Position numbers and translations under genes: made by a program
Shown here: one piece after another, positions 1-64,000 of the stretch
Numbering within the stretch: the first letter of the stretch is position 1
Layout of the letters: every line of letters begins with the position of its first letter
Source of the DNA: Elusimicrobiota bacterium
GTDB taxonomy: Bacteria > Elusimicrobiota > Elusimicrobia > UBA1565
DNA length: 64,000 bases
NCBI GenBank assembly: GCA_043827405.1
Contig: JBDRPD010000105.1
Span: 32,001 to 96,000 of the forward strand
Direction: 5' to 3'
The notes under the pieces: model-generated
What the model was told of the DNA's origin: nothing
Seen by the model: the letters and a program-made list of their open reading frames with translations, nothing else
Databases searched by the model: none

Positions 1-1210
1 TCTGGTTGACCGAATTCCTAATCTCCGTTAAGTTGCCGATATCGTCGGATTTTAGGTCGTCCAGGATGTCCTCGATCCAGCCGGATTCCTCGACCATAAT
101 GGCGACCGGGTTGTTGATCTCGTGCGCGATGCCCGCGGCGAGTTCGCCGATGGACGCCAGCTTGCCGGCTTCAACGATCTTCTCGCTCATCAGCTCCCGG
201 GCGCGAGCGCCTTCAGTCAGCCGCTGCACGACTCGCCGGGAGAGGTAGGTCGCGATGAGGATGATGAGGATGACGCCGAGCAGACAGACGGTGAGCGAGA
301 TTCTGCGGGCTCGGTACAGGCTGGCGTAGGCGTCGCTCTCGTCCTGCTGATAGACGAGAGCCCAGGCGTCATTCTTGAGCAGCGTGGTCACGTAGATGGC
401 CGTCTTGCCGTAATCGGGGTTCTTATCGGTGAAAATGCCCACCGGGCGGACGGCGCGGGAGCGGTCCGTCTTGCCCGCCGCCCAGCCCTTGCGGGACGCC
501 CGCGAGCTTTTTTCCCAAATAAAATCCTGCAGAACGGGGATGTAGGAAGTGACGTCGATTTTGGGCTGGGTCTGGAATTCCCCCTCGCGGTTGATGATAA
601 AGGCCATCCCGGTCTTGCCCAGACGGATATCCTCGATGAGATGGTTGAAGGCGACGAAGTCGATGGTGGCGCGCAGTATGCGGCTCTCTCCCGCGCTCTC
701 GGATTTGACGGCGACGACAAAGTGGGGCAGCCTGCGGATGCCCAGGAAGACATCGCTGATATAGACCTGGTTCGCCATGGTTTCCTTGAACCATTTGGCG
801 TTTCCATAGTCGGCCTTGCCGAGAGCGAAGGGGCCGGCGTACGCCAGCTGTTTCCCCTGCGTGTCGAGGAGGCCGAGATCGACGAAGACGCCGCCATGCT
901 GCTCCTGCAGGTGCTTTAGGACGTTCGCCAGGAATTTTGAATCCTTGAGCTGCCGGTTCGAGTACAGACGGGTCAATACTTTGATGTCGGCGAGTTTTTC
1001 GTTGAGGAAGCCGTCGATCGTGAGCGCTTCCTTCTCAACGGTCTGGACCATGTAGGCAAGAACTTTCGCCCTATAAGTCGTATGGAATTCGTAGCCGATA
1101 ACGGCCATTACCAGCAGCAGGGGAGTTAAGGACCCGATCAGCACAATGCTGATCATGCTCCTCTTTATGCTGTGGTAGCGGTTCTTTAAGTCCTTCTCAT
1201 CACCGTCCAT
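1..1210 (-). CDS. Membrane sensor histidine kinase (Cache-type periplasmic domain), 3' end runs off the window; not in ORF track
   Basis: Manual translation from ATG 1210: MDGDEKDLKNRYHSIKRSMISIVLIGSLTPLLLVMAVIGY (TM) ... second TM ... KLASIGELAAGIAHEINNPVAI (H-box). Confidence 0.9.
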   Translation of the reverse strand, partial: MDGDEKDLKNRYHSIKRSMISIVLIGSLTPLLLVMAVIGYEFHTTYRAKVLAYMVQTVEKEALTIDGFLNEKLADIKVLTRLYSNRQLKDSKFLANVLKHLQEQHGGVFVDLGLLDTQGKQLAYAGPFALGKADYGNAKWFKETMANQVYISDVFLGIRRLPHFVVAVKSESAGESRILRATIDFVAFNHLIEDIRLGKTGMAFIINREGEFQTQPKIDVTSYIPVLQDFIWEKSSRASRKGWAAGKTDRSRAVRPVGIFTDKNPDYGKTAIYVTTLLKNDAWALVYQQDESDAYASLYRARRISLTVCLLGVILIILIATYLSRRVVQRLTEGARARELMSEKIVEAGKLASIGELAAGIAHEINNPVAIMVEESGWIEDILDDLKSDDIGNLTEIRNSVNQ

Positions 1211-1252
1211 GAATTTCCAATTAACGCATCAATGCTGATGTGGGCAAGAGGT

Positions 1253-3058
1253 TTAATAGAAGAAATATATTACGGTTAGCTCAACCGTGAGAAATAGCAC
1301 CGTCATGACGGCGCCCGCCTTGGCGTAGTCCACCGTGCGGTAGCCGCCCGGGCGCATGATGAGCGCGTTGACCTGATGCGTCGGCAGGATGAAGGTGTTG
1401 GACGCGGAGAGCCCGACGACCAGGGCGGCCATCCGGGGATCTCCCCCCGCCATAACCGCCATGTTCATGCACAGCGGCACAAGCAGCACCGTGGCGCCGA
1501 CGTTGGAGATCACCAACGTGAAGAAGGAGGTCATGATGCCGACGACCGTGAGCAGCATGATCGGAGACGGCTGGCCGATCATGGCCAGCACGCCGTGGGC
1601 GATGAAGGCCGCGGTTCCGGTCTTTTCAAAGGCGATGCCCAGCGGGATGAGCCCCGCCAGGAGAAACACCGTCATCCAGTCCACCGAGCGGTAGGCTTCG
1701 TCGATCGAGAGGACGCCGCTGATGATCATCCCCAGGGCGCCCGACATCAGCGCGACCGACAGCTGGGCCTTGAAGAAGATGATCTGGCATAGGGCCAGCA
1801 GCAGCCAGAATACCGCGAACAGCGCCTTTTCCGGGCGCAGGATCTCCCCTTCCAGCGGGGTGGCGAAGGTCAGGATGCGCGGCTGCGGCAGGTTCTTCAG
1901 GATGTGGAAGCGCGCCCACTGCCCCTGCATCAGAATCGAGTCCCCTACCTGCAGCTGCATATTGGTATGGCCGCTGTAGAATACGCGGCGCGCCCGGACC
2001 AGCGCCACGGGATTGAGCTGGAAGCGTCCTTTGAGGTTGCTTTCGCGGATGGTCTTGCCGATGACCGCGGAGCGGGGCGAGACGATGGTCTCGGCCATGC
2101 CGGCATTGGTGCGCGACAGCTCCTCGGCGAATACGTCCAGGCCTTCCATGAGCTTCCAGCCCTTCTCCTCGGCCAGCTTGCGGATATTCTTCTCCCGGCC
2201 GACTATAGCCAAGGCGTCGCCGGCCGCGATCATGGTGGTGCTCTTGGGCACGAAGTTCTTGTCCTTCTGTCCTTTGTGATGGACGGCGACGACGCAGATC
2301 AGATACCGAGTCTGCAGATCCAGCTGCTCCAGGCTCTGCGGCTCCTGGAAGTCATCGGGCACGTGGACTTCAAACGTCGTCTCCAGCGCGCGGTACTGCT
2401 CCAGCAGCGTCGCCGTCGCGCCCTTGTCGGCCTCTCCGGTCTCGGCGGGCAGGACGAAGCGGCCGAAAAAGGCGAAGTAGAGCAGGGCCGATCCCAGAAG
2501 ACAGACGCCGATCGGCGTCTGGGTGAAGAGGCCGAACGGCTCCAAGTGCTTGCCGTCGAGCACCAGCAGGTCGTTGAGCAGGATGGTGGGGCTGGCGCCG
2601 ACGAGGGTGATGGTGCCGCCGATGATGGCGCAGAATCCCATCGGCATGAGGATGCGCGAAGACGGGACCGCGACGCGCTTGGAAATACGCAGGGCCGCGG
2701 GGAGAAACAGCGCGGCGGCGCCGATATTCTGCATCATGCTGGAGATGATGCCCACCGTGCCGGCGATCAATACGAGAATCCGCTTTTCGCTGGCGCCGGC
2801 CAGCTTGATGATGGGCCGCGCCACCTGGTTCATGACGCCGGTCTTGTCGAGCCCCGCGCCGATGATGATTACGGCGATGATGGAGCAGACCGCATTGCTG
2901 CTCAGGCCGACGAAAGCTTCTGACGCATTGATCAGGCCGAGCATGGGCAGCATGACCATCATAATGATGCCCACCACATCGACGCGAATCCATTCGGATA
3001 TGAACATCCAGACGGCGAAGGCCAGAACGGCCATGGTGAGAGTGATTTCGGGGGTCAT
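1253..3058 (-). CDS. SLC13/DASS-family permease with TrkA-C domains (possible sulfate/dicarboxylate transporter)
   Basis: Multi-TM, SSMMQNIGA and VISNVGA motifs, GASPTILL, PTHQVNALI, central soluble TrkA-C region; start moved to ATG 3058. Confidence 0.85.
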   Translation of the reverse strand: MTPEITLTMAVLAFAVWMFISEWIRVDVVGIIMMVMLPMLGLINASEAFVGLSSNAVCSIIAVIIIGAGLDKTGVMNQVARPIIKLAGASEKRILVLIAGTVGIISSMMQNIGAAALFLPAALRISKRVAVPSSRILMPMGFCAIIGGTITLVGASPTILLNDLLVLDGKHLEPFGLFTQTPIGVCLLGSALLYFAFFGRFVLPAETGEADKGATATLLEQYRALETTFEVHVPDDFQEPQSLEQLDLQTRYLICVVAVHHKGQKDKNFVPKSTTMIAAGDALAIVGREKNIRKLAEEKGWKLMEGLDVFAEELSRTNAGMAETIVSPRSAVIGKTIRESNLKGRFQLNPVALVRARRVFYSGHTNMQLQVGDSILMQGQWARFHILKNLPQPRILTFATPLEGEILRPEKALFAVFWLLLALCQIIFFKAQLSVALMSGALGMIISGVLSIDEAYRSVDWMTVFLLAGLIPLGIAFEKTGTAAFIAHGVLAMIGQPSPIMLLTVVGIMTSFFTLVISNVGATVLLVPLCMNMAVMAGGDPRMAALVVGLSASNTFILPTHQVNALIMRPGGYRTVDYAKAGAVMTVLFLTVELTVIYFFY

Positions 3059-3159
3059 CCTTTCTTTCTCATATTCTCTTCGCGGAACCAGAAGCAAAGG
3101 AAGAAGATGATCAGGATCAGCGACAGCTTGAGGAAGAATTCCGGGCCGAAAGTTTCCAT
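3055..3159 (-). CDS. Small single-TM membrane peptide (34 aa)
   Basis: METFGPEFFLKLSLILIIFFLCFWFREENMRKKG; fills the gap, and its TGA overlaps the permease ATG (ATGA). Confidence 0.6.
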   Translation of the reverse strand: METFGPEFFLKLSLILIIFFLCFWFREENMRKKG

Positions 3160-3166
3160 GGTTTAG

Positions 3167-4030
3167 CTATATGGGACAGTAGGCGAATATCTGTCCCTTG
3201 TTGGGGCCCGACGCCGACTCGGAGACGATATAGTCCACCGGGCCGATCTCCGCCGTCACTTGGTCGATGGCTTCATCCCGGCCGATGCACTTCACTACAT
3301 GCGCGAACGGGATGCCCTCCTTCTCCGCCAGCTGCCGGAACAGGGCGGCGTTCTTCTCTGATATTTCGCGAAAATCCGTGCAAACCCGCTCGCGCGCCTT
3401 GGGAAATTTATTGAAGGACGTGCTGTCGAAGCCGGCGGCGTTCAGGGCGACGATGGAATACGACATGCGTTTGGACAGGTCCAGGGCGTATTCCATCAGC
3501 TTGCGCGAGAAGCCGCCCTCATAGCCAAGCACCAGCAGCTTGCCGCCGCTTTCGGGCAGGTCCCCTTTCTCCATCGCGCCGGAGGCGTGGCGCCGGTCGA
3601 GGGAGCCGGCTGTGATTTGGTCCTTGACGAAGCTGGCGTTCTTGATGCGCTCTTCGTGCTCGACGCGGCGGCTGTAGGCTTTGTTGATCTTCTCCACCAG
3701 GTCGCCCATATCCGCGGGCTTGGTGAGAAAATCGAAAGCGCCGTACTGCATTCCTTCGACGGCCAGTTCCAGCGTCGCGTGACCGGAAAGCATTACGACC
3801 TCGGTCAGGGGGTGCTGCGCCTTGATCTTCTTCAGCGTTTCGATGCCGCTTATCCCGGGCATGAAGACGTCGAGGATGACGACGTCCTGCGCCGCCGCCT
3901 CGAGGTTGGACAGCGCTTCCTCGCCGTTGAGCGCCGTGGTCATCTGGAAGCCGCGCTTCTCAAGGCGCCGGCCGAGCACGCGCACCAGCTCCTCTTCATC
4001 ATCGACCAGCATGACTTTGATCTCGGTCAT
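3167..4030 (-). CDS. Response regulator: N-terminal receiver plus C-terminal USP-like domain
   Basis: VMLVDDE...ILDVFMP...FLTKP receiver; C-terminal alpha/beta domain KLLVLGYEGGFSRKLMEYALDLS, no HTH. Confidence 0.8.
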   Translation of the reverse strand: MTEIKVMLVDDEEELVRVLGRRLEKRGFQMTTALNGEEALSNLEAAAQDVVILDVFMPGISGIETLKKIKAQHPLTEVVMLSGHATLELAVEGMQYGAFDFLTKPADMGDLVEKINKAYSRRVEHEERIKNASFVKDQITAGSLDRRHASGAMEKGDLPESGGKLLVLGYEGGFSRKLMEYALDLSKRMSYSIVALNAAGFDSTSFNKFPKARERVCTDFREISEKNAALFRQLAEKEGIPFAHVVKCIGRDEAIDQVTAEIGPVDYIVSESASGPNKGQIFAYCPI

Positions 4031-4075
4031 TAAGTTTTACTGACGGGCGTCAGGGTCCCTTCGCGGCAAACAAAA

Positions 4076-4105
4076 TTGACAAGCATTAGCAGATAAAAAT
4101 ATATT
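4076..4105 (+). promoter_or_regulatory. Putative sigma70 promoter of qmoC
   Basis: TTGACA (4076) -18 bp- TATATT (4100) in an AT-rich divergent intergenic region. Confidence 0.45.
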
Positions 4106-4173
4106 TTGATCGCCGAGGCAATAGCGGGTACTATTTGCCTCCCCAAGGACAGCCAGAGTTAGGAGGATCGGGA

Positions 4174-5334
4174 ATGGGTGTGGGAAGACTTATCGACGCC
4201 GACCTTAGCTTCATCAAGTTCTTAAAACAATCGGGGGGCGAGGACGTAAAGAAGTGCTATCAGTGCGCGACCTGCTCCGCAGTCTGCAGTCTCTCTCCGG
4301 CCGACAAGCCCTTCCCTAGAAAGGAGATGCTCCTGGCGAGCTGGGGCCAGTCCGACAAGCTGGTCAAGGATCCCGACATCTGGCTCTGCTACCAGTGCAA
4401 CGACTGCTCGACTTACTGTCCGCGCGGCGCCAAGCCCGGCAATGTCCTGGCGGCGGTCCGCAACTATGTCTATCAGCATTGCGCATTTCCTTCCTTCATG
4501 GGGAAGGCGCTGGCGAGCCCTAAAGCGCTGCCGCTCTTGATCGCCGCGCCGATGGCGATCATGGCCGCGGTCTTTTTCGCCTCGAAGAAATTTCCCACCA
4601 TCGCGCATGATCCGAGCTTGAACATGCATACGGACCACATCACGAGCAGCACGGTGCTGCTGGACAGCGTATTCTCGATCCACGTGGTCGAGCCGCTGTT
4701 TATCGCCGGCAATATTCTGATCTTCATCTGCGCCTTTATGGGCTTGTGGCGCTTTTGGAATTCCTTGGAATCGCCGGCCGGCAAAGCCGAAGTCGGCTTC
4801 GTGGCCGGGGTGATCCTGACGGTCAAGGATATCCTGACGCATGGCCGCTTTTTCGACTGCGGGCAGAACAAGCCGCGCTCCTGGGGACATATGCTGGTGT
4901 TCTACGGCTTTTTCGGCGCCGCCGCGACCGCGGGCCTCGGCGCCTTGATGCTAAAGATCATGCATGAGCCGCCGCCGATCCCGCTGGGGCATCCGGTGAA
5001 GTGGCTCGGCAACCTGTCGGGCCTGGCGGGCATCGTCGGCTCGGCGGCCCTGCTGTTTCGCCGCTTTACCGACAGCGAGGAGGTCGGAGCCAACGGCTAT
5101 CAGGACTGGCTGTTCCTCATTGTGATATTCCTCTGCTTCGTCACCGGCTTCATGACGCAGTTCACGCGCATGAGCGGCACGTCGCTGGCCTTCGGGGTCT
5201 ATTACATCCACCTTTGCATCGTATTTTTCCTGTTGTGGTACGCCCCCTACTCGAAGTTCGGGCATATGTTCTACCGGGGCCTCGCTCTCGTTCATGCCCG
5301 CTGTACCGGGCGTCTGGACGACGGCGGCAAGTAG
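4174..5334 (+). CDS. qmoC: Quinone-interacting membrane oxidoreductase subunit C
   Basis: CYQCATCSAVC and CYQCNDCSTYCP Fe-S motifs followed by a NarI-like heme-b TM domain (YSKFGHMFY); AGGAGG RBS before ATG 4174. Confidence 0.93.
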   Translation: MGVGRLIDADLSFIKFLKQSGGEDVKKCYQCATCSAVCSLSPADKPFPRKEMLLASWGQSDKLVKDPDIWLCYQCNDCSTYCPRGAKPGNVLAAVRNYVYQHCAFPSFMGKALASPKALPLLIAAPMAIMAAVFFASKKFPTIAHDPSLNMHTDHITSSTVLLDSVFSIHVVEPLFIAGNILIFICAFMGLWRFWNSLESPAGKAEVGFVAGVILTVKDILTHGRFFDCGQNKPRSWGHMLVFYGFFGAAATAGLGALMLKIMHEPPPIPLGHPVKWLGNLSGLAGIVGSAALLFRRFTDSEEVGANGYQDWLFLIVIFLCFVTGFMTQFTRMSGTSLAFGVYYIHLCIVFFLLWYAPYSKFGHMFYRGLALVHARCTGRLDDGGK

Positions 5335-5374
5335 CGGCGCGTCCCTACGATTCGACTAACTTAAGGAGAAGCCA

Positions 5375-6637
5375 ATGGTTGAAGAAAACTCATTAACCGT
5401 CGATACGCTTGTCGTCGGCGGCGGAATCTCGGGCATGACGACGGCCATCGAGACCGCGGAAGCCGGCAAGCGCGCCATTCTCTTGGAGCGCAAGCCCAGT
5501 TTGGGCGGCCGGGTCATGGCGATGAACCAGTATTTCCCCAAGCTGTGCCCGCCGACCTGCGGCATCGAGATCAACCTGAAGCGGATGCGGGGCAACGAGA
5601 ACCTCCAGGTTATGACCCTCGCCGAGGTGGAGAAGATCTCCGGCGGGCCGGGCAAGTACGAGGTCACAGTCAAGCTGCACCCGCGCTTCATCAACGAGAA
5701 GTGCACCGGCTGCGGCGACTGCGAGCGGGCCTGCGAGGTCGAGCGCGACAACGACATGAACTTCGGGCTCGACAAGACCAAGGCGGCCTACCTGCCGCAC
5801 CTCAACGCCTATCCCTTCCGCTACGTTATCGATCCGGCGCAGGTGAAGGATGAGAAGATGAAGAAGTGCGCCGAGGCCTGCAAGTACGGCGCTATTGAGC
5901 TGGACATGCAGCCCAAGACCATCACCATCCGGGCCGGCGCCGTCGTCTGGGCCACCGGCTGGCGGCCTTATGACGCCGCCAAGATGGAGCGGCTCGGCTT
6001 CGGCAAGTACAAGAACGTGGTGACCAATGTCATCATGGAGCGCTTGGCCTCCGAGACCGGACCGACCGGCGGCAAGATCGTCCGTCCTTCGGACCAGAAG
6101 GAGATCGCGAAGATCGGCTTCGTGCAGTGCGCGGGCTCGCGCGACGACAACCACCTGCCGTACTGCTCGTCGGTTTGCTGCCTCGCTTCGATGAAGCAGG
6201 CGACCTATGTCCGCGCGCAGTATCCGGAGGCCGAGATCCATATCTTCTACATCGACGTCCGGACCCCGGGCCGTATGGAGGACTTTTACACCAAGGCGCA
6301 GGAAGACAAGAAGCTGTTCTTCCACCGCGGCAAGGTCGGCACCATCACCGAGATGGACAACGGCAACGTGATCCTCGAAGCCGAAAATACGGTCAGCGGC
6401 CAGCTCACCAAGACCGAGGTCGACATGGCGGTGCTGGCGGTCGGCATGGTGCCCAATACCGCCGATACGCCGCCGCCGTTGGATACGCCGCTTGACGACT
6501 ACGGCTTCATCGCGCCCGACAGCGGCCAGGGCGTTATCGGCGCGGGAACGTCGACGCGCCCGCTGGACGTCTCGATGTCCGTGCAGGACGCTACCGGCGC
6601 GGCCATGAAAGCCTTGATTACCGCGGCGGGGAGGTAG
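5375..6637 (+). CDS. qmoA: QmoA (HdrA-like flavoprotein)
   Basis: GGGISG FAD site, YFPKLCPPTCG, QCAGSRD, YCSSVCC. Confidence 0.92.
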   Translation: MVEENSLTVDTLVVGGGISGMTTAIETAEAGKRAILLERKPSLGGRVMAMNQYFPKLCPPTCGIEINLKRMRGNENLQVMTLAEVEKISGGPGKYEVTVKLHPRFINEKCTGCGDCERACEVERDNDMNFGLDKTKAAYLPHLNAYPFRYVIDPAQVKDEKMKKCAEACKYGAIELDMQPKTITIRAGAVVWATGWRPYDAAKMERLGFGKYKNVVTNVIMERLASETGPTGGKIVRPSDQKEIAKIGFVQCAGSRDDNHLPYCSSVCCLASMKQATYVRAQYPEAEIHIFYIDVRTPGRMEDFYTKAQEDKKLFFHRGKVGTITEMDNGNVILEAENTVSGQLTKTEVDMAVLAVGMVPNTADTPPPLDTPLDDYGFIAPDSGQGVIGAGTSTRPLDVSMSVQDATGAAMKALITAAGR

Positions 6638-6640
6638 GCC

Positions 6641-8866
6641 ATGGAAACCAAGCTCGGAACTTATATCTGCAAAGGCTGCGACATCGGCAGCTCCCTGGAT
6701 ATTGAAAAGCTCACCGGCGTCGCCACCGGCGAGGCCAAGGCCGCGGTGTGCAAGACGCACGACGCCTTCTGCAGCGACGAGGGCGTCGGCCTGATCAAGG
6801 CCGACGTGGAAAAGGAGGGCCTCAACCGGGTCTCGGTCATGGCTTGCTCGCAGCGGGTTTTCCCCGGTCTCTTTGATTTCGGCAAGGAGGTGCTCGTCGA
6901 CCGCGGCAACCTGCGCGAGCAGGTGGCCTGGGTGATGAAGCCCAACGACGAGGACACCCAGATGCTGGCCGCGGACTATGTGCGTATGAGCGCGGTCCGG
7001 CTGCAGAACACCGAGCCGCCGGAGCCGCTCATCGAGGAGACCAGCAAGGAGATTCTGGTCGTCGGCGGCGGCATGACGGGGCTGACCGCGGCCAAGTCGG
7101 CGGCCGATGCCGGCTACAAGGTCGTCCTGGTTGAGAAGGAGGCGAAGCTCGGCGGCTGGGCGACGAAATTCAAGAAGGTCTTCCCCAAGCGCCCCCCTTA
7201 TCGCGACCTGGAAGATACCGGGGCGGCGAAGCTCATAAAGGAAGTCGAAGGGAACTCCAACATCACGGTGCACTTGTCGACCGAGGTGGCCAAGACGGTC
7301 GGCCAGCCCGGCAAGTTCGCGGTGCTGCTCAAGAGCGGCGGCAAGGAGACCGAGCTGACGGTCGGCTCCGTCATCCTGGCGGCCGGCTGGAAGCCCTACG
7401 ATGCCGGCAAGCTGGGGCATCTCGGCTACGGCAAGTCGCCCGACATCATCACCAATGTCGAGATGGAGGAGATGGTCGCCCGGGGCGAGATCAAGCGTCC
7501 CTCCGACGGCAAGCCCGTCGAGAGCGTCGTCTTCATCCAGTGCGCGGGTTCGCGCGATAAGGATCACCTGTCCTACTGCTCCGCCGTCTGCTGCCGCGTC
7601 AGCCTCAAGCAGGCGCTCTATGTGCGCGAGCAGAACCCGGAAGCCAAGGTCTACATTATCTACAAGGATGTTCGTTCGCCCGCGCAGTATGAGCGGTTCT
7701 ATGCCCGCGTTCAGGAGGACGAGGGCGTATTCCTGACCAAGGGCGAGATCGCCGCGGTGGAAAAAGACGGCGATAAAATCTCGGTCGGGGTCGAGCAGAC
7801 CATCCTCGGCGAGGACCTCACCCTGAAGGCCGATCTCGTAGTGCTGGCCGCGGGCATGGTGCCGTCGACCCAGGTCGACGCGCCGGCGCCCAAGGAAGAA
7901 GAGAAGAAGGCCGAAGGCGAGGCGCCCAAGGAAGAGAAGAAGGCGGAGCCTGTTCAGCCGGGATCCAGTATGCTCAACCTGGCCTACCGTCAGGGACCCG
8001 ATCTTCCGACCTTGAAGTACGGCTTCCCGGATTCGCACTTCATCTGCTTCCCGTACGAGACCCAGCGCACGGCGGTCTTCGCCGCCGGCGGGGTGCGGGC
8101 GCCGATGGACTTCGCCACCGGGGCCAGCGACGCGCGCGGCGCGGCGCTCAAGGCGGTACAGGCGGTGGAGGCGATCAGCAAGGGCCGGGCGCTGCATCCG
8201 CGCGCCGGCGACCTGAGCTATCCGGATTTCTTCTTCCAGCGCTGTACCCAGTGCAAGCGCTGCACCGAGGAATGTCCCTTCGGCGCTCTTGATGAGGACG
8301 TGAAGGGCACGCCCAAGCCCAATCCGCTGCGCTGCCGGCGCTGCGGCGTCTGCATGGGCGCCTGCCCGGAGCGCATCGTCTCCTTCAAGAACTACAGCGT
8401 CAATATGATCTCGCAGATGATCAAGGCGATCGAGGTCCCGGACGAGTTCGAAGAGAAGCCGCGGATGCTCGCTTTCGTCTGCGAGAACGACGCGCTGCCC
8501 TCGCTCGACATGGCCGGGATCCTGCGCAAGAAATATAATGACCGGATCCGCATCATCCCGCTGCGCTGTCTCGGCTCGATGAACGCGGTATGGGTAAGCG
8601 ATGCCTTGGCGCGCGGCTTCGACGGCGTAATGCTTATCGGCTGCCGCAAGGGCGACGACTACCAGTGCCACTTCGTCCGCGGCAGCGAGCTGGCCAGCTA
8701 CCGCATGGGCAACGTCAAGGAGAAGCTCAAGCAGCTGTCGCTTGAAGAACAGCGCGTTGAGTTTCACGAGCTGGCGATCACGGACTACAATAAGATTCCG
8801 GGCATATTCGACAAGTTCCTGGAAGCGATCGAAGCCATGGGGCCCAACCCATACAAGGGGATGTAA
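6641..8866 (+). CDS. qmoB: QmoB (HdrA-like with C-terminal MvhD domain)
   Basis: GGGMTG, QCAGSRD, CTQCKRCTEECP, CRRCGVCMGACP, C-terminal RCLGS...GCRKGDDYQCHF. Confidence 0.95.
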   Translation: METKLGTYICKGCDIGSSLDIEKLTGVATGEAKAAVCKTHDAFCSDEGVGLIKADVEKEGLNRVSVMACSQRVFPGLFDFGKEVLVDRGNLREQVAWVMKPNDEDTQMLAADYVRMSAVRLQNTEPPEPLIEETSKEILVVGGGMTGLTAAKSAADAGYKVVLVEKEAKLGGWATKFKKVFPKRPPYRDLEDTGAAKLIKEVEGNSNITVHLSTEVAKTVGQPGKFAVLLKSGGKETELTVGSVILAAGWKPYDAGKLGHLGYGKSPDIITNVEMEEMVARGEIKRPSDGKPVESVVFIQCAGSRDKDHLSYCSAVCCRVSLKQALYVREQNPEAKVYIIYKDVRSPAQYERFYARVQEDEGVFLTKGEIAAVEKDGDKISVGVEQTILGEDLTLKADLVVLAAGMVPSTQVDAPAPKEEEKKAEGEAPKEEKKAEPVQPGSSMLNLAYRQGPDLPTLKYGFPDSHFICFPYETQRTAVFAAGGVRAPMDFATGASDARGAALKAVQAVEAISKGRALHPRAGDLSYPDFFFQRCTQCKRCTEECPFGALDEDVKGTPKPNPLRCRRCGVCMGACPERIVSFKNYSVNMISQMIKAIEVPDEFEEKPRMLAFVCENDALPSLDMAGILRKKYNDRIRIIPLRCLGSMNAVWVSDALARGFDGVMLIGCRKGDDYQCHFVRGSELASYRMGNVKEKLKQLSLEEQRVEFHELAITDYNKIPGIFDKFLEAIEAMGPNPYKGM

Positions 8867-8876
8867 ACAGCCCCTT

Positions 8877-8917
8877 TTTCATGACCGGGGTCAATCCCCC
8901 AAGTTGATCTAGATCAA
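8877..8917 (+). promoter_or_regulatory. Tandem Crp/Fnr-type operator upstream of dsrA
   Basis: TTTC-ATGAC-CGGG-GTCAA-N9-TTGAT-CTAG-ATCAA; second box is a perfect TTGAT-N4-ATCAA; TAGAAT -10 at 8941. Confidence 0.65.
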
Positions 8918-8928
8918 CTTGGGGGATT
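8893..8928. repeat. Perfect 36-bp palindrome
   Basis: AATCCCCCAAGTTGATCT|AGATCAACTTGGGGGATT. Confidence 0.95.
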
Positions 8929-9011
8929 TTGCATATTGGGTAGAATTGTTTTGTTGGTGGTTGAACAGTTTTCGGCAAATCGGCGGCACGGCGTTTTGGA
9001 GGATAAAAATA

Positions 9012-10223
9012 ATGTCTGATAAATCCATAGAAACTCCCTTGTTGGACGAGCTGGAGAAAGGCAAATGGCCCAGCTTCGTCAAAGAGATCAAGGATGCGGC
9101 GAAGAAGAGCCCGATGGCGAAGGACCTTCTCGGCCAGCTGGAAAAGTCCTACCGGGAGAAAGTCGGCTACTGGAAGCATGGCGGCATCGTCGGAGTCATG
9201 GGCTACGGCGGCGGCGTTATCGGCCGGTACTCGGCGCTTCCTGAAGAATTCCCTGGCGTCTCGCACTTCCACACGGTCCGCGTCAATCAGCCTGCCGGCT
9301 GGTTCTACAACAGCGAGGCCCTGCGCAAGGTCTGCGATATCTGGGAGAAGCGCGGATCGGGCCTGACCAATATGCACGGCTCAACCGGCGATATGGTGCT
9401 GCTCGGCACCAAGACCGATCAGCTTGAGCCGATCTTCGACGAACTGCAGAAGATCGACTTCGACCTCGGCGGGTCCGGCTCCGACGTTCGCACGCCCAGC
9501 TGCTGCAACGGCATGGCGCGCTGCGAATGGGCCTGCTACGACACCATGAAGGCGTGCAACGACCTGACCCAGGCGTACCAGGACGAGCTGCATCGCCCGG
9601 CCTTCCCGTACAAGTTCAAGTTCAAGTTCTCCGGATGCCCGAACGACTGCGTCGCGTCGATCGCGCGCGCCGACCTGTCCATTATCGGGACCTGGCGCGA
9701 CGACATCCAGCTGGACAAGGACGCCGTCAAGGAGTACGCCGACAAGGGCATGGATATCCAGTCCGACGTCGTCTCCAACTGCCCCGCCAAGTGCATGAAA
9801 TACGACGCCGCGGCCAAGGAGCTTAAGATCGACAACAGCTACTGCCGCCGCTGCATGCACTGCATCAACGCCATGCCCAAGGCCCTGCGCCCGGGCAAGG
9901 ATCGCGGTGCGACCATCCTGATCGGATCCAAGGCTCCGATCATGGAAGGCGCCCTGCTGTCGTCGGTGCTCATTCCGTTCATCAAGATGGAAGCGCCCTA
10001 CCAGGAAATCCAGGACCTTCTCGAGAAGATCTGGGACGTCTGGTGTGAAGAGGGTAAGAACCGCGAGCGCGTCGGTGAATTCATCCAGCGCGTCGGTCTC
10101 GGTAACTTCCTCGAGGCGATCGAAGTCGAGCCGGTGCCGGAGATGGTGGCTCATCCTCGTGAGAATCCGTATGTCTTCTACGAAGAGTACTTCGAAGAAG
10201 GCGACGGGTCTGAGGAAAAGTAA
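9012..10223 (+). CDS. dsrA: Dissimilatory sulfite reductase alpha subunit
   Basis: [48 protein letters not shown] siroheme/Fe-S motif; GGAGG RBS before ATG 9012. Confidence 0.98.
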
Positions 10224-10250
10224 GGATAAGAGGATAAACGAGGTATATAA

Positions 10251-11336
10251 ATGACAACTACTCAAGCTCCTGAAAGGCGTACCGACTTCGGTCCTCCGCA
10301 TTACGAGCAGTTTTTGCCGCCGATCATCAAGAAGAACTACGGCAAGTGGAAGTACCATGAGGTCTTGAAGCCCGGCGTGATGGTCCACGTGGGTGAGTCC
10401 GGCGATAAGCTCTTCACCGTGCGGGCGGCCTCCGGCCGGCTGATCAGTGTCGGCAAAATCCGGGCCTACTGCGACCTGGCCGACAAGTACTGCGACGGCT
10501 ACCTCCGGTTCACCAGCCGGCACAATGTCGAGTTCCTGACCGACAAGAAGGAGAACATCGATCCCTTGATCGCTGATCTCAAGAAGCTCGGCCATCCGGT
10601 GGGCGGCATCGGCAACTCCATCTCCAGCATCGTGCACACGCAGGGATGGGTCCACTGCCACTCGGCGGCGACCGACGCCTCGGGCATCGTCAAGGCCGTG
10701 ATGGACGACCTGATCGAGCACTTCGAAGAGCAGAAGATCCCCGGGAAGCTGCGCATCGCCCTGGCCTGCTGCTTGAATATGTGCGGCGCCGTGCACTGCT
10801 CGGATATCTCGATTCTCGGCATCCACCGCCGTCCGCCGAAGGTCGACCATGATATGGTGAAGAAGATGTGCGAGATTCCGAACGTCAGCGCCTCCTGCCC
10901 GACCGCGGCCATCCGGCCGGCGACGGTCAACGGCAAGGAGTCCGTCGAGGTGCTTGAGGACCGCTGCATGTTCTGCGCGAACTGCTACACGGTCTGCCCG
11001 TCCATGCCGCTGAACAACCCGCTCAACGACGGCGTGTCGATCTGGGTCGGCGGCAAGGTGAGCAATGCCCGGACCGAGCCGGCGTTCTCCAAGCTGGCGA
11101 TTCCGTTCATCCCGAACAACCCGCCGCGCTGGCCCGAAGTGACCACGGCGGTGCGCAAGCTCGTGGAGGTCTGGGCCGCCAACGCCAACAAGTATGAGCG
11201 GATGGGCGAGTGGATCAATCGTATCGGCTGGCCGAAGTTCTTCAAGCTGACCGGCCTTCCGTTCGAGAAGGTCCATATCGATGACTTCAAGCACGCCGGG
11301 CTGACGTACAAGCGCTCGACGCATCTGACGTTCTGA
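10251..11336 (+). CDS. dsrB: Dissimilatory sulfite reductase beta subunit
   Basis: [51 protein letters not shown]. Confidence 0.98.
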
Positions 11337-11351
11337 GGCTGGAGGCTTAAC

Positions 11352-11600
11352 GTGGCGAAAACAGTTGAAGAAGTGGCGGATGCCATGTTCGACATGGTCA
11401 AGGACGCCATGGGTAAAAAGAAGCTGAAGCCGATGGACCTTATCAAAGCCACGATCGCGGCGTTCGGCGAGGATCAGGTCGACAAGAAGCTCGGCAAGGA
11501 GGCGATCAAGATATTGGTCAACTCCGGCCGGTGCGTCTACACCTACTTCGGCGGAAGCTTCATCGAGATCCCTCACCGAGAGGCCGCCGCGAACGACTAG
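11352..11600 (+). CDS. dsrD: DsrD, allosteric activator of DsrAB
   Basis: 82 aa directly after dsrB; AIKILVNSGRCVYTYFGGSFIE winged-helix signature. Confidence 0.88.
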   Translation: MAKTVEEVADAMFDMVKDAMGKKKLKPMDLIKATIAAFGEDQVDKKLGKEAIKILVNSGRCVYTYFGGSFIEIPHREAAAND

Positions 11601-11662
11601 TTCGTGCGGAGCTCGGCAAGAGATCTTCGTCGTTTGATAGACGTCTGCAGGGCACATGCCCG

Positions 11663-11697
11663 CCCTTTCTCCGGCGCCGCTGGCGCCGGAGAAAGGG
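11663..11697 (+). terminator. Strong stem-loop after dsrABD
   Basis: CCCTTTCTCCGGCGCC-gct-GGCGCCGGAGAAAGGG, 16-bp stem, no U-tail. Confidence 0.55.
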
Positions 11698-11722
11698 AGA
11701 GGGTATTCATCCGCCTCAACCA

Positions 11723-13141
11723 ATGAATACCGAATTACCGCGGCTTATTATCGCCGGACTGTCCGGAGACTCAGGCAAGACTATCGTCAGCCTGAGCCTT
11801 CTCGCGGCTCTGCGCCGCAATGGATTGTCCGCCATCGCCTTCAAGAAGGGCCCCGACTATATCGATGCGGCGTGGCTCGGACGGCTGGCCGGTGCGCCCT
11901 GCCGCAATCTTGACACCTATATGGTCGCTCCGGAGATCGTGCGCGAGCGGTTTATGCGCCATGGCGCGGGGGCGGATATCGCGCTCATCGAAGGCAACCG
12001 CGGGCTGTTCGACGGCCGGGACGCCGCGGGGACGCACAGCACCGCGGAGCTCGCTAAGCTGCTGCAGGCTCCGGTTCTGCTGGTCGTTAATGCGGCAAAG
12101 ACCACGCGGACGGTGGCCGCTCTTATCAAAGGCTGCCAAGCATTCGCGCCGGATATCGTTTTCGCCGGCGTCGTTCTTAACCGGACGGCCGGCAAGCGGC
12201 ACACCCAAGTGATTACCGAGGCGGTGGAGCGGTACTGCGGCCTCCCGGTGCTCGGCGTGCTGCCCAAGCTGAGCGGAAATCCGGGACTTATTCCGAGCCG
12301 CCATCTTGGTCTGGTGACGCCGGCGGAATCCGGCAAGGACGCGGAGATGGAGGATCGGCTGGCGGATATCGGCGCCGAGCATCTCGATATTGAGCGCATT
12401 CTCGCGGCGGCGAGAAAGACCGCAGCGCTTCCCGCGGCGGCGGATCTCCCGGCGCCGCGCCAGCTGAGAGCGCGGATCGGATACTTCAGCGACCCGGTTT
12501 TTACGTTCTATTATCCGGAGAACCTGGAAGCGCTGGCGGCGCAGGGAGCGGAGCTCGTTCCCATTTCCTCCATCGTCGACGGCAATCTGCCCGATATCGA
12601 CGGCCTCTATATCGGCGGCGGCTTTCCGGAAACACATGCCCAGCGCTTGGCCGACAATACGGCGATGATGGCGTCGGTGCGTTCGGCGGCCAAGGCGGGC
12701 CTGCCGATCTATGCCGAGTGCGGCGGTCTGATATATCTCGCGAAGTCGATCACCTGGAAAGGCCATCGCTATCCCATGTGCGGTTTATTTCCGCTCGATC
12801 TGCGGATGCAGTCCAAGCCCGCGGGACATGGCTATACCTTGCTCAAAGTGGACCGCCCAAATCCTTTTTTCGCTCAGGACGTCGAGATCAAGGGGCATGA
12901 GTTCCACTATTCCGCGCTGAAAGAGGAGCCGGAGATCGAGGCCACCTGTATGCGGGTCGAGATCGGTGCCGGACTTGGAGGGCGGCGCGAAGGTCTGGTC
13001 AAAAACAACGTTTTAGCGTGCTACACGCATATTCACTCCGACGCGGTGAGCAGCTGGGCTCCGGGTTTCCTGGCACGAGCTGATGAGTACCGTTTGCGGT
13101 TGGCGAAACCGTTGCTTAAACTAGCAGGTAGACAGCCATAA
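11723..13141 (+). CDS. dsrN: Siroheme amidase (cobyrinate a,c-diamide synthase-like)
   Basis: GDSGKT P-loop, FKKGPDYID, EGNRGLFDG, YAECGG, GHEFHYS; dsr context. Confidence 0.9.
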   Translation: MNTELPRLIIAGLSGDSGKTIVSLSLLAALRRNGLSAIAFKKGPDYIDAAWLGRLAGAPCRNLDTYMVAPEIVRERFMRHGAGADIALIEGNRGLFDGRDAAGTHSTAELAKLLQAPVLLVVNAAKTTRTVAALIKGCQAFAPDIVFAGVVLNRTAGKRHTQVITEAVERYCGLPVLGVLPKLSGNPGLIPSRHLGLVTPAESGKDAEMEDRLADIGAEHLDIERILAAARKTAALPAAADLPAPRQLRARIGYFSDPVFTFYYPENLEALAAQGAELVPISSIVDGNLPDIDGLYIGGGFPETHAQRLADNTAMMASVRSAAKAGLPIYAECGGLIYLAKSITWKGHRYPMCGLFPLDLRMQSKPAGHGYTLLKVDRPNPFFAQDVEIKGHEFHYSALKEEPEIEATCMRVEIGAGLGGRREGLVKNNVLACYTHIHSDAVSSWAPGFLARADEYRLRLAKPLLKLAGRQP

Positions 13142-13157
13142 ATAGCGAGCAAATATA

Positions 13158-14831
13158 ATGATAAACAAAGTAGTCAAGAAAAAGAAGAAGCTGGGCAGCA
13201 TGCGCGGCGGAGATTCCGGGACGCATGGCGGTTCGGACAAGCGGCCTAGGTTTGTCGAGAAGATTCCCCCCTGTACCGACCGCTGCCCGAATCATAACAA
13301 GATTCGCGAAGCTCTTATGGTCGTCTCCCGGGCGGAGGAGCAGGGGAAGACCCAGGATAAAGCGTATGAAGAGGCTTGGCAATATTTTATGGAGCGGTCG
13401 CCTTTTCCCGCCGTATGCGGCCGGGTATGCCCCCATCCCTGCGAGACGCAGTGCAACCGCAAGGATAAGGACGGCGCGGTAAGCATCAACAGCTTCGAAC
13501 GGTTTCTCGGCGACTACGGCCTCGAGAAAGGGCTTAAGCCGGTAAAGCTGTCCGCGGAGCAGCGCGCGGAGAAGATCGCGGTTGTTGGTTCCGGCCCCGC
13601 CGGAATGTCCTGCGCCTATCAGCTCGCCCGGCGCGGCTATCCGGTGACGGTCTTCGAGGCGCTGCCCAAGACGGGCGGCATGCTGCGCTACGGCATTCCT
13701 GACTACCGGCTGCCGCAGAGCGTTTTGGACGGCGAGGTTCAGCGCATCGCGGATATGGGCGTCGAGATCAAGTGCGGTACCGCGGTCGGCAAGGACGTCG
13801 CAATGGACGATTTGCGCAAGGAGTATAAGGCCGTGTTCGTCGGCATCGGCGGCCATCAGGGGCTCAAGCTGCGCTGCGAAGGCGAGGATGCGGAGAACGT
13901 GTATACCGGTACGAGCTTCCTGCGCCGGGTCAATCTTGGCGAGAAGGTCGATGTCGGCGACAAGGTCGTCGTCGTCGGCGGCGGCGATACCGCGATCGAC
14001 GCCGCCCGCATCGCCCGTCGTTTGGGCGCGGAGACGACCATTCTTTATCGCCGCACCAAGGATGAGATGCCGGCGATCGACGAGGAGATCGAAGGCGCGC
14101 TCGAGGAAGACGTCAAGATCCACTTCCTGGCGGCTCCGCTGTCGATCGTCAAGAGCAACGGCAAAGCGACGGGCATGAAATGCCAGAAAATGGAGCTCGG
14201 AGAACCCGACGCCTCGGGCCGGCGCCGTCCGGTGCCGATCGAAGGCGATACTTTCGACCTGGAGTTCACGACTCTTATCGCGGCTATCAGCCAGGAGCCG
14301 GACTTCACCGGTCTGGAAAGCCTGCGCGAGGGCCGGGACTGGGTTAAGGTCGACGAAAAGTATAAGACTAAGGAAGACGGCGTCTACTCCGGAGGCGACA
14401 ATATCAACCTGGGTCTGGTGGTCGACGCGATCCATCACGGAAGATTAGCGGCCGAGGCGATCCACCAGCACCTCACCGGCGAGACCCCGGCCGCGGCCGC
14501 TCGGGCGGAGGTCGTCAAGAAGGTCCGTCTCGAGCACTACGAGGAAAAGAAGCGGGCGGCGGTTAAGGAGCTCGCGGTCGCCGACCGCATGGGCGATTTG
14601 AGCGTCGAGATCGCCAGCACGCTCAGCGGCGAAGAGGCCCTCGGCGAGGCGAAGCGCTGCATGAGCTGCGGGATGTGCTTCCACTGCGGCAACTGCTGGA
14701 GCTTCTGCCAGGACAATGCGGTGCTTAAGCCCATGAGCAAGAGCGAGCCGTACAAATTCAAGCTGGAGTTCTGCAAGGGCTGCAGCAAATGCGCGGACAT
14801 GTGTCCGTGCGGCTATATCGATATGCAGTGA
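13158..14831 (+). CDS. dsrL: DsrL (DsrL-2 type) NAD(P)H:Fe-S flavoprotein
   Basis: GltD-like core (GRVCPHPCE, GSGPAG, GGGDTA, YRR), C-terminal RCMSCGMCFHCGNC and CKGCSKCADMCPCG ferredoxin; inside the dsr operon. Confidence 0.9.
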   Translation: MINKVVKKKKKLGSMRGGDSGTHGGSDKRPRFVEKIPPCTDRCPNHNKIREALMVVSRAEEQGKTQDKAYEEAWQYFMERSPFPAVCGRVCPHPCETQCNRKDKDGAVSINSFERFLGDYGLEKGLKPVKLSAEQRAEKIAVVGSGPAGMSCAYQLARRGYPVTVFEALPKTGGMLRYGIPDYRLPQSVLDGEVQRIADMGVEIKCGTAVGKDVAMDDLRKEYKAVFVGIGGHQGLKLRCEGEDAENVYTGTSFLRRVNLGEKVDVGDKVVVVGGGDTAIDAARIARRLGAETTILYRRTKDEMPAIDEEIEGALEEDVKIHFLAAPLSIVKSNGKATGMKCQKMELGEPDASGRRRPVPIEGDTFDLEFTTLIAAISQEPDFTGLESLREGRDWVKVDEKYKTKEDGVYSGGDNINLGLVVDAIHHGRLAAEAIHQHLTGETPAAAARAEVVKKVRLEHYEEKKRAAVKELAVADRMGDLSVEIASTLSGEEALGEAKRCMSCGMCFHCGNCWSFCQDNAVLKPMSKSEPYKFKLEFCKGCSKCADMCPCGYIDMQ

Positions 14832-14876
14832 CGCGCGTACAAAATACGTTTTTCGGTAATTCAAGGAGGAGTGAGC

Positions 14877-15194
14877 ATGGCTAGGTTTACAGCGGAAGGA
14901 GTGGACATCGAGGTTGACGAAGACGGTTTCATGATGGAGCCCGAGACGTGGAACGAGACCGTCGCAAAGGCGCTGGCGGTTACCGAGGGAGTCAACGAGA
15001 TGACCGAGGATCATTGGAAGCTCGTCAACTACCTTCGGGACTACTACCAGAAGTTCGGTATCGCCCCGATGATCCGCAAGCTCTGCAAGCAGACCGGTTT
15101 CCCGCTGAAGAGGATTTACGAGCTGTATCCTTCCGGGCCGGCCAAGGGCGCCTGCAAAGTCGCGGGTTTGGCGAAGCCTACGGGCTGCGTCTAG
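14877..15194 (+). CDS. dsrC: DsrC sulfur carrier
   Basis: C-terminal GPAKGACKVAGLAKPTGCV with both conserved Cys. Confidence 0.96.
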   Translation: MARFTAEGVDIEVDEDGFMMEPETWNETVAKALAVTEGVNEMTEDHWKLVNYLRDYYQKFGIAPMIRKLCKQTGFPLKRIYELYPSGPAKGACKVAGLAKPTGCV

Positions 15195-15267
15195 TACGTA
15201 ACTGGTAAAAAATAAGACGTCGTCTGGGGGGCCGCAACTCCCCCCTTCGGCGCGCCATGAGCGACCT

Positions 15268-15828
15268 ATGGCGTTGAACGACCTGTTAGCCAACAGCAAA
15301 AAGGACATCGTCGGGTGCTGGTTCGATAAGACCATCCGGTCCTATCGGCCGGAGACCGCGCGGTTCCTCAAGCGCGAGAAGGACTCCTTCAGCAATCCCG
15401 TCGGCAGCCATACCGCCGCGGGGCTGGAGGAGGTCTTCGACGCGTTATGCGCGGACGGCGAGAAGGGCTCCGCGCTGCGGCGCGAGGGGCTCGAACGGAT
15501 CATCAAGATCCGCTCGGTTCAAGACTTCACCCCGGCGCAGGCCGTGGCGTTTGTCTTCCAGCTCAAGAGCGCTGTCCGCGAGACGCTCGCCGGCGCCCTG
15601 CGCAGCGAGCGCATCTTGTCCGAGCTGGCGGGATTGGATGCCCGGATCGACGGCCTGGCGCTGGAAGCGTTTGACGTCTACATGCGGTGCCGTGAGCGCC
15701 TTCATGAGATCAAGACGGGTGAGATCAAGCGGCAGTCGCAGGTGCTTTTCGAACGCGCCGGCGGACCGTGTGCTATGGCGGAGAAAGGGAACGGCTCATG
15801 CGGCCAGGCGGGAGAGAACTGTTCATGA
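15268..15828 (+). CDS. dsrT: DsrT (RsbRD N-terminal-like)
   Basis: FSNPVG, IIKIRSVQDFTPAQAVAFVFQLK, LEAFDVYMRCRE; precedes dsrM. Confidence 0.9.
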   Translation: MALNDLLANSKKDIVGCWFDKTIRSYRPETARFLKREKDSFSNPVGSHTAAGLEEVFDALCADGEKGSALRREGLERIIKIRSVQDFTPAQAVAFVFQLKSAVRETLAGALRSERILSELAGLDARIDGLALEAFDVYMRCRERLHEIKTGEIKRQSQVLFERAGGPCAMAEKGNGSCGQAGENCS

Positions 15829-16820
15829 ACGCAATATACTCATTACTTATCGTCGCCCTGCTGCTTATTCTCGTGGTGGGGAGCGCGGGGCTGGGAGCTT
15901 TCCCGACCCTGTTCGGGGTGGTGATCCCCTACGCGGCGTTCGCCCTGTTTGCGGTGGGCTTCGTCTACAAGATCCTCCACTGGGCGTCGGTTCCGGTTCC
16001 GTTTCGTATTCCCACGACCAGCGGCCAGCAGAAGTCGCTGCCCTGGATCAAGAGCAGCTACTTTGACAACCCGCACAATACCCTGGGAGTCATCGGCCGG
16101 ATGGCGCTCGAGGTCCTGTTTTTTCGTTCGCTGTTCAGCAACTCGCGCTCCGAACTGCGGCCCGGACTGCGGCTGACCTATGCCGAAAGCAAATGGCTGT
16201 GGGCCGGCGCCATGGTTTTTCACTGGTCGTTTCTGGTCATCCTGCTGCGTCACTTCCGTTTCTTCGTCGAGCCGGTGCCGCGGTTCGTCCACATTCTGCA
16301 GTTCTTCGACGGCTTCTGGCAGATCGGCGTGCCGATCTTCTATGCGAGCGGCGCGGCGCTGATCGCGGGCGCCGGCTATTTGCTGCTGCGGCGGCTCGCG
16401 ATTCCTCAGATCCGCTATATCTCGCTGCCGGCGGACTACTTTCCCCTGTTTCTCATTCTGGGGATCGCCGGCTCGGGAGTCAGCATGCGCTACCTCACCA
16501 AGGTGGACCTCATCGCCGTCAAAGAGCTGACCATGGGGCTTATGAGCTTTCAGCCCGCCGCCGTCGGCGGGATTGGGATGGTGTTCTACATCCATCTCTT
16601 TTTCGTCTGCGCTCTGATCGCCTATTTCCCGTTCAGCAAGCTGATGCACCTGGGCGGCATCTTCCTGAGCCCCACCCGCAATATGGCGAACACCAACCGC
16701 ATGCAGCGGCATATCAACCCCTGGAACAACCCGGTCAAGGGGCATACGTACGAGGAATACGAGGACGAGTTCCGTGATCTCATGAAGGGCGCCGGACTGC
16801 CCCTGGAGAAGGAAAAGTAA
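15825..16820 (+). CDS. dsrM: DsrM membrane cytochrome b
   Basis: PFRIPTTSGQQKSLPWI, FPFSKLMHLGGIFLSPTRN. Confidence 0.95.
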   Translation: MNAIYSLLIVALLLILVVGSAGLGAFPTLFGVVIPYAAFALFAVGFVYKILHWASVPVPFRIPTTSGQQKSLPWIKSSYFDNPHNTLGVIGRMALEVLFFRSLFSNSRSELRPGLRLTYAESKWLWAGAMVFHWSFLVILLRHFRFFVEPVPRFVHILQFFDGFWQIGVPIFYASGAALIAGAGYLLLRRLAIPQIRYISLPADYFPLFLILGIAGSGVSMRYLTKVDLIAVKELTMGLMSFQPAAVGGIGMVFYIHLFFVCALIAYFPFSKLMHLGGIFLSPTRNMANTNRMQRHINPWNNPVKGHTYEEYEDEFRDLMKGAGLPLEKEK

Positions 16821-18448
16821 TGGCTGAGAATCACCCGAAACCCGAAGAGCTGGCCAGTATCGACTATGCGCCCCCGGAACAGCCTTGGCTGGACCCGCGC
16901 GTCAATATCCGCAAGGGCATGTACAATTACGGCGCCCAGCCCAAAAGCGCCGAGTACTTGAGTCAGCCGCATGTTAAAAAGTGGATGCCGACCGACGACG
17001 ATTGGCAGCTGCCGGAGAACTGGAAGGAGATCGTCATCGAGGGGCTGCGTGCGCAGCTGAAGAAGTACCGCGCCCTCCAGGTCTTTATGGATATCTGCGT
17101 GCGCTGCGGCGCCTGCGCCGACAAGTGTCATTTCTTTATCGGCTCGGGCGATCCCAAGAATATGCCGGTCCTGCGGGCGGAGCTGCTGCGCTCGGTATAC
17201 CGCAATGACTTCACGACCGCCGGCAAGCTTCTCGGCGGCATCGCCGGAGCCCGCGCGTTGACGCCGCAGGTTATCAAGGAGTGGTTCATCTACTTCTACC
17301 AGTGCACGGAATGCCGCCGCTGTTCGGTCTACTGCCCTTACGGCATCGATCAGGCGGAGATTACCATGGCGGGCCGCGAGCTCCTGAACCTGCTGGGGCT
17401 GGGCATCGACTGGATCACTACGCCGGCCGCCAACTGCTTCCGGACCGGCAACCATCTGGGCATTCAGCCGCATGGCTTCAAGGACAGCATCGAATTTGCC
17501 GTCGACGACGTGAAGGATATTTACGGCGTCGATATCGATGTTTCGATCAACCGCAAGGGCGCCGAGGTGCTGCTGGTGGTGCCGTCGGCCGACTACTTCG
17601 GCGATCCGCACTACTTCGGCTTCCTGGGCTATCTGGCGCTGTTTCACGAGGTCGGCCTGGATTATACCTTCAGCACCTACGCCTCTGAAGGCGGCAACTT
17701 CGGGCTGTTCCATTCCGCCGATATGATGAAGCGGCTCAACGGCAAGCTCTACGCCGAAGCCAAGAGGCTCGGCGTCAAGTGGATGATCGGCGCCGAATGC
17801 GGCCATATGTGGCGGGTCCTGCACCAGTACATGGACACCATGCACGGGCCGGCCGACTTCATGGAGGTGCCGGTATCGCCGGTCACGGGGACGCGGTTCG
17901 AAAACGCCAAGTCTTCGAAAATTATCCATATCGCCGAGTTCACGGCCGACCTCATCAAGCATGACAAGCTCAAGCTCGATCCGAGCCGCAACGACAACTG
18001 GAAGGTCACTTGGCACGATTCCTGCAACCCGGCCCGGGCCATGGGCATCCTGGAGGAGCCGCGCTACATCCTCAACAAGGTCTGCAACAACTTCTATGAG
18101 ATGCCCGAGAACTGCATCCGCGAGCACACCTTCTGCTGCGGCAGCGGATCGGGCATCGGCACCGACGAGAACTTCGATGCGCGCATGCGCGGCGGCCTGC
18201 CGCGCGCCAATGCCGTGAAGTATGTCCACGAAAAGCACGGGGTGAACCTGCTGGCCTGCATGTGCGCGATCGACAAGGCGACGCTGCCCCCGCTCATGGA
18301 CTTCTGGGTGCCCGGAGTTCAGGTCGGCGCCCTGCATGAACTGGTCGGCAACGCCCTGGTCATGACGGGCGAGAAGCGGACGACCGACCTGCGCGGCGAC
18401 CCGCTGCCGGGAATGGAAGAGAAGGAGGAGGAGACGACCCATGCATGA
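16820..18448 (+). CDS. dsrK: DsrK (HdrD-like, CCG domain)
   Basis: CVRCGACADKC, CTECRRCSVYCP, HDSCN, CCGSG. Confidence 0.96.
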   Translation: MAENHPKPEELASIDYAPPEQPWLDPRVNIRKGMYNYGAQPKSAEYLSQPHVKKWMPTDDDWQLPENWKEIVIEGLRAQLKKYRALQVFMDICVRCGACADKCHFFIGSGDPKNMPVLRAELLRSVYRNDFTTAGKLLGGIAGARALTPQVIKEWFIYFYQCTECRRCSVYCPYGIDQAEITMAGRELLNLLGLGIDWITTPAANCFRTGNHLGIQPHGFKDSIEFAVDDVKDIYGVDIDVSINRKGAEVLLVVPSADYFGDPHYFGFLGYLALFHEVGLDYTFSTYASEGGNFGLFHSADMMKRLNGKLYAEAKRLGVKWMIGAECGHMWRVLHQYMDTMHGPADFMEVPVSPVTGTRFENAKSSKIIHIAEFTADLIKHDKLKLDPSRNDNWKVTWHDSCNPARAMGILEEPRYILNKVCNNFYEMPENCIREHTFCCGSGSGIGTDENFDARMRGGLPRANAVKYVHEKHGVNLLACMCAIDKATLPPLMDFWVPGVQVGALHELVGNALVMTGEKRTTDLRGDPLPGMEEKEEETTHA

Positions 18449-18824
18449 TGCGGGCAAAATACTGGCCGGTCTCGTGATCTTCCTCGCGTTGCTGACCTCG
18501 CCGTTGTGGTACAACGCGGCCAGCGGCCGGAGCGCCGCGCCGCCGCAGCCGGTGCTCCCCGTCGGCGAGACGCAATGCGTCGCCGCCAAGGACTATATGC
18601 GGGCGAACCATATGAACATGCTCAACGAATGGCGGGACCTGGTCGTCCGCGAGGGCCAGCGGACGCATGTCACGCCGGACGGGCGGAAGTTCGAGATGAG
18701 CCTGACCCGGGGCTGCATGAAGTGCCACACCAACCGGCAGGAGTTCTGCGTCAAATGCCATGACTACTCCGGGGTCACGGAGTACTGCTGGGACTGCCAC
18801 GTCGAGCCGGAGAGGGTACAGTGA
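18441..18824 (+). CDS. dsrJ: DsrJ triheme cytochrome c
   Basis: N-terminal anchor; CMKCH, CVKCH, CWDCH; YMRANHM. Confidence 0.94.
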   Translation: MHDAGKILAGLVIFLALLTSPLWYNAASGRSAAPPQPVLPVGETQCVAAKDYMRANHMNMLNEWRDLVVREGQRTHVTPDGRKFEMSLTRGCMKCHTNRQEFCVKCHDYSGVTEYCWDCHVEPERVQ

Positions 18825-19594
18825 TGGATAGAAAACAGTTTCTCAAGCTGGCCGGCCTGACCGCCGTCGCCGGGGCGGTCGGCAAATTGCCGCTGGTCGC
18901 GAAAGCCGCGGGCGGCGGACATTCCGGCGGGCGCCCCCAGGGATACGGCAAGCGCTACGCGATGGCTATCGATCTCGGCAAGTGCCGCCAGGAGAAGGGC
19001 TGCACCCGCTGTTTCGACGCCTGCCATGCGGAGCATAACGTTCCCGATTTCGGCAACAAGAAAGACGAGATCAAGTGGATATGGAACGAGCCGTACGGGA
19101 ATGTTTTTCACGAGCAGGGCCACGAGTTCCTGCCCGAGGAGCTGCGGCAGGGGCCGGCCCCGATCCTGTGCAATCACTGCGACAGCCCCGCCTGCACCAA
19201 GGTGTGCCCGGTACAGGCGACCTGGAAGCGCAAGAGCGACGGCGTCGTGATGATGGACTGGCACCGCTGCATCGGCTGCCGCTACTGCATCGCCGCCTGT
19301 CCCTACGGGGCCCGGAGCTTCAATTACCGCGACCCGCGGCCGTTCATTAAGAAGCTCCGCAAGGAGTTTCCCACCCGCACCAAAGGCGTGGTGGAGAAGT
19401 GTAATTTCTGCGAGGAGCGGCTGGCCAAGGGCCAGGGGCCGTCGTGCGTGGAAGCGTGCAAGGCCCAGGCCCTCACCTTCGGCAACCTCGATGAGCCGGA
19501 TTCTGAGATACGCAAGCTGCTCAGCTCGAGGTATACCGTCAGGCGCAAGGCCGGGCTCGGGACCGGCCCGCAGGTCTACTACGTGATGTCATGA
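18821..19594 (+). CDS. dsrO: DsrO periplasmic Fe-S protein
   Basis: DRKQFLK Tat-like signal; CNHCDSPACTKVCP, CIGCRYCIAACP. Confidence 0.94.
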   Translation: MMDRKQFLKLAGLTAVAGAVGKLPLVAKAAGGGHSGGRPQGYGKRYAMAIDLGKCRQEKGCTRCFDACHAEHNVPDFGNKKDEIKWIWNEPYGNVFHEQGHEFLPEELRQGPAPILCNHCDSPACTKVCPVQATWKRKSDGVVMMDWHRCIGCRYCIAACPYGARSFNYRDPRPFIKKLRKEFPTRTKGVVEKCNFCEERLAKGQGPSCVEACKAQALTFGNLDEPDSEIRKLLSSRYTVRRKAGLGTGPQVYYVMS

Positions 19595-19601
19595 GGAACT
19601 T

Positions 19602-20762
19602 ATGCTGCTAGAGAAGGCGCTCATCGGAAGCAAGAAGTACTACCTGTGGATGGCATTTTTGGCCGGCGTGATCGGCGTGGGAATGCTGTTCTACCTCAAG
19701 CAGTTCTGCTACGGCCTGGGAGTGACGGGTCTGAGCCGCGATGTCTCTTGGGGCTTCTATATCGCGCAGTTTACCTTTCTCGTCGGCGTGGCGGCGTCGG
19801 CGGTCATGGTGGTGCTGCCGTACTACCTGCACGACTATAAGGCATTCGGCAAGATCACGATCCTCGGCGAGTTTATCGCCGTCCCGGCCGTCATCATGTG
19901 CCAGCTGTTTATCTTCGTCGATATGGGCCAGCCGCTGCGCCTTATGAACGCGATGCTGTACCCCACCCCGGGATCGATGATCTTTTGGGACATTATCGCG
20001 CTGTCGGGCTACCTGGGGCTTAACTTGCTCATCGGTTTCGTGACGCTCAGCTGCGAGCGCAAAGACGTCCCCCCTCCGTCCTGGATCAAGCCGGTGATTA
20101 TTCTGTCGATCCCGTGGGCGGTCAGCATCCATACGGTGACGGCGTTCCTCTACTCCGGCCTCGCGGCCCGGCCGTTCTGGATGACCGCGGTGCTGGCGCC
20201 TCGCTTCCTGGCTTCCGCCTTCGCCGCCGGTCCGGCGCTGCTGATCCTGCTCTGCCTGGTGCTGCGTAAGATCTCGAAGTTCGACGCCGGTGAGCAGCCG
20301 ATCCAGAAACTGGGCGTCATCGTAACCTACGCTATGGTGGCGAACGTCTTCTTCGTGCTCATGGAGCTCTTCACCGCCTTCTACAGCGGTATCCCGGAGC
20401 ATATGGCGCACTTCGAGTTCCTGTTTGTCGGCTTGGCCGGCAACACCACCTTGGTCCCTTGGATGCGGACTTCCGCGGTGCTGGGGCTGCTGTCTTTGGG
20501 TCTGCTGCTGTGGCCGGGGATGCGCCGCAAAGAAGGCGTTCTCGCGGCCGCCTGCGTCATGGTCTTCGCCTCATTGTGGATCGACAAGGGGCTGGGCATG
20601 ATCATCGCCGGCTTTATTCCGTCTCCGCTGGGCACCATCCCGATGTACTGGCCGACCATGCCCGAGCTGATGGTCAGCCTCGGCATTTACGGGATCGGGG
20701 CGTTTATCCTCAGCGCTCTCTACAAGATGGTCCTGACCATGCGGGGGCAGGTCGCGGCGTAA
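19602..20762 (+). CDS. dsrP: DsrP (NrfD-family membrane protein)
   Basis: GLSRDVSWGFYIAQFTFLVGVAASA, WAVSIHTVTAF. Confidence 0.94.
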   Translation: MLLEKALIGSKKYYLWMAFLAGVIGVGMLFYLKQFCYGLGVTGLSRDVSWGFYIAQFTFLVGVAASAVMVVLPYYLHDYKAFGKITILGEFIAVPAVIMCQLFIFVDMGQPLRLMNAMLYPTPGSMIFWDIIALSGYLGLNLLIGFVTLSCERKDVPPPSWIKPVIILSIPWAVSIHTVTAFLYSGLAARPFWMTAVLAPRFLASAFAAGPALLILLCLVLRKISKFDAGEQPIQKLGVIVTYAMVANVFFVLMELFTAFYSGIPEHMAHFEFLFVGLAGNTTLVPWMRTSAVLGLLSLGLLLWPGMRRKEGVLAAACVMVFASLWIDKGLGMIIAGFIPSPLGTIPMYWPTMPELMVSLGIYGIGAFILSALYKMVLTMRGQVAA

Positions 20763-20811
20763 GGATCAAGGCATCGACTCGCGAACAAGCCCCTGGATCC
20801 GCTTGGGAATG

Positions 20812-21726
20812 TCAGACGCGATTATGGACCCTCGATAGTCGAAAACTCTTGCGGAGCATATTCGCGATCGGGTTGAGCCTTAGGCGATCCGCGAACGTAA
20901 CGAGATAGATGCTGTCATGTATTCCTGCTAAGCATCCATCGCCGACAACAGCCAGCGCATTTTTTGGCCTGCTGGCGGAAAATGTATTGAAGTCTAGCGG
21001 CGCGATCCCATATCCTGCAATTGCGAGACGACGCGCATCTTCAACGTTCTGAACTTCGGCCACGACGCGCGGTTTGATGCTGTGCTGCGAAAAATAAGCT
21101 TGCAGCAATCGGAAGACATCACCGGGCACTCTAGGCAGCAGCATCGGAGCGCCGTCAAGATCTTTCGGTAGTCGAGAGTATTGTCTGGCGATAGCCGGCT
21201 TGGCCGCTAAAAGAATGGGGATCATCCCAATACGAAGAACGTTGAACCGCGAATTAGGTCCTACTGAAAAACAGTCATCGCTCAGCACAATATCCAAACG
21301 AAACTCCCGCAAGTCGAGCAGCAGCTGTTCAAATGATGCCTCATGGCAGGTTATTTGGACCTCCGGATAGGCCTCGAGTATGCGGCACAGCATCGCATGG
21401 GTGAATGTCCTCGGAATGCCCGTCACGATGCCCACTTGAATAGAGAGACTGCTTTGCGACGGGCGGTCGCGTAGGTCGTCCGCCAGCTCCTGCCCAATCT
21501 GAAAGATCGCCTCGGCGTAACGAAGTACGACGCGGCCCTCCTCTGTTAGTGAAAACTTGCGAGCATCGCGGTCGAATAATCTCCGGCCCATCGCCTTCTC
21601 GAATACTCGCAGCTGCGTGCTTAGCGTGGGCTGGGCAAGAAGGAGCTCCCTGCTCGCTTTGGCGATGCTTCCTGCCTTGGCGATCGAATAGAATAAATAC
21701 AAATGATGGTAGTTGATCCTATGCAT
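20812..21726 (-). CDS. LysR-family regulator (NhaR-like)
   Basis: INYHHLYLFYSIAKAGSIAKAS...AQPTLSTQ HTH. Confidence 0.85.
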   Translation of the reverse strand: MHRINYHHLYLFYSIAKAGSIAKASRELLLAQPTLSTQLRVFEKAMGRRLFDRDARKFSLTEEGRVVLRYAEAIFQIGQELADDLRDRPSQSSLSIQVGIVTGIPRTFTHAMLCRILEAYPEVQITCHEASFEQLLLDLREFRLDIVLSDDCFSVGPNSRFNVLRIGMIPILLAAKPAIARQYSRLPKDLDGAPMLLPRVPGDVFRLLQAYFSQHSIKPRVVAEVQNVEDARRLAIAGYGIAPLDFNTFSASRPKNALAVVGDGCLAGIHDSIYLVTFADRLRLNPIANMLRKSFRLSRVHNRV

Positions 21727-21831
21727 AGAATTTTTAGAACTCAGCCTCCTCTATTATCTAATTTACAATATACAACACTTCGACTATACTAGCGACAATC
21801 GGCATCTGCGGCGATTGTGAGGCGGGGATTT

Positions 21832-22263
21832 ATGAACGAGAAAACGAGGGCGAGGAGCAACCCGGCGGCGACGGAAGGCTTGCGTTCGGATGCGGACGCG
21901 CTTATGACGATCGCGATCATGGCCGCGTCGGCGAAGGGCGGCATGGAAATGCGGAAGTTGACGCGGCTGCAGGCGCTGGCCAGGCACAGCCCGGAATTTA
22001 GACATCTGCAGGATGTCAGCACCTATGTCTGCATTATGGTGGGGAAGACCGCTCGGGATAATAAAACCGCGGCGTTGCAGCGTTCCGTGGCGACACTGTC
22101 TTCCAGTCTCAGGAAGAAAGCATATGCCTGGGCGCGCGCAATGACTTCTGATAGCGAGACGGAGTCGGAAGATGAGGGTGAATTCCTGAACGTTCTGCGG
22201 CGGAGACTTAAAATACCGCATCAGGAGGAAGTACACCGCCTCTCGGGAGAGATCCATGGGTGA
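21832..22263 (+). CDS. TerB-like protein (divergent copy)
   Basis: Shares ALMTIAIMAA and AYAWA...EGEFLNVLRRRLKI pattern with the next gene. Confidence 0.5.
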   Translation: MNEKTRARSNPAATEGLRSDADALMTIAIMAASAKGGMEMRKLTRLQALARHSPEFRHLQDVSTYVCIMVGKTARDNKTAALQRSVATLSSSLRKKAYAWARAMTSDSETESEDEGEFLNVLRRRLKIPHQEEVHRLSGEIHG

Positions 22264-22687
22264 GATGCTCGCGGGCACGGGTTCAAAACATAAATTGTCG
22301 GAGGCGGATGCGATTATGGCGATCGCAATCGGGGCGACTCTCTCGGATGGAGAATTGCAGGAACGCGAAATCGTGCGTCTGCGGATGCTGGCATATATTA
22401 ATCCCATGTATGACAAGATAGAGAACGTAGACGACTACATAGGCTCAATGCTGGAAGCGATTAAACGCGAGGGCTGGGGAGATGCGCTTGATTTTGCCGT
22501 TGCCGCGCTTTCCCCGCGGATGAAAGAAACGGCCTATGCGTGGGCAGCAGAGATCACTTTTTGCGATAGGAAGATGCATGAGGGCGAGCATCTGTACCTG
22601 CGTCAGCTTCGTAGACAGCTTGGTATCCACGGGACATTGGCGGGGAAGATTAAGGCGGTTACGGAAATTCGCAATCGAAGCGTCTAG
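22256..22687 (+). CDS. TerB-family (tellurite-resistance-like) protein
   Basis: AIAIGATLSDGELQERE...ETAYAWAAEITFCD...E.LYLRQLRRQLGI. Confidence 0.7.
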   Translation: MGEMLAGTGSKHKLSEADAIMAIAIGATLSDGELQEREIVRLRMLAYINPMYDKIENVDDYIGSMLEAIKREGWGDALDFAVAALSPRMKETAYAWAAEITFCDRKMHEGEHLYLRQLRRQLGIHGTLAGKIKAVTEIRNRSV

Positions 22688-22703
22688 CAGGGATAAGTTT
22701 CCC

Positions 22704-22955
22704 ATGAGCCGAAAACAACCGAAAACTGTAGGCGTCGGAACACGGGTTACTTTTAGGAACGTGGGGACGGAGGAGGTTTCGAGCTATGTTCTGACTTCGT
22801 CCCTGAAAGCCGATCCAGCCGCCGGCATTATTTCAATCGCGTGTCCGCTGGCCCGAGGCATAGAAGGGTGCCGGGTGGGAGATAAGCCGTCGGTGGAATT
22901 GACTGAGGGGTTTATTATCGTTGAAATTCTTGATGTCAAAGCCGCAAAAGAATAG
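22704..22955 (+). CDS. GreA/GreB C-terminal-domain protein (Rnk-like)
   Basis: VGVGTRVTF...ADPAAGIISIACPLARGIEGCRVGD...VEILDV. Confidence 0.7.
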   Translation: MSRKQPKTVGVGTRVTFRNVGTEEVSSYVLTSSLKADPAAGIISIACPLARGIEGCRVGDKPSVELTEGFIIVEILDVKAAKE

Positions 22956-23005
22956 TGATTCTCGGGGTCCATCATCGATGCGAATTTGTATTCTACATAT
23001 TGGCG

Positions 23006-23518
23006 ATGGTCGTCGCTGTCGTCGTGATTGTGAGTGCCTTGGGCTGCGCAAAGTCTGAAGCTCAGTCGGAGGAGGAGGTATCGATCGGTTCCCGATACGC
23101 GCGGACTAAAGATCATACGCGGAAAGTTAAGATGATCCAATTATTCCTGATGTATTCCGGTCTCGACCCCGGATACGTCGACGGGGTGATGGGCGCCGGC
23201 ACCCGGGAAGCGGTTAAAGAATTTCAGACTTCCCGAGGCCTGCCGTTGTCAGGATTTATCAGCAAGCGGACGTTGCGCGAACTGGAGAGGGCAATAGGGG
23301 ATGACTGCCCGACTTCCGTCTGGGATGTGCAATTCGCCTTACGGGAAGCGGGTTTTGATCCGGGAATAATCGACGGGGGCATCGGCGACAAAACGAGGAA
23401 GCGAATTGAAGAGTTTCAGATGGATAACGGGTTGAAAGTCACTCGCACGATCAATCCTGATACTTGGTCGGAGCTTAAGAAATATCTCAAAACCGCCAAG
23501 TCCGCTGTGCCGAAATAA
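23006..23518 (+). CDS. Lipoprotein with two peptidoglycan-binding domains
   Basis: Lipobox ALGC; two G.DPG..DG..G..TR..V/I.EFQ...GL repeats. Confidence 0.75.
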   Translation: MVVAVVVIVSALGCAKSEAQSEEEVSIGSRYARTKDHTRKVKMIQLFLMYSGLDPGYVDGVMGAGTREAVKEFQTSRGLPLSGFISKRTLRELERAIGDDCPTSVWDVQFALREAGFDPGIIDGGIGDKTRKRIEEFQMDNGLKVTRTINPDTWSELKKYLKTAKSAVPK

Positions 23519-23524
23519 ACGCAG

Positions 23525-24019
23525 TTGATGGGAGGGCGCATGCTGAATTTTCCGAAGCCGTGCCGCCGGGAGAATGTCGAAACCGGCAAGAATTATCACC
23601 GTGTTAGGCGGGACGGCTTTACGCTGATCGAATTAATGATTGTGGTCGCAATCATCGGAATTCTAGCGGCGGTCGCTATACCGAAGTTCGCAGATCTGGT
23701 CCGCAAGTCCAACGAAGGAGCGACAAAGGGCAACCTGGGCGCCGTTCGCAGCGCATTAAGTATCTATTACGGAGACCAGGAAGGACTATACCCGAACACT
23801 CCTGCAGCGTTGACCACCGGCGGCGACTATATAGATATGATCCCCGAGGCGAGAACGCCGAGCTATCATGCAGACTCGGGTACTATCAGCCAAAGTCAGA
23901 GCACCAATGATACCGGCGGCTGGGGATATAACAATACCGCAGGCGCTGCTAACTTCGGCTTCCTTTTTGTAAACTGCTCGCATACAGATTCAAAAGGAAG
24001 CATCTGGAGCTCCTATTAG
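23525..24019 (+). CDS. Type IV pilin / pseudopilin
   Basis: G|FTLIELMIVVAIIGILAAVAIPKF N-methylation motif; start uncertain. Confidence 0.85.
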   Translation: MMGGRMLNFPKPCRRENVETGKNYHRVRRDGFTLIELMIVVAIIGILAAVAIPKFADLVRKSNEGATKGNLGAVRSALSIYYGDQEGLYPNTPAALTTGGDYIDMIPEARTPSYHADSGTISQSQSTNDTGGWGYNNTAGAANFGFLFVNCSHTDSKGSIWSSY

Positions 24020-24104
24020 CCCGCCGCAAACCCCGCAAAAAGTTGCGGGAAATTACTTGGTCAAGGATGTGCGCAGCGCGTACTGATCCGGGGATCCCCT
24101 CTGC

Positions 24105-26132
24105 ATGATTGCCCTTGACTTCCTGCAAGATCTTACCTTGGTCCTGATCTCCGCAGCGGCCGTGCTGCTGCTTTTCCGCCGCTTAAAGCAGCCGCCGGTC
24201 CTGGGGTATCTGGCGGTGGGGCTCATCCTCGGTCCTCACACGCCGCCGGTCAATTTGGTCGCCGATCCGCACAGCTTGGAGGCGTTGGCCGAGATTGGGG
24301 TCGTCTTCCTTTTGTTTGCGCTGGGGGTGGAGTTCAACCTCAAACGCCTGGCCGCGGTGGGCGCGCGGGCTCTGGTATGCGCGGGGCTTGAGGTGCTGCT
24401 GCTTTCGGCCGCGGGCTACTATGTCGGAATCCTCATCGGAATGAAGCCGTTGGGGGCACTGCTCTTCGGCGGGGTGATCTCGCTGGCCAGCACGGCGATC
24501 ACGGCCCGCATGCTCTTGGAGCACGGTGGAAGCTCTACGGGTTGGGGAGAGCTGGCCTCCGGGGTCCTGATTGCGGAGGACATTATTGCGGTGGTAATGA
24601 TCGCGTTCTTCGCCTCCGTCGGAGAGTTCGGCAGCCCCTCGGTCGCAACCGTCTTTTCGATGGTGGCGCGCTTCGGAATGCTTGTTACGCTGATCCTGGT
24701 GGCCGGGCTCCTGGTTCTTCCCGGTGTCCTCGCGCATATCGAGAAGTCCGGGATCAAAGAGGTCTACACACTCGTCATCATCGGGACGTGCTTCGGGGTC
24801 TCTTTTCTGACCGAGAAGCTGGGGTTCTCATCGGCGCTCGGTGCGTTTTTAGCAGGAGCCATGATGTCCGAGACGGCAACGGCAACCAAGCTCCGCGAGA
24901 GTGTCGAGCCCTTCAAGACGGTATTCGGGGCGGTGTTCTTCGTCGCAGTGGGGATGATGATCAATCCCAGCTGGATCTTCTTGCACTGGCAGCTCGCGCT
25001 TGGGCTGACGACGTTTGTGGTGCTGGCCCGGCTCGTGGTCAATTTCGGCGCACTTTCCCTGGCGGGTGAGGAGCCGGGGGGCGCGGTGCAGGCGACGCTC
25101 GCAAGGCTTCCCATAGGCGAGTTCTCGTTCATCCTGGCGCAGCTCGGCGACCGGCAGGGTCTTGCGGAGTGGCCGTTATATCCGTTGGCCGTGCTGCTGT
25201 GCCTGGGAACGACGCTCTTTTCCGCCAGTCTGCTGCCGCCGGTGGCCGCGGCGCCGGCGCGCGTTGAGCGCCTGCTTCCCGATATGCTCAAGCGTTTCTT
25301 GGTGGAGTACCGCTCCGGCCTCAAGAGGCTGTCGGTTCCCCGGCGGGCACGGTTGGTAATGGACCTCATCCGCCCTTCCGTGATCCAGATATTCCTAAAT
25401 GTCCTCGGGCTGAGCGGCCTGTTTCTCATGGCGAACGCCTTCGATAAGAGGTTCGGCTTCGACGTTCGTTATCCTGGCGGGGTGTGGCTGGCCGCGGCCT
25501 TTGTAATGCTGCCCTTTTTATTGGCTCTCTGGCGCAAAACCCAGGCCGTCACCTTGATTTTGCTGGAGGCCTTCACGACCCGGGGAGCGGATCCGCGTCC
25601 GCCGGCGGAGACCCATCCCTTGATGACGCGATTCATGCTCAGCATGGCCACGGTGGTCGTCGCCTGGTGGTTTCTGAGCATGAGCCTCAGTATCCTGCCT
25701 CCCTGGCCGTACACGCTGTTCCCGGTAGTCCTGATGCTGGGGGGCGGGATGTTCCTTTGGCGTGAGATGAACCGACTCTACTCTAAGATTCAGGTGAGGC
25801 TGCGAGAGACCCTGGAAAAGGGACACGCGCTGCCCGAGGCCGGAGCGACCGTGCTGTCGCATCTTGTGGAGAATCCCTCCCTGTCGCGAGTTCGCATCGC
25901 CTCATTTGTGATCAGCAAGCACTCGGGGGCGGCGGGTAAATCCATTCGAGAGCTGAACCTCCACGCATTGACCGGCGCCAGCATTGTCCAGGTCAACCAC
26001 TGCGGAGAGGCTTTCCCCTCCCCCGGGCCGTCGGTCAGGCTGCACGAGGGCGATGAGGTCCTTCTTGTTGGGACTCCAGAGGAAATTTCTTCGGCCAGGG
26101 AGCTCCTATGCGGAGGCGACCGTGCAAGATAG
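24105..26132 (+). CDS. CPA2 cation:proton antiporter with C-terminal TrkA-C
   Basis: GYLAVGLILGP, LIAEDI, FFVAVGM, IGEFSFI; C-terminal GKSIRELNL...GD.VLLVG. Confidence 0.88.
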   Translation: MIALDFLQDLTLVLISAAAVLLLFRRLKQPPVLGYLAVGLILGPHTPPVNLVADPHSLEALAEIGVVFLLFALGVEFNLKRLAAVGARALVCAGLEVLLLSAAGYYVGILIGMKPLGALLFGGVISLASTAITARMLLEHGGSSTGWGELASGVLIAEDIIAVVMIAFFASVGEFGSPSVATVFSMVARFGMLVTLILVAGLLVLPGVLAHIEKSGIKEVYTLVIIGTCFGVSFLTEKLGFSSALGAFLAGAMMSETATATKLRESVEPFKTVFGAVFFVAVGMMINPSWIFLHWQLALGLTTFVVLARLVVNFGALSLAGEEPGGAVQATLARLPIGEFSFILAQLGDRQGLAEWPLYPLAVLLCLGTTLFSASLLPPVAAAPARVERLLPDMLKRFLVEYRSGLKRLSVPRRARLVMDLIRPSVIQIFLNVLGLSGLFLMANAFDKRFGFDVRYPGGVWLAAAFVMLPFLLALWRKTQAVTLILLEAFTTRGADPRPPAETHPLMTRFMLSMATVVVAWWFLSMSLSILPPWPYTLFPVVLMLGGGMFLWREMNRLYSKIQVRLRETLEKGHALPEAGATVLSHLVENPSLSRVRIASFVISKHSGAAGKSIRELNLHALTGASIVQVNHCGEAFPSPGPSVRLHEGDEVLLVGTPEEISSARELLCGGDRAR

Positions 26133-26304
26133 GAACGAGAAGAAGGGCATATTACTCGTCGGGGTCCTGGTTTTAGCCGTTATTTCATGTCTTTTGGGAC
26201 CGTCGCTTTTGGATTTGCCTGGCTCTCAAGTGCAGGAATCGATTGTGCTGATATTGTTCCCCTTTTTTCTATTCTATGCGTGGTGGACTCGGAGCAGGCC
26301 TTAA
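26122..26304 (+). CDS. Small 2-TM hypothetical protein
   Basis: GTG 26122 after GGAGG; two hydrophobic segments. Confidence 0.35.
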   Translation: MQDRNEKKGILLVGVLVLAVISCLLGPSLLDLPGSQVQESIVLILFPFFLFYAWWTRSRP

Positions 26305-26335
26305 CCTGTGATTAGGATTTTGCTTTACTACCGTT

Positions 26336-26746
26336 ATGTGCGAGACCAAGACGATCATATACGAGACCATGATCCGCGAGCAGTATCTGGACTCGCTCGG
26401 CCACGTCAACAACGCCGCCTACGCGACGCTGTTTGAGGAGGCGCGCTGGCAGCTGGTGACCGACGGCGGCTTCGGCCTCGACAACGTAAAACGGACGGGA
26501 TTATCGCCGGTCATTATCGAGATGAACCTGCGCTTCCGGCGCGAGGTGTGCAACCGAGAAAAGATCCGCATCGAGACGCGCTGTCTTTCCTATCTGGGGA
26601 AGATCTCGAAGCTCGAGCAGGTCATGTACAACGAGAAGGGCGAAGCGGCCTGCGTCGGCAAGTTTACCTTCGGGCTCTTCGACCTCAACTCGCGCCACCT
26701 CGTCGACCCGACGCCCGAGTGGCTCAAGGCGATCGGAGCGTCCTAG
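26336..26746 (+). CDS. Acyl-CoA thioesterase (4HBT/YbgC family)
   Basis: LDSLGHVNNAAYATLFEEAR. Confidence 0.88.
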   Translation: MCETKTIIYETMIREQYLDSLGHVNNAAYATLFEEARWQLVTDGGFGLDNVKRTGLSPVIIEMNLRFRREVCNREKIRIETRCLSYLGKISKLEQVMYNEKGEAACVGKFTFGLFDLNSRHLVDPTPEWLKAIGAS

Positions 26747-27726
26747 TGCGCTGGTTCGTCCTGCTTCTCTTGCTAAGCGCTTGTGCTCCCCGCACGCCGC
26801 AGCACGATCCGCTGGAAGACGCAAAGAAAGCCCTCACGATGCCGATCCACCGCCTGGAATCGTACGCTTTTGATCCCATGGTTCCCATGAGCGAGCGGAT
26901 AGGCAATTGCGCGGGCTTTCTGGTCGAGTACTATGCCAAGATGGACGGCCGCGACAATTACCGGGCTTACACCGCGACGCCGGCGGAAAAAAAGCTTCTG
27001 GCCGACCGCATCGCCGAGCTCCCGGCCGGCATGCGCGCCGCCCTTGAGAAAAAGCTGATCGGCATCTGCTTTATCGAGAACTTCCTGGGCAACGGGCTGA
27101 CCGACTGGGTCGCGGGGCCGAACCAGGACCTCTACGCGAACATGGTCTTTAATCCCGCCGGCTTTAATAAGACGCTGTCGCAGACGCTGACCGAGCGCGA
27201 CTTGTCGGTATTCAAAGATGCCGCCGCGGTAAAGATCGACGCCGGCGGCAAGTTCCCCGGGATCGTCTACACGTTGCTGCACGAGATCACTCATGCCTAC
27301 GACTACGTCGCGGGAATTACGCCCTATACCGAGCCGCAAATCCGCTATGCCCTGCACGGCGGAAAAGGCATCAAGGTGAAGTGGGACGTCTGGGACGCCT
27401 ACTACCGGCCTAAAAAGGGCGCGGATTATCCCCTCCGCGGCAAGCTGGTGTTCTACGGTCTCGGCGAGGGGCCGCAGCTGCGGGCGGCGCAGGCGCCCAA
27501 GCTGTACCGGCAGTTGGAGGGCTCTCCTTTCGCCTCGCTATACGGGTCACAATCCTGGGGCGAAGACGTCGCCGAGCTGCACGTTTTCTACCACATAACC
27601 GAAGTTTTGCGGCAGCCTTACGCCATCACGGTTTCCGACGGAAAGGGCGGCAGCTTTATCGTCGAGCCGATGAAGAATCGGCGCGTCCGCAAGCGCGCGC
27701 AGTGGCTGTTCACGCAGCTCAAGTAG
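26746..27726 (+). CDS. Lipoprotein with HExxH motif (putative zinc metallopeptidase)
   Basis: GTG start, MRWFVLLLLLSAC lipobox; LLHEITHAYD; YGSQSWGEDVAE. Confidence 0.6.
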   Translation: MRWFVLLLLLSACAPRTPQHDPLEDAKKALTMPIHRLESYAFDPMVPMSERIGNCAGFLVEYYAKMDGRDNYRAYTATPAEKKLLADRIAELPAGMRAALEKKLIGICFIENFLGNGLTDWVAGPNQDLYANMVFNPAGFNKTLSQTLTERDLSVFKDAAAVKIDAGGKFPGIVYTLLHEITHAYDYVAGITPYTEPQIRYALHGGKGIKVKWDVWDAYYRPKKGADYPLRGKLVFYGLGEGPQLRAAQAPKLYRQLEGSPFASLYGSQSWGEDVAELHVFYHITEVLRQPYAITVSDGKGGSFIVEPMKNRRVRKRAQWLFTQLK

Positions 27727-27766
27727 CCGCGCTTCCGGATTAGCTACAATTTACCTGGAGGACGCT

Positions 27767-28408
27767 ATGCCCAACACCTATTTGCCGATCGGACTATCCC
27801 TGAAGAACCGCCGCTGCCTGATCGTGGGCGGCGGCCATATCGCGCTGCGCAAGATCGAGGCGATGCTGGACTACGACTGCAGGATCACCGTCATCGCGCC
27901 CGAGACCGTCGAGAAGATCGATTACTTCGCGGAGGCCGGCCGCCTGACGCTGGCGAAGCGCGCCTACAGGTCCCCGGAGGCCAAAAAGTTCGGCATCGTC
28001 ATCGCGGCCTGCGACGACCGCAAGGTCAATAAAAAAATCGCCGCCGACTGCGAGAAGGCGGGCGTGCCGATCAACGTCGTCGACGACCCCGAGCTCTGCG
28101 GCTTCATCTTCCCCGCCATCGTCCAGCGCGACAACCTGACCGTCTCCGTATCGACCGACGGCAAGTCGCCCTTCCTGGCCGGGCACCTGCGGCTGATCCT
28201 CGAGGACATCTTTCCTGAGCGCTGGAAGAAGATCGCCGGAGCGGCCGCGCAGTTCCGGAGCATGGTTCGCCAGCGCTGGCCGAAGTCCCCCAAGGAGCAG
28301 ACGGCGTGCTACAAGCGCTTTGTCGAGGCCGATTGGAAGACGGTTCTGAAGGATAAAAAGGATGCCGGTGAGCTCGAGGACGTGCTCGTCGACCTGCTGA
28401 GCGAATAG
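27767..28408 (+). CDS. Precorrin-2 dehydrogenase / sirohydrochlorin ferrochelatase (SirC/CysG N-terminal-like)
   Basis: IVGGGHIALRK, INVVDDPELCGFIFPA, VSTDGKSP. Confidence 0.9.
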   Translation: MPNTYLPIGLSLKNRRCLIVGGGHIALRKIEAMLDYDCRITVIAPETVEKIDYFAEAGRLTLAKRAYRSPEAKKFGIVIAACDDRKVNKKIAADCEKAGVPINVVDDPELCGFIFPAIVQRDNLTVSVSTDGKSPFLAGHLRLILEDIFPERWKKIAGAAAQFRSMVRQRWPKSPKEQTACYKRFVEADWKTVLKDKKDAGELEDVLVDLLSE

Positions 28409-28409
28409 C

Positions 28410-29942
28410 ATGGCGGATGCGGCTCAGGGAGTCGTCTACCTTATCGGCGCCGGTCCCGGCGACCCCGAGCTTATCACGGTCAAAGGCAAGCGGCTCCTGG
28501 AGACCTGCGACGCGGTCATCTACGACAATCTCGTAGCCAACGAGTTCGTGCTGGCTCTCCCTGAGGCGGCGGAGAAGCACTATGTGGGGAAACGGGCCGG
28601 CCATCACTGCTTTTCCCAGGACGAGATCAACAAGCTCCTGGTCAAGCTCGGCAAGGAAGGCAAGCGCGTCGCCCGGCTTAAGGGCGGCGACCCCTTTGTT
28701 TTCGGCCGCGGCTCCGAGGAGGCGCGTTTTCTCAAGCAGCACGGCGTTCGCTTCGAGGTGGTCTCCGGCGTGACCTCCGGCGTCGCGGCGCTGGCCTATA
28801 ACGGCATCCCCTGCACCGACCGGAGCAAGTCATCTTTCGTTGTCTTCGCCACCGGTCACAAAGCGGGCGAGAAGCGCGAATCGTCCGTCCCCTGGGGCTG
28901 GATCGCCCAAGCGCGGCGGGGCACCGTCGTAATTTACATGGGTATCGGCGAGATGGAAGCCATCGTCGACCAGCTGCTCACCGGCGGCATGCCGCCGGAG
29001 ACTCCCGCCGCCGTCATCGAGCGCGGCACCTTTCCCTCGCAGCGGGTGGTCCAGGCCGAGCTGGCGGAGCTGCCGAAAAAGACCCGGGCGGCCGGCCTGC
29101 GTCCGCCGGCGATCATCGTCATCGGCGACGTGGTCAGCCTGCAGTCCGAGCTGGAGTGGTACGAGAAGCGGCCGCTGTCCGGCATTCGCGTCATGATCAC
29201 ACGGATCGCCGGTCAGGCGCGTGAGATGCGCGACTCCCTCCGGGATTTGGGCGCGGAGATCCTGTCCTATCCGACCTTGGCGGTCGAGACGCATGACGAC
29301 GCTGAAGGCTGGCGTTCTTTTGACCGGATCGGAAGCGGCGGCAAGTGGCTGGTGTTTACCAGCAGCAATGCCGTGCGGTTTTTTATCCGCCGCTTCGTGG
29401 AGCGCCGCGGTGATATCCGGCAGCTGGCGGGCTTTAAGATCGCGGCTGCGGGAGCAAGCACGGTGCAGGCGCTGCGTGATCTGCATCTGGAGACCGATTT
29501 CGCTCCCGCCATGGCGACCGTGGATACGCTGAGCGCGCGGATGCTCGAAGAGCTGGACCTTAAGGGCGCCGAAGTCGTGCGGGTGCGCGGCAATCTGGCG
29601 GCATCGACTATTGAGGACCGGTTCGAAGCGGCGGGCGTCCGGGTGACGCCGCTGACCGTCTACCAGACGCATAATCCCGTTTGGCCGGATGGGCTCAAGA
29701 GCAAACTGTTCGACCACCCGCCGCAGGTCCTGGTTTTTACCAGCGGCTCATCCGTCGAGGGCCTGTTCTCCAACCTGACAGAAGACGAAGTTCGTACTCT
29801 CACCGCCGGCGCAGTCATCGCCTCTATTGGCCCGATGACGAGCAGCGCCCTGCAGGCGCGCGGCTTGACCGTGACTCTGGAAACCAAGAAATTGACGGTT
29901 CCGGATCTTATCAAGTCCATCGCCGACCTCCACAAAAAATAG
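28410..29942 (+). CDS. cobA: Uroporphyrinogen-III C-methyltransferase fused to uroporphyrinogen-III synthase (CobA-HemD)
   Basis: GAGPGDPELITVKG, RLKGGDPFVFGRG; C-terminal VFTSSNAV, FTSGSSV, SIGPMT. Confidence 0.92.
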   Translation: MADAAQGVVYLIGAGPGDPELITVKGKRLLETCDAVIYDNLVANEFVLALPEAAEKHYVGKRAGHHCFSQDEINKLLVKLGKEGKRVARLKGGDPFVFGRGSEEARFLKQHGVRFEVVSGVTSGVAALAYNGIPCTDRSKSSFVVFATGHKAGEKRESSVPWGWIAQARRGTVVIYMGIGEMEAIVDQLLTGGMPPETPAAVIERGTFPSQRVVQAELAELPKKTRAAGLRPPAIIVIGDVVSLQSELEWYEKRPLSGIRVMITRIAGQAREMRDSLRDLGAEILSYPTLAVETHDDAEGWRSFDRIGSGGKWLVFTSSNAVRFFIRRFVERRGDIRQLAGFKIAAAGASTVQALRDLHLETDFAPAMATVDTLSARMLEELDLKGAEVVRVRGNLAASTIEDRFEAAGVRVTPLTVYQTHNPVWPDGLKSKLFDHPPQVLVFTSGSSVEGLFSNLTEDEVRTLTAGAVIASIGPMTSSALQARGLTVTLETKKLTVPDLIKSIADLHKK

Positions 29943-30000
29943 CAGAAACTCCTTATAAAATAAGGAGAAAGTAATATATTGTTATGTATTGTTTAATATG

Positions 30001-30065
30001 TTGACAAGTCATGGCTTTATTTGTAAAATGCATAAAGTCAATAAATAACCAATAAAGTCAATAAA
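30001..30065 (+). promoter_or_regulatory. Sigma70 promoter followed by a 14-bp direct repeat (20-bp period)
   Basis: TTGACA-17-TAAAAT (30001-30029); ATAAAGTCAATAAA at 30032 and 30052. Confidence 0.7.
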
Positions 30066-30080
30066 CAGGTTTAACGTCAG

Positions 30081-30860
30081 ATGAATGAACGATTTCTCTC
30101 CACGGGCCAAGCAGCGAAAATTTGCTCCGTCACCAGGGATACTGTTCTTAAGTGGATCAAGCTCGGCAAGATCGACGCCATCCAAACTCCGGGCGGGCAT
30201 TACCGGGTCAACCGCATCAGTCTAGACCCATATCTATCCAGCGATAAACCCGTCGCAGCGCTCCAGCCTGCTGATAAGCATGTCTCCTTCTGTTGGGAAT
30301 ACCATGCCAAGGAAGGCGAGATCGGTCATGACTGCCGCAAGTGCATGGTGTTTAAATCCCAGGCGCAGAAGTGCTATCTGATGGCCGGCCTCGGCGAGAA
30401 GGGCGGGCATGTGGGCGTGCACTGCAAGGACAACTGCTACGAATGCGAGTACTTCCGCTTCATTAATGACTCGGTGCCTAATGTCCTGCTGATCACCGAC
30501 AACGAGGACATGATCAAAAGGATGCAGGCGCGTACTTTGGACCGCATGATTCTCCGGGTCGCCAGCTGCGAATACGACACTTCCGCCATGGTCCATGATT
30601 TCAAGCCGGACTTCATCATCATCGATGATTCCCTGATCGGCGGCAGCCCGGATGGGCTGTGCCGGCACCTGATAAAGGACCCGCGGGTTCATGGGGCGCA
30701 AATCATTTTAGCCGTGCCGGAGGGGCGCAAGCGGGACACGCTGCTGGAAGGCGTATGCGCCTCAATGGTCATGCCGTTTAGCGTAGATCAGATGGAGGAG
30801 AGCTTTGACCGGCTCAGAAGAAGCCTGTGGGGTACCCGCAGGCCGCCGGCGCAGAATTGA
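30081..30860 (+). CDS. Regulator: HTH_17 (excisionase/MerR-like) + Cys-rich domain + degenerate receiver-like domain
   Basis: LSTGQAAKICSV...QTPGGHYRV; CWEYH..CRKC..KCYLM..CKDNCYECEYF; FKPDFIIID. Confidence 0.75.
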   Translation: MNERFLSTGQAAKICSVTRDTVLKWIKLGKIDAIQTPGGHYRVNRISLDPYLSSDKPVAALQPADKHVSFCWEYHAKEGEIGHDCRKCMVFKSQAQKCYLMAGLGEKGGHVGVHCKDNCYECEYFRFINDSVPNVLLITDNEDMIKRMQARTLDRMILRVASCEYDTSAMVHDFKPDFIIIDDSLIGGSPDGLCRHLIKDPRVHGAQIILAVPEGRKRDTLLEGVCASMVMPFSVDQMEESFDRLRRSLWGTRRPPAQN

Positions 30861-30877
30861 TCCGTGATTGGAGAGTT

Positions 30878-31408
30878 ATGATGCTAAAAGAGCCCAAGAT
30901 CAGCAATACGAAGTTAACCCTTGTTAAGGGCGATGTGACCGACACGGACGCGGACGCTTTTGTGTTTTACGCCCGCAACGACTTGCAGCTGGGTTCCGGC
31001 TACGGCACGGCGATTACCCTGAGAGGCGGCCCCGGCATCAAGAAGGAGTTGGACGCGATCGGCAGGGTGGCGACGGGCAAGGCCGTGGCGACTGGTGCCG
31101 GTGAGATGAAGGCGAAGGTCATCATCCACGCCTGCGGACCCAAGTTCCAGGAGGAGGACGAGGAGAAAAAGCTGCGCGATACCATGCAGTCTTCCCTAAA
31201 ATGCGCCGATGAGAAGGGCGTGAAGACGCTCGCATTCCCCCCCATGGGCTCAGGCTTCTACGGCATCCCGCTGGACATGTGCCGCAAGGTCATGATCGAG
31301 GAGATCCGGAAGCACCTTGAAGGCAAGACTTGCCTCGAGGAAGTCCGGATCGTCGTGCCGGACCCGAGAGAAGAGGGGCCTTTCGGCGAGGCCATCAAGA
31401 GCCTCTAA
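30878..31408 (+). CDS. Macro-domain protein (divergent)
   Basis: LVKGDVTD, AVATGAGEMKAKVIIHACGP, LAFPPMGSGFYG. Confidence 0.85.
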   Translation: MMLKEPKISNTKLTLVKGDVTDTDADAFVFYARNDLQLGSGYGTAITLRGGPGIKKELDAIGRVATGKAVATGAGEMKAKVIIHACGPKFQEEDEEKKLRDTMQSSLKCADEKGVKTLAFPPMGSGFYGIPLDMCRKVMIEEIRKHLEGKTCLEEVRIVVPDPREEGPFGEAIKSL

Positions 31409-31429
31409 AGGCTTCCGAGGAGAGAAACT

Positions 31430-32140
31430 ATGCAAGAAATGAGTGGATTGCTGCATTTTGCGGAAACACGGCTGCAGGAGGCCGCCTTGGTCTGGATGGC
31501 CTGCGTGTACGCCTTCAAGATCCGGTGGCTGCTGAGCTTTAAGGACGGCAAGGACGGGTCCATCGCCACGGGTATGGGCGCGGTGGACAAGGAGACGGGC
31601 AAGTGGTACTCGATGGCCAACATCGTCATGCCGTGGGCCATGGAGAGCACCCGGAAGAACCCCTTCTTCTACCTCCAATTCGTGCTCTTCCATCTGGGAG
31701 TGGTGGCGTCGATCAGCATGTCCTTCGTTATCCCGTACATGCCCTTCCTGCTGAAAAACGCCCTGGTGGTCAAGGTCATCCAAGGGCTCTGCGCCACGGC
31801 CTGCGTCATCGGCATCGGCCGGATGATCCGGCGCATCGTCAGACCGGTTATGCGGCTGATCAGCACTCCGGATGACTACTTCTCGCTGGCCCTCTTGACC
31901 GTGTGGTTCGCCGTGGCGACGCTGGCGGCGCCCAACGACATCAGCGGCGGCGAAGGGATCATGCTGACCTACTTCTTCATGACCGCGTTCTTTCTGATCT
32001 ACGTCCCCTTCAGCAAGATATCGCACTACCTGTACTACCCGTTCACCCGGTTCTGGATCGGACGCGCGCTCGCCAAGCGCGGCGTCTACCCCCCGGTGAA
32101 GGGTCCCGACCAAGTGGCGAGCAAGTACGCCGAGGTATAA
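31430..32140 (+). CDS. NarI-family membrane cytochrome b (TmcC/HmcE-like)
   Basis: Multi-TM, FHLG, STPDDYFSL, VPFSKISHYLYYPF. Confidence 0.75.
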   Translation: MQEMSGLLHFAETRLQEAALVWMACVYAFKIRWLLSFKDGKDGSIATGMGAVDKETGKWYSMANIVMPWAMESTRKNPFFYLQFVLFHLGVVASISMSFVIPYMPFLLKNALVVKVIQGLCATACVIGIGRMIRRIVRPVMRLISTPDDYFSLALLTVWFAVATLAAPNDISGGEGIMLTYFFMTAFFLIYVPFSKISHYLYYPFTRFWIGRALAKRGVYPPVKGPDQVASKYAEV

Positions 32141-32144
32141 GACC

Positions 32145-33887
32145 ATGAACGACACGAAAACGAGATCACATAAGGCCAAGAAGTTCCTGGAGCGGCTGCC
32201 GATGAAGCTCAACCGGCAGATCGTGGGCTCGCTCGCGGGATGCGTGCACTGCGGCATGTGCACCGACTCCTGCCACTATGTGCTGGCCAACCCCGACGAT
32301 CCGACCTTCGCGCCGGCGCACAAGGCGGACCAGCTGCGCAAGATCTTCAAGCGCCACATCGACTGGACGGGGAAGGCGTTTCCCTGGTGGGTAAGCGCCA
32401 AGAGTGTGTTTACCGATGAGGACCTCGAGACCCTTAAGGACATCGCCTTCGGCAAGTGCACCAATTGCCGGCGCTGCACCTTCAACTGTCCGATGGGCGT
32501 CGACTTCGCGACCGTCAACCGCACCTTGCGCGGCCTCCTGGTCCACGTCGGCGTCATGCCCGAAGGCGTCTCCGTGGTCAGCAAGGACCAATGGGAGATC
32601 GGCAACCAGATGGGCGTGCTCAAGGAAGACTACCTGGAGACGATCGACTGGATGTCGGATGAGCTCGCGGGCGAGGTCGGCGACGAGAAGGCGCGCATCC
32701 CGATCGAGAAGAAGAACGTCGACGTCATGTACACCATTAACCCCCGCGAGGTGAAGTACGACCCGCGCTCGATCTCCGACGCCGCCAGGATCTTCTGGGC
32801 GGCCGGCGAGAGCTGGTGCATGCCGGAAGAGGGCTGGGACATGACCAACTTCGGCCTATTCTCCGGCGACGACGACCTCGGCGGCACCGTGGCCAAGCGG
32901 GTCTACGACAAGGCGCGGGAGATCAACGCCAAGAAGGTCGTTATCTCGGAGTGCGGCCACGGCTACCGCTCGACCCGCTGCGAGGGCGTGAACTGGGCGC
33001 AGGACAAGAAGCCGGTCGTCATGGAAAGCTCGGTCCTCACCATGCTCGAGTACATCAAGTCGGGCAAGATCAAGGTGGACAAGAGCAGGAACCCGGGGAC
33101 CTATACCTTCCATGACTCCTGCAACAACGCCAGAAGCTGCGGGCTGACCGAGGAACCGCGCGAGCTGTTGAGCCTGGTGGTCGAGAATTTCCAGGAGATG
33201 TACCCCAACCGCGCCGAGAACTACTGCTGCACGGGCGGCGGCGGCGCGATGTCGATGTCGGAGTACACGCCGCGGCGGCTTAAGTCGGCGAAGGTCAAGG
33301 CCGACCAGCTCAAGGCCACGGGCGCCAAGATATGTGTGACGTCCTGCCACAACTGCGTGGACGGTCTCTCGGACTGCATCAAGCATTATGAGATCGACAT
33401 GAAGGTGACGCAGCTGGTGAACCTGGTCGCTAACGCCCTGGTCGTCCCGTCGCGGGTCACCCCGCCGGCGGCGAAGGAGCTGGTCCTCGCCGGACGCACC
33501 ATCCTTGTCGTCGACGACGAGCCGGACGCCCTGACGTTCTTCAGCACGGTGCTCTCCGACAACGGCGCCAAGATCGTCGAGCTGTCGGACGGCAGCGAGG
33601 TGCTCAGGAAGGTGAAGGAGCTCAAGCCCGACCTCGTGACGCTCGACATCTCCATGCCGGGGAAGGACGGAGGCAAGGTGCTGGAAGAGCTGCGCAATGA
33701 CCCGGAGACCGAATCGGTGAAGGTCTGCATCATTACCGGCAAGCCGGAGCTCAGGAAGCTCATCTACGACCGCCCCGTGCGGCCGCCGGAAGGCTATCTG
33801 GACAAGCCGGTGGACGAGGAGAAGCTGCTGATGAACGTGCGCAAGATTCTGGAGCTCGCGCACGACGAAGCGCCCGTAGCGGCATAA
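32145..33887 (+). CDS. HdrD/TmcB-like Fe-S oxidoreductase (CCG) fused to a C-terminal receiver domain
   Basis: CVHCGMCTDSC, CTNCRRCTFNCP, SECGHG, HDSCN, CCTGGGG, SCHNC; then ILVVDDEPD...TLDISMP...TG...KP. Confidence 0.88.
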   Translation: MNDTKTRSHKAKKFLERLPMKLNRQIVGSLAGCVHCGMCTDSCHYVLANPDDPTFAPAHKADQLRKIFKRHIDWTGKAFPWWVSAKSVFTDEDLETLKDIAFGKCTNCRRCTFNCPMGVDFATVNRTLRGLLVHVGVMPEGVSVVSKDQWEIGNQMGVLKEDYLETIDWMSDELAGEVGDEKARIPIEKKNVDVMYTINPREVKYDPRSISDAARIFWAAGESWCMPEEGWDMTNFGLFSGDDDLGGTVAKRVYDKAREINAKKVVISECGHGYRSTRCEGVNWAQDKKPVVMESSVLTMLEYIKSGKIKVDKSRNPGTYTFHDSCNNARSCGLTEEPRELLSLVVENFQEMYPNRAENYCCTGGGGAMSMSEYTPRRLKSAKVKADQLKATGAKICVTSCHNCVDGLSDCIKHYEIDMKVTQLVNLVANALVVPSRVTPPAAKELVLAGRTILVVDDEPDALTFFSTVLSDNGAKIVELSDGSEVLRKVKELKPDLVTLDISMPGKDGGKVLEELRNDPETESVKVCIITGKPELRKLIYDRPVRPPEGYLDKPVDEEKLLMNVRKILELAHDEAPVAA

Positions 33888-33903
33888 GCCGCCGCGGGTC
33901 CGA

Positions 33904-33927
33904 CCCGGGAAGCGCGGGCTTCCCGGG
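33904..33927 (+). terminator. Stem-loop between oxidoreductase and kinase
   Basis: CCCGGGAAGC-gcgg-GCTTCCCGGG. Confidence 0.4.
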
Positions 33928-33940
33928 CGGGAGCGGATAC

Positions 33941-35347
33941 ATGGACGCGCCTTTCTATCAGCAGTGCTTTGAGGAAATGCCCTGCTATGTGTCCGTGCAG
34001 GACCGCGACTTCCGCATCATCGAGACCAATCGGCGCTTCCGTGAGCATTTCGGCGACGGCGTCGGCGAGTACTGCCACAAGATATATAAGCGGCGCGACG
34101 AGCGCTGTCCCGTCTGTCCCGTGGCGCAGACCTTCGAGGACGGCAATAACCACACCAGCGAAGAGCAGGTGCGGACTTTGGCCGGCGAGCCGGTCTGCAC
34201 TCTAGTCAACACCTGCCCAATCCGCGACGACAATGGCGAGGTAGTCGGCGTCATCGAGATGTCGACCGACGTCACTGCGGCCAAGCGGCTGCAGCGGCAG
34301 TTGGAAGAGAGCCAAAAGCTCTATCAGCTGCTCTTCGAGGAAGTCCCCTGCTATATATCGGTGCAGGATCGCGACTTCCGCATCGTGCACGCGAACAGTC
34401 GTTTCAAGCGGGACTTCGGGCATAAGCAGGGCTACTGCTACGAGATCTACAAGCACCGCAGCGAGCGCTGCCTGGAGTGCCCGGTTGCGGAGACCTTCAA
34501 GGACGGGAAGGCGCACTACAGTGAAGAGGTCGTGACCTCCGACTCCGGCGAACGGATCAATACGCTCGTCTGCACGGCGTCGATCCGTGACGACAACGGA
34601 GAGATCGTCCAGGTGATGGAGATGTCGGCCAATATCACTCGCATCCGGCAGCTGCAGGATCAACTGACTTCGCTGGGGCTGCTTGTGGGCTCGATCTCGC
34701 ACGGCGTTAAGGGGCTGCTGACCGGCTTGCGCGGCGGCATCTACATGCTTAAAACAGGTATTACAAAGCATGACGATGAACGGATCGCCCGGGCCTGGGA
34801 GATGGTGGAAGGCAACGAGAGCCGCATTCGCGGCATGATCCACAATATCCTGTACTATGCCAAGGAGCGGGAGCTCAATATCGAGACCATCGACGCCGCC
34901 AAGCTGCTCGGCGAGGTCTGCGGCGTGCTGCATGATCGGGCCCGGCAGCTCGGGATAACGTTGACGCAGAAGGAAGGGGCTGTCGGCGAACTGGTCGGCG
35001 ATTCCAACGCTTTGCATGCGGCGTTGGTCAACCTGGTCGACAATTCCTTGGACGCCTGCCGGGTTGACAAGAGGAAGAGCGAACATGCGGTCGAAGTCGG
35101 AGTCCGGGAGGACGGAAGCGAGGTTATTTTCGAGATCACCGACAACGGCATCGGGATGGACCGGGAAACCCGGGAGAAGGCCTTCAGCATGTTCTTCTCC
35201 TCCAAGGGCACGGAAGGAACGGGGCTTGGCCTGTATATTTCCAATAAGATCGTCCTTCAGCATAGGGGAATGATTTCCATCGAGTCGACTGCGGGGCAGG
35301 GGACTCGTTTTGCGGTAAAAATACCCAGAAATGGAGCGCACGCATGA
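33941..35347 (+). CDS. Cytoplasmic histidine kinase with two Cys-containing PAS domains
   Basis: Two PAS repeats with C-x10-CxxCP; H-box SISHGVKG; N box NLVDNS, DNGIG, GTGLGL. Confidence 0.9.
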   Translation: MDAPFYQQCFEEMPCYVSVQDRDFRIIETNRRFREHFGDGVGEYCHKIYKRRDERCPVCPVAQTFEDGNNHTSEEQVRTLAGEPVCTLVNTCPIRDDNGEVVGVIEMSTDVTAAKRLQRQLEESQKLYQLLFEEVPCYISVQDRDFRIVHANSRFKRDFGHKQGYCYEIYKHRSERCLECPVAETFKDGKAHYSEEVVTSDSGERINTLVCTASIRDDNGEIVQVMEMSANITRIRQLQDQLTSLGLLVGSISHGVKGLLTGLRGGIYMLKTGITKHDDERIARAWEMVEGNESRIRGMIHNILYYAKERELNIETIDAAKLLGEVCGVLHDRARQLGITLTQKEGAVGELVGDSNALHAALVNLVDNSLDACRVDKRKSEHAVEVGVREDGSEVIFEITDNGIGMDRETREKAFSMFFSSKGTEGTGLGLYISNKIVLQHRGMISIESTAGQGTRFAVKIPRNGAHA

Positions 35348-35721
35348 GCAAGAAGATATTGGTGGTGGATGACGAGCCCGATACGGTGTCCTTTTTAACG
35401 ACGTTGCTGGAGGACAACGGCTATGTTACGTGTTCGGCTAACGACGGCGATGAGGCGAGAGGCGTGCTGAAGAGCGAGAAGCCGGATCTGATTACCTTAG
35501 ATATCGAGATGCCGAACAAGTCCGGAGTGCGGCTCTACCGGGAGATGAAGGAAGCTCCTGAGCTGAAAGACATCCCCGTGCTTTTTGTCTCCGGCCTGGG
35601 GGACTTCAAAATCTTCATGCAGAAGATCAAGCCCCTGCCGGATCCCGCGGCCTTTGTTGAGAAGCCGCTGGATGAGGAGCGGGTGCTGCAGGCGGTAAAG
35701 AAGGCGCTGCTTCCCGCTTAG
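35344..35721 (+). CDS. Single-domain response regulator
   Basis: ILVVDDEPD, TLDIEMP, EKP. Confidence 0.9.
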   Translation: MSKKILVVDDEPDTVSFLTTLLEDNGYVTCSANDGDEARGVLKSEKPDLITLDIEMPNKSGVRLYREMKEAPELKDIPVLFVSGLGDFKIFMQKIKPLPDPAAFVEKPLDEERVLQAVKKALLPA

Positions 35722-35726
35722 GTCCG

Positions 35727-37277
35727 CTATTTCTTTTCTTTATGGCAGGCGGTGCAGCCGTTGAGTTTGGTTAGTCCCATCTGCTCATGGCACCTCATGC
35801 ACTGCAGATGGTAGGCGCCCTTAAGTCCAGTCATCCCCATATTTCCCGCGAAGGACCTGCCGTGGCAGTTGCGGCAGGCGAGGGGCTTCATTTCTTTGGG
35901 CGTGCTGTGGTGACAGCCCATGCACAGCGTGTCCTCTCCGCCGTGGAAGCTCTTTGCCAGCGCGCTGTCGCGGGCGTTTTTGCGCAAGGTATCGATGATC
36001 TTACGATGCGGGAAGGTTACCTGCTCGTATTTGTCGGAGAGGTGGTCGATGGTGATGTTCTTTGGGATGTCGCCGTCTTTCCAGGAGAGCTTTCCGTAGC
36101 TCTTTTCTTTCAAGAACTTCCCGATATTCTCTGGGCGCGTCGCCGCGATCAGCGGTGAGCTGGGCGGCGGTCCTGAGTGGCATACGCTGCATTCGCCTTT
36201 TCCTAGGGGCTCCTGCTTCATGATAGAGTGGCATCCCGAGCATCCGGGCCGTTGTTTAATTTGGTTGTGGCAGCCGACGCAGCTGTGGCTCGATGTCGGG
36301 GCGTGCATGGAGCGGGCGAGAGTGACGCCCCCGCCTTTTTTATCTCCGAAGAGGGTATGGCAGTCCCGGCATGCCTGCATGTTTTCGTGATGACATGCGC
36401 GGCATGAGGAAGTTGTTTCTTCATGCTGTTTGTGGTCGAATGGGACCGTGTTGATTCGGGCATGCCGCGGGTCGGCGGCGCGCACGAGCGCGGCGTCCGG
36501 CTGACCGCTTTTCAGCCGCGGGACCTTGGCCGGCCTTATAAAGGCAAGCTGGCTGTCCGCATCATGACAGCCCGCGCATGATTTCGGCCCAGAGTCCATA
36601 TTTTTCTCGGTCTTTTCAAGATGGCAGCCGACGCATTTGCGATGCGAGACGCGTTTCATGGATCTTCGGTTGCCCTCGGATGTTCGTCGGTGGCAGTCGC
36701 GGCAGGATCTTTCCCGCCCCTTAATATAGACGAGCTTTTGCTGCCGCTCGTCGAGCTCGTGATGACACAGCTCGCATTTCTTGGCGCTCGCTTTGACGTG
36801 ACGGTAATGCAGGGATTTGTCGAGCCTTATCTCCCGCCGCGAGGAGACCGTCCGCGGCCGCAGCTGATGGCAGACGCCGCAGTCGCTGGTCACGACGGGG
36901 CCGGTTTCCCTTCCGGCCGCGGCCTGCTCTTTATGGCAGGCGATGCACTTGCCGTGGTAGAGGTTCTGCAGCGCCTGCATATCGGCGCCCGGCAGATCTA
37001 CGAACTGGGGAATAAATAATCCTTGGTCGTCCTTTTGGTGACAGGCATCGCAGCTTTTTCCCTGCTTATCGAGAGCCTTGGTGTGCATGTCATGCAGGAA
37101 TGGAACGGCTGGCCGCTTAAGCTCATGGAACTGGGCAATAGAGTCGATCGATATAATATCGGGTCTGGCAGCTTGCGCTTTCTCTTCACTGCCGCTTGCG
37201 GCGCCGAAGAGGATGGCGCTCGCTATGAACGCGCCGAAAACGACGGTTGCTTTGCGTTGTGTTTCGTTTTTCCCCAT
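35727..37277 (-). CDS. hmcA: 16-heme high-molecular-weight cytochrome c
   Basis: Signal peptide; 16 CxxCH motifs counted, with c3-type HxxH distal ligands. Confidence 0.9.
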   Translation of the reverse strand: MGKNETQRKATVVFGAFIASAILFGAASGSEEKAQAARPDIISIDSIAQFHELKRPAVPFLHDMHTKALDKQGKSCDACHQKDDQGLFIPQFVDLPGADMQALQNLYHGKCIACHKEQAAAGRETGPVVTSDCGVCHQLRPRTVSSRREIRLDKSLHYRHVKASAKKCELCHHELDERQQKLVYIKGRERSCRDCHRRTSEGNRRSMKRVSHRKCVGCHLEKTEKNMDSGPKSCAGCHDADSQLAFIRPAKVPRLKSGQPDAALVRAADPRHARINTVPFDHKQHEETTSSCRACHHENMQACRDCHTLFGDKKGGGVTLARSMHAPTSSHSCVGCHNQIKQRPGCSGCHSIMKQEPLGKGECSVCHSGPPPSSPLIAATRPENIGKFLKEKSYGKLSWKDGDIPKNITIDHLSDKYEQVTFPHRKIIDTLRKNARDSALAKSFHGGEDTLCMGCHHSTPKEMKPLACRNCHGRSFAGNMGMTGLKGAYHLQCMRCHEQMGLTKLNGCTACHKEKK

Positions 37278-37292
37278 AAAGATGCCGTTGCG

Positions 37293-37436
37293 TTAAGAGC
37301 CGCTTTCGTTTCCTTCGCTGTTGGTTAATGCCCGGTAAAAGAAAAAGAACCCGACCACGATCGTTACGGCGAGGGCATAGATTACCGCTTCCGTATGGTA
37401 AAAGAATTCATGCAGCGTATGTATTTCGCCTGCCAT
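37293..37436 (-). CDS. hmcD: HmcD-like small membrane subunit (47 aa), not in ORF track
   Basis: MAGEIHTLHEFFYHTEAVIYALAVTIVVGFFFFYRALT...; directly after hmcC. Confidence 0.7.
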   Translation of the reverse strand: MAGEIHTLHEFFYHTEAVIYALAVTIVVGFFFFYRALTNSEGNESGS

Positions 37437-37437
37437 A

Positions 37438-38610
37438 TTAATGGGCTTCCTCGTAGTCGGGATGTTCGCGCAAAATAGGCATCCTGCTGACGATGAAGCG
37501 GTAGACGAGGATGCCGATCGTCACGATGAATACGGATATTCCGATTTCCTTCCAGTGCGGGAAATATCTTTCGCTCGCGGGCAGCTGCCAGTTGAACGCC
37601 AGCCAGGTCATATTGAAGCGGTTGACGACGATTCCCAGCACTGTTATGACCGCGGAGATCCTGATAAGTTTGAGGTTTCTCTCGCGATAGCCCATGGTAA
37701 AAAGAGCGCACGGTAAAAGGATAAAGCCGAGTATTTCCACGAGGAACCACAGGCCGTATGGAGTGAAAAGGAGATCCCAATGGTTTCCCTCCGCCACGCC
37801 GATGATCTTGATCGCGAAATAGACGGCCAGGACCATGGCGGAAGCCTTGCCGAAACCCAGAGTTAAGCGATCGAAGTCTTTGTGATGTCCCGCATCAATC
37901 TGCTTCCCGAAATACTTATGTGAGAGTACTCCTTCAAATAGAACCATGGACAGGCCCGCGGCGATACTGGAGACGAAGAAAAACACCGGTATATAGCGCG
38001 AATACCAAAGCGGATGCAGTTTCGTCGGCGCGATGAGGAGCATGGCGCCCAGCGAGGACTGATGCAGTGTCGATAGGACGACGCCGAGGATCGTGAGGGC
38101 TATGGTGAGCTTCACGACGATATTGCGGATCTTCTTGAATCCCAGCCATTCCAGCGGGGCCGGCGAGAATTCCAAAAACAGGACCGTCAGGTACATCGCC
38201 ACGCAGGCGCCGACTTCGAACATTACGGAGGTGACGCCCCAGCCGAAGATAAAAGGGTAGGGCAGGCGCCACGGGCGCCCCACGTCGTAATGGAGGGCGA
38301 AGACGACCAGCGCGTAGCCTAAAAACCCGGTAAGGACCGCCGGCCGCACGGCGAAGTGATACTTTTTCTGGCCGAAGATATATACCGCCGCCGAGGTTAC
38401 GTATCCGCCGGCGGCCAGTGCGACTCCGGTGTATAAGTCGAAGGAAATCCATACCCCCCAAGGGTTATTGTCGGAAAGGTTGGTTACGGCAGCCAGCCCT
38501 CCGGTAAAACGCTGGAAGGTCAGATAGGTGCCCAGCAGCAGGATTAATCCCGCGATAATATTAAACGGAGTGAGTAGGGATTTATCTGCGGCTCCGTTCT
38601 CTTCGGACAT
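37438..38610 (-). CDS. hmcC: HmcC (NrfD/HybB-family membrane protein)
   Basis: TNLSDNNPWG, GVALAAGG, DVGRPWRL, STLHQSSLG. Confidence 0.85.
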   Translation of the reverse strand: MSEENGAADKSLLTPFNIIAGLILLLGTYLTFQRFTGGLAAVTNLSDNNPWGVWISFDLYTGVALAAGGYVTSAAVYIFGQKKYHFAVRPAVLTGFLGYALVVFALHYDVGRPWRLPYPFIFGWGVTSVMFEVGACVAMYLTVLFLEFSPAPLEWLGFKKIRNIVVKLTIALTILGVVLSTLHQSSLGAMLLIAPTKLHPLWYSRYIPVFFFVSSIAAGLSMVLFEGVLSHKYFGKQIDAGHHKDFDRLTLGFGKASAMVLAVYFAIKIIGVAEGNHWDLLFTPYGLWFLVEILGFILLPCALFTMGYRERNLKLIRISAVITVLGIVVNRFNMTWLAFNWQLPASERYFPHWKEIGISVFIVTIGILVYRFIVSRMPILREHPDYEEAH

Positions 38611-39665
38611 CAGGACTTCTCCTCAGGCTTGGTCTGCTCGCTCAAAGCTTTCTTCACCGCTGTTTCGACCGCCTTGTCCTTCTCTCTTTTAAACCTTTCC
38701 GCGGCGTCGGCGGCTTTTTTCGCTTCCTCATTCTTGGTTTCAGTGATGGCGCCGGCGACGGCCTCTTTTTTCTCGGCGCTGCTTTCTTTATCCTTCGTGT
38801 CGTTGATCGCGTAGACGCCGGTCAAAAACGCCAGCCAGAGCGGGACGACGACCGGCACAGCGCTTAGCGCTCCATGGGTATATTCCGCATGCGGTGTCGT
38901 GCCCAGTTTCGGCAGGCCGAGTTTATCGAACGGCACCTCGGCCAAGTATATCCAGCTGGTGCCCCCCATTTCGTGCTCGCCGTAGACCTGATTGATATAG
39001 CGTTCCGGGTGCTTTTTTATGCGTTCATGAGCGATCTCGATAAGGTCTGTCCGCTTGCCGAAGGTGAGGGCGTCGACGGGGCAGGTATCAACGCAGCCGG
39101 GACGCTTTCCCTCCTTGAGCCGGGGGAGGCACATGGTGCACTTGTGCATCCGCGGGTTCCATTCGTGGTACTCGTAGGCCGGGATGTAGAAGGGGCAGGC
39201 CAGCATGCAGTAACGGCAGCCGACGCAAAGATCCGGGTCGTAGTCGACCGGGCCTTTCGGCGTCTTGGTGAAGGCGCTGACAAAGCAGGCCGAAGCGCAG
39301 GCGGGCTCCATGCAGTGGCTGCATTGGGATTTTCGGTAGGCGGTAATAAGCTTCTTGCTGCCGTCGGCCGCGGCTTTCTCCACCTCATACTTGTTGACGA
39401 CGGTGAACGTCTTGTAGTCCGTTCGGCGCTTCTGGGCCAGCACCTGGGTGTCCTTGAACGGCGTTTTGGGGGCGGGCAGTTTATTAACCTCGTTGCAGGC
39501 GGCCTCGCATGAGCGGCAGCCGGTGCAGCGTGTGGTATCGTGCAGGACGCCGAAGCCGTCGGGGTGCCCCTTGAACTCCTGCATCGCCCGGATGGATTTG
39601 GGGACGGTCAGGCTGGCCCCCGCGGCGCCCAGCACCCCTAAGAATTTTTTGCGTGATATCCCCAT
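38610..39665 (-). CDS. hmcB: HmcB periplasmic Fe-S protein (HybA-like)
   Basis: SRKKFL Tat-like; CTGCRSCEAAC, CSHCMEPACASAC, CVGCRYCMLACP; C-terminal TM and charged tail. Confidence 0.85.
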   Translation of the reverse strand: MGISRKKFLGVLGAAGASLTVPKSIRAMQEFKGHPDGFGVLHDTTRCTGCRSCEAACNEVNKLPAPKTPFKDTQVLAQKRRTDYKTFTVVNKYEVEKAAADGSKKLITAYRKSQCSHCMEPACASACFVSAFTKTPKGPVDYDPDLCVGCRYCMLACPFYIPAYEYHEWNPRMHKCTMCLPRLKEGKRPGCVDTCPVDALTFGKRTDLIEIAHERIKKHPERYINQVYGEHEMGGTSWIYLAEVPFDKLGLPKLGTTPHAEYTHGALSAVPVVVPLWLAFLTGVYAINDTKDKESSAEKKEAVAGAITETKNEEAKKAADAAERFKREKDKAVETAVKKALSEQTKPEEKS

Positions 39666-39679
39666 CAAAGTCCCTCTTG

Positions 39680-41005
39680 TCAGCTCTCCGGTATCTCCAT
39701 CGCATCAACGAGAAGATCGCTGATAAACTTGGTATGCATGCCGAGCTTGTAATGGCCGATGATGTCCTCAAGGCCGCTGTGGCAGTTATGGCATGGAGTG
39801 ACGACGATGCCCGCGCCGGTTCGCGCCAGCTGCTCGGCTTTGACCTTATTGCTCAGCATGCGCGACTTCTTCCATATCGGGCCGCAGTTGATGATGCCGC
39901 CGCCGGCCGCGCAGCAGTAGTTGTGCTCCTGGTTCGGATTTACATCGATGAAATTCTCGCATAGGGCGTGCATGACGTCGCGCAGCTTGTAGCCCAGCCC
40001 GCGTCCGCGTACGGTGTTGCATGGATCCTGCAGGGTAACTAGAGGTTCGTATTTCTGTTTAATTTTAATCCTGCCGCTGGTGATGAGGTCATGGTAGAAC
40101 TCTATGGCATGGACCATGGGTATGGGAGGATACTGCCAGCCGAGCGAGCGGGGTCCGTCGTATACCGCGCCGCGGAAAGCATGTCCGCATTCGCCCATGA
40201 CGATCTTCTTGACCTTTAGCCGGGCGGCGGTCTCCCAGTGCAGGCGTTCGACCCGCCCCATGATCTCGAAATCCCCGGAGTACATGGCCATATTGCTGTT
40301 GTCCCAGCCGTCGGTGGCGGGCATGGTCCAGTCGAGCTCCGCGACCTTCATGATCTTGGCGATGTTGCCGAGGAGCTGCGCCAGGATTTTCGGTTCGGGG
40401 CCGATTACCGAATACATGATATCCGCACCCTCTTTTTCCAAAGGTATTACAGCTCCCGGCAGCTCCATCTCGGCCTCGTCCGCCTGCCATTGCAGGGTAT
40501 CGATCCATTCATCCTGCTGCACCCACATTTGGTTGAAGGTCGCGGCATGGCTGTTTGTCGTGTCCTGAAGATAGAGCGGGACGACGCCTAGGAGATTGCA
40601 GATCCGGCGTACAATCAGGATGAGGTAGGAGATGTCGATGCCGAACGGGCAGTACATGCTGCAGCGCCGGCAGGTGCCGCATTCAGTGAATGCGATCCGG
40701 GCCATTTGCCGGACGAACTCAGGGCTGACTTTGCCTTTTCGCTTGACTAATTCCCAAATGGTGTTTTTGACCTTGGCGACGGGCGAGAAAAGCGGATCAC
40801 GGTTGCGCGAAATATAGGTATGGCAGGCCTCGGCGCACATGCCGCAGCGGACGCAGGTGTCGAGGTAGACTTGCAGGCGGGTGCCGGTCTCTTTGTTTAA
40901 GACCCGGTTGACGACGCGCTCTATCTTCTCGGGCGTCAGCTTTTTGACGCCTTCGTCGATGCCGGGGTCTGCGACTTTGCTTTCAGCAGTGTCAAAAATC
41001 TTCAA
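39680..41005 (-). CDS. tmcB: TmcB cytoplasmic Fe-S subunit
   Basis: GVKKLTPEKIE..., CVRCGMCAEAC, SHAATFNQMWVQQDEWIDTLQWQ, PCHNCH; TTG start after GGAG. Confidence 0.8.
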   Translation of the reverse strand: MKIFDTAESKVADPGIDEGVKKLTPEKIERVVNRVLNKETGTRLQVYLDTCVRCGMCAEACHTYISRNRDPLFSPVAKVKNTIWELVKRKGKVSPEFVRQMARIAFTECGTCRRCSMYCPFGIDISYLILIVRRICNLLGVVPLYLQDTTNSHAATFNQMWVQQDEWIDTLQWQADEAEMELPGAVIPLEKEGADIMYSVIGPEPKILAQLLGNIAKIMKVAELDWTMPATDGWDNSNMAMYSGDFEIMGRVERLHWETAARLKVKKIVMGECGHAFRGAVYDGPRSLGWQYPPIPMVHAIEFYHDLITSGRIKIKQKYEPLVTLQDPCNTVRGRGLGYKLRDVMHALCENFIDVNPNQEHNYCCAAGGGIINCGPIWKKSRMLSNKVKAEQLARTGAGIVVTPCHNCHSGLEDIIGHYKLGMHTKFISDLLVDAMEIPES

Positions 41006-41031
41006 GGTCTTTCTCCGCGCATGGAATCTCT

Positions 41032-41679
41032 CTACCAGTCTCTCGCGCTGCGGACGAGTCCGAATTCGCACCCCATATAGGCGCGCGTGAACGGAAAGAA
41101 CAGCATATGGCTGATCCGCGAGAACGGGACGGCGACGAGCCAGATCGCACCGCACCACATATGCAGGAGCATTATGGTTTGGTAGTTAAAAATCTGATAG
41201 TACGCGAGGACCCCCGTAACGAACGGGGCCAGGACGATGGCGATGAAGATGTAGTCCGTGAAAGAGGTGACGAAGCGGACTGTCGGGTTGACGATTCGCC
41301 GCAGCAGCAGAAGCAGGCCGATGACAACGGCTGTGATGGCGAGGACGTTGGAAAGTCCGTCGGGGAAGCACCGCCAGCTGATCCCCCAAGACTCCTGCCA
41401 GAGGACGTTGTGGCCCAGGAGAAAAACCGGAGTCGCCAGCAGGCAAAAGTGGAAGGTGAAGGTCATGACCGTCATGGCGGGCTGCAGGCGCCATGATTTG
41501 GTCGCGAACGGAACGACCCAGTGCAGGATGGAGCGTAATCCGAAATGCAGGTCCATATACGGCAGGACGGTTTTTTCCTTTTTGGCTCCGGAGATCATGG
41601 CGGCAATGCGATAGATGCTGCCGCCGATGGAAATGACGAAGGCGATCCAGAGCAGCGGGCCGCGGGCGAATTCTTGCAT
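41032..41679 (-). CDS. tmcC: TmcC membrane cytochrome b
   Basis: GPLLWIAF, GLRSILHWVVPF, FHFCLL...GHN, PFSRISHMLFF, GCEFG. Confidence 0.78.
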   Translation of the reverse strand: MQEFARGPLLWIAFVISIGGSIYRIAAMISGAKKEKTVLPYMDLHFGLRSILHWVVPFATKSWRLQPAMTVMTFTFHFCLLATPVFLLGHNVLWQESWGISWRCFPDGLSNVLAITAVVIGLLLLLRRIVNPTVRFVTSFTDYIFIAIVLAPFVTGVLAYYQIFNYQTIMLLHMWCGAIWLVAVPFSRISHMLFFPFTRAYMGCEFGLVRSARDW

Positions 41680-41683
41680 ATTC

Positions 41684-42925
41684 TTATTGGCTCCTTGCGA
41701 CCTCTCTTACGTATTTCCCGTTCTCGATGTAGCGGAGCAGCAGGCTGTCCCCTCGGGGGCTGAAGACAGGCTCCCAGAGTCTTTCATAGCTATTGTCCCG
41801 CAATTCACCGTCAACGACGAGATGAAACCGGCCGTCCTTTTCCGCCTTGGCGGCTACATGCTTCCCGCAGGGACTGAACACCGGGTCCCATATCATGTCG
41901 AATGTCTCCGCCCAGGCCTTTCCGTCGACTGCGATCGACCAGACATCGTTGTGCTTGACAATGGCGGCGACGCTCCGGCCGTCCGGCGAAAAGACGGGCG
42001 CCAATACCATGTCGCTGAAAAGTTTCTCCCAGGGGTGATCGTCGACGGCGATCGTCCAGCGTCCGAACTGCGGCGCGACGACCGCCGCAAGCCGTGAGCC
42101 GTCGGGACTGAACCTGGCTTGCCAGAGCTGCCCGTAGCCCCCCCAGATCGGCCGGCCGTCTTCGGCCAGCGTCCACTTGCCTTGGTGCTTTACCGGCGCG
42201 ATGGCCGACGAGTCGTCGGGCCTGAAGAGGGGTTCCCATACGCCGCCGAAGCTCTCAGACCAGGGCTGATCGTCCGCGGCCGCGGAATATTCGCAGATGC
42301 CGGTCCGAATCTCGACTGCGACTTTCGAGCTGTTCGGGCTGAAGACCGGCTTCCAGGTATTGACGTATTTCCTGTCCCAGACGCTTCCGTCCATCGCCAC
42401 GGACCAGACGCCTTTGAAGAAGCCGGGAACATCGGCTTCTTTAAGCGCTTCGACCTGCACGGTGGCTGCGGTGCGCTTTCCGTCGGGGCTAATGCAGTAG
42501 TCGCGAATTGATAGAAAGCCGGTATCCCAGGGTTTGCCGTTGAGCGCGATCCCATACATGTCGTCGCGCTTGTAGATGACGGCGAGGCCTTCGCCGTTGG
42601 CGCTCAGTTTTGGCTCCCAGGCGTATTCGAACTTTTCCGTCCACGGTTCCTTATCGACGGCCAGAGTCCATTGATCCTCGGCCTTAACCAGCGCGATCAG
42701 CTTGCCGTTGGGCAGATACTTCAGGTTCCAGAGCATTTCGTAGGAACCGGGCCAGAACTCGCCGTTGACCCAGGCGGTGAATTCGCCGTCCTCATTCTTT
42801 ACCGTCGCCGCGATATGTTCTCCGTCGGGGCTAACGACAAACTGCTGGATCTTAGGGTGTTCCTTCAGGGCCTTGCCGACATCGGCGATGATGTTTTTTT
42901 CGCGGTTCCAGTTCCAGTCTTCCAT
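41684..42925 (-). CDS. tmcD: TmcD Trp-rich beta-propeller protein
   Basis: Repeated W.P.FSPDG..VAA and WTIAVD..W units. Confidence 0.8.
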   Translation of the reverse strand: MEDWNWNREKNIIADVGKALKEHPKIQQFVVSPDGEHIAATVKNEDGEFTAWVNGEFWPGSYEMLWNLKYLPNGKLIALVKAEDQWTLAVDKEPWTEKFEYAWEPKLSANGEGLAVIYKRDDMYGIALNGKPWDTGFLSIRDYCISPDGKRTAATVQVEALKEADVPGFFKGVWSVAMDGSVWDRKYVNTWKPVFSPNSSKVAVEIRTGICEYSAAADDQPWSESFGGVWEPLFRPDDSSAIAPVKHQGKWTLAEDGRPIWGGYGQLWQARFSPDGSRLAAVVAPQFGRWTIAVDDHPWEKLFSDMVLAPVFSPDGRSVAAIVKHNDVWSIAVDGKAWAETFDMIWDPVFSPCGKHVAAKAEKDGRFHLVVDGELRDNSYERLWEPVFSPRGDSLLLRYIENGKYVREVARSQ

Positions 42926-42928
42926 GGG

Positions 42929-43459
42929 TTATATCGCGCCGGGGGGCGGAGTCTCCTCTTCCTCTAGAATACTTTTCGCTGTTATGTACAAGTCTTCCGC
43001 ACGGGAGCGGTCCGATATCAGGCGCTTGATATCGTTGGTACGGCGGGAGCCGAGCCGATAGACGACGCAGCTGCGGCATTCGTTTCCTTTGGGGCTGCAG
43101 TTGCCTCCACGGATCATCCAGCAGGGCTTCGCGGTGTCGGTTTTCGCGGCGCAGCTGCTGCGCTTGGTCTTCGAGCAGCGTACCAGATCCCAGCACGGCA
43201 GCAAGGCTTGCAGCCTACGGATGCCTTCCATGTTCATCCCTTGGTCCTTGATCATGTGCTGGATCGTCTTGACGCGCGCGATGTCCTCGCGGGAGAAAAG
43301 GCGGTGGCCCGACGGCATGCGGTGCGGGATAAGGAGCCCCTCCACTTCGTAATTTCTAATCGATGATACGGAAACGCCTGTTTTTTCCGCCAAAGTGCCG
43401 ATCGATAGGAGGGGTTCTGAGAGTTCGGCGTGAGGATCGGCCATGTGAAATACTATCAT
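42929..43459 (-). CDS. MerR-family regulator with Cys-rich two-CW-like C-terminal domain
   Basis: SIGTLAEKTGVSVSSIRNYEVEGLL; PCW..C...C...PCW...C..ECRSCVVY. Confidence 0.85.
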   Translation of the reverse strand: MIVFHMADPHAELSEPLLSIGTLAEKTGVSVSSIRNYEVEGLLIPHRMPSGHRLFSREDIARVKTIQHMIKDQGMNMEGIRRLQALLPCWDLVRCSKTKRSSCAAKTDTAKPCWMIRGGNCSPKGNECRSCVVYRLGSRRTNDIKRLISDRSRAEDLYITAKSILEEEETPPPGAI

Positions 43460-43576
43460 AAGCAGTAGAGTAAATCTACAAAGCAGGACATAGATATTAT
43501 GCAGCCGGCATGGGATATCCTGATATCAGAGTATAGATGCCGGATGCGGCGGCGTGAACGAGGGACTGCAGAGTAC

Positions 43577-44080
43577 TTAGTCGGACAGGAGCTTGAGGAC
43601 CTTCTTTAGCTTCTTGTCATCAGCTGTTTTGAGCCGGTCCTGGATTTGCTCCCGTAGGCCGTGCTCTTCGCCGCTCGTCGGCAAGCCGAGGGACTTCCGA
43701 ATGGCGCTAATGTATGCCGGCGGTTTGACCGGCTTTTCCAGGAAGGTGATGGGGTTATTCTTGGCTTCCTGCTGCAGTTCGCGCAGGCTATCGCTGCCGA
43801 ACTCATCCTTGCCGTGCGCGGTAACGACGACGACGGGGATGTCTTTCCGGTCCTTGTTTTTCTGTATATACCGGTAGAACTTCAAGCCGGACATTTTCGG
43901 CATGACGAGGTCGAGCGAAATCGCGTCGGGCTTCTTTTCGGTCATGCGCTCGAGCGCCTGCTTGCCGTTGCTCGCGACCATGACGTCGAATCCCGCGTCT
44001 TCTAGGATCGTTCGCAGATAGAGCTGCACATCCGGCTCATCGTCCACGATTAAAATGGTCTTGTCGCTCGTGTCGCTCAT
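43577..44080 (-). CDS. Response regulator (receiver plus short helical tail)
   Basis: ILIVDDEPD, SLDLVMP, LEKP. Confidence 0.88.
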   Translation of the reverse strand: MSDTSDKTILIVDDEPDVQLYLRTILEDAGFDVMVASNGKQALERMTEKKPDAISLDLVMPKMSGLKFYRYIQKNKDRKDIPVVVVTAHGKDEFGSDSLRELQQEAKNNPITFLEKPVKPPAYISAIRKSLGLPTSGEEHGLREQIQDRLKTADDKKLKKVLKLLSD

Positions 44081-44093
44081 GATATCCTCCAAC

Positions 44094-45551
44094 TTATTTC
44101 CCCGTTTGTTTGGGGAGCCGCTTACGGGGGAACTCAAGGGTGAAAACCGAGCCGCCGCCGTCAGCTGTTTCTACGGTAATTTCACCGCCATGCTGTGATA
44201 CGATCTTTCGGGTGACGAGAAGTCCGAGCCCCGTACCTTGCCCGGAGCCTTTGGTCGTAAAAAAATTTGTGAAGATCTTCTTCTTCACTTCGTAATCCAT
44301 TCCGCAGCCGTTGTCTTCGACCCGGTAATAGATTGTATCGTTCCTTTCCCGGCATGACAATACTACTTTTAGCTTCTTTTTATCGCTCACGAGGCAGGCG
44401 TCGATCGCGTTCGATACGAGGTTGGCCAGCGAAGTGTGAATCCCTTCGGCGTCCAAGGAGGCTTTCTTCAGCGCTTGCGGATAATCTCCCGTCAAAGTGA
44501 TCCCGGAGCGCTTAGCCGTTTCTTCATACAGCGATACGACTTCCTCGGCAATCTTTACGGGATCTACCTGCCGGACGGTGGGCTCCGTGCCCTTGGCGAA
44601 GCTTAGGAACTCCGCGACGAAGGAAGATATCTTTGTGATATTGCTTTCAAGCATCTTCCATCCTTCCTTCGTCAGGGTTTGGTCATCTCGTTTAAGGCCG
44701 GAATTGACGACGTACATCCCTCCCTCGAGGCCCATAATAATGTTCTTGATGCCGTGCGACAGCCCGGCGACCGTTTGCCCCACGGCAGCAAGCCGCTCTG
44801 CTTCCAGCTTCTCGTGCTCCGCCTTTTCAAGCTTGGTCTTTAGATCCAGGACTTCGGAGACGTCGTGCGCGATCTCGATGACGCTGGCGATGCCGTCGCC
44901 GTCCCGCCGCAGGGGCGCCGTCGTTACCATGTAGTGCGATTTCTTCCCCTTCCTGTCGATGCCTTCCTGCAGCGTGCTGTGCGTTTCTCCGGTCTCGAAG
45001 GCTTTGATCGAGGGGCAGTTCGCGCAGGGGTTCGCGCTCGCTTTATACATCTCGTAGCAGTGGGTCTTGCCCTTCCTGCCGAACTTGTCGTCAAAAAATT
45101 TATTGGACTTGATTATCTTGAGATTGCGGTCAATGACGGTGATGTAGCATGGGACATTCTCGAGTAGAAAACTGTGTTCCTGGGCCATGGCCACGCGTTC
45201 TGAGACATCGCTGGACATCTCGACCACGAACGGGATCCCGCCCTTATCGTCTCGGAGCGGGAAGAAACGGACGCGGTAGTACGTCGCTCCCCCGTTCTTA
45301 CTTGTGCCTTGCTCTTCGGAAGTTCGAACTTCTCCGCTCTCGAATGTCGCGAGCGCCGGGCACTTGGAGCACTGCCGTTTTCTTTTTTTGTAAACCTGGT
45401 AGCATTTCTTCCCCTGCCAAGGGCCGTAGGTAGCCTCGAAAAGAGCGTTTGCCTTGATGATGTTGAATCCCTTATCGATTACGGCGATCTGCATCGGGAC
45501 CTGATCGAATAGACCCTCCTGAATCCAGTCGCTAATGCGGGACGGGGTCAT
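44094..45551 (-). CDS. Cytoplasmic histidine kinase with two Cys-containing PAS domains
   Basis: CYQVYKKRKRQCSKCP, CYEMYKASANPCANCP; GLSHGIKN; DNGCG, GTGLGL. Confidence 0.9.
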   Translation of the reverse strand: MTPSRISDWIQEGLFDQVPMQIAVIDKGFNIIKANALFEATYGPWQGKKCYQVYKKRKRQCSKCPALATFESGEVRTSEEQGTSKNGGATYYRVRFFPLRDDKGGIPFVVEMSSDVSERVAMAQEHSFLLENVPCYITVIDRNLKIIKSNKFFDDKFGRKGKTHCYEMYKASANPCANCPSIKAFETGETHSTLQEGIDRKGKKSHYMVTTAPLRRDGDGIASVIEIAHDVSEVLDLKTKLEKAEHEKLEAERLAAVGQTVAGLSHGIKNIIMGLEGGMYVVNSGLKRDDQTLTKEGWKMLESNITKISSFVAEFLSFAKGTEPTVRQVDPVKIAEEVVSLYEETAKRSGITLTGDYPQALKKASLDAEGIHTSLANLVSNAIDACLVSDKKKLKVVLSCRERNDTIYYRVEDNGCGMDYEVKKKIFTNFFTTKGSGQGTGLGLLVTRKIVSQHGGEITVETADGGGSVFTLEFPRKRLPKQTGK

Positions 45552-45955
45552 CGGCGGTCTCCGCGGGCGAATACTGAATCCAGGAAATCAATAAACCGTT
45601 TGACATCGATGGGCTTTTCAAAAAAGGCTTCCGGTTCGGGGATGTCCGGGTCCGGCAGATGCCTTCTGAAGTCCTGCTTGAAGCCGTAGGCGATGCCGCC
45701 GATGCCGCTGATGATGGCAATGGGGATGTCCTTGGTGACTTCATTCCTCTTTAGGTCTTTATACAGCGAAAGCCCCGATCTTTTCGGCATCATGATATCC
45801 AGGCAGATTAGGCCGGCGTGTTCCTTCTTGGCCAAGGCCAAGCCTTCGAATGGGTCGGAGGTGGATATCGCTTCGTACCCGTTGTCCTGCAGCAGCGTGG
45901 TCAGATAGAGCAGGATATGGGCTTCGTCGTCGACGAGCAGGACTTTTCGGCTCAC
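45548..45955 (-). CDS. Single-domain response regulator
   Basis: LLVDDE, CLDIMMP, EKP. Confidence 0.88.
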   Translation of the reverse strand: MSRKVLLVDDEAHILLYLTTLLQDNGYEAISTSDPFEGLALAKKEHAGLICLDIMMPKRSGLSLYKDLKRNEVTKDIPIAIISGIGGIAYGFKQDFRRHLPDPDIPEPEAFFEKPIDVKRFIDFLDSVFARGDRR

Positions 45956-46018
45956 AGTACACTCCGCGACCGCGGGCGGGCTAAAGCGGCCGGATTCAGC
46001 ATCCTAACAGAGTCCGTA

Positions 46019-46408
46019 TCAGCCGATCAAGTCTTTAATTGTTTTAACCAATGCGTCACGGTCAATGGGCTTGGGTATGAAGCCGTCTGGAGGCGGTACC
46101 TTCTTCCGGCTGGAGATGAACTTCTTGAAGCTCTCGGGATCATTGGCGTAGCCGGTGACCGCGGTCACGACGACGATGGGAATGTCCTTGAGCGAATCAT
46201 CTTCTCTGAAGGCGCGATACGCCTTGATTCCCGACTTCTCCGGCATGGTGATGTCCAGCGTGATCAAGTCCGGTCGGTCCTTGCGGGCCTGATCAAGCGC
46301 ATCATCCACCTTGTCGGCGAGGATGGTCGTGTAGCCGTTGTCTTTGAGCAGGGTATCCAGATAGGTCAGGACATCCTTCTCGTCATCGATAACTAGGATC
46401 TTTTTCAT
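46019..46408 (-). CDS. Single-domain response regulator
   Basis: ILVIDDEKD, TLDITMP, PKP; GAGG RBS before ATG 46408. Confidence 0.88.
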   Translation of the reverse strand: MKKILVIDDEKDVLTYLDTLLKDNGYTTILADKVDDALDQARKDRPDLITLDITMPEKSGIKAYRAFREDDSLKDIPIVVVTAVTGYANDPESFKKFISSRKKVPPPDGFIPKPIDRDALVKTIKDLIG

Positions 46409-46418
46409 GCGCACCTCT

Positions 46419-48020
46419 TTACTCTTCCCATTTAATAAACGGCTGCTTGATGTCAACCATGGCGTTTACGATGAGCTCGACGAGGCCGCCATAGATGATG
46501 TTGGAGCGCTCCTTACACTTATAGTACTCCAGGATGTCGCGGAACTGACCCTTGCAGTTTGAGCAGGGCGCGCAGATATACTTCTTGACCTCGGGCCCCG
46601 GCTGGTCGCTGAAGGCTCCGAGCACCTGTTTGAGCTTCTTCCTGCCGCCGACGGCAATGCGCCAGTTCGCGAAGTTGTTGCCGCTCATGATCGCGAAGCC
46701 GCTGCCGCCGCCGCAGCAGTAGTTCTCGACGCCATGCGGCGTCATCTCGCGAAACTGCGGGCAGAGGTAGCGCAGGATGCGCCGCTGCGGCTCGACGATT
46801 CCCAGGTTGCGGGTGATATTGCAGGGATCATGCAGCGTCACCGGGAAATCGTTCTTCTTGGGGTCGAACTTGATCTTGCCGCTGAAGACGATCTTTTCGA
46901 GCAGCGGCAGACAGCTCTCCCGGTTGACGTTCATGTCGCCGACGAGGATGCGGTCGGCGATAGTCATCATGGCCTTGTGCTGGTGACCGCACTCGCCCAT
47001 GACGACCTTCTTGACCTTCAGCTTCTTGGCCGTGCCCATATGCTTGAGGGCGATGCGTGCCAGCTGCATGTCGTCGTAGAACAGCCCGTAGTTCACGCCG
47101 TCGTAGGACGGCTCAGCGGAAGAGAGCGTCCAGTCGATGCCGGCGGCGTTGAGGATGATGGCGAAGGCCGCAGGGTTCTCCGGCCAGGCCATAATCTCGC
47201 CCGCGTTATGGATCAGGAGCACCTCGGCCCCTTCCTTGTCCCACGTGGTTTTGGCGTCGAGCCCGCTCTCTTCCGAGAAGTCCTCATCGACGAACTCGAT
47301 ATTATCCTTGACCACCATGGGCGTCATGCCCGTCGACGAGCCGACCTCGAGCTGCTGTACCGTCCCCTTTTCATGCAGCTCCTTGGGCGCCCAGCCGAGC
47401 TCCTGGCTGAAGAGCTTGCGCAGCTCATGGTTGATGAGGCCGTTGTCGACGCCCATCGGGCAGGCTTGGGCGCAGCGCCGGCACATGGTGCAGCGGTAGG
47501 CGAGCTCGTAGAGGCGGGTGATGGTCGTCCAGTTGAGGTCGATGTCGCCGTGCTTGAACTTGGCCAGCCATTGCGGCCCGTCCTTGACGTACTTGTTGAC
47601 CAGGCGCCTCCACACCTCGGAGCGAAACGTCGGCCGGTAGAGGTCGTTGTTGCCGCTCTCCTCGTAGACGGGGCAGGCGTCATTGCAGGTCTGACATTTC
47701 GCGCAGTACTCCAACGAGAGCGTCAGGGGCTGCTGAAACGTCCAATTGTTTTCCTTGCTGAGGAGTTTCCCCAGGCCGCTGCGAAACTTCTCAACCATCT
47801 CCTGCTTCTCTTCCTCGCTTTTGGGCTGCGGCAGGCTGCAGGCAACCACGCCGTCCAGGTTGCAGACGATACTCTCTTTTGTTTCAGGCTTGATCTCCTT
47901 CCAGACCGGCTCGTCCTTGTCATAGGGCGGCGGCAGCGGGATCAGGTCCTGCATGCTGACGCTGGTCAACGGCGCGGAGCCGTTCTTGCCGAAATCTTCT
48001 ACTCTAAGAGCTTTAGGCAT
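46419..48020 (-). CDS. DsrK/HdrD-like Fe-S oxidoreductase (second paralog)
   Basis: CAKCQTCNDACP, CTMCRRCAQACP, GECGH, HDPCN, CCGGG, PCSNC. Confidence 0.85.
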   Translation of the reverse strand: MPKALRVEDFGKNGSAPLTSVSMQDLIPLPPPYDKDEPVWKEIKPETKESIVCNLDGVVACSLPQPKSEEEKQEMVEKFRSGLGKLLSKENNWTFQQPLTLSLEYCAKCQTCNDACPVYEESGNNDLYRPTFRSEVWRRLVNKYVKDGPQWLAKFKHGDIDLNWTTITRLYELAYRCTMCRRCAQACPMGVDNGLINHELRKLFSQELGWAPKELHEKGTVQQLEVGSSTGMTPMVVKDNIEFVDEDFSEESGLDAKTTWDKEGAEVLLIHNAGEIMAWPENPAAFAIILNAAGIDWTLSSAEPSYDGVNYGLFYDDMQLARIALKHMGTAKKLKVKKVVMGECGHQHKAMMTIADRILVGDMNVNRESCLPLLEKIVFSGKIKFDPKKNDFPVTLHDPCNITRNLGIVEPQRRILRYLCPQFREMTPHGVENYCCGGGSGFAIMSGNNFANWRIAVGGRKKLKQVLGAFSDQPGPEVKKYICAPCSNCKGQFRDILEYYKCKERSNIIYGGLVELIVNAMVDIKQPFIKWEE

Positions 48021-48900
48021 TCTTCGTCTCCTCCTTCTTCGGCATGTCCGACGTCGCGATGTCGACCCAGTTCTTCTTGCCGTCGGCGCCCAGATGCGGC
48101 GCCGACCAGGTCACGGTCTGTCCCAGCAGCTGCTTGACCTCTTCCTCCATCGCCGGATTCATGGGCTCGTCGTTCCAGCGAATCTCATGGTAGAAGAAGT
48201 ATTTGGCCAGGAAGTGCATCATGTAGGAAAACGGCAGGTAGAGCAGGAAGAACATCCCCGCCGCGATATGCGCCGCGATCGCGCCGCTGACCGCCATCCC
48301 GGTGTTCCCGGAGAAGAAGGCCTTGATAAATCCCGTCATCTCGGCGGTGAAGCTGGTCGTAAAAACGGCGTAAGCTCCGGAAACGAATACCGCCGCCAGC
48401 ACCAGCAGGTTGAAAAAAGACGCCGGCGTGGCGAAAGGCTTAAGCTTGGGGTCGAGCAGGCGTTTCAGGAAGAGCCCCACGGTTCCGATCGCGCCCAGGA
48501 TATAGCCCGCCGTTCCCAGCAGCAGCGCCAGGCGTTCGGCCGGCGGGAAGGCAAAAGCCGCGAGAAGCAGTGCGCCGGTCATGGCGGTCAGCAGGTAGAG
48601 CCCGAAATGGAACGGGAAGGAGAATATCCACAGCGGGCGGTTATGCTCCCAGACGCCTTTCAGGAAAACGATTTCCTTGAACATGTAGAGGCCTTCGCTG
48701 AGCAGCGATTTTTCGCGCGGCTTGGTCCACCACTCAAACTCCTCCAGGTAGGATCCGCCGTAATGGGCCTTGCCGGCCTCATGCGGTACCGGAGCGAGCT
48801 CCCAGCGCAGGTGCATCGGCATCATCTTGATGCTTAGACCGCGATATACGAAACCGATCGCGAAGACGGCTGTTGCGATGTAGCAGAATATAAGCAGCAT
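48013..48900 (-). CDS. DsrM/NarI-like membrane cytochrome b
   Basis: PMHLRWELAPVPHE, FPFHFGLY, LPFSYMMHF. Confidence 0.8.
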   Translation of the reverse strand: MLLIFCYIATAVFAIGFVYRGLSIKMMPMHLRWELAPVPHEAGKAHYGGSYLEEFEWWTKPREKSLLSEGLYMFKEIVFLKGVWEHNRPLWIFSFPFHFGLYLLTAMTGALLLAAFAFPPAERLALLLGTAGYILGAIGTVGLFLKRLLDPKLKPFATPASFFNLLVLAAVFVSGAYAVFTTSFTAEMTGFIKAFFSGNTGMAVSGAIAAHIAAGMFFLLYLPFSYMMHFLAKYFFYHEIRWNDEPMNPAMEEEVKQLLGQTVTWSAPHLGADGKKNWVDIATSDMPKKEETKNA

Positions 48901-49416
48901 CTACCCTTCCTCCTCTTTCTTGCTGTCTAGTTTGTCCAGGAACGCCCGTACTTCCTTGCTTATGTCGTCGAGGCCTGAGCGGCCGTAAACGATGCCCTTG
49001 ATGTCCTCGGTGCACTGTGAGCCGAAACGATAGACGACGCAGCTGCGGCATTCATTGCCCTTGGGGCTGCAGTTTCCGCCCTTAATCATCCAGCAAGGCT
49101 TCGAGCTGCCCTTATAGGCCGCACACGCCCCACGTCTCTTCTTGCTGCATTCGGCGACTTCCCAGCAAGGCAGGAGAGCCTGCAGCCGACGAATGCCCTC
49201 CATGTTCAGCCCCAGTTCCTGAATCATGTGGCGGATGATTTTGATGCGGTCCATGTCCTCATGCGAGAACAGGCGGTTTCCGGTGGGCGTGCGATAGGGG
49301 ATGAGTAGTCCTTCGGCCTCGTATTTGCGGATGGCGGAGACCGATAGGCCGGTTTTCGCGGCCAGCGTTCCTATGGATATAACCGGATCGGTGAGTGTAT
49401 TGCGCGGCTTTCCCAT
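48901..49416 (-). CDS. MerR-family regulator with Cys-rich two-CW-like domain (paralog of 42929-43459)
   Basis: SIGTLAAKTGLSVSAIRKYEAEGLL; LLPCWEVAEC...PCWMIKGGNCSPKGNECRSCVVY. Confidence 0.85.
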   Translation of the reverse strand: MGKPRNTLTDPVISIGTLAAKTGLSVSAIRKYEAEGLLIPYRTPTGNRLFSHEDMDRIKIIRHMIQELGLNMEGIRRLQALLPCWEVAECSKKRRGACAAYKGSSKPCWMIKGGNCSPKGNECRSCVVYRFGSQCTEDIKGIVYGRSGLDDISKEVRAFLDKLDSKKEEEG

Positions 49417-49431
49417 CCCGCCCTCGGTACC

Positions 49432-49471
49432 CTATACTAAATAGTATAGATAATCTGCACTATGAAATCAA
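49432..49471 (-). promoter_or_regulatory. Putative promoter of the merR paralog with a palindrome over the -10
   Basis: Minus strand TTGATT-17-TATACT; CTATACTA-aa-TAGTATAG at 49432-49449. Confidence 0.5.
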
Positions 49472-49491
49472 TAATGCGATCTCGGTGAGAG

Positions 49492-50349
49492 CTAGTTTTT
49501 GGAGGGAGGAAGCTTCTTTTTCTTCAGCGCTTCGTTCTTCTTGTCGAGCTCTTCTTTTTTCTTTTCCATGACCTCGCCTTTGACCGAGAGAGTCTTCTCT
49601 CCGAATAGGGCGAAGCGCAGCCAGCGGTAGCCGAGGCGCAGGAGCGCCATGTCGTCGGTCCGCACCTTTTCCTGGGTTTCGACATCGATCTCGAACTTGT
49701 CGAGAAAGCTGCTATTGAAGACGAACTCGCGGAACTTGTCGAGGTGATAGCAGGCCATAAAGAACATCTCAACCTTGCGGGGATCGAGGTTCTGGCCTTC
49801 CAGGAAAAACTTGTGGAGGGTGAGATCTTTGAATTCCTCCCCCATGTCGTTGTATTCGCGGATGCCTTGGTCTTCGACCCAGCTGCCGACGGTCTGCTCT
49901 TTCTTTTCGCAGTGTCCTTTGCAGACCCCTTCGTTTAAGAGGAAATAGAACTCATCGTCGAGCTCCTTATTCCCTTCTTTAGGGGAGGCGAGGCCCAGCG
50001 GATACATCCGGCATGCCCACGGCCGGTCTTGGTAGATGCCGCAGCCCTGCTCGCCGACAAAGTGGCAGGATTTCTTCTCGTTGTCCTGCATCTGGAGTTG
50101 GACGATGGGGTACTTGATCTTCTCGTCGAACGGCATAATGGTGTACTTCTTGAGGAACTCGCCCGACGTCATCTTGAGCGCCTGCTTCATGCGCAGGATG
50201 TCGTAAGGAGTGAGAAAAATGTTGACGTCGGCGCAGCAGGCGTTGAAGCAGGAGACGCCGGGGTGGCAGGAGAAGGTGAACTTGCTGTCCTTGTCGAGCC
50301 GGGGATACTCTTTGAGTATCTCTTCCTTTAGTTTGCGGATAGCTTCCAT
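49492..50349 (-). CDS. YkgJ-family cysteine-cluster protein
   Basis: FSCHPGVSCFNACCAD, CHF...GCGIYQDRPWACRMYP. Confidence 0.85.
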   Translation of the reverse strand: MEAIRKLKEEILKEYPRLDKDSKFTFSCHPGVSCFNACCADVNIFLTPYDILRMKQALKMTSGEFLKKYTIMPFDEKIKYPIVQLQMQDNEKKSCHFVGEQGCGIYQDRPWACRMYPLGLASPKEGNKELDDEFYFLLNEGVCKGHCEKKEQTVGSWVEDQGIREYNDMGEEFKDLTLHKFFLEGQNLDPRKVEMFFMACYHLDKFREFVFNSSFLDKFEIDVETQEKVRTDDMALLRLGYRWLRFALFGEKTLSVKGEVMEKKKEELDKKNEALKKKKLPPSKN

Positions 50350-50361
50350 GCCTTTCCCCCC

Positions 50362-50643
50362 TTAGTCCTGCTTTACAATGCCGTCCTTGAGCGCGGCGGC
50401 AGACCATACCGGCAGCGGACCTTGTTCGCCGGTTTCGGGGTCATGCCGGTGGCGGTACGATACTTTATGCCGGAACTTCTCCCACATCCATTTCCAGCCC
50501 CCCACAAAGTAGGGGCATGCATCGTTAAAGCAGACGTATTGGTACTCCCCCCAGGATACGCCGTCGGGAGACGCCCATTTGTCCAGCTGCTTGTCGCAGT
50601 GCGGACACTGCGGGATCGTTTCTGCCATATTGTCCTTTGACAA
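50362..50643 (-). CDS. Small zinc-ribbon-like protein
   Basis: CPHC...VCFNDACPYF; start at TTG 50643 or ATG 50628. Confidence 0.7.
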   Translation of the reverse strand: MSKDNMAETIPQCPHCDKQLDKWASPDGVSWGEYQYVCFNDACPYFVGGWKWMWEKFRHKVSYRHRHDPETGEQGPLPVWSAAALKDGIVKQD

Positions 50644-50646
50644 CAG

Positions 50647-50677
50647 GTCCTCCAGGCGCGAGATGCGCCTGGAGGAC
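50647..50677 (-). terminator. Stem-loop after aprA overlapping the next RBS
   Basis: GTCCTCCAGGCGC-5 nt-GCGCCTGGAGGAC. Confidence 0.5.
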
Positions 50678-50707
50678 TTTTGTTGTCTATCTAGGTGTCT
50701 TCTTTAA

Positions 50708-52576
50708 TCAGACGATCGAATGGATCGGACGCTTGTCCATCTTCCACTCATTCTTCGCGGGCTCATAGGTGCAGTTCGCGAACACCTTCCAGTCCTCCTT
50801 CATCTCCGGAAGGTCGGAGCGGAAGTAGTAGCCCGGCCACCGTGTCTCCTCGCGGAACAGGATGGTCCGCATATGGGACTCAGCCTGCCAGCTGCGATGG
50901 ATGTTCTCCCACGCCCGCATCAGCTCATGCAGGTTCTCGGCGGCGAGATTATCAGAATCCTCGTGGAGGACCTTGAGAAGCTCGAGCCCCTTGGTGAGGA
51001 GCTTTTCGCTGGTGGTGAAGTTCGTGGAGACGCCTCCGGCGTACTCGTCCATCAGCTTCTGCAGCCGGAACAAGTACTGCTTCGGGCGGATGTAGCTCGG
51101 GTTGACGTCCGGGTCGGTGGTGTCGTTCTTATGCTTCTCCATGATGTCGAGGGGCCTCAGGATGCGCTCCCTAAGCTTCTCGATCACGGCCGCGTCGACC
51201 TCGATCAGGTCGGGATTCTCCTTCGCGTACTTGACCATCGCCTTGCCGGCGATGCGGCCCTCGGTGAAAGAGCCGGAGGAGAACTTGTGGCTGGATGCGC
51301 CGGAAGCGTCGCCGGCGGCGAACAAGCCCTTTACGGTCGTCATGTTGGTGTAGCCCCAGAAGTAGTCCTTGTGCGCGAGGTCTTCCGGACCGCTGACCCA
51401 GGCGCCGGATGCGCCGGAATGCGAGCCGATGAAGTAGGGCTCGCACGCCGCGATCTCGGACGGGGTCGTTTCCGGCATGGTGTCCGTGGCCGCCCACAGG
51501 ATGGCCTGTGAGATGGTCATGTCGAGGAAGTCTTCCCACGCCTCGGACTCGAGCTCCTTGAGCTTCTTCTTCTGCTCCTTGGGGTCAGGGATGGCCTTGT
51601 AGATGTTCTGGATGGCCTCTTCGGTCCGCATGTAGATCGGACCCTTGCCGTCCATGACGTCGAGCATCATGAGCCAGTTGCGCAGGTTCGCCGGGACCGG
51701 CTTGACCTTGCCGTAGGGCTGCCACTTGTCGAGCTCGGCGGCGTTGGTCTGCATGTAGTTCTCGCCGGCGGCATTTGTTGCTCTTGCCTTGAACAGCAGG
51801 AACCAGGCGCCGACCGGGCCGTACGCGTCCTTGAAGCGGACCGGGATAAACCGCACTTCCTGGCAGGTCATCTCAGCGCCGGCCTTCAGGGTGAAGTAGG
51901 TGCTGGCGCCGGAGTTGAACGGCGGGTACCAGGAGCGTCCCAGACCCTCGCCGCCGGAGCGCGGCTTGAACACGTGCACTGCGCCGCCCATGTTGCAGAG
52001 AACCGCCTTCGCCTTGAAGACGTAGAACTTGTTCTCGCGGGTGCTGAAGCCGACCGCGCCCACGCAGCGGCCGTCCTTGATCAGGGGCTCGACGGTGAAC
52101 ACGCGCTCGTAGATGTTCTCGGTACCGAGCGCGTTCTTCGCGACCTCGGCGACGATGACCTTGTAGGACTCGCCGTTGATCATCAGCTGCCACCGGCCTT
52201 CGTGAACGTAGCCGCCCTTGTCATCCTTCCAGATGGGGAGGCCCCATTTCTCGAACAGGTGAACCGAGGAGTCAACGTGGCGGGCGATGCTCGCCACCAG
52301 GTCTTCGCGGGTCACGCCCATAAGGTCGTTGCGCACGTACTCGATGTAGTCCTTAAGGGTGTTCTTTCCGTCTTTGACGCCTACGTATTGGTTGATGGCT
52401 GAGAGGCCCATGGCCACGGCGCCGGAACGATCCATCGCCGCTTTGTCGACCAGGACGACTTTCAGCCCGTGCTTCTTGGCCCAGTAAGCGGTTTCCACGG
52501 CCGCGCCGCAGCCCGCCATACCACCGCCAAGAATCAGGATGTCACTTTTTACTTCGACTGTTTCAAAGTTCGCCAT
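50708..52576 (-). CDS. aprA: Adenylylsulfate reductase alpha subunit
   Basis: RSGAVAMGLSAINQY, WQLMINGESYK, PVRFKDAYGPVGAWF, HKFSSGS. Confidence 0.98.
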   Translation of the reverse strand: MANFETVEVKSDILILGGGMAGCGAAVETAYWAKKHGLKVVLVDKAAMDRSGAVAMGLSAINQYVGVKDGKNTLKDYIEYVRNDLMGVTREDLVASIARHVDSSVHLFEKWGLPIWKDDKGGYVHEGRWQLMINGESYKVIVAEVAKNALGTENIYERVFTVEPLIKDGRCVGAVGFSTRENKFYVFKAKAVLCNMGGAVHVFKPRSGGEGLGRSWYPPFNSGASTYFTLKAGAEMTCQEVRFIPVRFKDAYGPVGAWFLLFKARATNAAGENYMQTNAAELDKWQPYGKVKPVPANLRNWLMMLDVMDGKGPIYMRTEEAIQNIYKAIPDPKEQKKKLKELESEAWEDFLDMTISQAILWAATDTMPETTPSEIAACEPYFIGSHSGASGAWVSGPEDLAHKDYFWGYTNMTTVKGLFAAGDASGASSHKFSSGSFTEGRIAGKAMVKYAKENPDLIEVDAAVIEKLRERILRPLDIMEKHKNDTTDPDVNPSYIRPKQYLFRLQKLMDEYAGGVSTNFTTSEKLLTKGLELLKVLHEDSDNLAAENLHELMRAWENIHRSWQAESHMRTILFREETRWPGYYFRSDLPEMKEDWKVFANCTYEPAKNEWKMDKRPIHSIV

Positions 52577-52616
52577 TATATATTAGCTCCTTGTCTCGTT
52601 TCCCTGTGGTAGCGGC

Positions 52617-53069
52617 TCAAGCAGCCACGCCCGCTTCGACTTCGGGCAGCTTGTCCATGCCGCAAGACTCCGGCTCGGTGAACAGCAGCTGGCTGTTGAG
52701 GTCGTCGGTCGACTTGAAGCCGCCGTCCGGTACTGCGGACCCCTCAGGGGTGGTCCGGATCGGGAACTTGAAGCGCTTGATCGTGCCGCCGCGGAATTTG
52801 ACCGTCCACATGATCGCGTCCGAGCTGCGCATCGGCGTTACGCTGCCGCCCATCGGGACGAAGTCCTGGTAGCCGCGGACTTCGATCGCCTGAACCGGGC
52901 AGATCTTGACGCAGCACATGCACTCCCAGCACATCTGGGGATCCTGGTTGTAAGCCTTGCTGATTTCCTTATTAAGGACCATTAAGTCGTTAGGGCAGAT
53001 ATGCTGGCAGGCGGTCTTGTCCAGCGCCTTGCACCCGTCGCACTTGTCCTTGATTACATAACTCGGCAT
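52617..53069 (-). CDS. aprB: Adenylylsulfate reductase beta subunit
   Basis: CDGCKALDKTACQHICP, CWECMCCVKICP, RFKFPIRTT. Confidence 0.98.
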   Translation of the reverse strand: MPSYVIKDKCDGCKALDKTACQHICPNDLMVLNKEISKAYNQDPQMCWECMCCVKICPVQAIEVRGYQDFVPMGGSVTPMRSSDAIMWTVKFRGGTIKRFKFPIRTTPEGSAVPDGGFKSTDDLNSQLLFTEPESCGMDKLPEVEAGVAA

Positions 53070-53275
53070 GAGACTCCTCCTTTGAGTTCTTGGTTGCGTC
53101 TGTCCCGTCGCGCGGTGCCGGTCTTATGACCGAGCAGCTTGCCGACTCGGGTACGTCATGCTATTCCTTGTGCGGCTGAGGGAGCCTCGCGGCCGCTCCC
53201 TTCGTGGTTTGCTTAAAAACGTGAGACTTTCGATCTCTGACAGGTACATTTTCGCATTCTGCCGGGAGGGCTCTA

Positions 53276-53316
53276 TTGATCTTGGTCAATAAACTTTCTT
53301 GACCGTAATCATGAAA
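53276..53316 (-). promoter_or_regulatory. Tandem Crp/Fnr-type operator in the aprB/sulP divergent region
   Basis: Minus strand TTTC-ATGAT-TACG-GTCAA-N9-TTGAC-CAAG-ATCAA, same architecture as upstream of dsrA. Confidence 0.65.
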
Positions 53317-53369
53317 TCTTGATTTTTTTGGGACCTAGAATCAGGAAATGATAAGATTCTGGCGTCTCC

Positions 53370-55616
53370 ATGCCCGGTAAACCTGCAAACGGCCGTTGGA
53401 GGAAAACCTCGCTTTTCCTCCATCTTACCCCGCTCGGCGGCAGCGTCAGGCGGGTTTTCCCCTTCCTCGGCTGGTTTCGCGGCTATTCTTTGTCCAAGCT
53501 GCGGTCCGACTTTTTCTCCGGCATTACGGTGGCGCTGGTTCTGATTCCCCAGTCCATGGCCTATGCCCAGCTGGCCGGACTGCCTCCTCATTACGGGCTC
53601 TTCGCCGCCTTCCTGCCGCCAATGGTCGCTTCGCTGTTCGGCTCCAGCCGGCAGCTGGCCACCGGACCGGTCGCGGTGGTCTCGCTGATGACCGCGACCG
53701 CTCTCGAGCCTTTCGCCACCGCCGGCAGCGAATCCTTCATCGCCTACGCGATGCTCCTCGCGCTGCTGGTCGGGGCGTTCCAGTTCTCTCTCGGCGTTCT
53801 GCGTCTGGGCCTGGTGGTTAACTTCCTGTCGCATCCGGTGGTCAACGGCTTTACCAACGCCGCCGCCTTGATCATCGCCTCTTCTCAGCTCTCGAAGCTG
53901 TTCGGCGTCTACGTCGACAAGGCGGACCACCATTACGAGACCATCATCAATGTCTTCCGGGCGGCGCTGGAATATACCCACTGGCCGACCCTCGCTCTTG
54001 CGGTGCTCGCCTTCATGATCCTGTGGGGCCTCAAGCGGCTGAATCCCAAAATTCCCAATGTGCTGGTCTGCGTCGTCGTCACTACCGTCATCGCGAAGGT
54101 CATCGGCTTTGAGCAGAACCATACGGCGCCGCTTGACGCGATCAGAGTGCCGGAAGTCCGGCAGCGGGTCAGGAAGTTTAACCAGGCCTTGGCCGACTTC
54201 GAGCGGCTCAGCGCCGAACGGATCGAGCTTGTCGCGAAAAGCAAGGAGCAGGAGAAGAAGCATGCGCTGGGCCATGCGGATGTTTTGACGCTCCAGCATG
54301 AGATCAGTCTCCACCATCTGGCGATCAAGGAGCTGAAGGATGAGATATTTTTCGATCGCGCCTATCTCCGTTCTGTCCATTTAGCGGCGGTCGGAGATGG
54401 CGACGACGGCCGAAGATTCTATTTTGTGGGACGGCTTTCCCCCAAGCCGCGTGACGAGATTCGGCACTGGCGCATCAAGGTCGGGAACGAGCCGATAGAC
54501 GAGAAAATGGTCAAATTTACCGGCGGCGGCGCGGTGGTCGGAGTCATCCCGCGGGGACTGCCCCGGTTCAAGACGCCGAAGATCGATCTGGCGATGATCT
54601 TCAGCCTCCTGCCTATGGCCGTCATCATTTCTTTGCTCGGCTTCATGGAGGCGATCTCCATCGCCAAGGCGATGGCCGCCAAGAGCGGTCAGCGTCTGGA
54701 CCCCAACCAGGAGCTGATCGGCCAGGGTTTGGCCAATATCGCCGGCTCGTTCGGCCAAAGCTATCCGGTGAGCGGTTCTTTTTCCCGTTCCGCGGTCAAC
54801 TTTCAGGCCGGCGCGGTCAGCGGGCTCTCCAACGTGTTCAGCGCCGGTCTGGTGGTAGTTACGCTGCTGTTTTTTACCCCGCTGCTCTATCATCTGCCGC
54901 AAGCCGTTCTGGCGGCCATCATTATGATGGCGGTGATCGGCCTTATTAATATCCGCGGCTTCATTCATGCTTGGCAGGCGCAGAAGCATGACGGGATCGT
55001 CGTGCTGATTACCTTCATCGCGACTTTGGCTTTCGCGCCGCATTTGGACCGCGGCATCTTTATCGGGGTGGCCTTGTCGGTTGCCTTCTATCTTTATCGG
55101 ACCATGAAGCCCGATATCGCGATCCTGTCCAAGTACTCGGATGGCGCCTATCGCGCATCAAGCCGTTTTAATTTGGAGCGCTGCAAGTATATCGCCGTGA
55201 TTCGCTGCAACAGTTCTCTGTTTTTCGCCAACGTAAACTATCTCGAGGAGGAGATCCTTGACCGGGTCGCGAGCATGCCCCGGCTTAAGCATGTGCACAT
55301 CGTGGGCAACGGCATCAATGAGCTCGACGCCTCGGGCGAGGGCCTCCTGTCGATGATAGTCGACCGCATGCGCGAGGCCGGTTTCGGCCTATCCCTCTCC
55401 GGGCTCAACGACGGGGTGCTTGACGTCATGCGGCGCACCGGGCTGTATGAGAAGATCGGGGAGGAGAACCTTTATCGCAGCGTCACCTTCACCCTGGAAA
55501 ACATTTATCGGAGATGCCATGACGGTTCCGACGAAGAGTCATGTCCGCTGGTGAATGTGGTATTCAAGGGTCTGCCGGTCTCGAGCGGGAAGAAGAAATC
55601 CAAGCGTGAGGATTAG
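53370..55616 (+). CDS. sulP: SulP-family sulfate permease with STAS domain
   Basis: IPQSMAYAQLAGLP, GSSRQLATGP, SGSFSRSAVN, C-terminal LFFANV...LDASG. Confidence 0.92.
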   Translation: MPGKPANGRWRKTSLFLHLTPLGGSVRRVFPFLGWFRGYSLSKLRSDFFSGITVALVLIPQSMAYAQLAGLPPHYGLFAAFLPPMVASLFGSSRQLATGPVAVVSLMTATALEPFATAGSESFIAYAMLLALLVGAFQFSLGVLRLGLVVNFLSHPVVNGFTNAAALIIASSQLSKLFGVYVDKADHHYETIINVFRAALEYTHWPTLALAVLAFMILWGLKRLNPKIPNVLVCVVVTTVIAKVIGFEQNHTAPLDAIRVPEVRQRVRKFNQALADFERLSAERIELVAKSKEQEKKHALGHADVLTLQHEISLHHLAIKELKDEIFFDRAYLRSVHLAAVGDGDDGRRFYFVGRLSPKPRDEIRHWRIKVGNEPIDEKMVKFTGGGAVVGVIPRGLPRFKTPKIDLAMIFSLLPMAVIISLLGFMEAISIAKAMAAKSGQRLDPNQELIGQGLANIAGSFGQSYPVSGSFSRSAVNFQAGAVSGLSNVFSAGLVVVTLLFFTPLLYHLPQAVLAAIIMMAVIGLINIRGFIHAWQAQKHDGIVVLITFIATLAFAPHLDRGIFIGVALSVAFYLYRTMKPDIAILSKYSDGAYRASSRFNLERCKYIAVIRCNSSLFFANVNYLEEEILDRVASMPRLKHVHIVGNGINELDASGEGLLSMIVDRMREAGFGLSLSGLNDGVLDVMRRTGLYEKIGEENLYRSVTFTLENIYRRCHDGSDEESCPLVNVVFKGLPVSSGKKKSKRED

Positions 55617-55619
55617 GTT

Positions 55620-56015
55620 ATGGATCTAATGGAGATCAAACAGACAGAAGAGAAGACGTTCAGCATCGAGATCAGAGGCCATAAGGTCATCACCGACATG
55701 CACAAGGAGGACGGCGGCGGCGATATCGGCATGAACCCGCTTGAGCTGATGGTCGGTTCTTTGGGCGGCTGCATCGGCTTGAAACTGCAGCAATACTGCC
55801 GGGCGCATGATCTGCCGTCCGAAGGGATCGTGGTCAATGCGGTGACGACTCTGGCGTCCAAGCCGGTGCGCATCGCCAATATCGCGATCGATATCACTTT
55901 GCCCGAAGGATTCCCCAAGGAGAAGCGTGATGCGGCGCTGCGGGTCGCGCATACCTGTCCCATCCACGCGACGCTGAAAAATCCCCCGGAGCTGGATATC
56001 GAGATCGTCTCTTAG
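55620..56015 (+). CDS. OsmC-family protein
   Basis: GMNPLELMVGSLGGC...TCPIHATL. Confidence 0.85.
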   Translation: MDLMEIKQTEEKTFSIEIRGHKVITDMHKEDGGGDIGMNPLELMVGSLGGCIGLKLQQYCRAHDLPSEGIVVNAVTTLASKPVRIANIAIDITLPEGFPKEKRDAALRVAHTCPIHATLKNPPELDIEIVS

Positions 56016-56566
56016 GCGGGAGGGTTCTTCGCGACCTTCTCGATATTGCAGACTTTGTACAGCTCGTGGAGCATCTCCACGGTGCGCGCCACGCCCACGA
56101 CTTTCCCGTTCTTCATCACGGGGAGGAAGCTGGAGTCCGAGTCCACGATCTTATTCATCATCTTGACGATGTCGTCCTCGTAGTCTACGGTGTCCGTGAT
56201 GGGGCGCATGACATCGGTTACCGAGCGCTTGAAGTTGCCCAGTACCTTGTCGATGATAATGTCCAGCTGGGGTTCATCGTCGCCGCTTAGATAGCCGGGC
56301 AGCATGAGATTGGCGAGGCCTTCCGGGTCCAACCCTCTCAGGATGTCGCGGCGCCGTACCTTGCCCATCAGCTCGTGCTTCTCGTTAAAGACAAGGATCA
56401 CGCGCGGCAGTGATTTTTTACCGTCGATTTCCAGCTGGAATTTCTCCATTTCCGTCAGCGCCTGACAGAGGCTGTAGGTATGCGGGATATGGGGATACTC
56501 GTCCAACGGAATCATCAAATCTTTTGCTTTTTCCAGCTCCATTTCTTTTACCTCTTGTCCGGTCAT
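56012..56566 (-). CDS. CBS-domain protein
   Basis: AKDLMIPLDEYP, VTDVMRP, LPVMKNGKVVG. Confidence 0.8.
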   Translation of the reverse strand: MTGQEVKEMELEKAKDLMIPLDEYPHIPHTYSLCQALTEMEKFQLEIDGKKSLPRVILVFNEKHELMGKVRRRDILRGLDPEGLANLMLPGYLSGDDEPQLDIIIDKVLGNFKRSVTDVMRPITDTVDYEDDIVKMMNKIVDSDSSFLPVMKNGKVVGVARTVEMLHELYKVCNIEKVAKNPPA

Positions 56567-56807
56567 TATGGTAAGAAAATGCGCCCTTCTTGTCTATATA
56601 GCGCAGTTTATTGGGATAGGCCCTTAGGCCTAGATGCGGATGGGCCATAATCCTCATGATTTTATTCATGATCCGGGCCATAATAATGCAAGTAAACTGC
56701 GTCGTTGGATATCGAAAGAAGAAGCAAGGCGAGGACCTGGTCCCGCCTTGTTTTTCTTTGCAGGGGGTATTAAGGAAGGGAAAGCCCTCGTGCGAAGAAA
56801 AGCTTTA

Positions 56808-58148
56808 TTAATTAGTCTTTTTCTTCAAGTCCAGGCTTAGCGCTTCGATTGATTCCATAAACCGCTTCAGCTGCTGGCTGCGGAGCGCGGGACGGTCATA
56901 GGTGTATACGGCCGTGATGATGTAATTGCGGCCGAGGATCGTGAAGTAGTCATGGTGGGCGTCCGACCGGCTGGTTTCACGGCCGGCGATGCCGTTGCAG
57001 ATATCCACTGAACGGCCATTGTGCTTCGCCCGGGTCGTTTTGAAGCCGGCTTTTTTGCATTGGGACCGGGCGTTCGTTTCTCTCCAGCCCTGCGTGTCCT
57101 TTGCGAAGTGAAACATTTGAACGCGGAATCCCTGCCGCGCCCAATGCGCGAACATCTCGCGTCCTGCCATGTATTCGAAATCTTTCAGCTTTTGCGTTAT
57201 CCAGCCGGAATCGCCGATCACGAATGTGCCGCTTTCCTTCTCCTCGTCTTTCGGCTTCGGATGCGCCTTCTCTTCCGCGTCCTTGAGCATCTCGAGCCCG
57301 CTTTGCCGTTCCTCCTTGTCCTCGCGCCCGAGGGGGCGTCTGCTCGGGCGCACGCTGGGCGCCACTTCAATTTTCTCCGCTCCGGGCAGGCTGTTCATGC
57401 CGCGCGCGGAAACGCCGCTGACGATGGCCGGCCAGGCCGCCGAACCCCAGGGGCGTACCGAGCCGGCCGGTGCGGCAAAGCCCGGCATCCAATGCTCTAC
57501 GTAGATCTCGCGCGCGATGGCGCCGGTATGCGACCAGAGGCTTATCCATTCGCCCAGCGCCGGCGCTGCGGTGGTAAGGATGTTCGGATACCGCTGCGCA
57601 AGGATTGCCGAGTTGATTCCGACGGCTGTCAGGCGGTCCACCGGCGTCGCTCCCCGCAGGGGCGTGTTCGGCGCCGCCGTCGCGGCGGCACGGACCGCAA
57701 AGCCCGCCGCAAAGCCATGCGCGATAATATGTACGCGTCCGCCGCGGCCGGATTTTATGAGGATGCGGGAAAACGGCTCCAGGAACTCCCGCTCCTGCGC
57801 CGGGGCCAGCGCGCCGAGGGGCCAGACCACGGTGTCGTGCTCCCGCTGCAGGGCGCGCAGGAACGCTCCGCTGCCTTCCTCGGAGAACCATTTCTCCCAC
57901 AAGCTGCCGGAGGCGGAATCGGCAGGCAGGGCGAAAGGATCCGTGCCGGAATAGTTTGTTGTGAGAACGAACGTGATGACGCGGCTTTCCATGGCCGGGC
58001 CTTCCGCCGCCCAGCGCAGCGCGATGCGGTCCGCCGCGGCCGCGATCTCGTCGACCGGCAGCGGCCGGTCGCGTTCGCTCCGGCGCCAGGTCAGAAAGAT
58101 CGCCGCCGCCAGGATGCCAGCGAGCGAAATGAGCGCAAAACCTTTCAT
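56808..58148 (-). CDS. Hypothetical membrane-anchored protein (degenerate alpha/beta-hydrolase-like middle part)
   Basis: N-terminal TM MKGFALISLAGILAAAIFL; VHIIAHGFAAG; long ORF. Confidence 0.5.
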   Translation of the reverse strand: MKGFALISLAGILAAAIFLTWRRSERDRPLPVDEIAAAADRIALRWAAEGPAMESRVITFVLTTNYSGTDPFALPADSASGSLWEKWFSEEGSGAFLRALQREHDTVVWPLGALAPAQEREFLEPFSRILIKSGRGGRVHIIAHGFAAGFAVRAAATAAPNTPLRGATPVDRLTAVGINSAILAQRYPNILTTAAPALGEWISLWSHTGAIAREIYVEHWMPGFAAPAGSVRPWGSAAWPAIVSGVSARGMNSLPGAEKIEVAPSVRPSRRPLGREDKEERQSGLEMLKDAEEKAHPKPKDEEKESGTFVIGDSGWITQKLKDFEYMAGREMFAHWARQGFRVQMFHFAKDTQGWRETNARSQCKKAGFKTTRAKHNGRSVDICNGIAGRETSRSDAHHDYFTILGRNYIITAVYTYDRPALRSQQLKRFMESIEALSLDLKKKTN

Positions 58149-58449
58149 GGACGCATAATGATAGCAATCTGTCCGCGCATCGCTCGAGTTTTGGTGCGCG
58201 CGACGCGCTGCCGGAAAAAATTTTCTGCGCGTTCTGCGCAAAAATAAATCATCAGGCCGGATTTTAATTGCGCGCATGAAATATCTCGGCAGGTCCGATG
58301 GCGTGCCGCGGTTCCGATTGGTCTATTATTTCTCGTCGAGAAAATGAATATTTCTTCGCCGCGGCGCCGGTTTGGGAAAAACTTTTCAGCAAAATAAATT
58401 CCGCGGAGAATTTTTTTTAAAATATATTTTGTTTTTTTGAAAATAAGTC

Positions 58450-58478
58450 TTTACAAATCGCGCTACACCTGTTATATT
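58450..58478 (+). promoter_or_regulatory. Sigma70 promoter with extended -10 and AT-rich upstream tract
   Basis: TTTACA-17-TATATT with TGn; A/T tracts at 58411-58445. Confidence 0.6.
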
Positions 58479-58598
58479 GTTGACGTTGCTCTTACGTTAC
58501 AAGAAATTTTTCGCGTAACTTTGAGTAGCGAACGAGCGGCGGAGTAAGAAGGACTGAGCTCCAAGACCGCACTGAAAAAAACCAAACGAGGTTACTGA

Positions 58599-58685
58599 AT
58601 GGCTAAGAAAAAGAAGGCGGCCAAGAAACCGGCAAAAAAGAAGGCTGCGAAGAAGAAAAAGGTAGCGAAGAAGAAGAAGAAGTAG
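58599..58685 (+). CDS. 28-aa Lys/Ala-rich histone-H1-like peptide
   Basis: MAKKKKAAKKPAKKKAAKKKKVAKKKKK; GAGG RBS, own promoter and hairpin. Confidence 0.7.
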   Translation: MAKKKKAAKKPAKKKAAKKKKVAKKKKK

Positions 58686-58709
58686 TCTTCCATTCAGCAA
58701 CGTACTCTA

Positions 58710-58737
58710 GGAGAGCCTCCACGCATGGAGGCTCTCC
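58710..58737 (+). terminator. Stem-loop after the Lys-rich peptide
   Basis: GGAGAGCCTCCA-cgca-TGGAGGCTCTCC. Confidence 0.55.
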
Positions 58738-58800
58738 GTGCGTTCGGCCGGTCTAGTCCCCCCCCGTGACCCCGACGAGAGACTTAGGTGTAATGTCAGG

Positions 58801-59910
58801 ATGAAGCTCTCCCCGCCTGATCCGCGCGCCGCGCTCGCTGCGGCAAAGCTCTTGCTCTCTCTGCCGACGGCGCCGTACCATGAGCATCGGGTACGGACGG
58901 AGCTGCGCCGCTTCCTGAGCGCGGCGGGCATCCGTTCGCGAACCGACGCCTACGGCAATCTTATCGCGCGCTACCGGCGCGGCAAAGCGGCGCCGATCGC
59001 TTTCGCCGCGCACATGGATCATCCCGGTTTTGAGATTATTTCCTGCCGCGGGGAATCCGCGGCGGCGCGGTGGAACGGACAAGTCCCGCCGTTCGATATG
59101 CGCGGGTTGGAGTTGGCGCTGTGGTCGGCTGACGGCCGCCGCCGCCGCGGCTGCGCGCGCGTGCTGGACGGAGACGGCCGCCGGCCTCGGGCGCGGGCCG
59201 CGCGGCTTTGCCTGCGCGTCCCGGCGGAAACGCGGGCCGGCGACTTCGGCTATGCGGACGTCACGCCCTTTCGTCTTTCGGGAAACCGCATCGTCGGGAA
59301 GTCGCTGGACAATGGCGGCGGCTGCGCGGCGATCGCCGCGACGCTGGCGCATCTGGCGAGCCGGCGGCTTCCGGGCGACGTGACGGCGCTGTTTACCCGC
59401 GCTGAAGAGGTGGGTTTTTTGGGCGCGGCGGGCGCGATCAGCGGCGCCTCCGTGCCGCCGACGCGTCCGCTCATCGTGCTTGAGTGCAGCCGGGAGATGC
59501 CGGGTGCGGTGCAGGGCGCGGGCCCGGTGATCCGGGTCGGTGATCGGCTGCGGGTCTTTGATCCCGATTTGATTCTCGCTTGCGAGGAGACGGCCCGGGC
59601 GCTGGCCAAGCGCCGGAGTTCTTTCTGTTATCAGCGGCGCCTGATGGACGGCGGCGCCTGCGAGTCCAGCCTGTTCAGCTTAAGCGGCTACCGGACCGCC
59701 TGCTTAGCCTTTCCCCTGCGCAACTACCATAACATCGGCCGCCGCGGCCTCGCGGCGGAATGCATCGACCGCCGGGATTTTATCAACGGTGTCGACTGCC
59801 TCGCGGCGTTCTCGGCTCTGGGCGTGCATCCCGCGCCGGAGCGGCGCCGGACTGCCGCCGCCATTCGCCGACGCATCGGTTCGCCGGACCGGCTCAAGGA
59901 AAGCGCGTAA
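58801..59910 (+). CDS. M20/M28/M42-family metallopeptidase-like protein
   Basis: AHMDHPG, SLDNGGG, RAEEVGFLG, NYHN metal ligands. Confidence 0.75.
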   Translation: MKLSPPDPRAALAAAKLLLSLPTAPYHEHRVRTELRRFLSAAGIRSRTDAYGNLIARYRRGKAAPIAFAAHMDHPGFEIISCRGESAAARWNGQVPPFDMRGLELALWSADGRRRRGCARVLDGDGRRPRARAARLCLRVPAETRAGDFGYADVTPFRLSGNRIVGKSLDNGGGCAAIAATLAHLASRRLPGDVTALFTRAEEVGFLGAAGAISGASVPPTRPLIVLECSREMPGAVQGAGPVIRVGDRLRVFDPDLILACEETARALAKRRSSFCYQRRLMDGGACESSLFSLSGYRTACLAFPLRNYHNIGRRGLAAECIDRRDFINGVDCLAAFSALGVHPAPERRRTAAAIRRRIGSPDRLKESA

Positions 59911-59925
59911 GGAGGACGGCGCAGG

Positions 59926-60321
59926 CTACGGGCTCTGCGCAGTGACGACTTCTTTGCTGCGCGCGTCTTCGATCATCCAGACCCAGCGCGTGCCGTATAT
60001 GTCGGCGCCGGCGGCGCGCTTGCGCAGGGTATAGCGACGGCCCTCCTGGCAGGTGAACGCCAGCTTGAAGGACTTTTCGTTGTTGGTCGCGCCGAACGTG
60101 TAGGTGTGCTTGCCGGGCGCGACCTGGACCTGCTTGATTACGTCGCTGAGGAAGGTCCCTTTCCCCTTCTGTCTCTCGCCGTCCACGACCTCGATCGTGC
60201 GGTTTTCGGTGGCGTCGACGGTGCAGACGCCCTTGCCTGCTTGGCCGCCGCCGAGCAGAGAACCGGACGCGCAGCCGGCTGCCGCGCTCGCGAGGATGAG
60301 GAGAAGGATAACTCTGTCCAT
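59926..60321 (-). CDS. Hypothetical lipoprotein
   Basis: MDRVILLLILASAAAGC lipobox. Confidence 0.6.
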   Translation of the reverse strand: MDRVILLLILASAAAGCASGSLLGGGQAGKGVCTVDATENRTIEVVDGERQKGKGTFLSDVIKQVQVAPGKHTYTFGATNNEKSFKLAFTCQEGRRYTLRKRAAGADIYGTRWVWMIEDARSKEVVTAQSP

Positions 60322-60346
60322 GGTCCGTCCCAAACTAAAGAAAGAA

Positions 60347-60430
60347 TGCGCAGGGGGGGACTCGAACCCCCAAGGGATCACTCCCACACGCACCTCAAAC
60401 GTGCGCGTCTGCCAGTTCCGCCACCTGCGC
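60347..60430 (-). tRNA. tRNA-Leu(GAG)
   Basis: GCGCAGGTGGCGGAACTGGCAGACGCG, anticodon loop TTGAGGT, long variable arm, GGTTCGAGTCC; CCA not encoded. Confidence 0.93.
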
Positions 60431-60441
60431 AGAAAACGAGG

Positions 60442-60804
60442 CTACTTCCCCGGAGCCGGAGCCGGTACATCGGCGCCGCTGTCCGGAGCTTGCTCGGCTT
60501 TCGCCGGCTGAGCCGGCGCCGTCTGCTGGCCGGCCGGCACGGGGATCTTCAGCACCTTTCCCGTCACGCTCTGCAGGCCGGGCCGGCTGGAGATCAGAGT
60601 GAGCATTAGCGATGTTACGGCGAACGTCGTCGCCAAGACCACCGTGGCCTTTTTCAGGGCGCTTGAGCCGCCGGGCGAAGCGAACAGCGTGTCCCCCCCG
60701 CCGCCGAATATCGCGAAGCCGGCTCCTCTGCCGGCCTGAAGCAGTACGAGCAAAATAAGCAGCAGGCAGGCCGCCATATGAATGATCAGCAAAAAGTTAT
60801 GCAT
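60442..60804 (-). CDS. secG: Preprotein translocase subunit SecG
   Basis: LVLLQAGRGAG...FGGGG, two TMs, next to tRNA-Leu. Confidence 0.9.
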   Translation of the reverse strand: MHNFLLIIHMAACLLLILLVLLQAGRGAGFAIFGGGGDTLFASPGGSSALKKATVVLATTFAVTSLMLTLISSRPGLQSVTGKVLKIPVPAGQQTAPAQPAKAEQAPDSGADVPAPAPGK

Positions 60805-60850
60805 AACACAGGAAGTATACTAGTTGCGGGTGGTGCGGGTCAAAAGCGCT

Positions 60851-62047
60851 TTAAGCGGCCTCCGCGAGCGCCTGCAGGCCGGGCAGGACGGCTCCCTCGA
60901 GAAACTTGAGGCTGGCGCCGCCTCCCGTCGAGCAGTGCGTGACTTTCCCCTTCAGCCCGGCGGCGCTCATTACCGCGAGACTGTCCCCGCCGCCGACGAT
61001 TGTGGTGGCGCCGGCTTCCGTCGCTTCCGCCAGCGCCTCGGCGATGGCCAGGCTGCCGGCGGCAAACGGCTTCTTTTCGAACACTCCCATCGGACCGTTC
61101 CAGAAGATGGTTCTCGCTTCAAGTATTTTTTCCGTGAACAGCTCGATCGTTCGGGGACCGATGTCGGCGCCCAGCATCTCGGTGTTGATCGCCATTCCCT
61201 GGCTGGGCTGGGTCTTGGCGTCATCGCTGATCTCCGCCGCCATGAGGTGGTCCGCCGGCATCAGCAGTTCGACATTCTTGGAGAACGCCGCGGCGATGAT
61301 CTCTTCCGCGTCCTTCAGCCGCTCCGTTTCGAGCAGCGATTTGCCGATCGAGATCCCCTGCGTTTGCAGGAAAGTGTAGGACATCGCGCCGCCGATCAGC
61401 AGCGTGTCGACGCGGTCGAGGAGCCGTCGGATCACCTTGAGCTTGTCGGAGACCTTCGCTCCGCCCAGGATGGCCACGAACGGCCGTACCGGGTTGCCGA
61501 TGCTGCGGTCAAGAAACTCAAGTTCTTTCTGGACCAGGAAGCCGATTCCCCCCCCCTTCAGGTGCTTGGGGATGCCGGTCGTTGAGCTGTGGGCGCGATG
61601 CAGGGTGCCGAAGGCATCCTGGATGAAGATGTCCCCGTGCTTCGCGAGCTGAGCGGAGAAGGCGTCGTCGTTGGCCTCCTCGCCCGGATGGAAGCGCAGG
61701 TTCTCCAGCAGCGCGATCTCGCCGGGTTTGAGCGCGGAAATGACGCTGTCCGCCGCCTCGCCCAGGCAGTCTGACGCAAAATGGACCTTCGTGCCGATGA
61801 GCTCGCCGAGCTTTTTAGCGACGGGACGCAGGCTGAATTCCTCGACCGGCTTGCCCTTGGGGCGTCCGAGATGGGACATCAGCACGATCTTCGCCTCGGC
61901 CTGGATCATGTGCTTCAGGGTCGGCAGCGTCTCGGTTATGCGCGTCGTATCGCCGACCTCTCCGTTCTTGAACGGAACGTTGTAGTCGACCCGGACAAGA
62001 ACGCGTTTGCCGCGGATATCGATATCCTGCAGTCGCGTAAGCTTCAT
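60851..62047 (-). CDS. pgk: Phosphoglycerate kinase
   Basis: RVDYNVP, SHLGRP, LENLRF, GGAKVSDK, STGGGASL. Confidence 0.97.
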   Translation of the reverse strand: MKLTRLQDIDIRGKRVLVRVDYNVPFKNGEVGDTTRITETLPTLKHMIQAEAKIVLMSHLGRPKGKPVEEFSLRPVAKKLGELIGTKVHFASDCLGEAADSVISALKPGEIALLENLRFHPGEEANDDAFSAQLAKHGDIFIQDAFGTLHRAHSSTTGIPKHLKGGGIGFLVQKELEFLDRSIGNPVRPFVAILGGAKVSDKLKVIRRLLDRVDTLLIGGAMSYTFLQTQGISIGKSLLETERLKDAEEIIAAAFSKNVELLMPADHLMAAEISDDAKTQPSQGMAINTEMLGADIGPRTIELFTEKILEARTIFWNGPMGVFEKKPFAAGSLAIAEALAEATEAGATTIVGGGDSLAVMSAAGLKGKVTHCSTGGGASLKFLEGAVLPGLQALAEAA

Positions 62048-62081
62048 GGCGTCTCCCTAATAGGTCCTCAGAGTCTCGCGC

Positions 62082-62114
62082 CTGCGCGCGGCCCCGTTCG
62101 GGGGCCGCGCGCAG
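62082..62114 (-). terminator. GC-rich stem-loop between gap and pgk
   Basis: CTGCGCGCGGCCCC-5 nt-GGGGCCGCGCGCAG. Confidence 0.5.
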
Positions 62115-62138
62115 CGTCAGGAATAATAAACGGTCCGG

Positions 62139-63155
62139 TTAGGCGGCGACCTTTAGGCTCTTGGCGATATGCTGGATCAGGTCCAAAACGCGCATCGAGT
62201 AGCCCCATTCGTTATCGTACCAGCTGAAGACCTTGATGAGGTCGTCGGTTACGACCGTCTGCGTGGCATCGAAGATGCTGGACGCCGGGTTGCCGGTGAA
62301 GTCCTTGGAGACGAGCGGCACGTCGCAGTACTCCAGGTACTTCGCCAGCGGGCCGCTGGCGGCGGCTTTCTTGAACAACGCGTTGATCTCATCGGCCGAG
62401 GGCGTCTTCTCGCAGACCACGGTGAGGTCGACCAGCGATACGTCCTGGGTGGGCACGCGCACGGCGCAGCCGCTCAGTTTGCCCTTAAGCTCCGGGACGA
62501 CGAGCCCTATCGCTTTGGCCGCGCCGGTCGAGCTCGGGATCATGCTCACGGCCGCCGCCCGGCCGCGCCGCAGGTCCTTGTGGGGCTGATCCAAGACGAC
62601 TTGGTCGTTGGTGTAGGAATGGATGGTCGTCATCAGGCCCGATTTGATCCGGCAGTTCTCATGCAGGACCTTGACGACGGGGGCCAGACAGTTCGTCGTG
62701 CAGGAGGCGTTCGAGATGATGTGGTGCTTCTCCGGATCGTAGGTGTTCTCGTTGATGCCCATGCAGACGGTCAGCATGTCGCCTTTGCCGGGGGCGGAGA
62801 GGATGACTTTTTTCGCGCCCGCTTTGAGGTGCTTGCCCGCCGACTCGATGTCGCGGAACAGCCCGGTCGATTCGACGACGACATCGACGCCCAGCTCTTT
62901 CCAGGGCAGCTTCGCCGGATCGCGCTCGGCCGTGACCTTGATCGTTTTGCCGTCGATCTTGAGCGCCCCGTCGGCGGCTTCAACCGCGCCGTCATAGATG
63001 CCGAACGTGGAGTCGTACTTGAAGAGATGCGCCAGCGTCTTTGAGTCCACGAGGTCGTTGATCGCGACCAGCTCAATCGCCTCGCACTTGCCCGCTCCGC
63101 GTGCGACGAGACGGCCGATACGGCCAAAACCGTTGATTCCTACCTTCACTGCCAT
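62139..63155 (-). CDS. gap: Glyceraldehyde-3-phosphate dehydrogenase type I
   Basis: GINGFGRIG, SNASCTTNC, WYDNEWGY. Confidence 0.97.
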   Translation of the reverse strand: MAVKVGINGFGRIGRLVARGAGKCEAIELVAINDLVDSKTLAHLFKYDSTFGIYDGAVEAADGALKIDGKTIKVTAERDPAKLPWKELGVDVVVESTGLFRDIESAGKHLKAGAKKVILSAPGKGDMLTVCMGINENTYDPEKHHIISNASCTTNCLAPVVKVLHENCRIKSGLMTTIHSYTNDQVVLDQPHKDLRRGRAAAVSMIPSSTGAAKAIGLVVPELKGKLSGCAVRVPTQDVSLVDLTVVCEKTPSADEINALFKKAAASGPLAKYLEYCDVPLVSKDFTGNPASSIFDATQTVVTDDLIKVFSWYDNEWGYSMRVLDLIQHIAKSLKVAA

Positions 63156-63212
63156 AGATGCTCCTCCTAATGGATGGTGCGAAAACCGCTCAGGTTGATA
63201 CGCCAGGCTATT

Positions 63213-64000
63213 CTAGCGGTTTTGCAGGATGATTTCTACCCGCTGTTGGGTATAGGGCACCCGGAGGCTGTCGATGGAGACATCTTGCGGAAGGATCATA
63301 AGCTCCTTCAGGAGCATCTGTTCGATGGCTTCACACTGGGCTTCGGCCATAGCCTTGGTGCCTGAGTAGCATTCAAGGCGAATCGACATGCCGCCGAACC
63401 GGCGCTTAACGAGGTCCGCGGCGGCGCGCACGAGTCCAATTCCCTGGGGGTCCGCCAGTTCCACCGTGGTCTTGGACATGCCGAAAAGCTCGGCGGAATC
63501 AAGGCTGAGATGCAGCCCGTCGCGCTCCTGATGGACGATGCCTTTGAAGCGGATAGGCTTGCCGGCCCGCGTATAAGGATTCCCGGAGTTGTCGGTGAAC
63601 ATGTAGACGGGAGCGTAGGCGCTCCCGGCCTGCATCCATTCTCCTTGTTCGTTCTGCCCGGACCAGATCAGTTCCTCCGGGAGGTTGCTTGAGTCCTCGT
63701 AGTGCTGGAAGACCTTGCCGTCTTCATCGGTGATCGTCAGGCTCCACTGGTATTTGCGCACCTCCTTCGGCTCCAGCTTGCGTTGGAGGACTTCCTGCAG
63801 TTCTTCCTGCGGACGGAAGATCAGGCCGGGGCGCTCGCTGAAAGTCGTCAGCCAGGGCTGGATGACGCGCTCGTTGGCTATGAACTCCGGATGCGTGCGC
63901 CGCCAGACCACCGCCAGCGGCGATTCCGCCAGCAGCAGCGCCTGGTCCGGTTCGAGCGAGGAGCGAATCGACTCAAAGGGGTCCACTTCGATGTTCAGCG
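63213..64000 (-). CDS. Hypothetical protein, 5' end outside the window
   Basis: Frame stays open to the window edge; no recognised motif. Confidence 0.6.
   Translation of the reverse strand, partial: LNIEVDPFESIRSSLEPDQALLLAESPLAVVWRRTHPEFIANERVIQPWLTTFSERPGLIFRPQEELQEVLQRKLEPKEVRKYQWSLTITDEDGKVFQHYEDSSNLPEELIWSGQNEQGEWMQAGSAYAPVYMFTDNSGNPYTRAGKPIRFKGIVHQERDGLHLSLDSAELFGMSKTTVELADPQGIGLVRAAADLVKRRFGGMSIRLECYSGTKAMAEAQCEAIEQMLLKELMILPQDVSIDSLRVPYTQQRVEIILQNR

Follow-up and report, generated by a model that had tools for sequence, protein, structure and literature searches.

A dense sulfate-respiration gene cluster in a groundwater Elusimicrobiota bacterium and its probable history in the class

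The window analysed here is a stretch of 64,000 nucleotides on contig C105 of a groundwater Elusimicrobiota genome (G000), and a set of sulfate-respiration genes lies at 4174-56566. In Desulfovibrio such genes are scattered. Elusimicrobiota are unmentioned in two 2023-24 surveys, the datasets of the groundwater Elusimicrobia preprint aside, and a third survey includes a single genome of the group, whose DsrAB is different and basal. The locus raises the question of whether a complete pathway belongs to this host, in which direction it would run, and how it came there.

Gene content and known relatives of the cluster

The span of 52.4 kb contains qmoCAB, dsrABDNLCT-MKJOP, siroheme genes, tmcDCB-hmcBCDA, aprBA and sulP (NCBIfam profile scores are given as bits/curated cut-off), and the reading frames of all named genes are open. 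Family profiles and open frames thus confirm the dense cluster of qmo, dsr, apr, hmc/tmc, siroheme and transporter genes named in the original prediction. The plus strand begins with qmoC, qmoA and qmoB (4174..8866), whose products transfer electrons from quinone to APS reductase. QmoC (4174-5334) scored 402/300; QmoA and QmoB were named from their position beside qmoC, with HdrA-family matches below the cut-off in a scan that held no model of their own. The dissimilatory sulfite reductase genes dsrA (9012-10223; 592/393) and dsrB (10251-11336; 508/342) follow. The top PDB matches of their products are 3mm5 and 2v4j, and the siroheme-[4Fe-4S] cysteines of DsrA are kept (CX5C at 165-171, and CX3C in GCPNDC). 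Directly behind dsrB, a GTG start at 11352 opens a divergent dsrD of 82 aa (11352..11600). The next genes (11723..15828, plus strand) were assigned by NCBIfam, Pfam and motifs: dsrN (DsrN/CobB family, 428/254), dsrL (13158-14831; PRK12771, 583/516), dsrC (14877-15194; 116/54) with two C-terminal cysteines in a C-X10-C tail, and dsrT, which was named by position and an RsbRD_N match. All five subunits of the dsrMKJOP membrane complex (15825..20762, plus strand) are over the cut-off, and DsrJ has three CxxCH motifs.

Behind an interrupting block (20812..27726), the plus strand continues with siroheme synthesis genes (27767..29942), namely the cysG N-terminal domain and a cobA-hemD fusion, with CysG-N and CobA over the cut-off. 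The segment at 30081..35721 (plus strand) is conserved in the relatives G344, G435 and G533; it encodes an HTH protein, a macro domain, an HmcE/TmcC-like membrane subunit, an HmcF/TmcB-like Fe-S-receiver fusion, a histidine kinase and a response regulator. On the minus strand is the hybrid operon tmcD-tmcC-tmcB-hmcB-hmcC-hmcD-hmcA (35727..42925), which has the identical order in G535. HmcA (537/400) is a 16-haem cytochrome with 16 CxxCH motifs; HmcB, HmcC, TmcC and TmcD are also over the cut-off, TmcB is slightly below (723/735), and hmcD was named by position only. The segment at 42929..50643 (minus strand) encodes two MerR-type regulators, three receivers and one histidine kinase, as well as a second dsrMK pair, dsrM2-dsrK2 (46419-48900), and, behind aprA, a pair of conserved hypotheticals. 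The APS reductase genes aprB (52617-53069; 197/136) and aprA (50708-52576; 908/642) are on the same strand. The right end (53370..56566; NCBIfam, Pfam) includes sulP (plus; 455/380), an OsmC-like gene (plus) and a CBS protein gene (minus). To the left, the cluster extends over 1..4030 (minus strand; NCBIfam) with a histidine kinase truncated by the window start, a DASS-family anion transporter (1253-3058) and a response regulator (3167-4030). The DASS protein is 80% and the regulator 63% identical to those of the G535 cluster. The transporter and two-component genes common to the relatives' clusters continue beyond the left end of the window for about 10 kb, as far as C105:21890, and hgcAB is immediately left of this extended cluster.

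The sat gene is outside the window, as a single copy on contig C81 that scored over the NCBIfam cut-off. It adjoins aprB in G344, G435, G533 and G535, whereas G000 has no sat at that usual site upstream of aprB. The Sat of G000 belongs to another lineage than the cluster-type Sat of the relatives; a leftover cluster-type sat was sought in G000 with tblastn, and none was found. The closest solved structures are 1jhd and 4dnx, enzymes of sulfur oxidisers. Its organism-named near relatives carry Omnitrophota, Myxococcota, Deltaproteobacteria and Ignavibacteriaceae labels. As judged from these genes, DsrABC-MKJOP, Sat, AprBA and QmoABC are all encoded in G000, which is a complete gene set for the pathway.

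Similar clusters of dsr, apr, qmo and sat genes with DsrD and DsrL-2 were reported in the peatland Acidobacteriota SbA1-7 (PMC6018796), and like ones in Zixibacteria, Armatimonadota, UBA9089, OLB16 and AABM5-125-24 (PMC10591310). The full Dsr set, the dsrD-dsrN and dsrL-dsrC pairs, a second dsrMK, aprBA, qmoABC and sulP/DASS are common to these clusters and G000. Their hosts have terminal oxidases, and the SbA2 set lies entirely on one scaffold. G000 differs in its phylum, in the added tmcDCB-hmcBCDA and two-component modules, in the location and lineage of sat, and in the host block behind dsrP. In Ca. Thermonerobacter thiotrophicus, the order is sat-aprBA-hyp-hyp-qmoC-dsrAB-dsrD-dsrN-hyp-dsrL-dsrC-dsrM2K2 (PMC6338057). 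These are the same modules, including the two conserved hypotheticals after aprA; however, in G000, which is of another phylum, qmoCAB is placed before dsrAB and dsrTMKJOP directly behind dsrC. The tight clustering, which had been considered unusual, loses this status, since the layout is published for SbA2 and Ca. Thermonerobacter and is common in the 80 nearest DsrA loci, many of which have the order qmoAB-dsrABDNLC(T)MKJO. With the sulfate respiration of Desulfovibrio and Archaeoglobus (2v4j, 3mm5; Hmc, Tmc), G000 has in common the core enzymes and Hmc/Tmc subunits, which pass the family cut-offs; the differences are the presence of DsrL, which canonical reducers typically lack (PMC10591310), and the divergent DsrD.

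The only DsrAB-bearing Elusimicrobia genome found in print is that of UBA10166. Its DsrAB is of basal type and the order is dsrN-E-F-H-A-B-C-TM-J-O-P without DsrK; DsrD, DsrL, Apr and Sat are absent from the part of the table entry that was compared (PMC10504309). The cluster of G000 is probably of the reductive bacterial type; it includes DsrD, DsrL and DsrK and lacks DsrE. Basal-type DsrAB as in UBA10166 was not found in the 393 genomes of class Elusimicrobia and 122 of the second class that were searched, the smaller classes being covered by sample only. The cluster type is a published one, and what is new is the host group.

Host identity and continuity of the contig

The right flank (56808..64000) contains hypotheticals, an M42-like peptidase, tRNA-Leu(GAG) (60346-60431), secG, pgk and gap. 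All 25 organism-named matches of Pgk among the 120 matches listed are Elusimicrobiota, and so are the top three ESM Atlas clusters of the pilin at 23525-24019, where the pilin motif given in the original prediction lies. The proposed Elusimicrobiota-like host, for which Pgk had been suggested as a marker, is borne out by both proteins; from these matches, the host is assigned to Elusimicrobiota.

The genome is metagenome-derived, and the contig of a Zixibacteria-like sulfate reducer might have been fused to Elusimicrobia DNA. In run X1, possibly the source sample, a single contig of 8245 bases (depth 16.8) covers 54699-62943 and joins sulP to pgk/gap; the depth of the cluster contig is 16.6. 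The continuity that had been called into question is hereby bridged at cluster depth at the right junction. A slightly different strain in run X2 of a second study has the cluster and flank alike (29/30 bins). Among the X1 and X2 contigs listed, none spans the whole compared stretch, and the junctions at 20-27 kb are outside this comparison. Against such a fusion are also the even depth, the host genes within the cluster, a contamination of 0.48%, and the same Dsr clade beside host genes (for example ATP synthase subunits or mreB) in four further genomes. Moreover, for one of the four Elusimicrobiota-titled DsrA loci (L028) the title names a single amplified genome, and aprA is also present in that genome. 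A chimeric contig is unlikely because the cluster-depth contig bridges sulP and pgk/gap and because dsrB is found in five of 393 genomes of the class, in three families; the artefact is hardly credible.

The block behind dsrP (20812..27726) contains LysR, two small ORFs (presumably TerB-like), a GreA-like protein, a peptidoglycan-binding protein, the pilin, a CPA2 antiporter, a thioesterase and a hypothetical. This block of about 7 kb is absent between dsrP and cysG-N in G344, G435 and G535, the three relatives with the junction assembled. Paralogues of the pilin across G000 reach 86%, and CPA2 orthologues (53-76%) are found in five family members, four of which are dsr-negative. The GC3 is low (0.55-0.70) from lysR through the pilin gene. 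The block appears from this comparison to be host DNA placed by a later rearrangement, because it is missing at this site in the three relatives. The host-type pilin had been taken as an argument against mis-assembly, and it is indeed of Elusimicrobiota type and counts against an artefact; it is not a part of the incoming cluster.

Direction of the pathway

The DsrD of G000 fell among DsrD-named clusters in the ESM Atlas (0.98), with TM 0.84 to a PF08679 cluster, and its predicted structure is a winged helix (pLDDT 89.6). It was unmatched by Pfam (71-aa form), by NCBIfam and by a 24-sequence profile against the PDB. Foldseek and VIA-align of the model gave generic winged helices, and the solved DsrD was absent among the matches listed. 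The DsrL has the YRR motif at residue 297, which was described as NADP(H) specificity (PMC7596348), and an S-x-x-R pattern before the first cysteines was seen without alignment to a reference DsrL. DsrE/TusD (TIGR03012) was detected in none of the five carrier genomes, G000 being 98% complete, and SoxX was over the cut-off in none of them. The DsrD, the YRR-type DsrL and the missing DsrE point to reduction, and such a gene set has been interpreted as reductive (PMC10591310, PMC11406059). Between the DsrA and its 80 nearest loci, identity is 75-86%; most of these loci carry Zixibacteria/Ignavibacteria labels, and the trees contain no oxidative or basal references.

In the proposed scheme, sulfate would be imported by SulP/DASS, as suggested by the chemistry of characterised homologues, and Sat would form APS. 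AprBA would reduce APS to sulfite with quinone-pool electrons via QmoABC. DsrAB with DsrD might then convert sulfite and DsrC to DsrC-trisulfide, with NADPH electrons through DsrL-2, and DsrMKJOP would couple sulfide release to energy conservation. Hmc/Tmc and DsrM2K2 may offer additional membrane electron routes; CysG, CobA and DsrN would synthesise siroheme(amide).

G000 also encodes a bd oxidase, NapA and subunits of an A-type oxidase together with an alternative-complex-III/Qrc-like operon. These oxygen and nitrate reductases suggest a facultative anaerobe, for which sulfate respiration is probably one option. They would also permit a pathway that is mainly reversed or disproportionating, such as sulfide oxidation via reductive-type DsrAB coupled to O2 or nitrate. 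This option was raised for similar clusters (PMC6018796), and the Sat lineage of G000 includes the solved oxidiser enzymes; however, the organism-named Sat relatives are not typical oxidisers, the A-type oxidase is found in just one of the five carriers, DsrE/TusD and SoxX are missing, and DsrD is present. A reverse mode is considered quite improbable. No RNA run with the stretch was listed, and a pair of RNA runs from the same study yielded only short pieces of low likeness, which speaks neither for nor against expression. Acetyl-CoA synthase (TIGR00316, an archaeal-type model) was found in none of the five carriers, and a motif scan was also negative, which is weak evidence against a Wood-Ljungdahl pathway.

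Origin and history of the cluster

All five carriers of dsrB also have aprA, qmoB and sat, and dsrB was over the cut-off in none of the 122 genomes of the second class. Phylogenetic trees were reconstructed from the 80 nearest DsrA loci only, with unreliable submitter labels and no true outgroup, and the donor pool named below is therefore a candidate. The five Elusimicrobia Dsr form one clade (SH-aLRT 99 in the 76-row tree, which leaves out 5 of the 80 loci without full DsrB; 100 in the 31-row quick tree, whose identity table leaves out Sat by a 45% filter; 100/99 in the 12-row tree), nested among sequences labelled Zixibacteria/Ignavibacteria, and the joining of G000 to L035 or L029 was rejected (p-AU 0.0002 and 0.003). 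The Dsr genes are supported as foreign to the phylum because they are rare (5/393 and 0/122) and so nested.

An en-bloc lateral acquisition had been proposed, and its foreign origin holds up; the receipt of a recent single block by G000 does not. The cluster DNA is slightly atypical, with a GC of 57-61% against 63.3% and 5-kb tetranucleotide percentiles of 39-95, and the GC3 of the core genes is mostly 0.80-0.89, compared with 0.83-0.86 for pgk/gap. An att duplicate of the tRNA-Leu was sought elsewhere on C105, and no match of at least 13 nt was found. The 20 largest families of repeats consist of paralogous coding sequence or of short matches. A 21-base joint of 58057-60350 in the run contig was also considered, and there is no repeat at either place. 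The lack of an att duplicate, the clade common to four relatives at other chromosomal sites and the Sat of another lineage speak against a recent gain, to which the roughly host-like composition may add.

Several independent gains from one unsampled donor lineage, that of G000 possibly recent and en bloc, might explain the star-like shape of the Dsr clade, whose inner branches are short, the slightly low GC, and the differing chromosomal neighbourhoods of the cluster in the four other genomes. However, all 71 other DsrAB rows of the 76-row tree are outside the clade, and the core GC3 is host-like. Five separate donations by a single lineage, all confined to one class, would be unparsimonious, and this history is very improbable.

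The remaining choice is between transfer and descent within the class. The mean identity of 16 cluster proteins is 70.0-75.4% in all ten genome pairs, and that of RpoBC is 61.1-81.9%. The correlation between the two is weak (rho 0.60, p 0.066, with non-independent pairs). The Dsr/RpoBC path ratio is 1.21 within a family and 0.41-0.49 between orders. Between orders, DsrA/B are 79-88% and SulP and DASS 75-79% identical at 61% for RpoBC, and the median of 37 flanking genes is 48%. On the RpoBC tree (29 rows, leaving out G314, which lacks rpoBC), the dsr distribution requires five changes. The 12-row tree recovered both family pairs (72/99 and 82/98), and the monophyly of the order's three genomes was not rejected (p-AU 0.113); the 31-row tree paired G344 with G435 instead. 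The Dsr topology, as reconstructed, does not contradict the species tree, and the case for transfer within the class therefore lies in externally uncalibrated branch lengths.

Vertical descent from the ancestor of the class, with loss nearly everywhere and with flat divergence caused by purifying selection or saturation, would be compatible with these family pairs and the unrejected order clade. The carrier contigs of 47% to 65% GC, showing long residence, and the lack of a mobile-element trace are also in its favour. Yet 388 of the 393 genomes, among them three of the four in genus g19, would have to have lost the cluster, and the SulP and DASS identities between orders exceed those of RpoBC and the flanking genes. 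Three further genomes (G339, G297 and G440) have aprA without dsr and were considered as decayed clusters; the AprA of G339 and G297 is only about 50% identical, so these two are not remnants, and G440 was left out of the comparison. Purely vertical descent is unlikely.

The flat 70-75% of the cluster proteins, at an RpoBC span of 61-82%, is better explained by an old lateral entry with later spread in the class than by a recent acquisition by G000. The cluster is probably a long-resident one that entered class Elusimicrobia once, spread between lineages, and had its modules shuffled later. The single entry would have come from a gene pool common to Zixibacteria/Ignavibacteria-labelled genomes, after the split of the orders, and the cluster may then have been exchanged among Elusimicrobia lineages. 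In G000, the modules would afterwards have been shuffled, the 7-kb host block gained behind dsrP, and sat replaced by an unrelated one.

The surprise is limited, since many uncultured phyla with the same cluster type have been added since 2018. The chances appear about even that Elusimicrobiota are an unrecognised sulfate-reducing phylum, in which a set of 50-70 kb entered once and forms a class-confined pool moving between orders, and that G000 is a facultative O2-, nitrate- and sulfate-respiring mercury methylator with a swapped Sat. The presence of hgcA in two of the five carriers links these genomes to mercury methylation. Sulfate reduction ranks among the main routes by which carbon is turned over under anoxic conditions, and reference trees serve to assign dsrAB amplicons to hosts. 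With a fixed Elusimicrobia DsrAB clade, the sulfate reducers would gain a phylum, and dsrAB sequences from groundwater could be linked to a host. With five related genomes at near-equal Dsr distances, the joint lateral transfer of sulfate-respiration genes becomes testable within one class.

Gene content of the cluster and its host

The genome carrying the window (G000; 4.33 Mb, completeness 98%, contamination 0.48%) does hold a packed set of sulfate-respiration genes, as the original prediction had claimed; the window covers positions 32001-96000 of its contig C105. In an NCBIfam profile scan of 60 ORFs of the window, qmoC, dsrA, dsrB, dsrC, dsrMKJOP, cysG-N, cobA, hmcA/B/C, tmcC/D, aprA, aprB and sulP were over the cut-offs. 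The names qmoA/B, dsrT, hmcD and the second dsrMK pair come from homology and position; those of dsrN and dsrL come from broader families (cut-off passed) and position. DsrD (11352-11600) was unmatched by Pfam, NCBIfam and PDB profile searches; it is named from its ESM Atlas neighbours in DsrD-named clusters and a predicted winged-helix fold. The siroheme cysteines of DsrA, the C-X10-C tail of DsrC and the YRR motif of DsrL are present. An acidic tail closes DsrA (10190-10223), and a lysine run opens DsrL (13158-13200).

A left extension of transporter and two-component genes, common to the relatives' clusters, reaches about 10 kb beyond the window. Directly left of this extended cluster, about 12-14 kb left of the window, lies hgcA (contig C105:17811-20544; L216, L227; 411 bits, cut-off 275), preceded by an ArsR-like gene and followed by an hgcB-like ferredoxin (latter two labels by eye). 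Two of the five dsr carriers, G000 and G435, have hgcA, which has been published for Elusimicrobia (PMC7438021). The hybrid operon tmcD-tmcC-tmcB-hmcB-hmcC-hmcD-hmcA (35727-42925) has the identical order in G535 and is absent from the cluster contigs of G344 and G435. An HmcF/TmcB-like Fe-S protein with a receiver domain fused at the C-terminus (32145-33887) is conserved at about 80% in G344, G435 and G533 (partial in G533). Its operon also encodes a macro-domain protein and an HTH protein, and the fusion may be a redox module under phosphorylation control.

The predicted Elusimicrobiota-like host was borne out. Among the best 120 Pgk relatives listed, all 25 with organism names read Elusimicrobia or Elusimicrobiota, and the three best ESM Atlas clusters of the pilin are commonest in Elusimicrobiota; more than 10 pilin paralogues (identity up to 86%) occur in G000. 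Read coverage at the sulP-pgk junction, a check that had been proposed with the prediction, gave a single contig of run X1 (depth 16.8) spanning sulP, secG and pgk and reaching into the gap gene; another X1 contig covers dsrK2-aprA (depth 16.6). X1, possibly the source sample, and X2, from a second study, are both groundwater metagenomes, and X2 holds a slightly different strain across 29 of 30 bins. X1 also contains 0.99 of the sampled words from 17.5-27.4 kb, a measure of presence rather than continuity. The cluster is real, intact and part of an Elusimicrobiota chromosome.

A 7 kb block including the pilin, from lysR through a hypothetical gene ending at 27726, separates dsrP from cysG-N. 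It has no counterpart at this place in the three relatives having that junction, and its CPA2 gene has orthologues (53-76%) in five family members, four of them without dsr. The block is host DNA and a later arrival in the cluster. The pilin had been taken as an argument against mis-assembly; the block does support chromosomal residence, but as a later insertion outside the incoming unit. From lysR to the pilin (20812-24019) GC3 is low (0.55-0.70) despite the host-type pilin, and this front half may originate from a lower-GC relative.

Distribution among Elusimicrobia and replacement of sat

Across the phylum, 2 of 401 sampled genomes had dsrA over cut-off; dsrB was over cut-off in 3 of 101 genomes of the order, 5 of 393 of the class and none of 122 of a second class. 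The five carriers (G000, G344, G435, G533 and G535) represent five genera, three families and two orders; all five have aprA, qmoB and sat. G344, G435 and G535 each have a single cluster with the same modules in shuffled order, in which sat adjoins aprB, and dsrP is directly followed by cysG-N and cobA; in G533 the genes are spread over five short contigs. The chromosomal neighbours differ between carriers (peptide ABC transporter genes, ATP synthase, mreB; labels from sequence), and the cluster-bearing contigs range from 47% to 65% GC. Among the best 80 of 588 DsrA loci from named genomes, four are titled Elusimicrobiota (one, L028, as a single amplified genome), and the others mostly Zixibacteria, Ignavibacteria, Bacteroidetes or Kryptoniota. 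Loci of named genomes and coded genomes were drawn from one collection and are not summed; the carrier count is five. The relatives that share the cluster are few and form a clade.

Beside the cluster, G344 (L024, C222:29774-35000) and G435 (L131, C19:229-5004) carry additional DsrC-like ORFs (33-38% to DsrC), along with HTH paralogues and another dsrMK-like pair; in G000, dsrC occurs once. An aprA over cut-off is also found in three Elusimicrobia that lack dsr (L242 in G339, L243 in G297, and G440). The two AprA compared, of G339 and G297, are about 50% identical to that of the window; one gene adjoins a qmoA-like gene and the other sat.

The window lacks sat, and the sole copy in G000 is at the end of another contig (C81:47455-48651, L001), three genes away from a host-type pilin. 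The cluster-type Sat of G344 is 83-87% alike to those of the other three carriers, and the type is 77-79% alike to two non-Elusimicrobia loci. The nearest solved structures of the G000 Sat are 1jhd and 4dnx, and the close relatives with an organism name are labelled Omnitrophota, Myxococcota, Deltaproteobacteria and Ignavibacteriaceae. It shares only 43-44% identity with the cluster-type Sat of the other four carriers: judging from the sequences, G000 lost the cluster's sat, and a gene from another lineage takes its place.

Evolutionary history of the cluster

In a tree of 75 of the 80 loci, DsrAB of the window and the four Elusimicrobiota-titled rows form one group (SH-aLRT 99), nested in a 48-row group of mostly Zixibacteria and Ignavibacteria labels. 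With nine concatenated Dsr proteins the five coded genomes form one clade (support 100 in a quick 31-row tree, 100/99 in a careful 12-row tree); these Dsr trees have no true outgroup. Pairing the G000 Dsr with the named-genome rows L035 or L029 was rejected (p-AU 0.0002 and 0.003). L029 and L031, near the Elusimicrobia clade, have near-identical DsrAB in records titled Spirochaetales and delta proteobacterium, through either mislabelling or recent transfer.

The trait needs five changes on an RpoBC tree of 29 genomes. Sixteen cluster proteins show mean identities of 70.0-75.4% across all ten pairs, against 61.1-81.9% for RpoBC. Dsr/RpoBC path ratios fall from 1.21 within the family through 0.70-0.89 at middle depth to 0.41-0.49 between orders; the flanking genes have median best-hit identities to G000 of 65% (19 genes, G344) and 48% (37 genes, G535). 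The flat cluster identity beside the wide RpoBC span fits a cluster that would have entered after the split of the orders and then passed between lineages, a comparison made without external rate control. Against such passage, the Dsr tree does not conflict with the species tree (order clade p-AU 0.113), and the cluster and RpoBC identities correlate weakly (rho 0.60).

Neither an att duplicate of tRNA-Leu nor telling repeats were found as signs of recent mobility; the core cluster genes resemble the host in GC3, though the GC content of the region lies a few points below the host's. The acquisition is probably an old one. The nesting of Dsr among Zixibacteria and Ignavibacteria labels fits the lateral origin that was proposed; a recent en-bloc arrival in this genome is not supported. 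A 2005 paper reportedly described, by its title, joint transfer of clustered sulfate-respiration genes.

Direction of the pathway and known systems

The gene set and key residues were observed; the chemistry is inferred from established biochemistry. Sulfate would be taken up and activated by Sat, and APS reduced by AprBA-QmoABC. DsrAB/DsrC, activated by DsrD and linked to NADPH through DsrL-2, would then reduce sulfite, and DsrMKJOP would reduce the trisulfide. The gene content favours reduction: DsrD and a YRR-type DsrL are present, and DsrE/TusD and SoxX (over cut-off) occur in none of the five carriers. A set of 46 selected G000 proteins includes an A-type oxidase whose genes adjoin Qrc/alternative-complex-III-like genes (subunit I scores 663 bits against a cut-off of 671, and subunit II is over its cut-off), together with bd oxidase, NapA, Rnf, a sulfhydrogenase-like NiFe hydrogenase, a decahaem cytochrome and a transhydrogenase subunit. 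The A-type oxidase occurs in one of the five carriers. G000 is likely a facultative anaerobe, and its pathway may operate in reverse, the opposite of the favoured reduction. The contig of the window also carries, 14-20 kb to its left (C105:11737-17750, L216), a nap operon and transhydrogenase pnt genes, which may supply DsrL-2 with NADPH. A decahaem DmsE-family cytochrome and further multihaem ORFs (C12:572-8837, L222) suggest a potential for extracellular electron transfer.

The cluster type is already published. SbA2 carries the whole set on one scaffold (PMC6018796), a similar block is described from Ca. Thermonerobacter (PMC6338057), Zixibacteria and others have the full set with dsrD and type-2 dsrL (PMC10591310), and such a set is termed reductive (PMC11406059). 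The packed clustering, originally set against the scattered genes of Desulfovibrio, is ordinary in view of SbA2 and Ca. Thermonerobacter. "Elusimicrob" has no occurrence in the main text and one supplement of either PMC10591310 or PMC11406059; sulfate, sulfite and dsr have none in the main text of a groundwater Elusimicrobia preprint (10.1101/765248). The available parts of PMC11484514, PMC12740246, PMC8357290 and PMC10811913 name no dsr-bearing Elusimicrobia. One Elusimicrobia assembly in PMC10504309 differs in its basal DsrAB, dsrEFH and lack of DsrK, and represents another system. No paper on complete sulfate reduction in Elusimicrobiota was found, mostly among titles and abstracts and outside subscription journals. 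What is new is the host phylum and the flat spread of the cluster over two orders.

Follow-up and report, generated by a model that had tools for sequence, protein, structure and literature searches.

Three regulator genes and their modules

The window analyzed here, a stretch of 64,000 nucleotides from an Elusimicrobiota bacterium, harbors a gene cluster for sulfate reduction in which three genes, designated R1, R2 and R3, encode regulators that join a helix-turn-helix (HTH) domain to a cysteine-rich domain (Table 1). The modules behind them are homologs of known complexes, namely Tmc, Hmc and DsrMK-only. The R2 module combines the known tmcDCB set with hmcBCA, and for the macro-HmcEF-like module of R1 no model matched above its cut-off. 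DsrMK-only copies beside DsrMKJOP have been described (PMC10504309), and the main text of that article does not contain the word "regulator". For Tmc and Hmc, DsrC or ferredoxin has been suggested as the partner (10.1101/005694).

Table 1. Regulator genes, associated modules and predicted control sites in the window
Feature	Position	Strand	Remark
R1 sigma70-type promoter, TTGACA-17-TAAAAT	30001..30029	+	11/12 consensus
Predicted R1 operator, four ATAAA-containing direct repeats	30031..30068	+	spaced 9/11/9 bp; just 3' of the -10 box
R1 ORF	30081-30860	+	259 aa
R1 7-Cys domain	30291-30446	+	residues 71-122
Macro-domain protein	30878..31408	+	conserved member of R1 module
HmcE/TmcC-like cytochrome b	31430..32140	+	57 bits vs cut-off of 275
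HmcF/TmcB-like Fe-S/CCG protein fused to receiver domain	32145..33887	+	
PAS-PAS histidine kinase + single receiver	33941..35721	+	end of R1 operon; kinase at 33941-35347
hmcB, hmcC, hmcA	35727..39668	-	distal R2 operon; all above NCBIfam cut-offs
tmcD, tmcC (NarI type), tmcB (CCG)	39680..42925	-	proximal R2 operon; tmcB 723 bits vs cut-off of 735
R2, GlnR/HspR-like wHTH + 7-Cys domain	42929..43459	-	start 43459 or 43444 (likely 43444); 176 or 171 aa; Cys domain ~43195-43067
Predicted R2 operator, three half-sites	43453..43481	-	18.2 bits, second-best genome site
Weak promoter-like site 5' of R2, TTCACG-17-TATACT	43530..43558	-	9/12, chance level alone
Receiver, receiver, PAS-PAS kinase, receiver	43577..46408	-	distal R3 operon
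dsrM2 (NarI type) + dsrK2 (DsrK-like)	46419..48900	-	DsrMK-only module; dsrK2 319 bits vs cut-off of 400
R3, GlnR/TnrA-like wHTH (residues 10-80) + 8-Cys domain (84-135) + C-terminal helix	48901..49416	-	171 aa; stop abuts dsrM2 start
Predicted R3 operator	49460-49432	-	32.6 bits, best genome site
R3 promoter, TTGATT-17-TATACT	49471-49443	-	overlapped by predicted operator

The initial annotation had described three MerR-superfamily HTH regulators, each with a seven-cysteine domain and each the first gene of a run encoding a cytochrome b and an HdrD-like protein. All three ORFs are present, and R2 and R3 match MerR_1 (64 and 61 bits), but the HTH of R1 (residues 5-53) is of the excisionase/BldC type, matching HTH_17 at 37 bits with MerR below its cut-off. 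Seven cysteines were found in R1 and R2, whereas R3 has eight, and the spacing in R1 is unlike that in R2 and R3. Each regulator does head its own module; R2 and R3, however, belong to a single long run of minus-strand genes (aprBA...hmcA) and count as "first" only from an internal promoter or operator of their own. The modules are likewise as described, except that the gene adjoining the regulator encodes a macro domain behind R1 and is tmcD behind R2, rather than a cytochrome b gene.

Within the whole 4.3-Mb genome (46,019 six-frame ORFs), a regular expression for the cysteine motif matched only R1, R2 and R3, and a profile of the Cys domain gave E-values of 1.6e-22, 1.1e-16 and 2.2e-15 for these three, with the next ORF at 0.099. 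MerR_1 has seven matches in the genome and HTH_17 has 16, with the Cys domain occurring only on the three regulators. The genome also encodes exactly four CCG paralogs of the DsrK/HdrD type (E<=1e-25), which are canonical DsrK and those behind R1, R2 and R3. Every accessory module thus has one Cys-domain regulator (3/3), and canonical dsrTMKJOP is without any.

Two subfamilies with a common cysteine-rich domain

The regulators fall into two subfamilies: R2 and R3, which are 57% identical and whose placement in a quick tree has an SH-aLRT of only 85, have a GlnR/TnrA-like winged HTH (wHTH) followed by the Cys domain, and R1 has a BldC-like HTH, the Cys domain and an atypical receiver. For the wHTH of R3, GlnR/TnrA was the best match by sequence (E 3e-12) and, in the predicted structure, by fold (rmsd 2.0 over 78 residues), and the HspR model, with a cut-off of 105 bits, scored R2 and R3 at 50-55. 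Like GlnR/TnrA, R2 and R3 have no coiled coil after the wHTH and have palindromic sites, which are predicted in their case; unlike GlnR/TnrA, they have a different operator and a C-terminal half made of the Cys domain and a helix. In the R3 model, helix 72-80 leads into the Cys domain and the C-terminal helix spans residues 149-170. The unstructured C-terminus of GlnR/TnrA is reported to bind glutamine synthetase (PMC5859096).

The top two PDB matches of the R1 HTH were both BldC of Streptomyces (6ama, 6amk), whose V23, W31, I40, T42, G44 and H46 are kept in R1 as V17, W25, I34, T36, G38 and H40. Five of the seven hydrophobic interface positions in the aligned stretch are identical, while the Arg22-Glu16 pair is lost and Arg30 is replaced by Lys. 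BldC consists of the HTH only, to which R1 adds the Cys domain and a receiver-fold domain (residues ~132-249; Foldseek E 1.7e-6 to KdpE), and R1 stays at 31.7 bits on the BldC model NF033787, whose cut-off is 77. According to PMC5859096, BldC binds head-to-tail on direct repeats of 9 bp; the repeat sequence in front of R1 differs.

The Cys domain follows the pattern CW-x4-C...C-x9-CW-x6-C...CxxC in R2 and R3, with CW...CY...CxxC replacing CW...CW...CxxC in R1. Six cysteines are invariant in all 74 rows of the MerR-type alignment and in all 100 of the BldC-type alignment, where a seventh is found in 98, and the eighth of R3 is missing from R2. That the same domain is carried on both HTH types is indicated by hhalign (97.9%). 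It also occurs on chemoreceptors, a GGDEF protein and a kinase, sometimes in two or three tandem copies, and this spread over two HTH types and other signaling proteins is the pattern of a mobile sensor domain.

Pfam holds no family for the domain, giving seven single-member chance matches among 54 domain sequences, and a PDB sequence search returned a single match at E 0.34. Foldseek and VIA-align, run on models of the regulators rather than on the domain folded alone, matched only the wHTH or receiver. No solved fold was matched by the Cys domain, which is a low-confidence region of the R3 model (pLDDT blocks 56-74), and such a result does not make the fold a new one; the ESM Atlas yielded only a 0.77 lead. 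The only family matched by many members was the uncharacterized NCBIfam model NF045718, the two-CW domain, which shares the cysteine pattern of R2 and R3 (27 of the 54 domains at E<=1; best E 1.5e-4). Its cut-off of 35 bits was not reached by R3 (16.3) or R2 (13.6), and R1 had no match, but in the reverse direction the Cys-domain profile recovered two true NF045718 members, L198 and L199 (NF045718 scores of 68 and 69 bits; per-genome E-values of 4e-6 and 1.2e-5). By sequence, then, the window domain is a distant, below-cut-off relative of the two-CW domain, differing from it in its shorter loops, its fusion to DNA-binding domains and, in R1, its cysteine spacing. The two-CW domain itself occurs on chemoreceptors, kinases and diguanylate cyclases in 709 clusters at E<=1e-3, a number that includes some false matches to repeat proteins.

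In the literature searched, with subscription journals and supplements outside its scope, no paper characterizing the regulator family was found, nor any on the "two-CW domain". The earlier view of an apparently undescribed family holds for the regulators, tempered by the presence of a domain relative, itself uncharacterized, in NCBIfam.

Predicted operators and the case for repression

For both subfamilies a conserved predicted operator was found in front of the regulator genes, using motif seeds chosen by eye from the same regions that were later scored. With leave-one-out scoring at >=10 bits, the MerR-type operator was detected in 65 of 70 upstream regions, as compared with 0.4% of shuffles, and in 32 of the 70 the site is preceded at 11 nt by a TTGAY, giving a 17-bp promoter spacer. 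Across 1.57 Mb of loci, 115 of 120 matches precede these regulators; one other (L012) precedes dsrM2, with the regulator gene ~8 kb off. With the matrix trained on other genomes, the top-ranking site in the present genome was that of R3, followed by that of R2. In that genome scan only R3, R2 and one contig-end site reached 15 bits, and a genome-wide regulon was rejected on these grounds.

In the 87 upstream regions of BldC-type homologs, repeat spacings of 9 bp (42 observed vs 0.2 expected) and 18 bp (19 vs 0.4) are enriched, and the corresponding operator reaches at least 12 bits in 69 regions, as compared with 1% of shuffles. The two matrices hardly cross-react (1/78 and 0/87). The R1 site itself scores only 11 bits with the family matrix and is outranked by 12 other sites in the genome that score >=14.5; ATAAA-N4-ATAAA occurs three times in the genome, twice within the predicted R1 operator. 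Scans for promoters and terminators were at chance level overall (9 vs 7.6 and 18 vs 18.5, respectively).

The conserved operator of each subfamily fits its HTH type, with alternating half-sites of a palindromic kind across a promoter with a 17-bp spacer for the MerR type and 9-bp direct repeats for the BldC type. Control of the module operons by regulators of the R1-R3 type is supported by these predicted sites, and their position over promoters or leaders points to repression; it is very probable that R1, R2 and R3 bind the boxes and repress. Each regulator would occupy boxes that overlap its own promoter or leader. R2 and R3 would do so as dimers, on half-sites that alternate in orientation (GTRTAG-N5-CTAYAC-N6-GTRTAG) and span the spacer, the -10 box and the start, and R1 would form a BldC-style head-to-tail chain on its 9-bp repeats.

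Gene neighborhoods, the proposed signal and its rivals

The claim of an uncharacterized regulator family tied to accessory cytochrome-b/CCG modules was borne out beyond the window. A module gene lies <=2.5 kb downstream in 71 of 78 MerR-type loci (four end at a contig border and three are without one) and in 66 of 111 BldC-type loci (29 contig ends, 16 without), although the homologs share ancestry and such counts are not independent events. R2 is unusual in that tmcD directly follows the regulator in none of the 78 other MerR-type homologs. Where a DsrC-like gene comes next in BldC-type loci, it is a single-Cys DsrC/TusE-like gene in 47 of 57. The full-length R1 profile had zero matches in 300 other Elusimicrobiota genomes, though named Elusimicrobiota homologs exist nonetheless.

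Co-occurrence with dsr genes, the check proposed originally, gave a divided answer. In genome samples without direct coverage of the classical Desulfobacterota, dsrA was present in 46 of 50 carrier genomes tallied beside the 78 MerR-type homologs, but Ignavibacteria carriers mostly lack it (Cys domain in 48 of 151 genomes, dsrA in four), and dsr-specificity of the whole family was rejected. In a Planctomycetota sample, two of six dsrA genomes have the domain, and two of four carriers lack a dsrA match. The wider family in Ignavibacteria heads genes for thiosulfate/polysulfide reductase, tetrathionate reductase, SQR and DsrE/TusA. Among the best 20 Ignavibacteria loci, a sulfur-redox gene is next in 13 (six PhsA/PsrA-like, five of the octaheme tetrathionate-reductase type, one DsrE2-TusA and one dsrM2), the regulator follows an acyl-CoA transferase in five, and one is ambiguous. 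Another member, L189, heads a type III SQR with DsrC and DsrE2. These sulfur-redox targets favor a sulfane-sulfur signal, whereas the acyl-CoA transferase loci count against it, as do the ThiF, MTTB or hydrolase genes that BldC-type members also precede.

Persulfide-sensing repressors such as CstR, SqrR, BigR and sHdrR have CsoR or ArsR folds and two reactive cysteines. No CsoR- or ArsR-type family matched R1-R3, but the proposed logic is alike, in that a cysteine-based repressor would be freed by sulfane sulfur in front of SQR or sulfur-carrier genes. We put at about an even chance the full proposal that R1-R3 are one-component Cys-cluster repressors of the accessory modules, released by compounds with sulfur-sulfur bonds. 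Within it, the Cys domain is likely to be the sensor, and it is quite possible, if slightly short of even, that sulfane sulfur, or the loading of DsrC/TusE-type carriers with sulfur, serves as the signal rather than oxygen or metal. A persulfide or polysulfide would modify the cluster, which is probably metal-loaded (Zn or Fe-S), upon which the regulator would let go and the accessory DsrMK-, Tmc/Hmc- and HmcEF-like modules would be switched on; R1 may receive a second input through its atypical receiver.

The same repressors and operators could instead serve a cluster that is an oxygen- or redox-labile Fe-S center, switching the modules between oxic and anoxic conditions, and since all of the well-supported targets are anaerobic respiration genes too, an oxygen or redox-potential signal would account for them almost as readily as sulfur does. 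Six to eight cysteines would suffice for such a cluster, the domain also occurs on chemoreceptors, and OrpR of Desulfovibrio vulgaris is reported to be an Fe-S redox sensor used by a sulfate reducer (PMC8359166). OrpR resembles R1-R3 as a cysteine-based regulator of a sulfate reducer, but it is a sigma54 activator with a PAS domain, for which R1-R3 have no match. Against an Fe-S switch, none of the Fe-S Pfam families matched the 54 domain sequences at E<=1, and in 38 Ignavibacteria neighbors scanned the targets were sulfur-specific (PhsA-like, octaheme, DsrE2-TusA) and the best match was never a nitrate or fumarate reductase or a hydrogenase. We regard an oxygen or redox switch as rather unlikely.

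Less likely still is a structural role of the Cys domain, as a Zn module serving folding or oligomerization, with control exerted by a partner, for example the PAS kinase of the R1 operon phosphorylating the R1 receiver, or a bound DsrC-like or macro protein. The phospho-acceptor Asp182 of that receiver is invariant in 100 of 100 homologs, PAS kinases and receivers are encoded in two of the three regulator operons, GlnR/TnrA, the closest relatives of R2 and R3 (Z 9.8, 9.7), are described as controlled through a protein partner (PMC5859096), and regulator-DsrC fusions occur in four database proteins. Nevertheless, the R1 receiver lacks the expected Lys (Met231; K in 45 and R in 23 of 100 homologs) and Thr/Ser (Val212; T in 11 of 100), its acidic-pair position reads T139-D140 instead of the canonical pair, the short members L193, L194 and L197 have no receiver at all, and the spread of the domain over unrelated signaling proteins better suits a sensor. 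Classical MerR-type metal sensors work as activators, with an operator inside an over-long promoter spacer of 19-20 bp that is twisted into shape, and a role of this kind is highly improbable here. In its favor are the MerR_1 match and sub-cutoff matches to the CueR, ZntR, CadR and SoxR models, yet all classical MerR models stay far below cut-off and no metal-resistance gene was seen among the annotated neighbors. Activation of the classical type was rejected given the 17-bp spacer and an R3 model without the long dimer helix, or coiled coil, after the wHTH.

It is a standing question what purpose several DsrK-like complexes (DsrMK-only, Tmc, Hmc) serve in one sulfate reducer and under which conditions each is used, and their partners have only been suggested. 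A broader version of the proposal, tentative and somewhat doubtful, would make the two-CW-like cluster a sulfane-sulfur sensor domain that is both new and widespread and reads DsrC/TusE carrier load on two unrelated DNA-binding modes, by which non-classical sulfate reducers (Elusimicrobiota, Gemmatimonadota, Planctomycetota, Ignavibacteria, Calditrichota) might choose among up to four parallel DsrK-type conduits. In that case there would be a dedicated layer of transcriptional control for the DsrC-reducing step. The predicted operators are sharply defined, making each module's trigger testable in vitro or by reporter despite uncultured hosts, and a function for the Cys cluster would also give one to the two-CW domain. 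Finally, Ignavibacteria relatives in front of psrABC-like genes may offer cultured hosts. A MerR gene stands before psrABC in Ignavibacterium album and Melioribacter roseus, and a gene described only as a generic MerR-family member is reported in that position in PMC6338057.

Regulators and redox modules in the window

The window carries a sulfate-reduction cluster: qmoCAB, dsrABDNLC and dsrTMKJOP lie on the forward strand, aprBA lies on the reverse strand, and sirohaem genes are also present. Several of the dsr and qmo names were read from the translations rather than from a scan. In this Elusimicrobiota genome dsrD, dsrL and dsrT accompany qmo, aprBA and a full dsrMKJOP set; an assembly from Elusimicrobia lacking DsrK has been reported (PMC10504309). 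The three regulators that the initial annotation described as joining a helix-turn-helix (HTH) to a Cys-rich domain, here R1, R2 and R3, were found as open reading frames (ORFs) where it had placed them. No other ORF in the genome has the Cys motif, and with a profile of the domain the next ORF lies 13 orders of magnitude behind them; their nearest named homologues come from Elusimicrobiota. The genome encodes four DsrK/HdrD-type paralogues, of which the three accessory ones each lie behind one regulator, and the canonical dsrK behind none. The claim that each regulator is the first gene of a module run was partly upheld: each precedes an accessory module, but R2 and R3 sit inside a longer minus-strand run and so head their own sub-operons only.

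Regulators, their gene runs and associated features of the window
Feature	Position	Strand	Content
R1	30081-30860	+	ORF present
R2	43444 or 43459 to 42929	-	ORF present
R3	49416-48901	-	ORF present
R1 operon			R1, macro, HmcE-like cytochrome b, HmcF-like protein fused to receiver, PAS kinase, receiver
R2 sub-operon			R2, tmcD-tmcC-tmcB-hmcB-hmcC-hmcA
R3 sub-operon			R3, dsrM2-dsrK2, receiver/kinase block
dsr/qmo/apr region	4135-20762		dsrD, dsrL, dsrT with dsrMKJOP, qmo, aprBA
Macro-domain gene	30878-31408		first member of HmcEF-like module
HmcF-like CCG protein	32145-33887		fused receiver
Hybrid tmc-hmc operon	35727-42925		tmcD to hmcA
Pair downstream of aprA	49492-50628		CxxCxxCC-family gene, 88-aa Cys-rich ORF

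The hybrid tmc-hmc operon lacks tmcA and hmcDEF between its parts, and also occurs in two other Elusimicrobiota (L002, L003). In the HmcF-like protein, the fused DVU0259/DivK-like receiver (68 bits against a cut-off of 160) adjoins a PAS-PAS kinase, which points to possible phospho-control of a redox enzyme. Across phyla, the HmcEF-like module consistently opens with the macro-domain gene (for example L005, L010, L060 and L079; ~48–76% identity), which suggests a so far unexplained connection between this redox complex and ADP-ribose or NAD. Finally, the pair downstream of aprA recurs there in loci L003 and L133, its 88-aa ORF having no NCBIfam match at E≤1e-25.

One Cys domain on two HTH types

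R2 and R3 are 57% identical and possess a MerR_1 winged HTH; GlnR and TnrA are its closest relatives of solved structure (Z 9.8 and 9.7), and no coiled coil follows it in the structure model. R1 instead has an excisionase-type HTH with BldC as its top two PDB matches, and the MerR-superfamily assignment originally made for all three thus stood for R2 and R3 but not for R1. Five BldC interface residues and His46, as given in PMC5859096, are kept in R1, whereas the Arg22-Glu16 pair is not. The C-terminal domain of R1 has a receiver fold with an invariant Asp182, but lacks the usual Lys and Thr/Ser of canonical receivers. Profiles of the MerR-type (R2/R3) and BldC-type (R1) subfamilies align over both the HTH and the Cys domain, with a probability of 97.9%. 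A quick tree places R2 and R3 with two Elusimicrobiota proteins (SH-aLRT 85), and because one of these genomes (L002) has a single regulator ahead of a joined dsrM2K2-tmcDCB-hmcBCA run, R2 is probably a local duplicate.

Six cysteines are invariant in all 74 MerR-type rows (the fifth Cys is present in 58, the eighth in 64) and six in all 100 BldC-type rows (the seventh in 98). Pfam has no family for the domain, and NF045718, NCBIfam's uncharacterised 'two-CW domain' model, draws weak matches from 27 of 54 Cys-domain sequences, the window copies scoring 16.3 bits, 13.6 bits and none against a cut-off of 35. Since the Cys-domain profile recovers two true stand-alone two-CW proteins, sequence comparison places the domain as a distant relative of NF045718 whose score falls short of membership. 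A search of 1.84 billion representatives gave 709 matches at E≤1e-3, of which 152 reach E≤1e-10. Most of the 150 matches listed (133) are more similar to R1 and 8 to R3; the other 9 are long repeat proteins that match neither and look spurious. Tandem copies of the domain occur elsewhere, and it is also part of chemoreceptors, of a GGDEF protein and of a kinase. In P0078, P0110, P0227 and P0282 the regulator is fused to a DsrC domain, these being either real fusions or read-through artefacts.

GlnR/BldC-like HTHs, Cys-based sensors and the two-CW model each resemble parts of these proteins, but the combination falls outside every one of them by score or defining feature. A search of literature outside subscription journals and supplements found no characterisation, in agreement with the initial annotation's view of the family as apparently undescribed. 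The regulators constitute a real, conserved and uncharacterised family.

Gene neighbourhoods and sulfur metabolism

Two peptide patterns scanned against GTDB matched 72 loci, spread over Planctomycetota, Gemmatimonadota, Ignavibacteria, LCP-89, Calditrichota, Elusimicrobiota, Fibrobacteria, Riflebacteria and bins without a label; no locus matched by these two patterns carries the label Desulfobacterota. The best 80 of 218 R1-type metagenome loci brought the total to 152. In these, 71/78 MerR-type regulators (4 at a contig edge, 3 with none) and 66/111 BldC-type (29 contig edges, 16 none) have a gene of a cytochrome b plus DsrK/HdrD-type module downstream of them, on the same strand and no more than 2.5 kb away, counts that are not independent because the loci are related. 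The association of the regulators with such modules is supported. The next recognised gene is dsrM2 for 61 of the 78 MerR-type regulators, and a DsrC-like gene following a BldC-type regulator retains the terminal Cys alone in 47/57. DsrMK-only copies beside DsrMKJOP are known (PMC10504309), and DsrC has been suggested, not established, as recipient of Tmc/Hmc electrons (10.1101/005694).

Behind BldC-type regulators there is often a module that the window lacks, namely a single-Cys DsrC/TusE-like gene with divergent dsrM and dsrK (~25–40% identical to canonical; for example L004, L005, L016, L060 and L077), and these modules frequently carry divergent regulator pairs. DsrC-like proteins of ~215 aa without the terminal Cys stand between a BldC-type regulator and macro in L010, L016, L018, L021, L026, L060, L113 and L123. 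One branch of the MerR-Cys family directly follows an acyl-CoA transferase gene with no visible sulfur context (L208, L209, L210, L220 and L221).

Scoring the domain against dsr genes, as the initial annotation had proposed, gave a divided answer. dsrA was present in 46 of 50 carrier genomes tested (from 64 first chosen), and in the class of one Gemmatimonadota carrier (251 genomes) all 6 genomes with the domain were among the 7 with dsrA, 4 of the 6 being already known from the pattern scan. Planctomycetota (251 genomes, at most 24 candidates scored per genome) had the domain in 4 and dsrA in 6, sharing 2, and Ignavibacteria (151 genomes) had the domain in 48 and dsrA in 4, all among the 48. 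Both of these latter samples speak against dsr-specificity.

Of the 20 best Ignavibacteria loci, 6 continue with a gene for a molybdopterin subunit, 5 with one for an octaheme cytochrome, 1 with DsrE2-TusA and 1 with dsrM2; the others are cut (1), behind an acyl-CoA transferase (5) or unclear (1). PhsA is the best model for the 4 molybdopterin subunits checked, all of them truncated at the edge of the locus and scoring under the cut-off, and all 3 octaheme cytochromes checked exceed the tetrathionate-reductase family cut-off. The regulator also heads a type III sulfide:quinone reductase (SQR; 665 bits against 525) with DsrC and DsrE2 in L189, and a psrABC-like set in L187; a MerR-family gene ahead of psrABC is described for a related lineage (PMC6338057).

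Predicted operators and candidate signals

Motif seeds were picked by eye from the tested upstream regions, the window's own included, so the shuffle tests that follow are somewhat optimistic. The predicted MerR-type operator is a 29-bp site, GTRTAG-N5-CTAYAC-N6-GTRTAG, reaching at least 10 bits (leave-one-out) in 65/70 dereplicated regions against 0.4% of two-base-block shuffles, with the N5 and N6 spacings in 56/70 and 57/70 (~5 by chance). TTGAY lies 11 nt ahead in 32/70, giving a 17-bp promoter spacer, and the -10 box falls inside the second half-site. A matrix trained without this genome ranked the R3 site first (32.6 bits) and the R2 site second (18.2) in 4.3 Mb, and 115/120 matches in the loci precede these regulators. 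One of the others, a strong site (25.7 bits) 147 bp before dsrM2 at L012:1485, with the regulator ~8 kb away and none adjacent, hints at control in trans. The psr/octaheme clade of Ignavibacteria (L206, L217, L218) is without the 29-bp operator; visual inspection suggests another inverted repeat there, its arms reading TTGA...TCAA.

Upstream of BldC-type genes, an ATAAA-like word recurs at 9-bp spacing (42 observed, 0.2 expected), and sites of at least 12 bits occur in 69/87 regions against 1% of shuffles. This predicted repeat has the same spacing as the 9-bp head-to-tail binding of BldC (PMC5859096). The R1 repeats begin directly after a TTGACA-17-TAAAAT promoter and score just 11 bits on the family matrix; ATAAA-N4-ATAAA has three genome occurrences, two of them at these repeats.

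Because the predicted operators cover the -10 box and start of promoters with normal spacers, the regulators very probably repress their own operons. The Cys cluster would probably receive the signal, as it is small, invariant, and common to two DNA-binding modes and to other signalling proteins. An alternative casts the cysteines as a structural Zn site with control exerted by a partner, which we regard as improbable. As to the signal, sulfur-sulfur-bonded substrates are the common thread of the targets, and sulfane sulfur is our best, still tentative, guess, ranked ahead of the other readings. All of these targets are anaerobic genes too, which would suit nearly as well an Fe-S cluster responding to oxygen or redox potential, an explanation that appears rather unlikely, though less so than structural Zn.
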